A stretch of DNA of 64,000 nt from contig JAQGDQ010002383.1 in the NCBI GenBank assembly GCA_030141605.1, positions 124,001 to 188,000 of the forward strand, in the 5' to 3' direction. Origin of the DNA: Tubiluchus corallicola. Its lineage: Eukaryota; Animalia; Priapulida. This document shows, one piece after another, positions 1 through 64,000 of this stretch (the first letter of the stretch is position 1; every line of letters starts with the position of its first letter). Below the pieces are notes generated by a model. The model ran no database searches, was not told the DNA's origin, and worked only from the letters and a program-made list of their open reading frames with translations. The position numbers were made by a program, and so were the translations under genes.

Positions 1-228
1 AAATGCTATACTCGAAAGCAGATCTAACTGGTAATAGCTATAGTTTTAGTTCCGCTTGATTGTGCCAAACCATATGATCAGAATCAGCGTGCTTCCTCAA
101 ACGATACTTTCCTTCCAGCGAATTTCTCAACTCCCGTGCGCCATCTGCCGGCAGAAGTCGAAAAAATTTCGCGCATGCTGCAGGTATATTGAAGCTGCCT
201 TGCTTTGCGAATTGCTGAAAATGAAGCT

Positions 229-242
229 GTTTCCGTGGCAAC
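229..242. promoter_or_regulatory. RFX X-box-like motif (GTTTCCGTGGCAAC)
   Basis: Near-palindromic match to the RFX consensus GTNRCC-N2-RGYAAC in a locally CpG-rich stretch (1-270); target gene not identifiable inside the window. Confidence 0.35.
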
Positions 243-914
243 GGCAAGGTGCGTGTTGGTGTGATCGCGTAGGGAATTACATTATTCCCGTTTTGGTTTG
301 GTTATTGTTGTATGATATATGACAAAAAATGCAATAATGCTGATGAGCTTTTGTCACTTTAGTGAATTAACGGCCAAAACATGAAATGCAACAATTTGCT
401 TATAAAGGTAGGCATTGTTTTGTGTCTAAAAATTCTTTTTATTCTTAAAGTTTTATTCTTATTCTTTGTACATAGTCATGTCCTTGTAATTATTGTTATC
501 ATAAATTCGGTATTAATTGTAATTACTACCAGGGTTTGTCTCGGTGTACTCGCGTTACAAAAGTACGTATCATTTAGCTCAAGAAATAAAATTTGATTGC
601 CTTATATAACCACTAGTACGCTTTACTATGTGTTTAAAGCATTTGGATTAAACATGAAAAGGTTAAAAGTTTGTTAGTTTCGCATTAATAAATGCGCAAA
701 TTCACATTAACTACGAAGTAGGCTTATGAAAACCAAAAAAATACACTTGGATATGAATATGGGCTCTTTTTACAAGTCCAAGCATTTTGGCTCGACACAA
801 AGTCTTAAATCCATGATACGGTATCACATATATTCGCTACTTTATGAACTATAGGCCTACAGTATCATTCACTTTCCGATTGGTTTCAGAGCTACATTTG
901 TTTTAATTAATCAT

Positions 915-1297
915 TAGGGGTGAGCATCGAACGTTCGAGTTCGAACTCGATTCGAATCCAAAACTGTAGATTCAAATAATTCAGCACTTCAATCACATAT
1001 GTTCCTGATCACTAAAACGATTGAAACAACATGCAATTAGCGTAATTTAGCAGTGATTTCTGTGCACAATTTTAAACAAATTACTAGTCGTTTTATTGCA
1101 GAACAAAATCTAGTGATACACATGATCTTTGTAAGACTAATTTTTACTGGTGGTTCGAAAACTTGTTCGAAAATCATTCAATCTCAATTCGACTTCAGTT
1201 CGAATTTGAAACACTGAAGTTCGGTTAGATTCGAATTCGAAAGTCAGAAATTCGGTTCGATTCGAATTCGCTTTCTGGTAGAGAATGCTCACCCCTA
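915..1297. mobile_element. Non-autonomous hAT-type MITE (383 bp)
   Basis: Perfect 13-bp TIRs TAGGGGTGAGCAT (915-927) / ATGCTCACCCCTA (1285-1297); 8-bp TSD ttaatcat (907-914) / ttaatcac (1298-1305); many subterminal TTCGAA palindromes at both ends. Confidence 0.85.
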
Positions 1298-1310
1298 TTA
1301 ATCACAAGCT

Positions 1311-1390
1311 GCTGCCTGCGCGTAGTGATTTAAGATGTTACACTCGTGACCAAAAGGTCGCCAGTTCAAATCCAAATTCAGTCAGGACTT
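1311..1390 (+). mobile_element. tRNA-derived SINE head / tRNA pseudogene fragment
   Basis: A-box-like cgtagtgatt and B-box-like gttcaaatcc at tRNA-like spacing; no intact cloverleaf. Confidence 0.4.
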
Positions 1391-2029
1391 TTATATTTCT
1401 TTCCTTCAGTTAAGTTTGTTCCAAAATTTTAACAACCTTACCTTTGCTGCATAAGTTTTGATAATCTTTAAACTGTGATCGTAGACAGTAAAAAATTGTT
1501 TATTTACTAAATAAACATCAACACAAAACTAACAGCTGAACAGCTTACGTACTTAGTGAACTTTTTAAGAAAATCAACATTTTCATTATCAGTCATTTGC
1601 AGGTTACCAATTAATGCGATTATCTGAGGATATAAAAATGTTATAAAATTTGTTACATGATGGATTATTTATCATACAGAAGATGTTTTTGAAGTTCCAA
1701 AAAAAATTCAAAACTGTATATGTTAAACATATTAGAAACATCAGAATTGATATAAAGTAAGAATGATGAATTTCATTTATCTTTTTCATTTATATATACA
1801 CTGGTACAGAGTAAAGCATTTTACATCATACATAAAATCAGTGTACAACCAGTCAGTGACAGACTGATGTACACTATGTACAGTTGTGTCAGTCAGTCTA
1901 AGTTAAAAATCATAAGAATAAAAACATTAAAATACAACATTACATAACTACAAATTTATCTACATGACGACATGATAGTGACTTATGAAATATGGTAAAT
2001 TTTAATATTTTTTGATACTTTTTGCTACT

Positions 2030-2772
2030 TTTTGCCATGCAAGTTTCCGTATGAGTCGCATATTTTTATAGTATAGACACTTATATTATGATGAATTTGT
2101 GAGTCTAGAGCGTTATGCGTTTTTGATATTCTCAATTATTGATGAATTCTACTTTATCGCTTTTATGTAAGGGTCTTTTGTGAGTTAGCAGTTTGTTTTT
2201 AGTTCTGTTTTAAACGTTGTTAATCCGTCTTTTGATTTTCTACTTAAGAGTGCTGAATTCCATAAGTTGATTTTTGTTTTGCTTATCGAATTGTGTCCAT
2301 ATTTTTTGTAAGTAACTGTTTTAGATTATAGGTGCGTTCGTTTTTATGTTTATCGGGGTAAATAATAAACCATTTTCTTTGAAAACTGGAATTATATCAT
2401 TTATATATTTAAATAGAAATATTAAGGAATGGTAATAAATGTTTGATTCTATATTGGGTATTCTTAATTTTTTTCTATTAGTGGCTGAGTACATATGGTG
2501 TTAATTTATTTTCTTAGAAAAGTGGCCTAGTACATGTTTGAGCGCATAATTTTGAGTTGTATCTAGTCTACCTGTTTGGGTTTAGAAATGTTTTCAAGTA
2601 GATGGCAGCCATAAGTTAAATGAGGCATTATTAATCTTTTGTATATTAGTAGTTTGATTTCAATAGTAACTTTGGTATCAATAATAAGCTGTTTAAATAT
2701 TAAACGTTCCCCAGCTTCCTCAATTCCAGAGCTCTCTGTTCTATTTTTGTTTAAATTTAATTTTGCTTTCAA
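2030..2772 (-). mobile_element. Degenerate non-LTR retrotransposon ORF2 fragment (post-RT region)
   Basis: Minus ORF 2563-2772 reads KLLIYKRLIMPHLTYGC, typical of the thumb region downstream of LINE RT; stops and frameshifts follow; boundaries approximate. Confidence 0.55.
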
Positions 2773-3839
2773 TGCGATCTTGACTTAAAGAAGCTGGTGT
2801 CCAAAAATAACAATGAAAATTATTACACATAGTTTTTGTCAATTTTTTTTGTCATAAAGATGTAATATATTTTGTTTCAATGTATGCAATATTAATTGAT
2901 TGCACTACAGCCCAACAATGATAATGGTTATTACTGTGTGAGTAAAACTAGTAATTTTCTCTTAATAATTTGCTGTCCAAAAATTTAGATATATAAAAAT
3001 TTAGCTGAAAGGAAGATGACAGTTATAAGGCAACGACATTTTATATAACTGCTCGTGGACCAAGTGTGTTACATACCAGGTAATCAAATTTAAAAACAAA
3101 TAAAACTAATAAACCATTAAATGGTCATAACCGTGGTAAAATCAGTGCAAAGGTACAACCCCGGATGATAAATGGACAATTTGTCAAAAACGAACATTTA
3201 ATGACGTTTTCAGTAAGTAGGTAAACGCAAAGAAAAGCAGCAGCTAATATATTTTATTCTATACAATTTTATGCTGTGTATAGTTTTTAGGCCACGCCTA
3301 TGTAGGGTATAATTATATTGCAGTTCGGTTAATTACAAGTTTAGCAAGTTACATGCTGTACTTCTACTTGCAGTATTATTTATGATAATTGTCCATAATA
3401 ACAAATGTATTGCAAATGACAGCATAATGCTGCTTACCATCAACAAAGCTACAACGCTGGAATTATGAATCTGTTGTGTAACAGCTATGCAATACACACT
3501 GCCAAAGACAAACACTTGCTGGTTACAGGTTATAATAATAAATAAAGAATAACCCATTCTTCAAGTTTCACTCGTTTTTCACTGTCATTTTCTGTTAATC
3601 TACCCAGCAATAACCCTAAATTACATGAGTCAGAGACACGTAGGGGTTTTTGCTTTTCTAGGCCAACGAATGCAGATCATTTTACCTAGATTATGACTGA
3701 GTAACACATTGTAGCCAATCTAGGTACTATTTAGTAATATTGTGCAATTTTTAAATGTTAGTTTGGACTTTAGAATACCCGTATGAATTAAGACAGCTAA
3801 ATTAAGTAGCGCTGTAAATAAACTTGCAAGAAAAATATA

Positions 3840-3913
3840 TGGCCAGTACGGGGGTCGAACCCGCGACCTTAGCGTTATTAGCACCACGCTCTAACCGACT
3901 GAGCTAACCGGCC
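3840..3913 (-). tRNA. tRNA-Ile(AAT): tRNA-Ile (anticodon AAT)
   Basis: Minus strand reads GGCCGGTTAGCTCAGTCGGTTAGAGCGTGGTGCTAATAACGCTAAGGTCGCGGGTTCGACCCCCGTACTGGCCA; all four stems pair (with G:U), A and B boxes intact, T5 Pol III terminator at 3831-3835. Confidence 0.95.
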
Positions 3914-4794
3914 AAGTATACTAACAGGAAAGCAATAAAACTTGCTGAAACATCGCTTACTAACAGATAGCAGTGCACATGCGCTTTCGCAATATGTACT
4001 ATGCGCAGAATCATTGTACAGAATTTATATCGCTCCCCGCGACCTACGTCGCTGGTTGTTCAGCTATTTACTAAAAATTGTTCTTGCATAGTGGCTGCAG
4101 TAATCGCTAGCCACTGGCAAATGTTACATTTACTGTGTTAATTATTAAGCTAATAATTTATTGTAGCTAACTACGTAGTGTGTTCAAATATTATCATATA
4201 AGAAGTTTTAACTTTCTTAAAAGAATTATTAATAATTTTTATACGATTCGGCACACTTGTTCAAAGCCAAAATTCAGCATTTAGTCTAAGTTAGGTATAA
4301 GTGCTTTCAGTGCACTGTTCCTGCGACATAGGCCTATTAATTGTATTTATAGGCCTAATTATATTACTAAATCGAATAACAGTCAATAACAGTTCTGTGT
4401 ATAACAATATAGGTACTACCTGGTACATACAAAAGAAACAAAACTGAATTAAACGTTTATGAGAAAATAATTACCAAATGTCACGTCACTAGTTTAAACA
4501 GACAGAAGCACAAGTAAATAAAAAAGAAATCTGTAAAAAAAAATAACAAAAAACTTTGTTAAAGGCTAGTAATGAAAATTAATAAACCTATGCAAAAACC
4601 GTGATAAATGAAAGAGGAAAACAGGGAAGGCAAAACGAAAAAACGGCACCTATGAAGTGGTACTTTTTTCTGTCGTATTTATTCGAGATAATTACACTGA
4701 TATAGGAACAAATTTTCAAGTTTCACTCACAATTATCAACATAACTTATCTTGCCTATTTTAAATTTTTCTAGTGCTGATGACACCATGACGGC

Positions 4795-5085
4795 ATAGGC
4801 GAACGGGCCGATTTTTTCAGGAGGGAGGGTAAGCCACTTTTGCCGGAAAAATTCAGGGTCACCTCCGCGTCGGGAATTGCCTCACCACACCCCATGATAA
4901 AAAAATGTCCGAATTTCGGGCACTTCATTTGGCAGCATGGAGAAATTGCGAGATTTCCTTTTATGAAAAATATTATTTTATAGTAATTTCGGTGCCCGAA
5001 AAAAATGTGTTTGCCCGAATCCGGGCGGGGGAGGCTGCAGACAAACAGCCACCCCCCACCCCCAACCCTTGCTCGTGCACGTCGG
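4795..5085. mobile_element. Degenerate GC-rich-ended MITE
   Basis: Starts CATAGGCGAACGGGCCG; G-rich left end and C-rich right end (ggctgcag...cccc...gctcgtgcac); internal repeated ccgaaaaa motifs; right TIR decayed. Confidence 0.45.
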
Positions 5086-5909
5086 CTGTATTGTTTAAGA
5101 ATTTTGTGTTAAGCCAATGATACACGGCCGCCACAAGACAAACCGGCAGACGTCGGCCGTGATAAAATGACCGCCCAAATTAGACTACATTAATTTCAAA
5201 TCAAAGATGAAACGCGGAGTTTATGGAAGTGGCCGTGAAGACAGCAGCCGTTCTAAAACAGAAATGAGTTCTATTTTGTACAGTATGCACCAGCCGGCCA
5301 AGGGTTTTATCCAATCAGGGATCAGTATTCCAGCATTGGTTTTTGCTTTTCCCGCGACGTATTGTAACACGGTATGCATGAATGCTGTACGTATAATAGA
5401 TAGATGGTTTATGTTAAGTGAATTTAACTTAAGCCTGAAGAATACTTGCATCATGCATTTAACAGAAGCCATGTAACCATTTAAACTTGATTTAATAAGT
5501 TCACTATTTTACTTGACAAAAATTCCGCAGTTTTTAGCGTAACCTTATGCAACGGTTCAATACTATGCAAGATGTATTTCCGTTTTTCCCACTTAAATTG
5601 TAATGTGATGGTCGATATCAGAAAACTTCAGAATTTTTCAAAAACCAAACCGAATCGCGGATGTATGGCTGAATTTCAGTAGACTCCGGGCCAAATCAGG
5701 AGGATGGCAACCCTAGCAGTGATACAAAAATTGAACTTAAAAAACAAGATAACCCACTAAACAATTGATTATAGATCTAAATTTCAACGTTAAAACACTA
5801 CCCATGAGTACTTAAAACTAAACAGTGACGAAATGTTTGGCTGTACGGTCGTCATTAATGCTGCGCTCCCTTCTACACGGACGGCTGCGTATCAGATCTT
5901 TCGTTAGTT

Positions 5910-7570
5910 TGATTGAATGATTGAATATCTTTATTGACATAAACATATGATAATAACGATGTAATAATTCATGTGTTAATTAATACTGTAAAATGTTATT
6001 AAAGCTGTTTCCAGCCCACTTGGGCTTACAAGTCAATTTCATGAAAATTTATCACATAATAACTGTGCAGTTCATTTACATAGAATATCAAATAAAAGAA
6101 TATATATAATATGGAATTTTAACATATACCTGAATGGACAAGTCATGTATTAAATATATATCTTGCTTTGCCTCATTCTAAAAATCTTATAAGCATATTT
6201 TGCAGTCCTAAGGACATTCTCTTCTGACATAATATATTTCCATTTATTTACATTATCTAATTGTTCCGGGTCCATGTTAATATCTTGGAAAAATTCTTCT
6301 CTCTCTAGTCTATAATGTGTACAAACAAACATAAAGTGAGATTCATCTTCTACATCTCCACAGCAACATATCTTACACAAACGTTCACCAACCTTAACAT
6401 TTCTAAACCTACCATGCTCCAGTTCCAGGGGAAGAGTACCACTTCTTAGCTTTGCAAGCACAGACCTGTATTTTCCTTGCATATTAATATAAACATATGG
6501 TTCTACTCCAAAGCTGTTCTTATACAATATATATGTTCTAAGTTTAGGGTAATCTGCATTTTTTGCTTTCCAATCAACACATTGTTTCTCATACAGCTGT
6601 GCCCATGCTCTGCTAAGAGGTACAGTATCCATATTAACAAAAGCTTGCTGGAACCCTGCTTCCTCTAGGACTTTAGAAATTTCATATGACCAACCAACGT
6701 TGGTATTACAGTCCCAAAGAAATATTCTCTTAACAAGTCTAGAATTATCAAGTGTTAAAAGACGATTCCAATACCTTATCATAGATGACTTTCTTCTAAC
6801 TGAAGATGGTGACCATCCCATATCACCCTGTATACATTGATTAGCAGCAAAATTATGAACACCAAGAAATATTCTTAATGCCTTATTCTGGACAGTATCA
6901 ATTTTAGGGTACTTGTTATATCCCCATACTTCTGAACCATAATCAAGTATAGGACATACACCTGCATTGAATAACTTAGTAAAAGAATAATAACCCAGCC
7001 CATTTAACTTTTTATATTTACCAATCAAGGCATCCAGTGCTCTACTGCCTGAGTCTGCCAGTACTAGTGCTGTAACCTTATAATCTAAATGTTCATTAAG
7101 ATAAATCCCCAGATACTTATACCTATCTACAGTGCTCAAAATCTGATCACTAAGTTTAAATAGTACATCAGTTTGATTCACTTGGGGTTTTCTGAAATGG
7201 ACAACATTTGACTTTTTACTGTTAAATTTGATTCTCCATTTCTTTCCCCACTCAGTGATCTTATCTAACATTTTCTGAAGATCTTCTTCAGATTCTGCTA
7301 AAATTACAACGTCATCAGCATACATTAAAATACAAATCTTATCATTACCAACAGGAATACCAATATTTAGGGACTTTACATCATCTGCCATATCATTTAT
7401 ATACCAGCTGAACAGGGTTGGTGACAAAGTGTCTCCCTGCCTGACACCATATTCACATTTAAATTTATCAGTGAGGATACCATTTAGATTCACAGCACTA
7501 TAGGTATCTGAAAGAATATTCTTAATGCTGCTATACATTTTGCCATCCACTATTACATGTTAGTAATAAA
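5910..7570 (-). mobile_element. 5'-truncated LINE (RTE-X-like, clade tentative) with 3' UTR and tandem-repeat tail
   Basis: Contains RT ORF 6150-7550; 3' end on minus strand reads AATAAAgatATTCAATCATTCAATC (polyA signal plus short tandem tail, about 5910-5935); no endonuclease domain upstream. Confidence 0.85.
6150..7550 (-). CDS. LINE ORF2 C-terminal part: reverse transcriptase domain plus C-terminal CCHC zinc knuckle (truncated)
   Basis: GVRQGDTLSPTLF, YADD, KYLG motifs; C-terminal CKICCCGDVEDESHFMFVC; 466 uninterrupted codons. Confidence 0.9.
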   Translation of the reverse strand: MDGKMYSSIKNILSDTYSAVNLNGILTDKFKCEYGVRQGDTLSPTLFSWYINDMADDVKSLNIGIPVGNDKICILMYADDVVILAESEEDLQKMLDKITEWGKKWRIKFNSKKSNVVHFRKPQVNQTDVLFKLSDQILSTVDRYKYLGIYLNEHLDYKVTALVLADSGSRALDALIGKYKKLNGLGYYSFTKLFNAGVCPILDYGSEVWGYNKYPKIDTVQNKALRIFLGVHNFAANQCIQGDMGWSPSSVRRKSSMIRYWNRLLTLDNSRLVKRIFLWDCNTNVGWSYEISKVLEEAGFQQAFVNMDTVPLSRAWAQLYEKQCVDWKAKNADYPKLRTYILYKNSFGVEPYVYINMQGKYRSVLAKLRSGTLPLELEHGRFRNVKVGERLCKICCCGDVEDESHFMFVCTHYRLEREEFFQDINMDPEQLDNVNKWKYIMSEENVLRTAKYAYKIFRMRQSKIYI

Positions 7571-7599
7571 ATAATTTGTTCGTAATTTGTCTGTATTAA

Positions 7600-7719
7600 A
7601 GGAATAGCTGGTATTCAACATAGGGCAGATCCAGACTGCTACTTGTTGCAGAGCCAGAATTCAGACCACACCTGTTTGTCAAGGATAAACCTGTGAGACG
7701 AGATAGTGAAAAAATACAG
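7600..7719 (+). other. Probable non-coding first exon of the Ly6/three-finger gene
   Basis: Strong donor CAG|GTAAGT at 7719/7720; matching acceptor ttctgtag at 8183-8190 just upstream of ATG 8221; 5' start unknown. Confidence 0.45.
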
Positions 7720-8220
7720 GTAAGTAATTCTACCTCTGCCTGCATAATCAGATGCACACCGTGGATGTCTCTACGACTTAACCAGACTAGGTCCCTCAAC
7801 GACTTAGCGAGAGAAATAACCTGCGAATGGCGCATCATTTTACTAAATAGGTCGAGTTCTATGACTGCTTAACCATGGCTTCGCATTATCTACGAAGCTC
7901 CATTTAACCATTATTATTGCCCTAAACATAGTCTGTTAATTTATTCATTATGATTCATAGAATCGGTTAGTAGATTATATTGATATTAAAGCATGTTTTT
8001 TGGTATCTGTGAGAAATTCACGAATCCCACTTCAAACTTTTCAAGCTAATGAACATAAATAAATCAAAGTTCTTGTAACGCGTTTTCATCATTGATGGTT
8101 GCACAAATCATGTTGATGTCAGATAGCAACACTTAACAAGTATGTCAGATAACTTAATTAATAAACATTTTCATTGTGGTAGTTCTGTAGATTGCTGATG
8201 CCGATAGCTTAGCCTTCAAG

Positions 8221-8275
8221 ATGTTTGACAAGAAAGTTGCTTTGTGTCTAACATTGTCCATTCTCTGGCTGCAAA
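8221..8275 (+). CDS. Ly6/uPAR three-finger protein, coding exon 1 (signal peptide)
   Basis: ATG...MFDKKVALCLTLSILWLQ then phase-1 donor A|GTAAGT. Confidence 0.75.
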
Positions 8276-8518
8276 GTAAGTAACTCAGCATAAAAAAGTT
8301 GTTTTTGATTTTGGTAAATTTGCTAACCTTTAGTCGTAACTCAAGCCGGTCGCCTGATAGTGATTCGACTCTCTACTATAGACTTTATAATGGTGGTCAG
8401 AAAATACTAAATTTCAAACGTTGACTCTCACGTTTTTATATAATTTCCAGTGTACTTCAGGACCGAGTAACGTCTACACTAGCTCAGCAATTTTGGAGGA
8501 GATAGATTATACAGACAG

Positions 8519-8733
8519 AAAAATACTAATTTTAGAAGTTTAGTAGAAAAGTACTAATTTTAGAAGTTTAGTAGAAAAGTACTAATTTTAGAAGTTTAGT
8601 AGAAAAGTACTAATTTTAGAAGTTTAGTAGACAAGTACTAATATTAGAAGTTTAGTAGAAAAGTACTAATTTTAGAAGTTTAGTAGACAAGTACTAATTT
8701 TAGAAGTTTAGTAGACAAGTACTAATTTTAGAA
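8519..8733. repeat. 28-bp minisatellite, about 7.7 copies (intronic)
   Basis: Unit AAAAGTACTAATTTTAGAAGTTTAGTAG in tandem; a diverged single copy near 8977-9000. Confidence 0.9.
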
Positions 8734-9466
8734 TTTTAAGTTTTATGACCGTTGTTAGGCATTTTTAACGCACAGCTATAGGTCAGATCCTACCTGCTGT
8801 GTAAGCTTTGTTCGAATCGTTTCAGAGATATCGGAGAAAGAGCAAACAAACACAAACAGTCAGACAGATAAAAATTCTAAATTTTGACTCCTACAACTTT
8901 TAGATAATTGTTCATTGTATCACAATATCCAGTTGCGTCTTCACTACCTCAGGAATAGAGATAGATTTTGAAGTCAGAAAAGTACCAATCTTAGAAGTTG
9001 TTTTTATGCCGCAGGTAAGCGATCGTTGTCAGCATGGCCCCACAGTTTTTTACTGTATAACAAGTGTTCAGGCTGGCTTGGTTGCTTGCTTGGTTGGTTG
9101 GAATTGTATCAGCCGTCCCCGAGGAGTAGCGTGCAGAGGTAGGCAGGAAGGCGGGCGGACAGACAGGCGAACAGACTGATGCGACTGAGAATAAAAGTTG
9201 GCTAAGTTGTGTTGTCTAATAGGTTAATTAGAGAAATGATAAACGGTATGAAAGCAATGTCAAAGCTTGAAAAGTGCGAAGAGAGAGAAAAAAGAGAAAG
9301 AGAGAGACAGATAGAAAGAGAAGGAGAACAGAAAAGGGAATAGAAGAGATGGTAAAATAATAATTTTTTGTAGTAAAATTAACAGGTAAGTTGCAATTTA
9401 TATCTGTCTGTAACAAATTATGGCTCACCTACTGAGACGGAACTAATGTTTATTTTTGCTTTGCAG

Positions 9467-9669
9467 CACTGTCATATACAACCGAAGGAAGCTCATCAAA
9501 TGCAAGATATGGAATCCCTTTATTAGACTTTGAAGATTACTTGCAGTGTTATGAATGTGAAGTATCGTTTCGCAAGACGTACAATACGAATGATACCTGT
9601 TTTAGTGAAGATAGACTCATCAATAGCAGCTATTGGGTATTTTGCCCGAAAAAGTACAATACCTGCCAG
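9467..9669 (+). CDS. Ly6/uPAR three-finger protein, coding exon 2
   Basis: Acceptor ttgcag (9461-9466), phase 1 in; reads TLSYTTEG...LQCYECEV...DTCF...FCPKKYNTCQ; donor CAG|GTAACT, phase 0. Confidence 0.85.
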
Positions 9670-9871
9670 GTAACTACTATAGTTATTACTAATGTGTTAT
9701 ATGTGGGTCTTAAACGTCATAGTTAATATCTATCCTCTGGGTAATTTGCTTATGACTGTTCTTGCAGCTTCAAATTTGCATGTTACAGACATTTCTGCAG
9801 ACAAGTTCTTTACTTTGCTGAGGTGACTTGAACTGCCCAAATTAATACTATAATTAATATTCAGCACTAAA

Positions 9872-10130
9872 GCAGGTTAATAGCTGAGTGGTGACGTTCG
9901 TGTGTCTCACGACCGAAGTTACGCAACGCTACCGCCTGGGCTCGAATTCGATACTTGCCCTTGGCCATATATCACTCTCCATAGTGTTTTTGGTTGCTGG
10001 CCTTGTGCTTTTGTATCAAAACATGGCTAAGACGCCCCTTCTGGTTCAGTAGCTCACTTGGGTTGCACTTAAGGTTACTGACACGAGGTAAGACGCCGAT
10101 CTCGCCATAAACACCACCTTAAAGTGATCC
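9872..10130 (+). mobile_element. Degenerate tRNA-derived SINE (intronic)
   Basis: A-box-like tagctgagtgg, B-box-like ggctcgaattc, followed by a GC-richer body. Confidence 0.4.
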
Positions 10131-10455
10131 CGCTGTTTAATGCTGCATTCCTGCTAGCATTGCTCCGCATTATGCAATACAATAATGTATGAGAAACTTA
10201 TCATTGCTGTTGTTTTTCCGGCTAGTGAAGCGAATGATGTTGCACAACAAAGCCACGTTCACACCTCGAATTCGCTCCGGCAAATCAGAATTATACGAAC
10301 CCTTGTGCAAGAGGTGACATGGTTTGGCAATTCGTCACTACACTTGCAACAAAAAGTGTTTATTTTATGCCTTTTTATTACTAATATCAAATCTAAAATT
10401 TATATCACTTTCAATTGGCATAATTATTAAAATTTATTTTACGTTATTTTTGTAG

Positions 10456-10686
10456 ACGGAGAGAAGAGAAGTGAATGGGGTTCTTGTTCTCCTCCTGCGG
10501 AGATGTGCTAAAGAATGTGAACCTGGCTGTGAGCTGAGTGGTTATGGAGTGACAATAAAATCATGCATTTCCTGTTGTAATTCAACTCTTTGCAACGTGG
10601 ACAATTTTGCCTTACTGATGTTGCCGTCCAGAACTACGATAACAGCAGTGCTGCTGATGTTGTTATATTATGAATATTTAATTTAA
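10456..10686 (+). CDS. Ly6/uPAR three-finger protein, last coding exon (LU domain end, GPI-signal-like tail); full protein 162 aa, 12 Cys in LU domain (LYPD6 / U-scoloptoxin05-like pattern)
   Basis: Acceptor ttttgtag (ends 10455), phase 0; RRCAKECEPGC...KSCISCCNSTLCN followed by a hydrophobic C-terminus and TAA; AATAAA at 10988-10993. Confidence 0.85.
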   Translation, partial: TERREVNGVLVLLLRRCAKECEPGCELSGYGVTIKSCISCCNSTLCNVDNFALLMLPSRTTITAVLLMLLYYEYLI

Positions 10687-11744
10687 TTCCATTTCGTTTT
10701 ACATTTTATTATGGAAACTGCCGTACACAGCTCATCCTTACATTATGCCCCACATTGCTGGTACCGTGCAACCGAGAAAGCACTTTGCAAAACGGTTTTA
10801 TGAAATTCCATGTAGCATGTAAAAATAGTAGAACCTCGACAATTAAATTTGTAACCAAACATACGTTAAATGCCGTAAACTCAATAATGTTTTTCAACTT
10901 GTATAAAACTGTTATAAAAATAATGTACCCTGAAAGATGTACATTTTCATGTATTATCTCGTAAGATTATGAAAGGCAGCTAACGATAATAAACTTAACT
11001 AAAGACTGCATAAGTTGTATAGAAAATACAAATCTTAATTTTTATCAAAGTATCAATTGAGAGAAACGTTAGAATATGTGGGGATCTTTTTAAATTAATT
11101 GCTTTGTCTTCTTGTATGAAAATAACTTCACTACTTTTTTGTTGTTGTCAGTTTTTAATATATTTAATATACTTTTGCTAATAGTCTACTAACTTCTTTT
11201 AATTGAATCACTTATGTAACTTGACTGTACACGTGTGTTCGAAAATAAATGATGTTAATAATAACAGTTTACCTGCTAGTCATAATGTTGCTGCTTCTGT
11301 TACTGGTGCTGCTGATGACGATGATAATAATAATGGTGATGACATGATGGCATGTATTATGGCACTGGCGATGATGATGACACGACTGTGATAGTGATGG
11401 TGAGAGAGACAGTGATGATGACTGAGATTATGGTGATGAAGACGATGAAGACAATGACGAACGGTGATTAATTTCTTCATTTTACTGGCAGCACCAACAA
11501 TAATTTAGTTAATTTTGAGTTCAGTTTGGTATCATGATATTATGTTATTAAACTTTAGTAATTCTATTTAGATGTAACCATATTGTAGTATCATTTTACA
11601 TTAAGAAAGATTATACATTATATTTTGTGTATACTTAATGTTGCCATAATATTTTGCGATAAATTAAACATAATTTCTTTTTCTCTATGAAAGTTAACAT
11701 GTTTCCTGACGAATGCTCGCTGGTAAAAAACATTGGTGTAGCTA

Positions 11745-12462
11745 TTGCTAAAGTGTTTGCCTGTCACGGAAAGGTGCAAAAAAGTGACATTTGAATTACT
11801 CAGCACGTATATATTGCTAAAACTTTTGCTTGACACGGTGATGTACTGTTCAAAGTGACATTTGAATTACTCAGAGCGTATATATTGCTAAAACTTTTGC
11901 TTGACACGGTGAGGTACTGTTGAACATTTGAATCACTCACAGCGCATACATTGCTAAAACTTTCCCCTGTCTCGGTGAGGTTCTGTTGAACATTTGACTC
12001 ACTCACAGTGCATACATTGCTAAAACTTTCCCCTGTCACGGTGAGGTACTGTTGAACATTTGAATCACTCACAGCATATACATTGCTAAAACTTTCCCCT
12101 GTCACGGTGAGGTACTGTTCAACAATTGAATTACTCACAGCGAATACATTGCTAAAACTTTTGACTGTCACAGTGAGGTACTGTTGAACATTTTAATCAC
12201 TCACAGCATATACATTGCTAAAACTTTCCCCTGTCACGGTGAGGTACTGTTGAACATTTGAATCACTCACAGCGCATACATTGCTAAAACTTTCCCCTGT
12301 CACGGTGAGGTACTGTTGAACATTTGAATCACTCACAGCGCATACATTGCTAAAACTTTCCCCTGTTACGGTGAGGTACTATTGATTATTTGAATCACTC
12401 ACAGCGCATACATTGCTAAAACTTTTGACTGTCACAGTGAGGTACAGTGAAAGTAACATTTG
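11745..12462. repeat. 66-bp minisatellite (about 11 copies) derived from the stop-codon region of the minus-strand membrane-protein gene
   Basis: ttgctaaa recurs at 11745, 11814, 11885, 11951, 12017, 12083, 12149, 12215, 12281, 12347, 12413; the last copy overlaps the CDS end. Confidence 0.9.
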
Positions 12463-13060
12463 AAGCTGAATCTGTGTCTCTAAAGTCCTCTGCCTGGCGA
12501 ACAGCAGAACTTATTACTGGACACGAGGACGCGTGAGCATCCCGTAGCTGCTGACGAAATGGAAATGTGGTGCCATGCTGTAAATTGTTTCTACAGCTTG
12601 TAACAGTTGGAGTGTCAACTGAACTCCGTGTCGTCCGCATTGTATTCTGACTAGCACCATCACTAACTTCTAATACTACACGGTTTATATCACTTGTATC
12701 ACTCGGTGTGGCTAGATTAACACGCGTTTCATTGTTCCTAGCTCCTCTGCGGTTGTCTGTTGGCGACGACCTTGATACGTACCGAGTTAAGGATGCCGGA
12801 TTTAGTTTGATAGCTTCCTGATATGGTGGGAGCACTCCACTTCCGGTGGACATTGTGGATTCCTCCCGAGTGAAAAGGCCGCGACGTTGAGCAATGACAG
12901 AATGACTTGGATTGATAATGCTGATGGATCGACCAAGGACGGATGTAACTGGACGACTATGGATTAATGCTTGACTGTAAGACGGCGGAAGGTCCTGCGC
13001 CATTTGACCCTCCTCATGCGTTGCTGATGTATGGGCAACTGGAGAAACTTGTTCAAGGTA
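12416..13060 (-). CDS. Type I membrane protein, last exon: disordered cytoplasmic tail with PY motifs (LPPSY, LPPY)
   Basis: Acceptor ttttttgcag, phase 0, YLEQVSP...DLPPSYSQAL...VLPPYQEAI...HCDSQKF-TAG. Confidence 0.85.
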   Translation of the reverse strand, partial: YLEQVSPVAHTSATHEEGQMAQDLPPSYSQALIHSRPVTSVLGRSISIINPSHSVIAQRRGLFTREESTMSTGSGVLPPYQEAIKLNPASLTRYVSRSSPTDNRRGARNNETRVNLATPSDTSDINRVVLEVSDGASQNTMRTTRSSVDTPTVTSCRNNLQHGTTFPFRQQLRDAHASSCPVISSAVRQAEDFRDTDSASNVTFTVPHCDSQKF

Positions 13061-13289
13061 CTGCAAAAAAATTGTATATATAGCAAAAAAGTATAAAAAC
13101 AGGTTATCTGGGTATGGATAGGTATACACAGTGAACAATAAGTGGAACAGGCAAGTTTGACATTCCCTGGTGCTTATAAATGATGTCTTACATCAGTCCC
13201 CTCAGTCTTGGCACCTCCTGGGCTCAATTTAGGGTTTGTTCCAAGTTAACTTGTAAACTGAAGTTGGTATAGAGATAGATACAAACAAA

Positions 13290-13833
<544 letters not shown>

Positions 13834-14061
13834 GTCTAAAAATCATTTGTTACAGGAAGTAGGCTGAACAATAAATGAATTTTGTAGATAAAACAGCGGT
13901 GTAGTTAACGGGCTGTTAGGGCTGCATTTCTATATAAAGAAAAACATATATCCGCTGCTTGCATATTCCACTATCTCTTAAGCGTTAGCATTTTTATAAT
14001 TGAGTATAATCGCTCACTAACACCTATCTAACTTAGGCTTATTTAACTAATTAATAATTAC

Positions 14062-14174
14062 CTGTCCATATCGTCGTCTGACATAGAAACAAAAGCTGTA
14101 GACTAGAACGGCTACAAACGCCATCGTAAAGAGTAGCAAAATCGTAGACTGCAGGCTCGTTGTCGAAGATTTAT
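14062..14174 (-). CDS. Type I membrane protein, transmembrane exon
   Basis: Acceptor tttttaatgcttatag, phase 1; KSSTTSLQSTILLLFTMAFVAVLVYSFCFYVRRRYGQ (TM helix plus RRR stop-transfer); donor CAG|GTAATT, phase 0. Confidence 0.85.
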
Positions 14175-14505
14175 CTATAAGCATTAAAAAATGTAATTTA
14201 CAACGACTAATGCTTGGATATACTATTTTAGAGGTACGTATTTGTAGTGCCATCCCGCTATTAGTATATAAAATGGAAAGCAAGTTAGTTAGTTCTCCAA
14301 AACGCTTGCTGTATATGATTTATAAAAGTTGGCGATAGATGACGCTGTACTACAATGTGCTTTGGTCTGAAACTGCATGCCAATGACAGCAAATGAATGT
14401 TAAATAATCGTTGCAATGTAAGAATAAAGCAGTCAGTAAGACATCGCTTGCACGTATGTCTTTGTAAAAACGAGAAAATTATAACTAATAAACATAGATG
14501 CTCAC

Positions 14506-14598
14506 GTGTTGATTTTGTTGGTGTTAAGGTAAAATTTGCAGGCAGAGGAGTAGTTCCACGGGGTGGCACCAGTGTCACCTTACTATTGTTTTGTAAGC
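14506..14598 (-). CDS. Type I membrane protein, Pro/Thr-rich stalk exon
   Basis: Acceptor ttgatttcag, donor C|GTGAGC; 93 nt, phase 1-1; (C)LQNNSKVTLVPPRGTTPLPANFTLTPTKST with N-glycosylation sequons. Confidence 0.75.
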
Positions 14599-15133
14599 CT
14601 GAAATCAATTTATAAATAATACGTAAATAAAAATATTCCACGGTAAAAAGTCATCATCAAAATACGATGTATTATTTAACAAAAATTGTCGAAACAAACA
14701 AGCCAAACAGGTTTCATTTCCGTTGTCTTAATTTAATCAGTTTCACATCTTGATCAGATCAACTATATTAACAGCTCAAGTAATTAATAGTCAGTAAGAC
14801 TTAACTGGGGAAAAGGGGCGCATTTCTATATTAAGAAAAGAACTGAATGTCCCACCTAAGACGTAACTGTTTTTAATGGAGCAATGTCAGACGTTAGTCG
14901 TTATGACCCACACTGCGTAGGACAAATGAGAATAAAAAGGTTGACTAGGTCTTTTTTGTCATCGTGCTGCGTGGTTTTTTTTGAAAGAGGGTTTTTGAAA
15001 GACCACATCATTCTAGAATCCCAAGTTTATAGATTTTATCAAGTTTATAGATTTTATCATAATACACTAATGAAACCTATAAATCAATTTATGTAAACCC
15101 AAAGAAAAGTATGTGTCATTGCTTTGTACTTAC

Positions 15134-15298
15134 ACAGCAGTTCCGTACAGACATTTGAATCATTCTCACAGGAAGCATAGCAACCGCAACTTCCGGCCAG
15201 GCATTTTGGAAACAGATTCGACTCGATGTTCAACTTCACCTTGCAGACTCGCGCACAAAATAGACTGCAGAAATCGTCCCGGGTGCAAACAGCGTTTC
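15134..15298 (-). CDS. Type I membrane protein, Cys-rich ectodomain exon (CS-alpha/beta-like spacing)
   Basis: Acceptor cattttcag, donor T|GTAAGT; 165 nt, phase 1-1; NAVCTRDDFCSLFCARVCKVKLNIESNLFPKCLAGSCGCYASCENDSNVCTELL. Confidence 0.8.
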
Positions 15299-15508
15299 CT
15301 GAAAATGAGTAATTTGGTAATTACTACGGGGCAGGTAACTGATGACCTTTATGAACACATTAAGAGTAGATGGTAAAGAGACATTCCGAATCTCAGATAC
15401 ACGAATGGAGATTTTAAGGAAAAGCTATAGCTATGCACTACCTACTGATGTAACTATTATAGGCAATGAAACCTCATTTCTATTTCTTAGAAAGTGGATG
15501 GATTAAAT

Positions 15509-15539
<31 letters not shown>

Positions 15540-16884
15540 TACTGAAAAATTTATAATGGTTGTTGTAGGTATTTAAACACTGTCAGGGCTTTATTACTCT
15601 CATATTTTTTCAACAGTGAAATTTTACTGTGTACATATAGCAAATATTATGAGAAGAATTGTACCAAAATAGTTAAAGGAAAAAGTACCAAATAGGAAAA
15701 CAGGGCGATGTTTCAAACTCTGCATCATTTTGACCTATGATCTGACATATGTACTTTTTACCTGTATTGACAAGGCTATATATATATTATATAGGTTATA
15801 ATTATATTAGGTTAGGTTATGTCATGCAATGCTGAGTCAAGTCTTTTGTGTTATGTAACACAAAGTCAGGTCACATTCAGATAAACTGAAACAGCTTCTA
15901 TGTCTTGTTTTGTCAAACTGCACAAAGGATCAAATGCAAAAACTCAACTGTTTATATATATATTAACCTATTATATATTTGGAATTCTCACTATTTCTGA
16001 ATAACAATCTCTATGCTGTTTTTGTGAATGGGCTGAGTAGTCACCGTTGCATGCAAAGTTAAACAACTCGGGGCTTAGTTGTTAAATGGATGAGTGCCTG
16101 TTGCGGAAAAACTGCTGACGAGAGTTTCAACTTCTATTCTGCTCTGAAGTCGAGAAGTTGCATACGCATTCACATATAATTAAGACGCTTTGTCGGTTCA
16201 ATGTTTTATCTTCAACGATTATATATATTTATACAAGCCAGCCAAAAATATAAAATTTTAAATGATCCTTGGTAATAAACAGCGTTCTGGCCCCGCCATG
16301 TCTGACGGTATTCTAGCAGGGTGTAAAGTGGTTCTAAAATCAGTTCCAACGTTCTCCAACTTTAGCAGATAAGTGACCCGAATACTAGGAAGCGGTAAAA
16401 GTGCCCATGTTTTTGGATCATATCTCGCTTTAAACCAGTTTCAGCAAACCAAAATTATTGATCATCTTTTTTTGTTACTTTGCAATCTGCGTCAGAGAAT
16501 TTTTGCGAAGAATATGGCTTTGGTGGGATTGAAAAAATGCCGCTAAACAACCCTGCTTAAAACACGTGCTATACTTTACATCGAAGGCTGCTTTTTGAAT
16601 TAGGATCCTATATTAAGTTAAAAGAACGCACAGAAGGGGCGCTAACTGGCTTGGACATCACTAATGACCACCATAGTAACAGGCGTTCCAGTGATCATTT
16701 GTTAAAGTGTTAAGAAGTGAATGATTAGGACACTCGGGATACCCATAAAGCGAATTTACAACCATCAGTCGGTTGCCGTAACTCGGACAACGGACAGCTT
16801 TAGTGCAGGTATGTGATCAGGTGACATTTTCAGCACGCACAGCAGCTGAATGGTCACGATATGTGCTTGGGTTACGGCATACCA

Positions 16885-17010
16885 CAGGAATAGCTCGAAG
16901 GTGCCGTCCTTGCTTCTGATGCGAGAAGTGGTGGGTTCAATTCCACGGCCGAGTCATACTAAAGACTTGAAAAATAGTACCGCATGTTCTTTGACCTAGC
17001 ACGTGGAATA
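16885..17010 (+). mobile_element. tRNA-derived SINE with Meta-domain-like core
   Basis: A box tagctcgaagg, B box ggttcaattcc, then ggccgagtcatactaaagacttgaaaaatagtac, which resembles the MetaSINE central domain as recalled (not database-checked). Confidence 0.55.
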
Positions 17011-17302
17011 GTTGAAGTAACATTCGGGTAATAATAAACAATTCACAGCTTCAGTTGGAAGAATATCCTTGAAAATGAGCTAGATTCCGATCCCGTTGCA
17101 ACAATCCAGACTTTTCAGTAATGCAGCACAAATTGGTGGGCATCCTGCTAGTTTTCTAAGAAGAAACTGCAGTAAGTTAGATACATAGTTTAAGCTTACT
17201 AAATGGAGTAAAAGAACTTGTTGAATTGCAGAATTCACCAGAAGTTCTAGACCATAAATTTATCATGCTGCATTAAAGGTTAGAAATTGGTAAGTTCTGG
17301 TC

Positions 17303-17333
17303 TCCCCTCTCTCTCTCTCTTTCACTCTCTTCC

Positions 17334-17382
<49 letters not shown>

Positions 17383-17520
17383 ATCTCCCGCTCTTTCTCT
17401 TGCATCGCTTCATCCTCTCTTTTTGTATCTTTCTCTCTATCCCCCTCGTACTGTCTCTCTTCTTTCTCTTCCCCCTCTCACTGTCTTCTGTTCTCCCAGT
17501 GTTCCTTTTTTCTTTTTACT
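17303..17520. repeat. (CT)n / polypyrimidine microsatellite
   Basis: Direct inspection. Confidence 0.9.
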
Positions 17521-18074
17521 GTCTTTTGCTCCCAATCCCTGTAGCAACTAAAACTTACTTCACTGTCCTTGCAAAAACGTTAAGTGAAACATGGAATCTG
17601 CTCACTGTCAAATATAGTCATTCTAAATAAAGTGAGTACGTATTTTTTAACCTCACTTTTCTTAAACCAACAGAGGTGTTTTAGCTACTTTGTGTAAATT
17701 TGTTTATGGCAAACATCCTTTCTCATGGAAAGAAACAGCTTCTGGCAAATTAGACTAATCATTTTCGTGGCGGTCTGCTTATCTTCACAGTAGGAGCGCA
17801 CTCAGCTTCTTTGCACTGAAATACCTGCTTCATCGTACTAACTAACGGTCGTGTCTCATTCTAGTCAATATACAAACAATGCCTACTTCATTAGCAGCAT
17901 TACAAGTTTATGACAATCAGCGTCACTTATTCTTGACCAGACACAGGAGTCCCTAAACGTAGGCCTTGACTAATGTTTACGTGGCAGCATCCATAGAGGT
18001 ACACCCATTTACAAGGGCCATTTTTATCATCTTTTTCTCGGCAAACTTGCATTATGTGCTAAAAACTCATCGCC

Positions 18075-18442
18075 CAGGACCGGATTATGACCTTCCGCGC
18101 GCCTAAGCTAATGAAATTATGGGCCTCTATCAGATGGAGCCACCCTCTAAATCGTCCCACACCCGGTCTTGAACATTGTTTACTCGTGATATAATGCAGA
18201 GACACTTACATAGATTAAAGTGAGCTTATTGCAATTCTTTAAATAAATTAGATTAGCATTCTTTTGTTTGTTAATAAAAATATTCTTTAAGAAATGCCAG
18301 TATTTTACTATTTATTGCAAACCAAATTAGTACACATTTCAACATAACCGCAGTGAAACAACAGACTTTTTTACTAATGTTAAAATGGTAGCAAAGCTTG
18401 AAAGGTTGCAGCCTGTATTAGCCTATAAAATAATTCGCCCTG
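18075..18442. mobile_element. Non-autonomous hAT-like MITE (CAGGGCCGGA family)
   Basis: Imperfect TIRs CAGGACCGGATTA ... TAATTCGCCCTG; decayed flanking duplication ctcatcgc / ctcattac; termini related to the elements at 24338 and 51102. Confidence 0.6.
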
Positions 18443-18529
18443 CTCATTACTTCTTAATTAAGTGCAGTACTGAATATTCAGTTAGGACTTTATGAAATTA
18501 TAACAGACTTTTTACAGTTTAACGCTTAC

Positions 18530-18590
18530 CTGTTATGAAAAGAGTCATCCATGTTGTAACCAAAGCTGTTATCGCCAAGCATAGTTGCAT
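18530..18590 (-). CDS. Type I membrane protein, first coding exon (signal peptide); full model 358 aa over 5 exons
   Basis: ATG...MQLCLAITALVTTWMTLFIT, phase-1 donor G|GTAAGC; joins in frame to 15298. Confidence 0.75.
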
Positions 18591-19751
18591 AATAACCCGT
18601 TTTTATCTTGATGAATAAACTGCGTTATAAAATTTGCAGCAGCTGAAGGTTATTGTACAAATATTGTTGTTAATAAGCGCAAGGAACTTTCTTGTTTGCA
18701 CATCATTTGTCCCATTGTGGTAAAGCTTATTTCCATGTCTTCAATAAAATATATAGCGTCACCTTAGATATTGTCACGTGTGGGTTACGCCTTTTAACGA
18801 CCGAAAAAAGCGTCAACAGTAGACATGTTAGCGTGCTGTACTTTCCACAAATGAGATCTTCAGGCAATTTAGAAGTTCCACATGAACGGGCGTTCAGGTT
18901 TTGTTCGCCAGCGTCCAAGTGGATTAAGCTTAACAATTTAACGTGGCTGGGAGGGTCGAGGGAGGCGAACACAAAACAACCTTAGCCTAGACACACGTAA
19001 AACTGGCCATCACGTTTTTAAATTATGGTAAACATGCAGAAATTGAAATCGTAGTTGTTTGAAAGCAGAATTTATTAATGAAGATTCATTTGAGCTCATA
19101 TATTTCCACTCGAATACCTAATTTTATGGGTCGCATGTAGCTATAAACTAATATCACCTTTCTGGCTAGTATTACATACTCGTACTATTCTGAATTATTT
19201 TTATTTATTTATTTATTTATTTATTTAGTAAATGTAATTCCCTTTTAGGTAAGTTTAATAAATTACTTGAATTTTTAATTTTTGCTTTTCAGGCAGACAA
19301 TGGGTTTTGTTGGATGACGTAGAATGTCAAAAAGGTCACTAAGCCTTCTTTCACGATTACGTTCTACGTCTTTTAATTTAGATTTACGTCTTTGCAACTA
19401 ATACGAAAATATTTCTCACCAGCCGAATAATATTGATTGCAACAAGCTAAATCAGATTTTGACGAAACTAAGAATCAATTTTCGCCATCTTTAAAATGTA
19501 ACAAATGAATACGTTTAATTGTCGCTGATTCACAATTGAATATATTGTGCAAAATAAAATTTATTACAGGAAAAACAGTGTTAAAACTAATATATTTTTT
19601 GTAGTTTGCCACACTAAAACGTAACATTGTGATACAAAATTAATAATTATGACTGGAATGAAAGAAGATGCGCCACGTGGTCTATGTGAAGTGCAGAAAT
19701 CACAACTTGGCATCGCAAAAATTCCAATCTTGCTTGTCATTGTCTTTACGG

Positions 19752-19840
19752 CTATTGTTCAATCGGAAAACTGTACTTCCTCCCAATGTTTCCTCTATTA
19801 TCCACGTCAGGCACATGAACTTCACCACTGTCCTTTTTTG
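19752..19840 (-). CDS. GPCR locus, putative terminal exon (C-tail)
   Basis: Strong acceptor ttttgtttcttttgtgtttag; phase-1 reading AKKDSGEVHVPDVDNRGNIGRKYSFPIEQ-TAG (phase-0 reading is also open, to 19700); AATAAA on minus strand at 19560-19565. Confidence 0.55.
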
Positions 19841-20579
19841 CTAAACACAAAAGAAACAAAATTATGTTTTATAAAACTTAAATTATTATTTTTAAAAATT
19901 ACACATTCCTGATACGCCATTTTCAAATTGCCAAAAATAATCTGTTAAACTAAATTTTGTTTTCTAAACTCTAGTTTGTAATAATTAATGCAACAATAAG
20001 TGTTTTTGGAATGGCCGTAAAAGTTCCTTCTATAATCTATTCGTTCAATTTAATTGAAATTTATAAAAGTAGGCATTTGCGTTTTTGTGCTCGTCAGACA
20101 TGCTTTTATAATATCATGCTGATTTTGAAAAAAATTGAATCCAAATTTTATTTTTGAAGAAAATTTGAATCCAAAAAGCAAATTTTACTTTTGCACAGGC
20201 TTCACCCACACTTTTGTGTAGCGCTTTTACTAAAACGTATTCTCGCGTTTAAAGTTGAAAAAACAAAAAAACTTAAAGCATTAAAACCAGAAAAAACGCA
20301 TAAAAATTCTCTCTACCAACGATCGAACTATGGGCCTTCAGGTCAAAAACAAATAGTCTCATAACCGCATGATTGAGCTGTGATACAGTATCGGTTTTAA
20401 ATCTTTTCAAATTTTCCTTCCTATCAAATTGTTAATTTGATTAGTGATAATTACTCTCTGTTATTTACATAGTTTTATCTTAGCTCTAATTACTTTTCAG
20501 TGCATGCAAGAAGGACATTAATTAGCACTGAATTGCGTTATTATTGCTACACAAAAATAAAAACATTCCCATACGAAAC

Positions 20580-20661
20580 CTTCAATTTTTTTCGAAACAC
20601 TGAAGCTTGTTTCAGACATGTGACCTGGTGAACGTGCTACAAAAGTACCTGTAGAACACAC
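20580..20661 (-). CDS. GPCR locus, putative C-tail exon 4
   Basis: Strong acceptor ttattttatttattatag; phase 0, matching the donor at 23593; Ser/Thr-rich VCSTGTFVARSPGHMSETSFSVSKKIE; donor either G|GTTTCG (20580) or TTC|GTATGG (20575). Confidence 0.55.
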
Positions 20662-20822
20662 CTATAATAAATAAAATAAATACGCACACGAGTTAGTTAT
20701 TTAGCAACAGTCAAGAACCGTTAGTTAAAAAATAACGAGTTAATAACAACAATTTTTAACAATAAGTTAATAACACGAATTTTCCTATCTTTACTTAAGT
20801 AAATGTTTTTCTTACGTTTTAA

Positions 20823-21506
20823 AGGACAAGAAAAGGTGTACCTGAAGCAGGTTTCAGAAAAATCGCCTTAAAAAATTATATTACTTTATAGCAATTTTAT
20901 GCCTATATCTTACTCGCACTGAAAGTAATTTTGATTTGTTTTCATTTTAAATTTCCCGCAATACTATTCCGAAGTCGCCATTACATGACGTCATGCACCA
21001 AACGTAAATCAAGGGAAGAAAAGGCAATGTTAAATTATATCTCAAAAGACTTTCCGTGCAAATCTATATTACTTAGATTTTCGCTTACCTGCTAGAGAGA
21101 TTTATGTAACTAGAAAAGAAAATTATTAATTATTTAAAATGTTTTCACCAATTGGTAAAATGTAGCTGACTCACCCTACAGGGTGCACCACTCACTAACA
21201 AAAAAACGTATTTTTAATCTTATTGACAAGACATAGTAATTTTAAATTTTATTTAGTTAGTGACTTGCGCGCTACGAATGCTCTGATTATTTTTTCAAAC
21301 TTTACAAAATGTTATCTAAACTTGTTTCAAATGACCTGTCGTGAAAATGGCTGCGTCTAACGGTCATCGCGGGAGTTTAAATTTACAGGTTTTATACAGC
21401 GTGACTGCCGATTGAAGTCCTGCATGCAAAAAGGCAGCATGTAAGCGAAACAAAATTTCAAAACGAATTTTTCAAGCTTTATGTTTATGAAGGGTTCTCT
21501 TGTGCT
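20823..21506 (+). mobile_element. Kolobok-like non-autonomous DNA transposon, family 1 (full-length copy)
   Basis: TTAA on both sides (20819-20822, 21507-21510); imperfect 12-bp TIR AGGACAAGAAAA / TTCTCTTGTGCT; homologous copies at 21560, 25722, 43793, 61950. Confidence 0.7.
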
Positions 21507-21559
21507 TTAAGCACCACACCGCTTGATTAAGTTCTTTCGGTAGACAATGTTTTGCAGCC

Positions 21560-21992
21560 TATACTGCCTTATTGCACACAGATGTTATATTAGCAATAAT
21601 ACTGTATAAAACATGTAAATTTAAACTCCCGCGATGACTGTTAGGCGCAGCCATTTTGACGGTAGATTGTTTGAAACAACTTTAGGTGACATTGTGTGAA
21701 GTTTGAAAAAACCATCAGAGAATTCGCAGCGCACTCTTCTGTTACTAAACAAAAGACTTAATTACTTTACATTACCAATAAAATTAAAAATACGTTTTTG
21801 ATAACTTAGTGGTGCATACTGGGCTGGTGAAACACTGACGATTTACCAGTTGGAGCAAACATTTTAAATTGCTAAAAAATTTCTTTTCTAGTTACATAAG
21901 TCCCTCAAGCAGGTAAGCGTATAGCTAAGTAATATAAGTTTGTGTGGAAAGTTTTTGTGAACATTCTTTAAAAATGTTTTTTCTTCCCCTTC
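21560..21992 (-). mobile_element. Kolobok-like family 1, inverted partial copy
   Basis: Reverse complement aligns to 21011-21440 (e.g. gtaaatttaaactcccgcgatgac vs gtcatcgcgggagtttaaatttac). Confidence 0.75.
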
Positions 21993-22585
21993 AACATTTT
22001 TTGCTGTTTCAAGGAAATCAATGTGCACCACACGCTTAGCACACATGGAACTAATGGAAGGAATTCAGCCAAACGAGTCAAGAACCAAACTTAGAGTCCT
22101 GGTTGCACCATTTGAAAACTAGGGCAGAGGCGGGCCAAACTGCTGGTGAAATTGAGGAAGCGCTTTTACATCTCCCTGGATATTCTGACATTTGGCACCG
22201 CTTCACTTAAACTTTCATAAATACTTTTTAAGAAAAAGCTTTCTTCCGATTAAAATTTTTCGTCTATAAATGGTAGTACTAAACTAGTCATCTAGATAAT
22301 TTAGTAAAAAAAGCAAGCGAAGGCAATTAGCTGATCGAGCGCCCGAAGTTAAGCAACAGCTGATCCTGAGCAGTAAATGAATGGATAATCAATATGAAAA
22401 TTGGTTCTGCGGCTTCTTCTGCTATATTTCCCCGGCTCTTTTCCCTGCTGAAGAGAGGTACAATCGCGTCCATCTTAGAGGGCTGTCTTCGATAATAAGC
22501 AAGATCCCGTCCAGTCACAACAATTTATAATAATCATTTGAACGCACGAAAGAATATTATATTAAAAAGTGTGAAAAATTTCAAA

Positions 22586-22838
22586 CCACCGCTAGGACTC
22601 GAACCTAGGACTTATGCTGTCCAGGCAGCTATACTAGCCGCTACACCACAAAGGCACTTGACCTACTTGACGGCACGTATGCTACTAGTTGTATATGAAT
22701 GAGGAATTAAAGTCTACATTGTACCACATAGTACAAGATCAATTCTATGAACGCCCGAAAGCTGGTATAAATTATCCCTTCATCGGGATTCGAACTCATA
22801 ACCTACAATCCGGGTTGCTAACCATTACGCCACAGAGA
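22586..22838 (-). pseudogene. Two tandem degenerate tRNA-like sequences (SINE heads / tRNA pseudogenes)
   Basis: 22586-22655: TGGTGTAGCGG...CTAGGTTCGAGTCCTAG (intact T arm, broken acceptor and anticodon arms); 22776-22838: TGGCGTAATGG...GTTCGAATCC. Confidence 0.55.
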
Positions 22839-23417
22839 GATTTTTCAGAATAAAAAAAATACACTGGACGATGAAAAAGGTAACTAGCAGGTTGACCTAA
22901 TTAGCAAACGCCAAAAGACAAGATATTAGACAGGTTTCCATCATTTGTAAAAAATGTGGCACATGTTTTTCCTTCCATACAGGTGCTGCCAATGAAATTA
23001 GTATTCATCAGTTTGTTAGATTTGAGTGCACGCATGCGCAAGTCAACTCAAAAATAAATGTAAAGACAAGCATAATAATTAGTAAGTTACGGAGGTAACC
23101 TTAGTCATCAGAATACCGACCAACCAAAAGCTGTACTGCCTGTAGATTTTTGCATCAGTAGATTTAGTATAATAAATGCATATTATGTTAAAAGTAATTT
23201 TTAATTTTTTTGTGCGTATGCGTTGAGAAGTTATATTTTGTAATTGAATTTTAATTTTACCTATGTAAATTTTATGTCTTTTATTCACAATTTAAAAAAT
23301 TAACTCTTGTAATAGTAGTTTAACACTATTGCCTACAACAGGCATTGAGTGGTTACACATATAGTATTTTCACGTATTTTATCACACCTGTAAATGTGTA
23401 GAACTTATGCAATAAAG

Positions 23418-23467
<50 letters not shown>

Positions 23468-23592
23468 CACTGCTGTGATGGCAGTGCTAATCGTGCAAAG
23501 TTAACAGCGCAGTTCACAGCGGGTATTGCTCTCCTCAATTTTTCCCTAGTTCTTATGCATTAAATAACAGCATATTTTAAGACTAACAATAC

Positions 23593-24259
23593 CTGAGTGC
23601 TATTGGTTAATCTGCCATTGTAGTATTTAGTGTTCCTGTCGTGTGGATATCGCAATTCGCCGCAGCAGCTCCTGCTTTTCAGGACAGCAATGAAACCCAA
23701 CCGGAACTTCCGGTTCAGAAATCCGTACAGGACCGGATCAATCCCACTATTCGACGTGGATATCCATTGGCATATGGGTATGAGCAGTGCCAGCTGCGCA
23801 TTGTTATCGGAGACAACTCCAAAATAAACAAACGCAAACGTCAAGTACAGTGGCAGCCAACTGAAGGCGAACACCATCACAACGACTAGGACCATTTTTG
23901 CAAGTTTGAGCTTCTGTTTTCGAACCAGCGTTTCCAAGTCACGTGTTTCACCAATCACGGGACGTCGTAAGACGTGCAGAAATATCAAGAAATAGCAAAC
24001 ACTTATGACAGCTAAGGGAACAATGTAGCACTGCAAAGCTACAACGCACAAGAAGTACCATTTTGCTGCAGCGGGATCGTGCCATCCGAATTCGCCACAA
24101 ACTGACAGTAATTGACCCTTGAATATTATATCTACGGCATCGTAATACAGCAACCAAGGAATGAAGGTCAGGCAGGAATATATCCATATAACAGCAATGA
24201 ATCGTCCCGCTGCCTTCGTCGTCATCTCATACTTCATCGGATAAACAATAGAAATGTAT
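23593..24259 (-). CDS. SIFaR: SIFamide/NPFF-receptor-like class A GPCR, cassette B exon 3B (ICL2 to helix 8)
   Basis: Acceptor atttccag, phase 2; YISIVYPMK...FIPW...CYIVPL...FAFSWLPLY...SNSGIDPVLYGFLNRKFR...SRSCCG; donor CAG|GTATTG at 23593 (unspliced read-through stops at 23560). Confidence 0.9.
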
Positions 24260-24337
24260 CTGGAAATATAAATCTCATTATTTTTGCAATACAATAATTG
24301 CCAACAGGTGTCTCTAGTGAGAAATCCTTTTCAAGAC

Positions 24338-25000
24338 CAGGGCCGGATTTTAATTTTGTAGGCCCCTGGGTTACAGATACATGAGGCTCCGGCCCCAGTG
24401 ACAATTAAAAAAAGCGTGAATGTTGGATTCTTCAAATCAGCTTATTCAAATTCTACAAAATAATGCCAACATTAGGCCCACGTAGATGGGTGAAAGTTTA
24501 ACACAACAAAAAGAGAAGAAATATTCTGATATTTACAAAATTAAAACATGGAATACATACGAATTACAATAAATTGTAATTTTGTCACAGGAGGTGACCT
24601 CAATTCCTCTAAAATTGTGTCATTGTAATCAGATTGCTAGTGTATTTGGCAGTATCAATGAGTTCAAATAATGAACAAGAAAACAATTTCAGTGTATTAT
24701 TACACAGTATATTAATGCATTCTCTAGCAACTTTTCACAGTAATTTACTTTCACTTAATTTCTGGAGGCCCCTCAACTGGCAAAGGCCCCTGGGCTGCAG
24801 CCCATAAAGCCCATGCTCTAGTAACTTTTCACAGTAATTTACTTTCAGAATCTCTGGAGGCCCCTCAACTGGCAAAGGCCCCTGGGATGCAGCCCATAAA
24901 GCCCATGCTCTAGTAACTTTTCACAGTAATTTACTTTCACTTAATTTCTGAAGGCCCCTCAGCTGGCGAAGGCCGCTGGGCTGCAGCCCATCTGGTACTG
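24338..25000. mobile_element. hAT-like MITE with internal tandem triplication (in GPCR intron 2B-3B)
   Basis: Starts CAGGGCCGGAT, ends ATCTGGTACTG; 8-bp TSD ttcaagac (24330-24337) / ttaaagac (25001-25008); about 90-bp unit repeated three times at about 24724-24990. Confidence 0.75.
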
Positions 25001-25353
25001 TTAAAGACAATTAATGAGTTTTGAGAACTCAGCTGATTCACGGCTGTTTCAACTAGAAAATGCTCACTAAGCAGCATTAGGTTTTATACTGTACTGTGTT
25101 ATACTAGCTTTAAAAATCTTTGCATGTTTGTTAGAGATTTCGTCGTCTTTAATATAACATCAATAATTGATTCATTAAACCACCATGCATCGTCTCCCAA
25201 AAGACAGTCACCAAACTAATTTTCTTACTTATTTAATCGTTGGTAAAGAGCAAACATGACTGACTTATTCCTTATTCATTATATTAAACACTTACTGATT
25301 AATAAGACCAGATTTCAAAAGCAAGCCTCCCTTGCTCGTGTGTATTTGCTTAC

Positions 25354-25453
25354 CTCTCTACAGATATGGTAGCCAGTGTGTTCACGGAAGAGGAAACGGA
25401 AACAGCTTGAAGCCAGACAACTGTTTTGCACGCCCCATCCGAGAACGGATAAC
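25354..25453 (-). CDS. SIFaR: SIFaR-like GPCR, cassette B exon 2B (ECL1-TM3, ERY motif)
   Basis: Acceptor ttcttttaaag, donor AG|GTAAGC; 100 nt, phase 1-2; YPFSDGACKTVVWLQAVSVSSSVNTLATISVE(R). Confidence 0.9.
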
Positions 25454-25721
25454 CTTTAAAAGAAAGCTTGTGCTAGCAAACTAGAGTTTAGATCTATTAC
25501 TGTATTAGTAAGGTACTAATTATATCTTTTATTTATCATTACTAATTGTTTTGTCTGTATTCAGGTTTTGTGGTTTTCTGCCGAGGAAAGCGCCAGTGAT
25601 GCAAAGACGACAGATATATTTTATTCAAATTTGAAAGTAGCTAATGCAAGAAAACACTTTTCATAACAAAAGTTTAAAAAATCGTCTTGAAATTTTATAT
25701 CACTTACATGCTGATTGTAAA

Positions 25722-26226
25722 TTAAAGTACAAGAGAACACTCTTCATAAATAAAGCTTAAACATCGTCTTGAAAGGTCATATTGCTTACATACTGTCTTA
25801 TTGCATACAGGGCTTACGTTAACAGTAGCGCTGTATAGAGCTCGTAAATTTAAACTCCCGCGTTAGGCGCAGTCATTGTAATGTCAGTCGTTTGAAACAA
25901 ATTTAGATAACATCGCATAAAGTTCGAAAAAATAATCAGAGCATTTGTAACACGCTCCTCGCTAACTAAGCAAAAGTATAAATTGCTTTACATTATCAAT
26001 AAGATTAAAAATACGTTTTTGGTGAATCAGTGGTGCACGCTGGGATGGTGATGCAGTGCCATTCCACTAGTTGTCGCGAGCATTTAAAATTATTAAGAAA
26101 TTTCTTGTCTAGTTACATTTGTTTTTCAAACAGATAAGAATGATGCATACAGAAGTAATGTAACTTCATATCATGGAAAGTTCCTAGAGACATACTGTAC
26201 TTTAAAAACCGTTTTGATTCTCGTTA
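25722..26226 (-). mobile_element. Kolobok-like family 1, inverted copy
   Basis: Begins ttaaagtacaagagaac; reverse complement aligns with 21011-21510 and 43793-44165; partial end duplication at 25643-25713. Confidence 0.75.
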
Positions 26227-27029
26227 AAAAATTTATTATGAGGTTTTCGGTGACCGCATTGGTAATTTTATTTCATGATATGATATGATGTGATTAACAT
26301 GGTAATGTTATAGCAAAGAATGTTTTTTACTATAATGTTTACGAACTGTATTCTGTACAATAATAATTTGCTAATAAAACACGCTTCATTTCGTCAGTCA
26401 CAAAACAGTTCAGGTCGTGGCATCATCCTGAATTCTGTTTGTCAGCTAAATCGATCTAGATTCGCCCTGCGTTATGACTTTCACTTAACGCTACACAAAT
26501 AATTTACATATTTCATTATTGTTGTGACTAACCGACTGACTCAATACTATCTGAGGTTAATACAGCGCCCTTTTCGCCTAGAAATATACTGTTTTTTATT
26601 TTGTATTAATTTGCATTTAATAATGGATAAAGTTACGATGATTTTATGCATGAGATGAGTTTTCTTACTGCAGTTACAAATGTTTGCGGCCTAAAATGTT
26701 TCACTGTTTACCTGTGTTTGTCCTGCACCTCCTATTAACACCGTGTATTATTTGAAATTAATTAAGATTGAACAAAAGATGGCGCTTCTATCAAAGAATT
26801 GAAACTTGAGTAGTTTTGTTACGTTAACGCCAGTGACGCACTACAAGTCCTTTTTTGTAACTTTTGTCAGCAAACAATGATGAATTAAGAAAGAATAAAT
26901 GGCTTCCCATTCTTTGGGGCAAAAATCTTGTGCATATGTCATAGATAAGAAAAAAATTAAATGTTCAAGCAGAAAGTCAGTCTGTGTCACCAGAAAATCA
27001 TCGACTCTGCCAATCGGTTAGTAGATCAG

Positions 27030-27400
27030 CTAACCATCTACTTTTCAACCTGGTAATCGATGAACTGATCTCGAAAGTCGGTTCTCGATTTGGCTATGGG
27101 ATCGACGAATACCAAGTGGCTATAGTTGGTTTTACCGATGACCTAGTCCTAATCTCAGCCTCGAAACATGGCATGGGAGTTTTGTTGGAGACAGCCAATG
27201 GCTTCTTCACGAAACGAGGTATGACACTGAACGCCAACAAGTGCAAAGCCATGAAGCTAGTCAAGGCATACCAGCGAAAGGCTATGAAAGTGTTAATAGA
27301 GCACACATGGAAGATCTGCCAGACTCCTATTCCAATGCTGGGAGTCAGTGATACGTATAAATACCTGAGAATCCCCATGACTGCCAACCTGTCTAGTCAA
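27030..27400 (+). mobile_element. Fragment of an R2/NeSL-type (early-branching) non-LTR retrotransposon RT
   Basis: LLFNLVIDELI...VAIVGFTDDLVLIS...GMTLNANKC...YKYL; truncated on both sides. Confidence 0.75.
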
Positions 27401-29294
27401 CCAGCTGAGCAAATTTATTTATCAGAGAGTCCAAAGATATACCATTTGTGCTGGTGCAGCATGTAACCACTAGCGTGTGTAAAATTTAGAAAATCACGCT
27501 TAACTTCTGAGAAAACAAAACAATAATAACAGATATGAGATTAATACTGTTTCACTTTTATATTTCACAAATATGAACTTTCACTTCATAAACAATGACG
27601 TCAGGATTCGCCAGTTAAAATAATCCAATCCAGAAAAATGTGACACATTAATGATAAAACAGTATAGATCTTAAATGTACCACAAAAATACTGGTACTTA
27701 TGTAAGTGATTTCTAGTGATGTTGACTTTTCAGCAGTATCAGTCCTGCGTGACTTATAAATGAACAGTCAATCGCAAGGTACAATTATACGAGCTGTCAT
27801 AGAAGAAATAAACTGGGGAAATAAACCTGTTAAGCAGTAACTATGACATCAGCTACCGTTCTGTCGGTTTCTCCAATCATTGGCACCTAGTAAGAAAACT
27901 ACGTCTCTAGGAATGGCAACTTAACTTTATGATGCGTCCTTAAATGTCAATACCTTATTTTAAACTAAGTGTAAAGAAAGTGTATCAAAAAATGATGACA
28001 CTATTTGCAGCAAGATAGAAAACCAAAAATGGCAGACGGTAATAACTTTATAATTTTATAACTTTATAACCTAATTTTATAATATCAGCAGTCAATTGAC
28101 CAAGATACTCATAATGACGAAAGTTTAGTTCATACTTGATTTAATACTTTTTGCAAGCTATATTATTACTGTCTTGTGTAGGATCTAACTACAATGATAC
28201 AGAGCCATGTAGTAATGGTTTTTAATTCATTTGTTGCCAATTCCAAAACCAAGTACAACATCCGGACAAACTGCAGAGCTGATTCAGTCAAAAGAAGCTG
28301 GAAAGTATTGCAACTTTAGAATAGAGAATGCACATGAAATATTTCTTACTATCTCATGGTCACATCCCGTAGAGCAGACTAAAAATTATATCGTTAAGCA
28401 TAATCAATGAAAAACAGTGACAACATATGATACCACTAACATCAACATAGACCTAAATCAGACAGTGAGGGCAACTCAAAAAATACACTGGTCTTGAAAA
28501 TATAATTTTTCAGATTGCTTCAAACTCCATTGTGATTTATATCTTCCCTGATACCTGATAACTTAATAACAACATTCAAATATTGCACAAAGGTAACATC
28601 ACATTATATTAGATAGTGTAATATAACAGGCAGCTACAACATCGTAAAGATTGCTCATACTGCCAAGTGTTAACTAAACAGGCTACTAAACAAGCCTGCT
28701 CAATCCATCAGTTCATTTATTACAAGTACACTTCTATATTCCATACTCATTACACTAATGTGTACAATCATTTTCATTGTCAACTAACTTCAACCTAGGC
28801 AAGATCAGAAGACAATATTTGGTCACATGCTTGTCGCTACAAAATTTTCCAATCGTGAAGACAATAGCACAAGTTTCATTTGCTTTAAAATTGGTGCAAT
28901 AACATCTTTGAACTTGTGAATGTAATATAGCGTGTTTTATACAAATAGTCTGTGATTCACTTCATGACCAAGAGACCATCACAAAATTCGGCTCACATTC
29001 CAGTATCTGCAAATAGGATTATGACAAGTACACTATTTGGGAATAATTTAACAGATGTATTGGTAATCTTGGAAACTAGTCACCATTCGAGTTACAAAGC
29101 GAACACATCACACTTAGCCCGCACATTGTGCAGAAAAACGTTCTCTTGTAAATTTCTCTTCTGTTATTGTTGCTGGTAACAAAAAAGCAGCTCCGTCACA
29201 TGTAAGAAAAGTACCAAGTAGACGCCATCATGCACAACCATCAATGACACTAGCGACATGTGGAGCTGCTTTCAGAAACTCCTCTTCATTTTCT

Positions 29295-30030
29295 TCACAC
29301 ATCGTCTTTCAAAGTCGCCATACAGTAATCTACATGGGTCTGTTCAGAAACGATCCTCTGACTATTTACTGCAGATGTGGTATAGTGTCCTATCCTGTCT
29401 CCAGGATACTTCAGCTTCTTACAACAAGACCCACTCATCACTATGGCTTTGAACCCTTGCCTGTATTTTCGGTTTAAGTAGGCATAGATGCACGGATTAA
29501 TACAACTATTTGCAGTGGAAACCCACTGAAGGACGGGAACAGCGTGATTGACGTAACTTAGTGCCACGTCATCAAAACTGTTGAAGTAATAGCCGATGAA
29601 GATGGCGTACAAAGGTAGCCAAGAAATGGCGAAAATCAAGACTACCACCAGAAGCATTTTGATGACTTGGATCCGTTGGCGACGGACAATATTCTCATAC
29701 TCTCGAGCATCGCCGATTAAATCTCTTTTCCACACAGCCAAGAAAATGTTCATGTAACAAAAACTGATTGTTAAAAGTGGGGCAACATAGCAGAGGATGA
29801 AGACATTGAACAACAAATTCCACTTCATCGCGTGTTCGTACCCGTTCGGCCATTGTTCCATGCAGTAGCGTATGATTACTTGGCGATCTGCTGACGGATT
29901 ATCAGTTATTTGGAAAAAAGCAAACCATGGAATAAAAAACGCCCCGGCGCAAATCCAGATGGCAGCACAAGCTTTTCTAGCTGTCCTCAATGTCATCTGA
30001 AATTTCATTGGGTGGCAAATGGCAAAGTAT
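29295..30030 (-). CDS. SIFaR: SIFaR-like GPCR, cassette A exon 3A (ICL2 to C-terminus)
   Basis: Acceptor atttttccag, phase 2; YFAICHPMKFQMT...FIPW...CYVAPL...FAISWLPLY...ANSCINPCIYAYLNRKYR...SGSCC...KDDV-TGA. Confidence 0.92.
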
Positions 30031-30324
30031 CTGGAAAAATAACAATAAAGACAAAGTTATATGAAACTTGTTGGCTGATTGGAGTTGAACATATGTCAGA
30101 TATAGCGGGGTTTTAACAAAACGGAGACAGGCTAGGAAATAGATAGAAGGTAACTACAGTTAGCAAACACTGACTAAACTGAAAAAGTTAACAAAAAATG
30201 TCTGACCATTAAGTTGGATGTTGCTGATGACTTCATTCAATAAAACTATTTTCAATCCTGTAAGACGGCAACTTACTTTGCAAGACTACATTTACAAATG
30301 TCAGTGCCACTTTTGCAGGCTTAC

Positions 30325-30424
30325 CTATCAAGAGAAATTGCCACCAAAGTATACACAGATGTCGCCACCGACAAACCCTGAAGCCATGACACCAACTTGC
30401 ATGGTATCATGCCGAACTGATAAC
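30325..30424 (-). CDS. SIFaR: SIFaR-like GPCR, cassette A exon 2A (ECL1-TM3, DRY motif)
   Basis: Acceptor ttttgtattatag, donor AG|GTAAGC; 100 nt, phase 1-2; YQFGMIPCKLVSWLQGLSVATSVYTLVAISLD(R). Confidence 0.92.
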
Positions 30425-32159
30425 CTATAATACAAAACACTCATGTTATAATAATAAACTAACAAAAATATCATTATGCATAAAACGATTATGCATAATT
30501 ATACATAAATTATAACACTACATCAGCATAATTAATGTTAAACAATGCTAAACAATGTTAAACCCACAATAATTAATTAGCTATTGTCGTTGCTTATAGT
30601 TTTTGATCACATCAGTCAGTTAGGCACCTTCACAATAATTAATGTGTTTTAAAAAAATGTAAAACAAAAAGCAATTGTCACAATGCGATGTAATGTAAAA
30701 TTTATTTTAGTCGTAATTATAAGCACTGGGCAACTACATTACGACTGTAACAGTCAGTTACACAATAATAAGGCTTTCACAGTTTCGTTGTGCGCACGCG
30801 CAGTTGTTGTAGGTCGTAGGTTAAGTGTACCACAGCAACCCGTCGTATCTACAATCGTCACGTGACATGTGGGTAAAGTAAAGCCCAGTTCAGTAACGTC
30901 AGTGTTTTCGTGGACTTCACTTAACTGTGCAATAGTCTGTGCGGGATCTTGTTTGGGAACAAGAGAAAATGAATTAGAATTAATTACTAATCCAATAGCA
31001 TGGACTGCGAGGTGTGGTCAAGTGAACACAAATGCGTTGTCTGGTACATTTAACCTTTGACCTTTCCACGATCATCATCAATCGCTGGAACTGCGAAAAG
31101 GCTTATTAACTGACTGTACAAGCTACTGCTATTACTATAGCTAATGCTGCTATAACTGCTACATTACCATTGCTATATAATAAACTAATTATATTAATTA
31201 ATTAGCATAATTTAATTATTAGCAGTTTTCTGTATTAGTAATTATACCAATTAATCAGACCAACACTAGCAGTTAATTATCAGTATTATAATAATTCTCA
31301 ATTGTTAAAACCTAATAACACTTATTATTATTATAAGGCATAATAATTCCGTTTTGTGCAATACAACACACAATTTAACAATTGCAGACTTATCATCATC
31401 AAGTTTACAAAAATCATGGCATGTAAATTCCCTGCTCACAAATAAAAAATTAAACACAGTTAATCATGCTTTTGTGTTTAAATTAATTGTATTTGCGGGC
31501 GCTTAGAACTGCAAGAATGTGTTGGTGACATGCAGTCCACTGCACCTACATGCAGTTTACATGCAGACACGTGACATGCATGCGATAGTTGTTCTGAAAC
31601 GCATAATAATTAATATGACGTTGAACGTTGGAGGTCTGTTTAATTTCTCGCAGCTTCAAAATGAAGCCATTAATTAGGTCGTCATTGCAGCACGATAAGT
31701 GCTCGGTTCAGCTAGAGATAATGACTTATCTTCATTATGTTAGTACGATGTGACGAAAATTACGTGTTTATTAAGCGAAAAACCATCACGCATACCGTAG
31801 ATGTCAAAACCAGAAGTGCCCATTCTGAGAAAAGTAGGAAAAAATTATGGCAAATAATCATTTGCGGATGTCGTAGTAGCCAGTTAGTAAATGAATCAGC
31901 TACACATAGTGATGATAACTGTTTATTTGGTATAATACAAAATGTAAAGGCATAACAACTCTTTTTGCAGTAGAACTTGAGTAAACACTTTTGTATCCAA
32001 CTTATACCTGATGTAAAAACTATACAACTGATTATGTTATAAAGTCACAATGATTGTATGTTAATGCATGCCCAGTTGGTTAATGGAATAAGTAGCATAA
32101 ATATGAACAATTCTGACAATTTCTCAGTCAAAAAAGCTTTTGTCGTTTTAACTTTAACA

Positions 32160-32363
32160 CTCATAGCTAGTTTATTGGACAACAAGCGTATTTTCTGTTG
32201 GGAGGTTGCGGGTTCGATACTACGGTGGGGTAATACAAACACTTTTTACGTGGCACCTGCCTGGGTGGATTAACGATTCTGTAATGTAGCTGTAGTTGTT
32301 ATTTACAGCCGCTGATAAACGCCTAGTGTTGTCTATTGAGTTTAAAACCATCTTTAAATAAAG

Positions 32364-32446
<83 letters not shown>

Positions 32447-32483
32447 TATTACTATTATTATTACTATTATTATTATTATTATA

Positions 32484-32556
<73 letters not shown>
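32160..32556 (+). mobile_element. tRNA-derived SINE with expanded (TTA)n tail
   Basis: tagctagtt...ggttcgatac head; AATAAAg followed by about 190 bp of (TTA)n (32364-32556). Confidence 0.6.
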
Positions 32557-32557
<1 letters not shown>

Positions 32558-35419
32558 AAGAAAAGCAAGGCCCTCTAGGAAGTTGGGCTTATTTCAAAAA
32601 TGTTAGAAAGATTTAGTAATAAAATTGCTATAAGTGCTTCGTGTAATTAGTAAAATCTCCTTAAAATCGCGATCATTTCACGGTTGGGCGCTGCTATTTT
32701 TAAGGCCTGTTCTTCCCCTAATGACATCGTTCATCAAAAGCAGCCCACTCTTATTTGCCGTCAAAACTGTAAGTTTTCATAAAAAATTATACAGCTAATT
32801 TTTTGATATTTTTGTTCGAACATTAGGTATGCTGCAGAAGCTTGAATTAGTTTATGCAGCGCGTGCTTACGGAAACTTACGATGCGCTTACGAAAAGTCA
32901 CGAAGTCCACCAGTTACGCCACAATTTCAAGTGAACGGTGGCAACCACCGCGCCGGAAAATTTCAAATAAAGCGAAAGTAAAAATTAACTTTATGCTTTA
33001 TAGACAATTTTTGCAATTTTACTTCTTATATTTTTCTACATTTAGGTGATAGCAGTAAAATAAACCCAACATGCTAAGTGACTTGTCATTTCTTTAAAGA
33101 AAATAAGCCTAAAGGTAAAGACGAATGATGAAATATGCTTAGCTTTAGCAGGCAGCAACTTTCTTACACAAACTGTCACTAATAACATGTATTGTTATGG
33201 TCACAGCAGCCCCGAGCATTTCCTTTATTCGAGATTTAGTAAACTTCAGCGTTTCTTACGTCTGTTGAAAAGTGCAGATCGAAATCCATTACGCTTGTTT
33301 GATGCTTCAGCGGTGTGCCTTTTCTAATTCACTTATCAGTCTGAAGCAGCGGAAATAAATTATGAGGAAAAGTTTACGCGGTGTGACGACACAATTACAG
33401 AGTGAGTCCACAGAATGGTGATGCTGCGGTCAGTGATTCCCAGTCGTCCAAATATTTTTCTTGAAACAACCGGTGATTTTCACTGAGTTGGTTGTTCTGA
33501 GATGAGGGAAGCAGAACAGCCGAGTGGCCACGGCGTGTACTTCGCGAGCAAGGCTAAGCCACGCCAGGCAGATGAATCAATCACTTGTGACCGCTTGTGT
33601 TCCATACTCTCTCTTGGCGGTTTCATTGGCCATACGAACTGTGGATGTTTACGTTCGAAGACTAGACGATTTGAGTGCAGTGAGATGCAGCCCCAGCCGA
33701 TTCAGTCCAACCTCATCCTAGCAGGTTAACTTCGTAATGAGTCACAAGGTGCAGAACGGTATAAAAAATAAAATACTCTTGGTAAAATGGCAAAAGGCAA
33801 GAAGGTCTCAGCTGGCTTTGAACCAGGTGTCTTCAGGTACACAGGTACTGTTCTTGCTGTCATCGCGTAATTTTCGTTGATTTAAAAGTGAACTCGGTAG
33901 AACTGAGAAACTTTGGCCCACCTTACAGTGAGGAGCATTCCTTGGGGCATTCCTCATGGAACACATTGTTTTTTATGGCGCATTTCATACAGACGTCTCA
34001 TGTGGAAATCAGATAAAAAAGTTTGGGATTCGTGAAAACAGTACGGATAGCAATCGCAGCACGAGTGGACCATTTGTGTGGCAAGTTAACCCCGTAGTTT
34101 AAGAAAAAACGAAACCAAAACCAGGTTTTGTTTAATTTTCTGCATTCTGAGTAAAACGTTCAAATTTTTGATTTTTACAAAAACATTGGCCTATGAACGT
34201 TTTAAACTGAATTCACTTTTTTTAGGAATGGTAGCCTATTTAAAAATGTACAACATAAATATTATTTTTGCCTAAAAGAAACGTCAATATGTGTACTTAG
34301 TTATACTTATAAAGCTTTTTCATAATATATTTACTTTTAGTCTAAGTATCATGATGTAGCCAACATTGTTACAATTGTGTTTTTGAAAGCGTCATTTTCC
34401 TTGCGTCCTCAGTGTGAAGTGGGCCTTAGGAATTTATGTTCACCACGATCAGTGTTCTATTTTTTCGTTTTTGTAGTTGTTGCTATGGTCACGTTGTTGT
34501 CGTCATTGTCATCATCATCGTCATCGTCATCGGAGCCTTTCAGACGTTTAGACACTACAGAAAGCAACATCATTTATGGTGCTCTCAAACTACACATATT
34601 GGTAAAGGGGTAAAGTTGCACAGTTCACATCATGCCGAGATATTTTTGGTTTGAACTTGTCGTAAGTCGATAGATTGACGAACAAGAACGAAGACAACTC
34701 CTATAGAAAGCGAATACAGCCGCCAGCGGCAATCTAGGATAAATATCCCCTTGGAATCACTTAAGCGAGCGCCGAAGTAACGCGCTCAGTAATATTTATT
34801 TTGGGCAATACATTTTAGCTTGTAATTAGCTGTTTCAAAAATGCCATCTGCAATCGTAATATAAGATAATACTGTAATTAAAAATGTAACATACGTATTT
34901 TGTGGAATACGTATACATTAGTGCTGGATCCTGCATGCAATAGCCGCTGCTACAAAGTATGAGAAGCATTTTCATGCACTAATTTAAAAATGTGGTAAAG
35001 GCATGCTTATTATTCGTAATATATAATGCAGTGCCAGTGCTATACATGTATAAATAACAACCAAACGTACCCATTGCAGCAGAAAGCGGTAACTTGCAGA
35101 CGGTGTACAACCATAATCTCATTGTCCAGGTAAAATAAAAAAAATCTGGAGCCATCCACAAACGCACGTCGAACAGCAATAAAAACCGAGGGTAGAAAAA
35201 AGGAATGCAAACCAAAGCAATAGAAAGCACATAAGCACGAAACAGGTGCGAGCCACAACATCTAGATTAAAATGCGAAAAATTGTAGCATGTTCTGAAAA
35301 ACTTGTAGGGGCTTTGTGACAGATATTTAACTATGGTGCAGGCTGTGTGTTTTTGCACCATCACAATTTTAAAAAGATGTAAAATAACCACATTTTAAAG
35401 TATATCACACTTAATACGC

Positions 35420-35660
35420 AGGATACAAACGGAGGTGTACCACAAGGATCCACTGTAGGACAACTGCTTTTTCTTAGCTACATCAATGATCTCTTTCTTA
35501 TTACTGATTTCAGTACATATCTTTTTGCTGATGACAGACCCCTTAATCAAATCCATCCACTAATTCATTTCAGTTCCAACATCACAATAACAGAGAGCTA
35601 ACTGGATAGAAGCATACAAATTATCAGCTAATTACACCAAAATTAAATATATGATACTAA
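35420..35660 (+). mobile_element. CR1/L2-type LINE RT fragment
   Basis: Translates to GVPQGSTVGQLLFLSYINDL...YLFADD, later NYTKIKYMI; degenerate. Confidence 0.8.
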
Positions 35661-38600
35661 TAAGCAGCAAAGGATGTCTCTATTGGTGATCGCAAGATGT
35701 AAGGCATTCGCAGTACGGAGCACAAAAATAATTGGGAACAGATGCCCCTGTACGGTAAGTAGGTGTTTGTCAGGTGATGGATTGACTTCAAAGCCTTAAA
35801 TACAGTCAGTTAACTTACGATCTTATACAACTTACGTGCCCTCTTGGCTGGTTGCTCGTTGTAACTAAATTATCACTAAGCCCCCGGTTCATTTGTTCAT
35901 GCTATGTTTCAGTTTATTGCTTTCTTGCCTGCTTTATAAAACCTATGCGAGCGAATGCAGTAATAAGAAGCAAAAAAATTTGCGTTTTGCCAAAAATAGC
36001 TGAACTAGCAGTGCTGAGCTATATGTAATAGCTTTTTATAGTAGCTATTTAAAACGCAAAATTCGCCCACATAAATGGGTCACTGCAAAATTTTATACAA
36101 GGTGTCTAAAAAGTCAGTTTTGTAATTTTCGTGTAATTTAAGCAGGATTTCAAGTTTCTAAAAGTAGCAATAAATTACTCAGGATCTTCGTTGGCTTCAA
36201 GCTACAACCAAAGAGCGTGGACAAAAGAAGCTCGATTCTAAATTCAGCAAGATTGGTGGATACTGTTTGACAGAAAACTGAATTACCTGAAGAAAATTAA
36301 ATTGCGTGAGGAATGGTAACGAAATCAAGTCTCTTCATACGCCAGAAATTATTGTGAAACGAAAATTTTCCAATAAAAATCAAGACGAGTTGATTCCACG
36401 ACAGAATGGTATTTGGTCAATATTAGCTTTTTGTTGAACTGAGCTGTTTTGTTTTGCTTAAGTTATGCTGTTTAACATAAACAGGCTTTTCCACTGTTTT
36501 TTGGTACTCCAAAAATTTATAGCAACAATAGCTATTGTGATGACTTGCAATAGCTATTATACTAAAACTAACGCTTTATACACCGTGTATGCATAGCTAT
36601 AATGAAACCTAAAGGTAAGAATAACAGGGTAGTAATCATTGCGCACATCAAAGTCATCCATAAAAGAAAGACCTATTATAACGTAGGTCAGAAAAGTATT
36701 GTACACATACTTAAAAGTGCAATAGAAGTAATCTTGGCAGGTTATACTGAAAGGTGCTAATAGTTATTATTATAAAATACTATTAAATGATATTTTATAA
36801 TATCATATATATATAATATAATATCGTCTTTGTTTGTTATTGTTTAGGTCATTAATTAAGTCTTGTCCATGTTGAGCTTAGCTCATAAGTTAATTTCTTC
36901 TACTACGCTCATAGCACTGCAATGCAATGTTAATTTGTAATTGTATAACTTTTGTATTGTGCTAAATTGATGAATAAATTAATCTAAATCTAAATATGTT
37001 TTATAAACGTACAGGTTAACCAACTAAAGTAGGTCCCCACTGGAGAGTGCTACGACACTCGTAGATTATTTCTACTAATGCCATCATGCATCAGGGATTT
37101 GTAAATTTAAATTTACAGTTTGCTGTAAAAATATAGTCAACCATTGGGACAATGAGCAACTGAGCTGTATATACTTCTAGGCACGTGTAAGTGAAATAAA
37201 CTGGGAACCATTAAAGTTTTTGCTCCTCTGTGTGTGTGTGTGTACTGTAGACAAGCATAGAAATAGAATTATCATTTTTGTGAAGCTCAGACGCTTCTGA
37301 TGCAGATCTCATTTGAATTCAGAGACGTGACCGTATTTTGCAAAACAAAAAAAAACTAGCTGAAGAGTCGATACGTCGCTTAACCAAACGTCCACAAAGC
37401 AGTCAGTTGTCAATACTCGTCGGTTGTAGTCACACTGTAAGTTCCAATATATACTAAAATTATCATCGTCGTCGTCGTCGTCGCCATCGTTGTCATCACC
37501 ACCATCATAATCAATATTCACTACCATGTGGCACCGCAACTAACACAAACATCAACGCCAACAACACTATCATTGCCACTAACGCCCCATGACCTTATTC
37601 AGCCACCATTTTTAATTTTGCTGTTTAAATTTTTAACACCAACGGCAGCTAGAATGTCAGCTGCATTCAGTACGATTTACTACACGATGTTCACAATATT
37701 ATAACGCTTTGTTTCACTCTCCTTTCATCAACCCTACACCTGGAGTTTAATACTTTCATCTGAACGCACTGATTATTTTAAATTACCACACTTGTGTAAA
37801 AGATCACGTTTCTGTGACAGACTTGATTGTATGGTAAAGCGAGCGAGTCATCGTTTAATCATGACACCTGAGGCATGGCAGTGATTAAAAGAATTGTCAG
37901 TAGTAGAACTAAAAATCATAATAAAGGTCATTCTCACAGAAGCACAATGGGGAAAATAATTATACTGCAAGTCTGTAATTTGAGTGAAAGTCAGATTCAA
38001 ATGTAAAGATGAATGATCATTGTTATCTATGTATAGTATTAAATGTTGACTTCATGGTTGTTGATGTTGGCACAGCAGTTGCTGCTGCTGCTGCTGCTGC
38101 TGCTGCCCTACTTTTGCTGCTCCTGTTCCTGTTGTTTTTTGCTGTTACTGCCGTTGTTGCTGTTGCTGTAATATTCTGGAATTTGTGATTAAGTACGAAC
38201 GTATTGCCAATGTCTAACTCGCTTTTGTACTAGAAATATTCAATCTGGGTGATGTACCAGACAGGCTGATGAAGTAGCTGTTATTGTTGGTGTTGCTGTT
38301 GTTTCTAAAATTCTATTTCAACTGCCTTTTTATAAATTTTGACGTCATTTTATGTCACAGTTTTCTGAAATTCTGTCCCTATAACAATTCTGCTTTTGCC
38401 GCTGATTTGCGCAAATCTTCATTGAAACGCCGCCTGGTGACAGTAATCATCAGCTGTCATTGGCACGGCCTTTGTTGTCATTATTCTTGAGTGACACTAC
38501 AACAAGTCTACATAAGCCAAAAAAAATCTAAGTCCAAAAATGTATTAGAATGCGCAGTTAAGTGACGTTTCGTTCGAAATTCAAAAATTTTACATAATTC

Positions 38601-38821
38601 TAATAAAATACCTCCTAGTGTGCATCATTCGTAGATAGATGTTGAAAATCCAAACTTGTTAGACATCTTATATGTAAAACCAAATTACCTGCAACACGTT
38701 TTAGTCATTGTGGTGACGTTTTTACTGACAGCAGCAAAGGACACAGTGAAGCGGAATTTAGTGATGGCAGTGGCGTTTGCTGCAATGATTATAATGAAAC
38801 TAGGGTAACAGTGATAATTAC

Positions 38822-38851
38822 GATGATGACGACGATGGTGATATAATAATA

Positions 38852-38900
<49 letters not shown>

Positions 38901-38958
38901 CGATGATGATGACGACGACGACGATGATAATGATGATGATGATGATGATGATGATAAC
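38822..38958. repeat. (GAT/GAC)n microsatellite
   Basis: Direct inspection. Confidence 0.9.
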
Positions 38959-39210
38959 ATAGTGATTTACATAATACATGTTATTGTAGCCTTAGTTCTG
39001 CTTAAGAATCACACTTTGCCAATGAATGCCGCTATCCCTCTATTATTCATAATATCATTGCGATTGCTGTTATGGTTTCTCCTAAAAGCTGTATTTTATT
39101 AAAATAAATTCATAACCTCGTACTACTCAAATTATTTTATTATAAATTTATAGATGTGTCTGATGTTGTATTCTTTGATGTGTGGAAATAAATTCATAGT
39201 CATAATCATA

Positions 39211-39760
<550 letters not shown>

Positions 39761-40619
39761 AATGCTGCTAACGATAAAGATGGCGATGTGGCAGTGGTTA
39801 AGATAACGACTGAAATTTATGACACTTATTACAAATATCATATCACTTAGTTTAAGGGAATCAAACTGTGCTTAAAGCGAACATTTCCTAAGAAGGGCAG
39901 GACTAACCTGCCCCGCTAATGCCCTATACGGTTTTAAGCAATATAGGATTTTGCGGTTATTGTCTTACGTGATTGCCGAAAAAATTTCTCCTAGGCGGCC
40001 TCCCAGGGAACTCGGATTTCAGTGTTCAATAATCATTTCAACGCAACCTATTACGGCAAATTTCTATCATAATTTCTTAACGTTAAATGATTTATATTTG
40101 ACATTTTGCGATATAAATCCCAAACGACTACACTGACAATAGACGTTCAAAATCACCTTGGATTTTGATTGTAATACAATCTTTGCACAGTAACTTCATA
40201 TGTTTTTACCCAAAATTGACATTAGAATATTATAATATAATTTTATCGCTGCAAACTGACAGTATTTAGACACTCCTTCTAGAAGTGAAAATTGCTAGAC
40301 ATCTTTGAGCGAAATATATGAAGAAGAACAGGTGGAAGAACAAGAAAAAGAACAAAAAATGAAGGAAGAGAAGGAGAAGGAGGGCTGGTCTTATATATGC
40401 AACTGAGGAAGCGCAGGGGTAGATGGTTACGGTAGAGCCCTCTTCCCTCCTCCCATAGCAAGTAAGTAAGATCTTTATTTACCATAACAAATAATCGTAG
40501 CAAATAATTAAGAAACCTAATCAGTGAATGTTTTAAAAAACATACACTGTTAGAGGCAAATGAGACAATGGAAAAGCTAAACTACACGTACAAATAACAA
40601 AACAGAACTTTAAACTTAA

Positions 40620-41157
40620 AGGAAGACAGGATGATTTTTCATATACCACCCCATTTTCAAGTCTGATAAAACGTGTACATTTTAACACAATTAATACTGC
40701 AAAAGCGTTTCTGATAATTAAATAATAGATTAAAAACTTAGATCCCAACTATTGATGACAGACACAAACTAACATAATTTTCAACAACAAAAATATTCGA
40801 CGAGCGTGTTGCACGTGTTGGCGAAAGCGAAAATTGAACTGCAGTACTACCGTAAGATATTCAGAATTTCAAATTTACCGTTGTGCTCACGCATGAGCTG
40901 TCGAACGTGTGTAGTTCGTCACAAACTAACACATCTGAACTGAGAGGTACAGCACCTGTTTTTGTGCAATGCGTTTCTAAAATGCAGGCGCTAGTGCCTC
41001 TCTAACTAGCGAATGGCGAAATGCGTGTAACAGCGAAGAACTAGTATCAAAAATGTGAAATTGTGTTTGTGTTGTAATAACTCTAGTACGTTTCCTTTCA
41101 ATATTTTAAAGAATAGACTATTTTGACCTACAGTTTAAGATTGGGTCCGAATTTGCT
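40620..41157 (+). mobile_element. TTAA-flanked non-autonomous DNA transposon, family 2 (Kolobok-like)
   Basis: Starts ttaa|AGG; shares aggatgatttttcatat...gcgtttctgataat...gcatgagct with 63713-64000; ends ...gct|ttaa near 41160. Confidence 0.55.
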
Positions 41158-42249
41158 TTAAACTTTACATATTAACAAACTGACTAAGATCAGGTATTGA
41201 ATTAAAAATGAGTAGTCCTAGAAACACGACCAGAAAGATCTGTTCATGTGGAACATGACTAGTAAATTCCCAACACAAGTGGGAGTCGAACCCAAAACCT
41301 TTGAATCAGCACACATAGAAAGACGACCACTGCAAATTACTGTAAATAAATTTGATAAATAAAATAAACGAATTTGCAGATAAATACATAGAGCTTACAA
41401 AGAACACACTTTTGACTCCTGTTCGTTTATCTGCCGCCATCTTGTTGCAGACAAAGTTTGCTGGTATATCCCTCCAGTGACCCTGTGTTTCCACAAATTT
41501 CCCTTCTTTTTGTGGGAACAGCGGGAAAAATTGCTATTTAAATTTTGCGGCAATGGCGGCATTTCTATACACATTGATTGAGTTGAAATTTTAAATTATA
41601 AATTAATTCATAATTTAAGCGTTTGTTGATTATTCAGCGGTAGATCAAGAATTACTGGACATTTAAGAGAAATTAAACTTGGCACGATTACTGCGCCATT
41701 TTCAGTCATTTTTCCTTTGTAAATAATTAGTCTTGTAAACAGAAATTCATCGACGTTTCGTTTCACGTTCAATGTCGCTAAATTTCTGTTAAATTTCTGT
41801 TAAAAAGAATAATAATTGCAACTGAGGTATACATTATGGGTATGCATATGGCCTTATATTTATTTTCTTAATACTAATGCCATTTTGACTTGGAATATTT
41901 GCCCATTGGACTATACATTTACTAACCTTTTTTTAAATGTTTAGCTTACTAATCCTCTGTTCTTTGTGGAAATATTTATTTTATTTGTCATGCAGTAAAT
42001 GTCCTAAATAGTGATTTTTAATTAAGCTTTGTTTATTGCATTTGTTTATTGTTTGTTTGTGGCATTTATTGTAGTATTAAAACACAAGGATTGTCAATAA
42101 TTACTTTATGAGATCAGATCTATTAAACTAAGCAAAATGACAAATTTTCTTTTTAACGATGCCAAGAAGCCTACAAAGCATCCACCACCACCATCATCCA
42201 ATGAATCACACGTCCAGGGACATGATTCTGCTCACCTCTCTATGCCAGG

Positions 42250-42580
42250 TCTCCCTGCTCGCCGCAGTGCCCCAAGTGCATTTATTTCTAAGGATCAATG
42301 CTGAAGTGTTTAAATCTTTCTGTGCAAAATCTAAATATGTTAACATTTGTCCCCTGCAGGTTTTTTAGCTGGTTCTATGGCTTGTTGAAGAGCTATCTTC
42401 ACTGGAATATCATCAGGTAGTCTAAACATATGCCCAATCCATCTTAAACGGCGTCTTTTTATTTTTCTTGTCCAAGGTTCTTCTTTTATTTTTTTCATAT
42501 AGATCTTTGTTTGAAATTTTCTTTGGCCATCTAATACCCAAAATGTTTCTGTAATTTCGCCTTTGAAACACATCGATTTC
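42250..42580 (-). mobile_element. RTE-type LINE ORF2 3' fragment
   Basis: Frameshifted FQRRNYRNILGIRWPKKISNKDLYE / IKRRRLRWIGHMFRLPDDIPVKIAL, characteristic of the RTE C-terminus. Confidence 0.8.
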
Positions 42581-43792
42581 AAAATACGGCCACTCTTTCA
42601 CTGCGCCAAAACAATGGTACAAATCTTTTTGATTGCCGAAAGTCACTAAATCACTCACATTCAACTCAATTTATTCACACCTATTGTGAACTGAAATATA
42701 CGTAAAATAAATAAAAATACATAGGATGTTTAAAAAATAAAGATATAGTGTTAGTTTCTTGCTTGAAATAGGTTTCAATTGCTTCTATTCGTGTTTCCGG
42801 AAGCTTAGTGCGTTTTCATTTCATTTGATAAGTAAAAGTATGTAAATATGTTAAAAAAAACTCATTTCTGGTATTTACTGGTTTCGATACAGTAAGTTTA
42901 TACAGCCAAATTCGCTTGTGCAATTGAATAGAATTGATTCACGCGATTTCACGTTGTATATCACGCAATAAAAACTGTTTGTTTTGTCATTTATCTTGTA
43001 TGTCTGAAATTGTTTCAACAAATTTTAAATCTCCATCAGAGCATACATTAATCAAAACGTCAAGGACCAATTATAGAAGTATTTACACTCTAAATCATCA
43101 TCATCATATGCCCATTACGTCTATTGTGTCTCTATTGCAGAACTCTAAAATAAAAGAAATCTTCTCTCAAGACAGGTAAACGCAGCAGTAATCAAGCAAA
43201 AAACTAGATACTGCTATGCCAGTGACTTGTCAGTGATCGAAATAACACAATATGGAATATCTTCAAAATACTGAAATGGAAAAGCTTTATTGATTTGTTA
43301 CTTTTTGAACGCTCTGCCTTTATCACAACTCGATGACTTTAGCCAATCAAAACAAAGTCATTTTCTCATAACTAATAAAAAGAATAAATTCATGTCCAGG
43401 ACGTTTTGCGCGTCTGAAACGACGCAGGCAGTTTTGCAAGACGTTTTAATACTTTTCCTCCTTTGAAGTCCGTCTCCTGTGGAATTTATAGTTCGCTTAA
43501 TTGAGAAGTTGTTTGTATATGGTCTGCATACTGTAATAAATTTCCTTATTCAACTAAACTCCATGTTAAATTGTTTCGCAATTTCTACTAGCGCAGCATC
43601 AAAATAAATTGCGTATATTTTTTGCACGTACAATAATTCAAGAGAGTTGCAGCGTCGTTATATTTCTGCATGAGGAATTCATCTAAACAGATAAGTATTA
43701 GAACGCAATTTATGCGGTGAAATTGTTTACATCTTATAACTTTAATCGTCGTCGCCATCGCCGCCACAAGAGATGCCAAAGAAGAGCGCACA

Positions 43793-44165
43793 AAGGGGAA
43801 GAAAGGGGAATTTTGAAGTATATCTCAAAGAACTTTCCACATAAAGTTTTATAACTTAGCATTACACTTACCTGTTTGAAACATTTATTATGTAACTAGA
43901 AAAGAGAAAAACTAGAAAATAATTTAAAATGTTCGCGCCAACTGGTAAAACGTCACTCCAGTGTGTATCGCTGATTCACTAGAAACGCATTACAGATTTT
44001 ATTAGCAAGATAAAGTAATTTATACTTTAGCTTAGTTAGCAAAGAATATGTTACAAATGGCTAGATTATTTTTACAAACTTCACGCAGTGTTATCTAAAC
44101 CTGTTTCAAATGACTTTTTTTAAATGGGTGTTTATATTTACAAGTTTTACTAAGCGTTACTGCTA
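43793..44165 (+). mobile_element. Kolobok-like family 1, partial copy
   Basis: Aligns to 21011-21410 (atgtaactagaaaag, tgttatctaaac.tgtttcaaatgac). Confidence 0.75.
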
Positions 44166-44430
44166 ACACTTAGTAATTTCTTCTTCTCCCTTCCTTCTTC
44201 CTATCCCTAATCTTACTATTTTTTCCATTCCATCATGTCTACTAACCCTAACCATTCTTTCGTTCACTCATTTGTGCCACCTTAACAAGCCAAGCTTTCA
44301 AGGTGTCATACGGCAACTCTTTTATTTGGTTAATTTGACTTCATCAACGCTTTTTTACCTATACTGTTTCTTTTTGTTTCAATAATATTGCATGTTGATG
44401 TATTGTATATGTATTGCTGGAGTGAAATAA

Positions 44431-44536
<106 letters not shown>

Positions 44537-45205
44537 CACAAGCTCTGTTTACAATAATATAGCATGTAGGTGATACAAAATTACAAGACTAATTCTTTAA
44601 CCTTTATTTCTGAAAAGTGTTTTCTTATGCTTTAAATAACCGTTTCCAACGTTTGACCGCACGCTAAGCATGACAGGTTTGATGAAACGTAAGGCTTCCG
44701 CCAAGGTATAAAATTTAAGAAAATTAATCATCACTGAAAACCAATTCGACTAAAGGTTCTAAAATTTTATTAAAACTGATGAGATGTTGAACTAATTGAA
44801 AAAGGGGAACACATATAAATGTTCACCGCTATCTAATAGACTTCTGAAACAACTAAAAACTTCACAAGCTTCCCTGTTACGGGCGTCACGTGACAGTCTG
44901 TACTTGTTACTTGCATGATATGATGACGTTCACGGTGACATTCGTCGACAAGCACTGAACCGAACGTGTGCTTACAGACATCCCATAACTAAAGCCCTGA
45001 GGAGCTCGCAAATTCTGAATTAAAGTATATATACGTATTTGGCAGGAAAACGAAAAATTTTTGCAAACTATAAACCGCATTCAGTGAATTTGCAAAATAC
45101 TGCAGCTTTCTTTGATACTTATTTAAGACCCATCAGACTTTCTGTTTTCATTATATATTTATTTATTTATTTATTCATTCACTCATTTATTTATTTATTT
45201 ATCGG

Positions 45206-45400
<195 letters not shown>

Positions 45401-45483
45401 ACATTTGTTTATTTATTTACTATTTTATTTATACTTTTAAACTAGTTTCCGAAGCTGGCAGGTCTTTCAAAAGAATAAACAGA

Positions 45484-45700
45484 AATAGCTCAATCGGCTG
45501 CAAGCTGTTTTTCCATGTCGAAGGTTGCCGGTTCAATTCCGCGTTTAGCAGTTAGCTTAAAGCAGTTAGAAATAAAAACAATGTTTACTGGAACTTTCTT
45601 CATGTATTGAACAAACAGGGTCAAGTTTCTGCAACACAGAAAAAAGGTTAACTCCACCCAGCGAATATAACGACGCATATATGCTTCACCCAGGTATATC
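45484..45700 (+). mobile_element. tRNA-derived SINE
   Basis: A box tagctcaatcgg, B box ggttcaattcc; downstream aactccacccag core-like motif. Confidence 0.5.
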
Positions 45701-46857
45701 AGCCCGTCGGCTACATAGTGAGACGGGGAGATGGAGACATTAACCCAGACAATCTAGAACCTGTAGTTGCTCAATGGCTGGAACCATGTACTCTGTGTGT
45801 GTCATATAATCGCTCATCTTAGACAACTACCTAAATATTCTGACATCGACACATCATCGCTGACATCAATATTAGCACATAATGATACCGCTAAACAAGT
45901 GGAAAATGTACATAGATGTTCGTTGTTATTTAGTTTAAAAATAATTTATTATAGGATTGGATCAGACAGTTTGAACAACATTATTTAGGATCCTCATCAC
46001 AACAGACTTTATACACTATTTACAAAAACATTTACAGTAAGAATAGACTATAACTACACAAGCTGACAAGTTTTACTACAAGATTACATTAGACATTAGT
46101 AGAAAATGACGGTTAGAAAATATTAATGTACGAATATTTAAGACTGATGCATTTCATATCAGATAGAAACTACTGGAAGCGTTTAGTACGTAATATAAAG
46201 TCATGTAGGCATTGGAATATTGTACAGTTAGCAACATAGTTAAGTTCATCTTTTCCGAATAATAACAATTTCAACAGATCATTAGTTCCTAAGGCAGCTA
46301 TATTAAGGTTGTCGGGCAGAAGTTGCTATTTCAGCGAATGCCTTTGTATATTTAGACATACGAAAACTATTTTGCATTACTATTGTATAATATTGCTGCG
46401 TATAATAGTACTTGCATTTTGCTAAAAGTGTTTTTTAATATGCACCCAGTTTGCATTTACGTGACGTCACTGATGTAGCAGTAAGGAACATGCCTTGTTA
46501 CGAACTTCTTACAGCTACCTTGCAATTTGTAATTTTATTATAATTTTGTTGGTCAATAAATTACATACATACGTAGGTAAGTGACGCCCGCAGCATTTTT
46601 GATACGCCACAAATTGCGTAACGTGCAATTTGCGCATGTACATTAAGTGCATTACTAAAATAACGCAAATGGATTATAAGGTAATTTCGATGCCATTTAT
46701 GGCAAAACAGAAAGCCTATGCTTGCGGCAGGCTAGTGTTAACAATTTTGAAGTAATTCGACGTAAAATTTTAACATTTATGAAAATGTCGGTCTAATTAA
46801 CTTAATTTATACAAGCGAACAAAAACATAACTTGAGGAAATGAGTTAAAGTGTTAAT

Positions 46858-47082
<225 letters not shown>

Positions 47083-50000
47083 ACTTTTAAAACAGCAATC
47101 CGTTTTCAAAACACAAAAATTAAAAACAAAATCACAATTATTGTACATTAAGTTGTTTGTCTTTAAAACATTTGAAAGATCACGTTTCGTAAACAACAAC
47201 ACTGCGCATTACAGTCAAACTACACTGAATTAAACTAGACGCATCGACGCATGCACACTGCCATCTGTTTGAATACGTAATTTCGCGTGCAATTTAGATT
47301 TTGTTTTGGAAGATTTTGCAAAAAAAGTTTCTAAAATATTGCTAAATTAAACGCCTCTGGGTCTGTTTTTGCCAGCGCAGACTCAAGGTCTTAAAATGGC
47401 TGGCTTAAAATGTGACTAGGACAAGAACAAACTAATTGGCAAAACTTGAAAAGGTTGGGCAACTAAACTTACACAGCTTATAACACTCAAGGGAAATAAA
47501 AATTTTGGAGGGATGCTCGGTGACCTATGGTGGGTCAGTCAGGGTGGTAGTTGTTGGCTGCTTAAACTACAGGTGTTTGAAACTGAGTTACATAATAAAG
47601 TGTGTAGAGATTTAATACACGCCTCTAAATTGGTCACTCCAAGTGAGTGGGCGCGGCTGACAGAAGCCAAAATGTAAAATAAGGAGTCACAGGTTCGATG
47701 ACCTGTTAAGAAATTACCAGCAGCCAAATTTTTGTTTTACAAAGTAGATACCTGAGGGCATTCTTATAGTAAACAGAGATTCTATCGAATAACGTTTAGA
47801 ATTCAATAAGTAATTAAACAATGTTCAAGTCAGTTGACGGAGAAAGAAAAAACTTCAGAGACATTATACTGGGAGCCGACTAGGGCACAGATCCTAAATT
47901 TTAGACTAAGCTTTTCAACATGTCTGTGAGCAGAATCCGCCAGTCTTATTTAAACGAACCAACTGAGATTGCACCAGCAAATGGTGCATTATTACATATG
48001 TACCAGCGAAATTACATGTTCTCTTAGCAGAATTAGCCAGTTTTATTTAAAAGAACCAACCGAAATGCACCGACAAATTTGCAAAACATGCCGACACAAG
48101 AAAATGGGTTAACAGAAAAGACATTTTTGACGTAAGCATACAGCTCGAAGACTTTGGGAGTCTGGAAAAGAGTTTCATAACCTATATTGGATAACTTATA
48201 AATCATATTCCTGGTGGCAATTGCCCGAAATGATACGTTGACGGTCGGTAATTTGGACAATACAAACGTCAAATATAATAAAAATGAAGTGGATAAATAC
48301 ATCAAAGTTTTATGGAGTAGAAAAATACAACATGTAAACCAGTAGACCGGTAATCCGCAAGAGATAATTCCTGTGTGGCTTAGAAAATAATGACATTCGG
48401 ACCATTTACAGAAAGAGAGACACTAATGTATATAGATATTGTAAAAGAACTAACCCAAAATGATCTTATAGTAAACTGATTATACAGGATACTGTGTTAT
48501 ATACGAATGACATTAGCTTAACATTATTTATGTATGTAGAAGCTACAACATATACTATTTGTACATACAGTATAACATGTATAAACAATGTACGCAATTA
48601 TTAGATATATAATTAGAATTAATAAATCATAATGCAGTATTGTTAGCTTGTTTAGTAAGAAATTGTAACTGTGAAGAATTTAATGTAAAAATTTATTCAA
48701 TGTACATAATGTAAAGATTCATTTAACATTTTTGTACTTATGTGCCCTGCAAATAGCGGGCTTATTGTATCATTTTCAATAAAGATTTTTAATAATAATA
48801 ATAATAACAATAATAATAATTCCTGGTGGGGGACACTTTCAGCAGGTCAACCAGCAACTTTTAGTTTGTGATTAAAAGTCAAAGGCCAATTCGCAAAATT
48901 ACATCTCAAACACTAGAGGAATAAAGTTCAAAACTTAATAGTATTAAGCAACAGATTAGTGTGAGGACAGATTATAGAAGGAATCCCCGGCAGCACTGAA
49001 TGTGTGATTGAGTTCAAAAGCTAATTTCTCAACTGACAAATAGCTTAAACAGTAACGAAAACTCAACATGTGGAATAAAAGCAAGCCAATTAATAAGTAA
49101 ATTGACGCGACGAAAATGTTAACGCCCTTCACTTGCAAGCCTTTGAGTTTCGTACAGTCTATCTGTGACGCTGCAGGACAGTGTCTTGCAACCCAGATCT
49201 ATTTACTTCATTATTACCTGAACAAAATGTCGCAGGTTGTATTTAAGTACAGTGATCGGAAACATGCATTGCCGAATTTTGATGATTAATCGCTAAAATA
49301 ATTTTTGCTTGAATTAACGACTATGAATCCACTATGAGCTCATTGATTTGCCCTCACTGCCCCAAGTTTTTTTTAAATCAATTTGTGAAACGCAATGCTT
49401 CCTCGCTTTCCAGGTGCTAAACTCTGACCGTATAACAGACGTACAAACAAAGTCTTTTTCAACATTTTATTCGCGAAATATCACAATTACAACTTACGGG
49501 CAAAGGCTCGTGTTGCACAAGCTAAAGTTTTTAATCCTTTGGAGCTTAACGACACCACATTATTCAAAACTTAATAATGTTATTGAGCGCATAGCTGTGT
49601 TGTTTGAATACAATAGTATAGCACTATTACTCTTCCCTCCATTTTGCAAAAAAATCTTTGAGAGGCACAATAAATGCAAGTTTAAAGCAGCGCAGAAAAC
49701 ATTTTTTAAATTTAAGCTCAAATGAGTCTGCTGTAATTGGCGTAAATTTAGCGTAAAATTGCTGAGATACATAATTACGGCACACGTTATAGACTGAACT
49801 ATCACTACATACAGTGCAACACTAATGTTAGAAAATTTTCTATTAAATACAATGGAATTCAATTGCTCCAGCTATTAAAAATGCCAACTCGCTGCCCATA
49901 TTTAAAAAAATTTATAAATTAAACTTACTTGAAACGTATAACTGATCACTCAATCATGATTTGTTGTTTTTCATTTTCAAAAACTTCCCCTCTAGTATAA

Positions 50001-50779
50001 TAATATTTTTATTACTTCCCACCCGTATTTATATTTGTATATATTGTAATATTGTATCTGTATATATTGTAATTTTTTCGTAACTAATTCTAGTGGCCTA
50101 CCATAAGCTAGCTTCTTAGGTCTCTAGCGCAGAATTCATGAATTGTATCATAAGTTTGTATTAACAAAAACTGATTATCGATGCACATGTAATGTATATG
50201 TATATGTTTATTGCGAAATAAATCTATTAAATCTAAAAAAAATCTGACCAGTTGCATTTTATCTGTGTTTTATCACATACGCGTGTGCATTGTTAAGTAC
50301 GTATGAGATACCCGTGACGACCGCCAAAACGAACACAGCTTGTTTCACCTGCACAAAGCTTTTCATTATGGCATGGTATTTTAAATATGGTCTGGTTATC
50401 AGTAATATCTACATTTGGCACCCAATCATGTGTTTCGTTCAGTCAGTGCTGCTTTAAATCTAGGAAGCCACAACAACAACGGAGCAATAATCATTTAACT
50501 AACCGAAGTCTAATACATTCTGAAATGTAGCAGTTTAACTGCTGCCAGCGTTTAACCTTTTCCAAACTTAAATCATTTAATCCAGGCCATTATCCCGGGC
50601 CACAAATTTCCATCTTTATTGCTCGCCGCATAATAACCGCCTAACACCTCACGACAATTTATGTAAAATATAAGCCGGTGCCGACATTTCCGTTTGTGAG
50701 CACTATGCTGTGTTTTGTTGCTATGCTGTAATGGCTGATGCAGTCTGTTCAGCTTGAGAAGGGGGATTGGGGAGCAGTG

Positions 50780-51017
<238 letters not shown>

Positions 51018-51101
51018 AAAGCAGATATACCATTTTGTTTTCACAATAACACGTATAAAATAGACTAAACATGACCCATAAGTCCGAAGCGGTGTTTTAT
51101 C

Positions 51102-51378
51102 CAGTGCCGTATTCACACTTGGTGAGGATATAAGCACTATATAAGGCTCTGAGGCCCTCTTTTTTTAAATTTCGCCAATTGGTCCCAGAAAACTTGAAAA
51201 TATGCGTGGCTTAATTATTTATAGCAAAGAGAACAATACACTTGACTAAAACATTACTAAATTATTACTTAAATATAAAAATGGGTATAAAACCCAATCT
51301 GGAACCTTGTTGAGGCCCCATGTAGATTGTGAGGCCCTAAGCTGTCGCTTACTCAGCTGATACCTAAACCCGGCGCAG
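51102..51378. mobile_element. hAT-like MITE (CAGGGCCGGA-related family)
   Basis: Perfect 8-bp TSD gttttatc (51094-51101 and 51379-51386); decayed TIRs CAGTGCCG / CGGCGCAG; subterminal gaggccc repeats. Confidence 0.75.
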
Positions 51379-53779
51379 GTTTTATCTTAGTCAGGCAAGT
51401 GATTAGTACGCATTCAACAAACGTGGGTGAATGCTAAGTTTGATCCCCTTGTGTTACATAACAGGAAATAAAAGTTTTGCTTATGAAATTTTTACAAATT
51501 ACAGCAGGGTTCCAGAATTGGTCAGCTTCGACTTTAGAGGTCAAACAGATCATTCGGGAGGTCTAAAGTAGGTTTAAAAGAGGGTCGAAAACTGACATTC
51601 GTATAGAAAATAAAAATACATAAAATACTAAGATAAAATATAATTTGTTTATACATTAATGCCTAACTCATATATAATCATAATTCATAAGTCTTGATTA
51701 TCTATTTATTTTATATTCAGTTTGCTAGTACACAATGATATCCATATTATGTTGTTATTATTATGGTAATAATTTATGATTAATTGGAACCAAAAGGCAA
51801 TGGACCGTTATAGTACCAATGTTTCTATATTTGGATAAATTGACTTACATTTTCTTTCCCTTTATCGTGTTCTATTATTTAAAAGACTCGATGTAATCAT
51901 CATCAACACTGAAATCTTTTGATATTTGAAATTTTTTTAGTTCATTTTACTTCAAAACTGGGTTGTGGCAACGTTAGATAGAGTGTCCCGGGCTTCCTAG
52001 TTACTTCATTTCCTGTCCTATTCACTTACGTCATTTCCTAGTTACGTCACTTCCTGTCCTACTCACTTACGCCAGATTTCATGAGGAGGTCGGTGGTTTA
52101 AAGAGTTTGGTTTTCTAAACTACAGGCTGCCAGTGAGTTGACTATTTCAAATACATCGCTTTATATGAAGTCAGATGTCATTTGAAGATCACTGATGACA
52201 ATTGGATATATTCACAAAATTAGCAGCAAGCTTGTAAAAAATTCTCAAGAATTATGAAAAAAAATTTGGTCTATCATCCAGCATGGAAGCAGGCATGCGC
52301 TATTTTTCTTGCGCTTGTAGTATTAGTCAGTCCAACACTCGCATTTGTATTAGGATTCATAATGATGAAATTTGAGAAAAGCAATATATGTAAAGTACAC
52401 ACAAATGAAACTTTGATGAAAATGCTGATAGGAGTAATATTATATGAAAGTCTAACGTCCGCGAGTCTACTTAGGGACACCCAATTGCCCTTGGACAGTT
52501 TCATAAAGCAAAATATATCGTTTAACTGCAGGCAGCGGTTTTACGCATTATTAACTTTCTCCTCCTTCTCTGCTTTCTCCTCTTCTTCTGTGTCTCTTTT
52601 AAGGGCGTATAAACATAGTCAAACTCCAAGTGTTCAGCAGAACTCGGGAAACTTTTGATTGGCCCCTAAAGTGGTATTTTTGTACGGTAATTTAGTTATT
52701 TGCTCAAAATATACAGAAAAATTTACGCACGAAAAGAACATACGTACAAAACATATTCTGTATCTAAGTCAACATTTTTATTACGCTAGGTCTAACAACA
52801 GACAGCGAGTGCAAGTCTCCCCTTGGTGCTGCGGGCTGCCGTATCGGCTTTTAGTTATCCATATGCAACGGAATATTTTTCTGTTTCAAGACAAGTTTAT
52901 ACAGTTTCAAGACAAACTTTTATTGCTTGGAAACAGTTTGTACTTTGGAAGTTTAGAAGTGGGACTTTGCTTGCTTTGTTAAATTTAAGTTTGTTCTGAA
53001 ATTAAATGTTTGTAGTGGATTAGCGTGCCCTCGTAAGACAAGGACAACATTTATTTGCTGTCGCTTGTTTAATAGACAACACTTGCACTAACAGTTATTT
53101 AGCGGCTTATACTTAAAACAATATGGATAAGGACACTTAAACACGAATATGTAGGGTATGTGCCCTGACATTGGTAGCCGGTAGTCTCGAACTCAAGACT
53201 GCATGTCCGAAATCTAGACCAGTCGGCCAACCAACCCAAGACAATGCTGCTACGTCAATTATTACTTCGGGTCTTCCTTAAATTTTTTCCAACTTCTAAT
53301 TTCTGAACACTCCGTTCAAGACTAGAATAATCTCCTCTCGATAAGAAGTTGACCAACAAGCACTTTCCACGATTTTTCGGGCGCCATAATTCAGTAAGCT
53401 CGCAAGACCATAAAAAACTTTTAGCGTCAAGTTTCAGCTTCTGTTTGCAAACAATATTATTTCTGAAAAATTGTATTCATCTTATTTAATCTTGCATAAT
53501 CCTCGACAAATTTCGTTGAGCCACTTCATAAAATAATCCTTGCTAAATCCGCCGATATTCTTTCACGGCGATCAACAGCAATCTTTCTGTCGTCATTAGT
53601 GGGTTCTTACTGCACAATAACTTTTTCATAGCGGATTATCAGAATGAATGTGATTGGAGCTTCCTCTGATTAGCAAAGGGAAGTCTTCCATTCTTTATGA
53701 GTGTTTGTTGTCGTGCAATCATTGACTACTGCAGAGATTATGCAAAGAAAACTTAGCCTGGTGGATAAGAGTAGAATTT

Positions 53780-54155
53780 ATCATCATCATCATCATCATC
53801 ATCTACATCATCATCATCATCATCACCATCACCATCATCATCATCATCATCACCATCATTGTCATCGTCACCATCGTCGTCGTCATCGTCGTTTTCATCA
53901 TCATCATCAACAACATCACCATCATCATTACATCGTCGTCGTCATCGTCGTTTTCATTATCATTATCATTGTCGTCGTCGTCGTCATCATCATCATCATC
54001 CTCATCACCATTATCGTCATGATCATGATCATGATGATGATCATCATCACCATCATTGTCATCGTCATCATCGTCGTCGTCATCGTCGTTTTCATCATCA
54101 TCATCGTCATCATCATCATCATCAACATCACCATCACCATTACATCGTCATCGTT
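53780..54155. repeat. (CAT/CGT/CAC)n compound microsatellite
   Basis: Direct inspection. Confidence 0.95.
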
Positions 54156-55747
54156 ATTTCGCGTCGTCACTATTGTTTTCGTCACTTCTCAGAACATTAT
54201 TCCCCTATAGTTATAATATTGCTATAATACGCAAAACCGTCTTACAACAACTATACCTCCTTCATTCTTTTTTCATCCTTCAAACATCAACATCACTCAC
54301 CAATGTTTTCATCGTCGTCGTCGTCGTCGGTAGCTCATTGTCGATGTCATCTGTTCTTGTTATCATTGCCAGTAACTTTGTCTGTTTTTAATCTACCCTT
54401 TGCTAGTTTGGTTTTGTTTTATGACGCAGATTTGCACGTTTATAGAAATACAATCTAGACGAGCGCATCCCTTCTCATTAAATGCAACACTTAGAGAGAA
54501 ATGTGCTGGTAAATTGTTTCTAAACAACCCTAATTGTTGAGTTGAACAAACATTAAAAGCCTTGTAGGTAAAGGCGAAATTACTTGCATTTGCACAATTA
54601 TTTTAACATACAAACTACATGTATTTTTACAAGCAAATGAAAAAAAATTGTAATCAAATCTTATCTCTGGCCTTCAGGTGTGAAAATAAATTGATAAAGT
54701 GGGTGTTATGGTGGCCATAAGAACGGAAGAAACGTGATAATGGTAAAGGTACTTTCACATGCATACAGAATGTGCTGCGATGATGTCGATCGGGCAGACG
54801 ATTATTCACTTGTTTCGTTGGAAGTACATTCCGTAAAAATATGAAAGCACCTTTAGTTATTATATAGTCAGAAATTTATTTTATCGTAAAAATAAGCTTC
54901 GATGAGATTGCTGTATTACAAAGAAAGTTCTTAGAAAACAAAAATATTGCCGCATGAAATAAATGTAATATCGCGCAACAAAACAAAGTTGCCAACGAAA
55001 GTGTTTTAAATAATTATCTGATAAAAGTAAACAAGTTACTATTGGATGAAGCTTGAAATATTGTCTAAAACAAATACTAGGCATCATTTCGAATTTCGAA
55101 TAATGCTGGAAAAATATGCAGGTCACGACAAGTGATCGTCACAACAGAATGTGCTTTTTCTGTTTTTTTTTCACTGAAAACTCAACAGTTATTTTAATTA
55201 GAATAAAACGATAATAGTCTTTAAAAACAAATTACCAAAAAGCTCCCTTCGCTTGTAAGCCTATAATTTCTCCAATGGGCTTTCTTGATTTTTTTCGGTG
55301 AATTTTTTCAACCAATCACCATTCTTACTGGGTAATGAGCTTGAGCTCTTACAAATTAGAAAAGTTTCACAAGAGTTCACTGCTGTACCTGAAGATTATA
55401 GTCCCTATACGACGTCCTCATAACATTAATTTTAAATACGTAATTGTTAAATTATTATTTAAAGATAGTCACGTGTGTCTCTTCTTTCCCATTATTGAAC
55501 ATTATTTTATTATAAACTAACACATTCGTACAATAATTCAATTTTCATTCGTCTTAAATGCAAAATTTGATAATTTTTAATTACCTGGTACATGCGCATT
55601 AACTAATTAATTATATTAGTAACAATTCTTACCTATGTTAGGGTGCAATGAACAATTCACCTTACAATAAGGCTACAGATGAATCTGCCATTGGCTCTAT
55701 TTTAGTGTTTAAAATGAATGATTACCGTTAGAAGTGTGCATACTTAC

Positions 55748-56018
55748 TTGCAAATAAACTATTGACTAGATTAAAAGGTAAACAGAAGAGCAACACCAAT
55801 ATGTCCGCCGCCGCAAGGTTAGCAATGAAAAGATTGGTAACGTTCCACATGTGTGGACTTCGAATCACCACAGCTAACACAAAACTGTTTCCAACCACTC
55901 CCACAATGAACACTATCACGTACGCCATTGTTAGAAACACTATTTCCCAGTTATGGTCCAATTTTAGCTCCGTGCTGTAGGATAAGTTAGTTCTCGATAT
56001 ATCGGTGGAATTCGACAT
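55748..56018 (-). CDS. SIFaR: SIFaR-like GPCR, single first coding exon (N-terminus, TM1, TM2)
   Basis: [15 protein letters not shown]...[59 protein letters not shown]; phase-1 donor A|GTAAGT; upstream acceptor ttcttttcttatag at 56132 implies a further 5' UTR exon. Confidence 0.92.
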
Positions 56019-56556
56019 GTTTTGGAATAATATGGTCGCCAGTAAAAGCAAATTAACGTTCAGCGTCCACTGAAGTATGACTGCTGCCGCTAGCCACTGG
56101 TGATTAATGAAGAGACTGGTCCTTCAGGTCACTATAAGAAAAGAAAAGAACTTCGTAAAGAAGAATTTTGATTTTTTACAGCTTCCTACTAGATAAAAAC
56201 TAGGAAAAATATTTATTAATGGTAAATGACATTAACATTATCGCGATTAACATTATCGTTTATTTTCATAAGCAGTTGTGTAATGCATCTTATATTATGT
56301 ACGTATAAATAATGTAATGTACATACCCTCATAACGTTTCTTGTATATATTTCTTGCATATACAATATATATTGTATATATATACAGGGCCTAGTATATT
56401 TTTCACGGTCATAAACTCTAACCTCACTATCAACAACAATGCAAAAGGTAAAGAACAATGTTGATATCGATCCCTTCCCCAATTCTACCTAGCCAATCAC
56501 AAGACAGGTCACGTGACTTTCACAGAAATTATACCTGGTTCTACATTATACATAAT

Positions 56557-56802
56557 GGTAATCCCCCAATTCGCCAGTTATCTTTTCGCCAGTCTACTTT
56601 TTCGTCAGTGCACTTTTTCGCCAGTCTACTTTTTCGCTAGTGCAATTTTTCGCCAGTCTACTTTTTCGCCAGTGCACTTTTTCGCCAGTCTACTTTTTCG
56701 CCAGTGCACTTTTTCGCCAGTCTACTTTTTCACCAGTGCACTTTTTCACCAATTACTTTTTCGCCTGGCGAAAAAAGTAGACTGGCGAAACGATATACAA
56801 TC
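56557..56802. mobile_element. Mutator-like / foldback-type MITE built of 16-bp tandem units
   Basis: 9-bp TSD atacataat (56548-56556, 56803-56811); about 12 units of TTCGCCAGT(CT/GC)ACTTT, then inverted units ctggcgaaaaaagtagactggcgaa. Confidence 0.75.
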
Positions 56803-58319
56803 ATACATAATAAACCCTGTCCTAGTAAAAGTTTTCAACAGAAACAACACTGCACGCGAGTTCTTCAAATGGAAAAAGAACTTTCTCTTGGAAATTCAAC
56901 AATCTAAACCACACACGCAGCGCCGCCAAGCGTATCAGACGTGCAAGATTACACCATTTTCCTCTTCAGTGTAAAATCAATAAAAACTTTTCATCAAAAT
57001 ACTAATCATTAGTAGCTTCTCAAGAATCTGTAATTGAGTTCAATCACTGACTAGTGAAACACGGGATGAATCTAAAGCGGGCATTCTTGCTTTTTGGTCA
57101 TTATCATGAAATCTATCAAACTGTAACGCTTAGCATTTTACATGCTTTATCTATTAGCTCTGACATTCGAAGCATTGCTGACAATCGTGTAACCTTACCA
57201 TAAGAGTCTCAATGGAATTTGAACATGACAAGCAAATGTAAGTTCGCCTGTGTCAAAGACAAAAATCTCAACAGCTACTGCGCAGACGGAAAGATAACTA
57301 TTGCGCATTTACTTTTAGATTTTACAATGCCAATGTGTACATGTACATACAGAACAATATGTAATATACAAAGTTTATAAATCATCAGCACATGAAGACA
57401 CAACAAGTCGAAATTGTAAGAAAACTTGTGCAGAGTGAACTTAACAAATGAGTGGACACAAAAAAGATAATTTAAAAAAAGAAAAAATGGTGATGAAAAA
57501 AACACAAAAACGAGAAATTGGGACACAGACATATAAGTTGCCGTCAATATTAACTTTTTTTTGTCATAACTGACTAACTGACGCACTACCATCATTATCT
57601 TAATCATCGTCGTTGCCACTGCGGTCGTTGTGGTCACTGTTATCGTCAAAATAATTATCATCATCATCATCGTCATGATGCCGCCGCCGTCGTTGTTGTT
57701 GTTGTTGTTGTTGTCGTCGTCGTTATCATCACCACCACCATAACCATCATTTTTCTTTTTGCTTCTCTTCTTTTCACAAATTTCGTTTTTTGTTTTAGCG
57801 TTTCTCTTTTTTAATAGCTAAAAACACGTATCAGCAGCATCTGTATTATATTACTCTGATTTGCTTTGAGTGAATTAAAAACATTTGCCTTTGATTAGAG
57901 AATCCCCGTTCAAAAGAGGCATAACAAGATTACTAGAGCAATCATAAAGAACGCAACATGGTAATTAACACGGTATTTTTGATTTGGTTTGTAATCATAC
58001 CGCTTTATTGCTGAAAAAATAATTAAAACGATGAACGAGTATGAGTCATAAAGTCTAATTACACTCGACGCTTTGAGTGGGTCGGATACAAGTTCACTTT
58101 AGACTTGTCTTTTGTGACGGAACGGAAGTGTACGAGAAAATTAAAATTTAACGCGTTGCATAATAATTATATTATAATTAATTGAAGGCGTGGTACGTTT
58201 GAGTCGATCTAACCACGTGACTGGGTTTAAAATCAATCTAATGTTTCCAATAATATTCTGTTGTTAACTTCCAGCTATAGTGACTTTAATTTTCAATGTT
58301 TTATGTTGCAAAACATTTT

Positions 58320-58715
58320 TTGTAAACATTTATTTGAAATAATTGCCTTTAGCAAATAAATGCTGATCAAATTGCTTCAGGCTGCAAAATTTACAGGAGT
58401 GCAGTTTGACAGGAAAAACAAATCTATCACAAAATATACATAACTATTCCAATTGTTAATTATGATAATTAAAACGGTTAGATGAACCAATATATTGCTG
58501 CACCAGATCAAATAGAATGATGTTCTGTTCATAACTTAGTAGTGAACTACCTGAAAGAAAAACTGAAGTTTCTAATTGTGGGTTAAAGTTATTTATATTA
58601 AAAGGTAATGTGTTTGTTTGGTATAGGTTTGTTAGTCGTTCTTTGAGGTCCTCTCTACTAGCAACATGCAAAGGGCAATCGAGCAAAAAATGTTTAATAC
58701 TTTCAAAACACTTTA
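58320..58715 (-). mobile_element. CR1/L2-type LINE 3' end fragment
   Basis: ESIKHFLLDCPLH...R...FLSGSSLLSYEQNIILFDLVQQYIGSSNRF-stop, short 3' UTR and AATAAA near 58330. Confidence 0.75.
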
Positions 58716-59246
58716 AATCTGAAAACAGGCTACCTGTTGAAATTGTAGACATAATTTAAGAGCTAGACACATTTTTTGCTATTGCTTCTTTTGCTGAAAC
58801 TGTTGTTGTTACCACAGCTATTGTTGCTGCAGTTGTTACTGTCTTCTAGATGTGGCAACTGATTTTATTGGGGGTCCTACTCAGCAAATTTTATACCTAT
58901 AAGGCAAAAATAAGGAACTTCCGTCTAAAAACAGTAACGAATATTCAGACATATCCAAACCCTAAGGTCCGCGCAGACATGTAAAACTTAAGAAACTGTT
59001 GATTAACTATCTGCATAACATTTCAACAATAGTTGATTCTAAATTAAAAGGTACGACTTATTTTGCTAAGAATTAGTGTATTCAATTAGCACTGTGAAAC
59101 ATATGTAGATGTGTTTGTCATAAATTATGGTATTTTTTAATATACTGCGCTTAAAAAGAACCCTGTAATTGTAGGGACGTGTTCCTGTATGCCTTGTTTT
59201 TTTAATTGTGTCATTTATTAATTGTACTTGAGCTTATGTTTGTAAA

Positions 59247-59356
<110 letters not shown>

Positions 59357-60221
59357 CTTTCATCGCTAAACAACATTTGTATTAATATTTCGAGTCTTTT
59401 AACTGCATAGATGGCTCCATTCGTTCACTTTTAAGCAGTTTTTGTTATTAAGGTAGCATATCACATTATGGTGCAGCTGCTACACCAATTGAGCTTAAAT
59501 TTTGCATGGATTATATTGTAAAATATGCCCACAGTATAGTAAGAGAAGGCCAAAGATAAGAGTCGTTTCTCTCAGGTAATGCTGTAACGCTTCTCCACTT
59601 GATGTCGAGCTTACGCAGCAGTTCATCAAAACTATTTGAACTCATCCGATAATAACTAAATTACTCGGATGAAGCCAGTAAAAGTGGTCATAGAGCTTAT
59701 AAAATCGCCCTTTCACTAATCGCTGACTACCTCTTCAATCTTCATAGCGCCAGTTGCGCAATTTAAAATTGCTTGTCTGGGGGTGCGATTTTGGTGCACG
59801 AGTAAAATTGCTACAATTTTCGGCTGCACAACTTTTAATTGCGCAACTGAAAATTGCACATCTACGCGGGGACTAATAAGCTTGAAATTTAGTTCAACAC
59901 GTTTGTTCTTCTCGTTATACAAACGAGAAGTGAGGATCCCGCTGCTAAATGAACTGCCCCAGGCCTGCCCAAGCTCATATAAAGTAATTGATGAAGAATT
60001 TGTTAAATGGCGCACAAAACGGTATAAAAGTAAAAATAGTGCGCGCACATCAATTCATGGTTAATTAAGCGCATAATTTTACAAGTTTTGCGCAATTATA
60101 AGGCAAGATTTTGCCAATTTTAATGTAGCAAATGAAACGACATCGCAATAAACGTACCCAAGATTTTATACATTTCGTAATTAGAAATAGCAAATGAGTA
60201 GTACAAAGAAGCGCCTTTTTT

Positions 60222-61062
60222 ATTGTTGTTGTTGCTGCTGCTGCTACTACTGTTGCTGTTGTTGCTGTTGTTGTTGTTGCTGTTACTGCTGTTGCTGCTG
60301 TTGTTGTTGTTGCTGTTGTTGTTGTTGTTGTTGCTGTTGCTGTTGCTGCTGCTCTTGTTGTTTTTGTTGTTGCTGCTGTTGTTGTTGTTGTTGCTGTTGC
60401 TGCTGCTGTAGTTGCTGCTACTGCCGTTGCCGCTATTGCTGTTGCTATTCCTGTAGCTGTTGTTGTTGTTTTTGTTGTTGCTGTTGTTGTTGTCGTTGTC
60501 GTTGTCATTGTCATTTTCGTCATTGCCGTTGTTGTTGTTGTCACTGCTGCTGTTGCCATTGCCGCTATTGCTGTAGCTGTTGTTGTTGTTTTTGTTGTTG
60601 CTGTTGTTGTTGTCGTTGTTGTTGTTGTTTTTGTTGTTGCTGTTGTTGTTGTCGTTGTTGTTGTGATTGTCATTGTCGCCATTGCCGTTGTTGTTGTTGT
60701 CACTGCTGCTGCTGCCGTTGCCGCTATTGCTGTTGCTATTCCTGTAGCTGTTGTTGTTGTCGTTGTTGTTGTTATCACTGTCGCTGTCACTGTTGTTGTT
60801 GTTGTTGCTGCTGCTGTTGTTGTTGTCGTTGTTGTTGTGGTTGTTGCTGCTGGTGTTGTCATTGCCGCTATTGCTGTTGCTGTTCCTGTAGCTGTTGTTG
60901 TTGTCGTTGTCGTTGTCGCTGTCGCTGTTGCTGTTATTGTTGTTGTTGTTGTTGTTGTCATCGTAGTTGTTGCTGCTGCACATGCAGTTACCGCTATTGC
61001 TGTTCCTGTTCCTGTAGCTGTTGTTGTTTTTGTTGTTGTCGCTGTCACTGTCGGTGTCGCTG
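60222..61062. repeat. (GTT/GCT)n compound microsatellite with higher-order repeat
   Basis: Direct inspection; ccgctattgctgt...tgtagctgttg motif recurs about 5 times. Confidence 0.95.
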
Positions 61063-61344
61063 TACACGTTTAGTAGTTTTATTACCAGGTGTGGCAATAA
61101 TGTGTATTTCTAGGACTGACTCTAATAAGAAAGCTGCCGGCGATAAGTTCACGCCATGCTTAAAAGTAATTATTGAGAATTAGCGACGTTATTTAATTCT
61201 TAACTCTCAGTGGATGTTAAAGGTACTGAAATGTTATCCTACAGAGCAAAAAGTAGATCTCGATGCGGTAATTTTCAAATCTCAGTCAGTAGAAGAAGCT
61301 CTTAACTTGAAAGAATTAACATTCTGTATATCGCGTATAATGTC

Positions 61345-61384
61345 GATAACGATAACGATAACGATTACCACAACCATAACCATA

Positions 61385-61419
<35 letters not shown>

Positions 61420-61590
61420 AACGATAACGATAACGATAACAATAACAATAACAATAACAATAACAATCAAAATAGCAATAGCAATAGCAATAACGATAAC
61501 GATAACAATAACGATAACGATACCAATACCGATAACGATAACGATAACAATAACGATAACTAACGATAATGACAATAAAAAATAATAATA
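61345..61590. repeat. (ATAACG/ATAACA/ATGACG)n hexanucleotide microsatellite
   Basis: Direct inspection. Confidence 0.9.
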
Positions 61591-61949
61591 TGCCAAACAA
61601 ATACGTACGAGAGAAAGAATCTCTATCTGCATCCAATGAGCATTTCGCATTTACCCATATTTCTTTTGGCAGCACTTAACAACGCGCCATTAGGCTCTAA
61701 AATCGAATACAGTCTTTGTATGAATAAGGATTTCTTTTTTCACTTGATTGAAAAAAACATCGTAAATTTAGTTGTCTTAATAATTGCCACTGTAACAGTA
61801 ACATAGTGAAAAGGCCATATATGACAGGGGTGGTGCCAAGAGCCAGAGTTGAAGACACCGGGGAAACCAAGCGAAGTGCAAGAAATATGATTTTGAGAAT
61901 CTCTGTCTTAGTATAGTGATGCAGTGAATCGGCAGGCTATTTATGTTAA

Positions 61950-62556
61950 AGGACAAGAAAAGGGGTACCTCCCGTTGAAAGGATTTTTTGTTTGTTTCAT
62001 TTCAAATACTCCCCCCCCCCCCCCCCCGACACTGTACCGATCGCGTCCTCATTACCTGATGTCATATATGCACAACGTAAATCAGGGGAAGAAAAGTACA
62101 TGTTAGACTATGTCCCAAAAAACTTTCTATGCAAAGCTATGTTACTTAGCATTTCGCTTACCTGCTTAAATGACTTACGTAACTAGAATAGAAAATATTT
62201 AATTATTTAAAATGTTTTCACCAATAGGTAAAATGTCGCTGTCTCACCCTCCAGGGTGCACCACTCACTAACCAAAAAACATATTTTTAATCTTATTGAC
62301 AAGATACAGTAAATTAAAATTTTACTTACTTAGTGACGTGTGCGCTACGAATGCTCAGATTATATTTCCAAATTTTACTCAGTGTTATCTAAACTTGCCT
62401 CAAATGACTTATCGTCAAAATGGCTGCTGCTAACTGTCATCGTGGGAGTTTCAATTTACATGTTTTATACAGCGTTAAGGCCGACGCAAACTCTGCATGC
62501 AAAAAGACAGTGCGTAAGTGGTATAAATTTTGAAAACGAATTTTTTAAGCTTTATG
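61950..62556 (+). mobile_element. Kolobok-like family 1 copy (right end truncated)
   Basis: Starts ttaa|AGGACAAGAAAAGG as at 20823; body collinear with 20980-21485. Confidence 0.75.
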
Positions 62557-63712
62557 TAAGTGGACGGTATTGTGGAGGGCACAAGGGTATCCCTTTTTTA
62601 GTTTGAGGAAGCTCAAATTTGGCCACCTACTTTGTCACACATGCAAGTTAATATAGAAACTTGTGACAATTTTCAAAAAAAATATCAATCTGTACTAAAT
62701 AGTTATGCACTAATATATATTAAGGTTCATTAATGCTGTAATTGTAGCTTATATACAGCTAGATTGAAATTCTAAAATTATATACGGTGTGTGATGAGTA
62801 TCCCAGTACAATGAGTGGATGGTTGATGAAATGGCTCTTTATGGAGGTTTATATTGTTCTCTTCTCTAACAGCTGGTAACATTTAGCAATGATACAAATG
62901 AGAACATTTGTAAGAACGATACGCTCGTATATAAAATTATTATTTTAAAGAAAATTTTCCGTTTTAGATCAGCTGGCTGCATATCGTTCTAAGCAAGTGA
63001 CTTGTGCTTTAAAATTATTGCTGACTTCGGGAAAAGTCACCAACAAAACACTACAAAATGTCACAGATTATCTGTGCAATGCACTAAGTCACAACATTTT
63101 AGCTCTGCTTTTGCGCATATGACAACACAGATATCTGCTCACACATACACGCGCTGTCAAGGTGTGTTTGTTTATCGAGCAATTGTTATAGCAAATAATT
63201 TAGACACTACATTATTTAGCGTCCATTAACGTTTGGGCTGCAGTACATAACAGGCCTACGCGTGAATAAGAAAAAACATTTTCCATAATGTAGTGTTAGC
63301 TTTCTTGTACTAAAGTTCTGCATAATATGGTTCAGCAAAAATAATCAGGTAGCTTAAAATATTAAGAAAAAATTGTAGTCCATCCAATAGATGCGTTACA
63401 TAATGTTATTTCACGATTTTATAAATATCAATTTTATGGTCAATTTTAGTTGGTTACAATACGTAATAAACTATCCATCTTTGTAATAAAGGATTAATTC
63501 GACGTTATCGCTTTGTTCTACATACAAAAGTGACAAATAAATTACTTCAGTTTCTCAAGAATCTATAATTACAATTAAAGACTCGCTAATATCCAGTGAG
63601 ACGAATAACGAAATTTAAACACAGAAAAAAAAACCAAGATTATTCACAGTTGATTACAAATGTACAAACGTATTAAACATATGATAGAGCGTTCACTGCT
63701 TCGTTCTTTTAA

Positions 63713-64000
63713 AGGCAAAAAGGATGATTTTTCATATCCTCCCCAATTTTGAAGTTCGGGAAAAAGATACATTTTAACGCTTATAATCACGCCAAGGCGT
63801 TTCTGATAATGAAATAATAAGCTAAAAACGTAATTAACGGCTGGTGAGCCCAAATAATAATGACATCCACAAGCGTACTGCACGTATTCGTAAAAAAAAA
63901 TTGAAGTACACTGCTACTGTACAATAATCAATGTGATTTAAGTTTAAAATTCAAATTTCAAGTTTACATCTGTTCTCATGCATGAGCTTTCGCATGTGTG
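63713..64000 (+). mobile_element. Family 2 TTAA-flanked DNA transposon copy (runs off window)
   Basis: Collinear with 40620-40910. Confidence 0.55.

What the first reader, a model, noticed from the sequence alone, without database searches (positions are those of the whole stretch)
19752..56131. One neuropeptide-GPCR N-terminal exon shared by two diverged TM3-TM7 exon cassettes: a modular multi-receptor gene
Seen: on the minus strand the order is exon 1 (N-term, TM1, TM2; 55748-56018), a 25-kb intron, exons 2A and 3A, then exons 2B and 3B. Exons 2A and 2B are both exactly 100 nt with phase 1-2, and 3A and 3B both start in phase 2. Both cassettes therefore splice in frame onto the same exon 1 (LFA-S-YQFG or LFA-S-YPFS). 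The 3.8 kb between 3A and 2B holds a UTR-like tract, an R2-like RT fragment and a MITE. No TM1-TM2 ORF is found there or anywhere else in the window. The cassettes are only roughly 40% identical by eye, yet both are free of stops and frameshifts, which suggests an old duplication kept by selection. Established: the motifs match SIFamide/NPFF-type class A receptors, where TM3-TM7 and ECL2/3 form most of the ligand pocket and G-protein interface. Inference: one promoter and N-terminus yield two pharmacologically distinct receptors (A 368 aa; B about 402 aa) through alternative two-exon cassettes, which is unusual for a GPCR.
Basis: partly seen in the sequence, partly recalled or inferred. Interest (0 to 1): 0.85.

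Follow-up and report, generated by a model that had tools for sequence, protein, structure and literature searches.

The report
One receptor head, two swappable bodies
This marine-invertebrate gene has one exon for the first two membrane helices of a neuropeptide receptor, followed by two intact, 45%-identical sets of exons for the other five helices, so it likely makes two different receptors from one gene, a larger version of a splicing trick known from the insect ecdysis-hormone receptor.

Summary
The anatomy is confirmed: one TM1-TM2 exon, then two in-phase, stop-free two-exon cassettes (TM3 to C-tail) that are 45% identical. No second TM1-TM2 exon lies in the window (profile search: 88 bits against 4.3 for the next hit).

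Both cassettes look constrained. In a diverged DNA run, exon 3B aligns over 418 nt with 38 differences and no gaps, and exon 2A also aligns, while flanking non-coding DNA aligns only in patches. Both fall in a SIFamide-receptor-like clade with Priapulus proteins (99/97). The Priapulus model nearest cassette B carries a TM2 end that matches exon 1 better than 134 other relatives do.

No RNA junction read could be obtained, so splicing of exon 1 to each cassette is inferred (about 0.7). A hybrid (TM3 from A, rest from B) is also in frame.

The design has precedent: insect ETHR-A/B and Drosophila OAMB swap alternative last exons. What differs is the earlier branch point (after TM2, about 75% of the protein), the two-exon cassettes, and the receptor family and lineage. 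B's last two exons and any pharmacological difference are unverified. The scan had not noted this gene before, but noted a mirror layout in another genome.

The parts
55748..56131 (-). Exon 1: 5' UTR from an AG acceptor (56131), ATG at 56018, N-terminus, TM1, TM2; ends phase 1. The only TM1-TM2 segment in the window. The acceptor implies a further upstream non-coding exon that was not located.
   Evidence: (7tm_1 positions 1-46)
30425..55747 (-). 25.3-kb intron rich in microsatellites and interspersed repeats; no TM1-TM2 remnant; continuity not tested with reads
30325..30424 (-). Exon 2A (100 nt, phase 1-2): ECL1, TM3 with the disulfide Cys, start of DRY
   Evidence: conserved in run X5 (30316-30440, 6 differences in 125 nt)
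29295..30030 (-). Exon 3A coding part: ICL2 to TM7 (NPxxY), helix 8, C-tail, stop; terminal exon
   Evidence: one contig of run X6 (RNA is a guess) on 29265-29344
28716..29294 (-). Candidate 3' UTR of cassette A, ending at the first AATAAA (28721-28716); patches of it align in diverged run X5
   Evidence: signal list; piece 28898-29051 and joint to 28737; use as a poly(A) site is inferred
26945..27466 (+). Retroelement reverse-transcriptase fragment between the cassettes
   Evidence: RVT_1, E 3.9e-9; raised depth
25647..26196 (.). High-copy MITE-like repeat; related copies at 21104-21917, 43817-44115, 44561-44626, 62157-62558
25354..25453 (-). Exon 2B (100 nt, phase 1-2): ECL1, TM3 with the disulfide Cys, start of ERY
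   Evidence: not covered by the diverged run
23593..24259 (-). Exon 3B: ICL2 to TM7 (DPxxY variant), helix 8; GT donor at 23592, or read-through to a stop at 23560
   Evidence: conserved without gaps in run X5 over 418 nt
20580..20661 (-). Candidate exon 4B (C-tail), unverified
   Evidence: in frame, AG acceptor, weak donor; no homology or read support
19752..19840 (-). Candidate exon 5B (C-tail and stop), unverified
   Evidence: in frame; AATAAA at 19565; no homology or read support

Best explanation
One TM1-TM2 exon sits upstream of two intact, in-phase TM3-to-tail cassettes of a SIFamide-receptor-like GPCR, and it is likely spliced to either cassette as alternative last-exon blocks, which would give two receptors with the same first 90 residues and different remaining three quarters. 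Shown: the exon layout, phases, open frames and the absence of another TM1-TM2 exon in the window. Inferred origin: an old tandem duplication with one break in intron 1 and the other downstream of exon 3. Inferred choice: splicing to 2A-3A and cleavage at A's own poly(A) site gives receptor A (368 aa); skipping A and reading through that site gives receptor B (356 or 402 aa). Splicing 2A to 3B would give a third, hybrid receptor, while 2A-2B or loss of exon 2 shifts the frame. Predicted result: the products differ in most of the peptide pocket and in ICL2, ICL3 and the tail, and so probably in ligand sensitivity or G-protein coupling, as ETHR-A/B and OAMB isoforms do.
For: Phases and open frames. 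Single TM1-TM2 exon. Codon-position identity between cassettes of 53/66/35%, and 8 of 37 fourfold third positions alike: old divergence under protein constraint. Diverged run X5: exon 3B contigs align over 214 of 216 and 204 of 209 nt with 21 and 17 differences and no gaps; exon 2A aligns with 6 differences in 125 nt; main pieces of three contigs that are wholly or mostly non-coding align over only 135 of 473, 139 of 496 and 125 of 705 nt. A contig of run X6 covers the end of 3A, and its two listed changes fall in one Leu codon and keep Leu. Priapulus XP_014677779 (P0136), nearest to B in the tree (87/80), matches exon 1 at 7 of the 10 residues after the TM2 proline; the next of 135 relatives matches 5, and the other Priapulus paralog 2. 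DNA contigs tile 25251-30802 except for two repeats. Precedent: PMC8175484, PMC8291126, PMC2650798 (passages).
Against: No RNA contig crossed either exon-1 junction or any intron; the one RNA-like run is small and diverged. Exon 2B and most of 3A were not covered by the diverged run, and its individual changes in 3B were not listed, so no dN/dS could be computed. B has DPxxY where none of 276 stored relatives does (194 have NPxxY), which could mean relaxed constraint. Run X2 alone shows a two-base difference in 3B that would change Val to Arg; X1 (same sample) and X3 do not show it. Listed contigs do not bridge 25646-26030 or 27071-27322, and the 25-kb intron was not tested. No genome was available to search beyond the window. 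Orthology of A and B to separate relatives is only moderately supported: A+B as sisters is not rejected (AU p 0.063; with P0134 p 0.20), and P0136 resembles A at the TM6-TM7 outer ends.
Confidence: 0.7

Rival explanations
1. Cassette B belongs to a second gene with its own TM1-TM2 exon. That exon is either lost in an assembly error at one of the repeats, or lies upstream beyond the window so that gene A is nested in B's first intron.
For: Two repeats between the cassettes are not bridged by listed contigs, and the 25-kb intron is unchecked. Only 8 kb upstream of exon 1 is in view and no genome is held. Priapulus has at least two separate genes of this group with different TM2 ends.
Against: The unbridged repeats are only 385 and 252 nt, and all unique DNA between 3A and 2B is covered by contigs of the source sample. 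A nested same-strand gene needs a more complex history than one tandem duplication (inference). Exon 1 is the type found on the B-like Priapulus model.
Confidence: 0.13
2. Only one cassette is used. The other, most likely B, is a recently silenced leftover that has not yet decayed.
For: No transcript evidence for B. DPxxY is unique among 276 relatives. B's tail exons are uncertain. The 2B acceptor has several upstream AGs.
Against: Exon 3B is about 91% identical and gap-free over 418 nt in a lineage whose non-coding DNA aligns only in patches at 80%. All splice sites and both frames are intact after synonymous saturation between cassettes.
Confidence: 0.1
3. Cassette B is transcribed from an internal promoter as a truncated four- or five-helix product that modulates receptor A, or that pairs with a separate TM1-TM2 piece.
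For: Exon 3B has an in-frame Met near its start. Truncated GPCR isoforms exist in other families (own knowledge, recalled).
Against: Exon 2B keeps exactly the length, phase, acceptor and TM3 Cys needed to join a phase-1 upstream exon. No promoter evidence was found or tested.
Confidence: 0.05

Closest known systems
Insect ecdysis-triggering hormone receptor, ETHR-A / ETHR-B (Bombyx: PMC8175484; Anopheles: PMC8291126; passages read)
   Same: One class A neuropeptide GPCR gene with common 5' exons and mutually alternative, homologous 3' exons. The Anopheles isoforms are 43.4% identical and differ 28- to 320-fold in ligand sensitivity.
   Different: ETHR swaps one exon from the end of TM4 onward (about 60% of the protein in Bombyx). 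Here the swap starts after TM2 (about 75%), each cassette has two or more exons, a hybrid is in frame, and the family is SIFamide-receptor-like. ETHR isoforms are shown by cDNA; these are not.
Drosophila octopamine receptor OAMB-K3 / OAMB-AS (PMC2650798, passages read)
   Same: Alternative last exons give two receptors with different signalling (Ca2+ only, or Ca2+ and cAMP).
   Different: An amine receptor; the swap starts at the third cytoplasmic loop.
Priapulus caudatus NPFFR1-like XP_014677779.1 (P0136) and NPFFR2-like XP_014672862.1 (P0001), predicted models
   Same: Same clade as both cassettes (99/97). XP_014677779 has an exon-1-like TM2 end and a body nearest B.
   Different: Only 37-45% identical over exon 3. 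Each is a single-member cluster with no alternative isoform seen. Their gene layout could not be read.
Arthropod SIFamide receptors (Drosophila CG10823 orthologs) and vertebrate NPFF receptors
   Same: Sister group in the tree (91/91). About 35-43% identity over exon 3. NPFFR2 and orexin receptors are the best solved relatives. SIFamide-NPFF orthology is stated in PMC5818035 (passage).
   Different: No cassette duplication for this family turned up in my searches. Both cassettes lack the basic residues at the outer end of TM6 seen in the two arthropod receptors displayed.

Membership tests
Class A (rhodopsin-like) GPCR | 7tm_1 domain covering TM1-TM7 | tested here: met
   Exon 1 matches profile positions 1-46; exons 3A and 3B match 84-260; all above the curated cut-off. 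Exons 2A and 2B align to the TM3 of P0001.
Class A (rhodopsin-like) GPCR | TM3 Cys with ECL2 Cys, D/ERY, TM6 WxP | tested here: met
   Present in both predicted products: DRY in A, ERY in B.
Class A (rhodopsin-like) GPCR | TM7 NPxxY | tested here: inconclusive
   Met in A. B has DPxxY, a variant I recall from other class A receptors but found in 0 of 276 stored relatives.
SIFamide / NPFF-type receptor | Phylogenetic placement with SIFamide receptors | tested here: met
   Inside an 18-row SIFamide-receptor-like clade (95/94), sister to arthropod SIFaRs (91/91, not starred), against CCKR, QRFPR and other outgroups; vertebrate NPFFRs were not in the tree.
SIFamide / NPFF-type receptor | Activation by SIFamide- or FF-type peptides | not testable with these tools
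   Needs a cell assay.
ETHR-type alternative-last-exon GPCR gene (design) | Shared 5' coding exon and duplicated, homologous, same-phase 3' exons | tested here: met
   limited to the window.
ETHR-type alternative-last-exon GPCR gene (design) | Both spliced transcripts exist | tested here: inconclusive
   No listed RNA holder; no junction-spanning contig in 6 of 6 runs laid.
ETHR-type alternative-last-exon GPCR gene (design) | Isoforms differ in ligand sensitivity or expression | not testable with these tools
   Inferred only from 45% identity over the pocket and loops.
ETH receptor (orthology) | Closest relatives are ETH / PRXamide-type receptors | tested here: not met
   Named nearest relatives are SIFaR- and NPFFR-like. 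Neuromedin-U receptor ranks far below NPFFR and orexin receptors for 3B. No ETHR sequence was placed in the tree.

The most novel reading that the evidence does not exclude
An ancient priapulid-lineage SIFamide-receptor gene builds up to three receptors (A, B and an A-TM3/B-body hybrid) on one TM1-TM2 scaffold. That scaffold must pack with two five-helix bodies as different as separate paralogs, making it a natural chimera experiment with the largest cassette swap that I could find described for a GPCR, conserved across the phylum.
Probability: 0.3. Interest if true: 0.7.

Novelty: new variant of a known kind. Interest (0 to 1): 0.5.

Why it matters
If both junctions are real, a second, independent lineage has evolved the ETHR design in another receptor family, and with an earlier branch point. 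That would show that TM1-TM2 can serve two bodies only 45% alike. It would give a natural pair for assigning ligand selectivity and G-protein coupling to TM3-TM7. It also warns that gene counts of neuropeptide receptors in little-studied ecdysozoans miss receptors hidden as cassettes.

Tried and rejected
No RNA holder was listed for 23500-30500; this is not evidence on expression. Six runs were laid and none gave a contig across an intron or onto exon 1. X3, X4 and X5 behave as DNA.

No whole genome is held, so nothing beyond the window was searched. A metagenome scan gave 57 loci, none close (best segment at most 41%), and 0 of 57 held two TM6 segments.

A search for Priapulus isoforms sharing the N-terminus of XP_014672862 found none among the 120 listed of 220 hits. 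An exon-1 search for longer proteins gave 6 unnamed hits.

An RNA-pairing model for cassette choice was considered. Repeat copies flank cassette A in opposite orientation (25886-26196 with 43817-44115, 70%; 25648-25712 with 44561-44626, 85%). They are high-copy, internally symmetric elements, and the longest inverted repeats were microsatellites or within one element, so I give this no weight. Rfam found only two tRNA-like hits.

No intron similarity remains between the cassettes; only one 51-nt coding match was found. The first, 70-row tree finished only in quick mode and left the group unresolved; the 23-row careful tree is the one used. No structure was predicted, because the spliced proteins are not contiguous in the DNA.

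Literature searches showed no report of this gene or of a duplicated TM3-TM7 cassette in SIFamide/NPFF receptors (listings only; the library lacks most subscription journals). PMC6585902 and PMC3510462 passages added nothing beyond ETHR. No supplements were read.
Full report
Observation. Exon 1 codes from 56018 to 55748 and ends in phase 1 at a GTAAGT donor. Exons 2A (30325-30424) and 2B (25354-25453) are each 100 nt between AG and GT. Exons 3A (29295-30030) and 3B (23593-24259) each begin in phase 2. Exon 1-2A-3A gives 368 aa. Exon 1-2B-3B is open and gives 402 aa with two further candidate exons, or 356 aa by read-through; those two tail exons have no other support. Using both 2A and 2B, or neither, shifts the frame. 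Pfam 7tm_1 matches exon 1 at profile positions 1-46 and each exon 3 at 84-260.

Is there a second TM1-TM2 exon? Not in the window. tblastn with exon 1 and three full-length relatives finds only exon 1. A profile from 140 homologs, exon 1 left out, scores exon 1 at 88.1 bits and the next place at 4.3 bits, with nothing above -1.0 on the minus strand between 3A and 2B. Listed contigs of the source sample and a second sample cover 25251-25645, 26031-27070 and 27323-30802, the last as one 3,480-nt contig with one difference. Two repeats, a MITE-like element and an RT fragment, are not bridged by listed pieces. The 25-kb intron and the DNA beyond the window could not be checked.

Are both cassettes maintained? 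The bodies share 112 of 248 aligned residues. Nucleotide identity by codon position is 53, 66 and 35%, and 8 of 37 fourfold sites agree, so the duplication is old and was shaped by protein constraint. Run X5 is DNA filed under the same species label but clearly diverged. Two of its contigs lie on exon 3B over almost their full length (214 of 216 nt, 21 differences; 204 of 209 nt, 17 differences; no gaps). One 705-nt contig has its main match on exon 2A and its edges (125 nt, 6 differences). Two non-coding contigs have main matches of only 135 of 473 and 139 of 496 nt. X5 is shallow and did not cover 2B or 3A, and its single changes in 3B were not listed, so this shows constraint by contrast only. 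Run X6, guessed to be RNA, has one 189-nt contig whose first 80 nt match the end of 3A with 6 differences; the two listed fall in one Leu codon and keep Leu. Two points go the other way. B has DPxxY where 0 of 276 stored relatives do. Run X2 alone shows a two-base difference in 3B that would change Val to Arg; it is absent from X1 of the same sample and from X3.

Family and lineage. The best database hit of 3A is Priapulus caudatus XP_014672862 at 39%. In a careful 23-row tree of the TM3-TM7 bodies (21 of the 276 stored proteins, chosen to span the hits), A, B, two Priapulus models and three unnamed Logan proteins form one clade (99/97). That clade is sister to arthropod SIFamide receptors (91/91) within a SIFamide-receptor-like group (95/94). 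A pairs with P0134 (94/93) and B with P0133 and XP_014677779 (87/80). A+B as sisters is not rejected (p 0.063), nor A+B+P0134 (p 0.20), while A with P0133 and XP_014677779 is rejected (p 0.011). So the duplication is old, but whether it predates the split from Priapulus is open. XP_014677779 keeps the end of TM2, and there it matches exon 1 at 7 of 10 variable residues, the best of 135 relatives with the motif; XP_014672862 matches 2. A predicted model in another species thus joins an exon-1-type TM2 to a B-type body. This weakens the idea that B needs a different first exon, but it rests on ten residues of a gene prediction.

Mechanism. The simplest history is one tandem duplication with breaks in intron 1 and beyond exon 3 (inference). 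Because 3A ends in a stop and is followed by an AATAAA at 28721 in a stretch that still aligns in X5, the choice is likely between alternative last-exon blocks. Stopping at A's site would give A; skipping 2A-3A and reading on would give B. The products would share 90 residues and differ from ECL1 onward, including most of the peptide pocket and the G-protein-facing loops (established class A anatomy; best solved relatives are orexin, NPFF and substance-P receptors). None of 6 runs laid gave a junction, so splicing is inferred, at about 0.7.

Comparison with what is known. [quoted passage not shown] The Anopheles isoforms are 43.4% identical and differ 28- to 320-fold in sensitivity (PMC8291126, passages). 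Drosophila OAMB-K3 and -AS differ by the last exon from the third loop onward (PMC2650798, passages). This gene works like those but is not an ETHR ortholog. It differs by branching after TM2, by multi-exon cassettes with a possible hybrid, and by family and lineage. Searches showed no report of it or of such a cassette in SIFamide/NPFF receptors. The scan's own notes list other duplicated-exon genes in this genome and a mirror layout, two first exons on one body, in an arthropod receptor (unchecked).

Verdict. A real and probably functional two-cassette GPCR gene; a new variant of a known design; interest 0.5, limited by precedent and by the lack of transcript evidence.

Noticed in passing
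window 12416-13062 and about 14060-14170, minus strand: Two exons of a likely single-pass membrane protein: a hydrophobic helix with a basic stop-transfer stretch ending at a GT donor, and a long last exon with two PPxY-like motifs. No Pfam match for the last exon.
   Followed up: partly
window 9436-9726, plus strand: Short Cys-rich open frame that resembles a Ly6/three-finger ectodomain piece (resemblance recalled); no Pfam match.
   Followed up: partly
window 6150-7559, minus strand: 469-aa LINE-type reverse-transcriptase frame (RVT_1, E 4.4e-21).
   Followed up: partly
window 3840-3913 and 22584-22655, minus strand: Two tRNA-like Rfam hits (61.5 and 31.3 bits). The weak one lies in the intron after 3B beside another tRNA-like stretch near 22770-22835 and may be a SINE head.
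   Followed up: no
window 11787-12445, 24718-24991, 56570-56765: Tandem repeats of 66, 92 and 16/32 nt; the last lies about 450 nt upstream of exon 1's acceptor.
   Followed up: no
P0001, P0014, P0133, P0134, P0136: The SIFamide-receptor lineage appears expanded into at least three body types in this priapulid-containing clade. The four members with that position (A, B, P0001, P0136) have Tyr where arthropod receptors have the ECL1 Trp.
   Followed up: partly
runs X5 and X6: Runs filed under the same species label differ by about 5-10% in exons and far more in non-coding DNA, which suggests a cryptic species or distant population.
   Followed up: no
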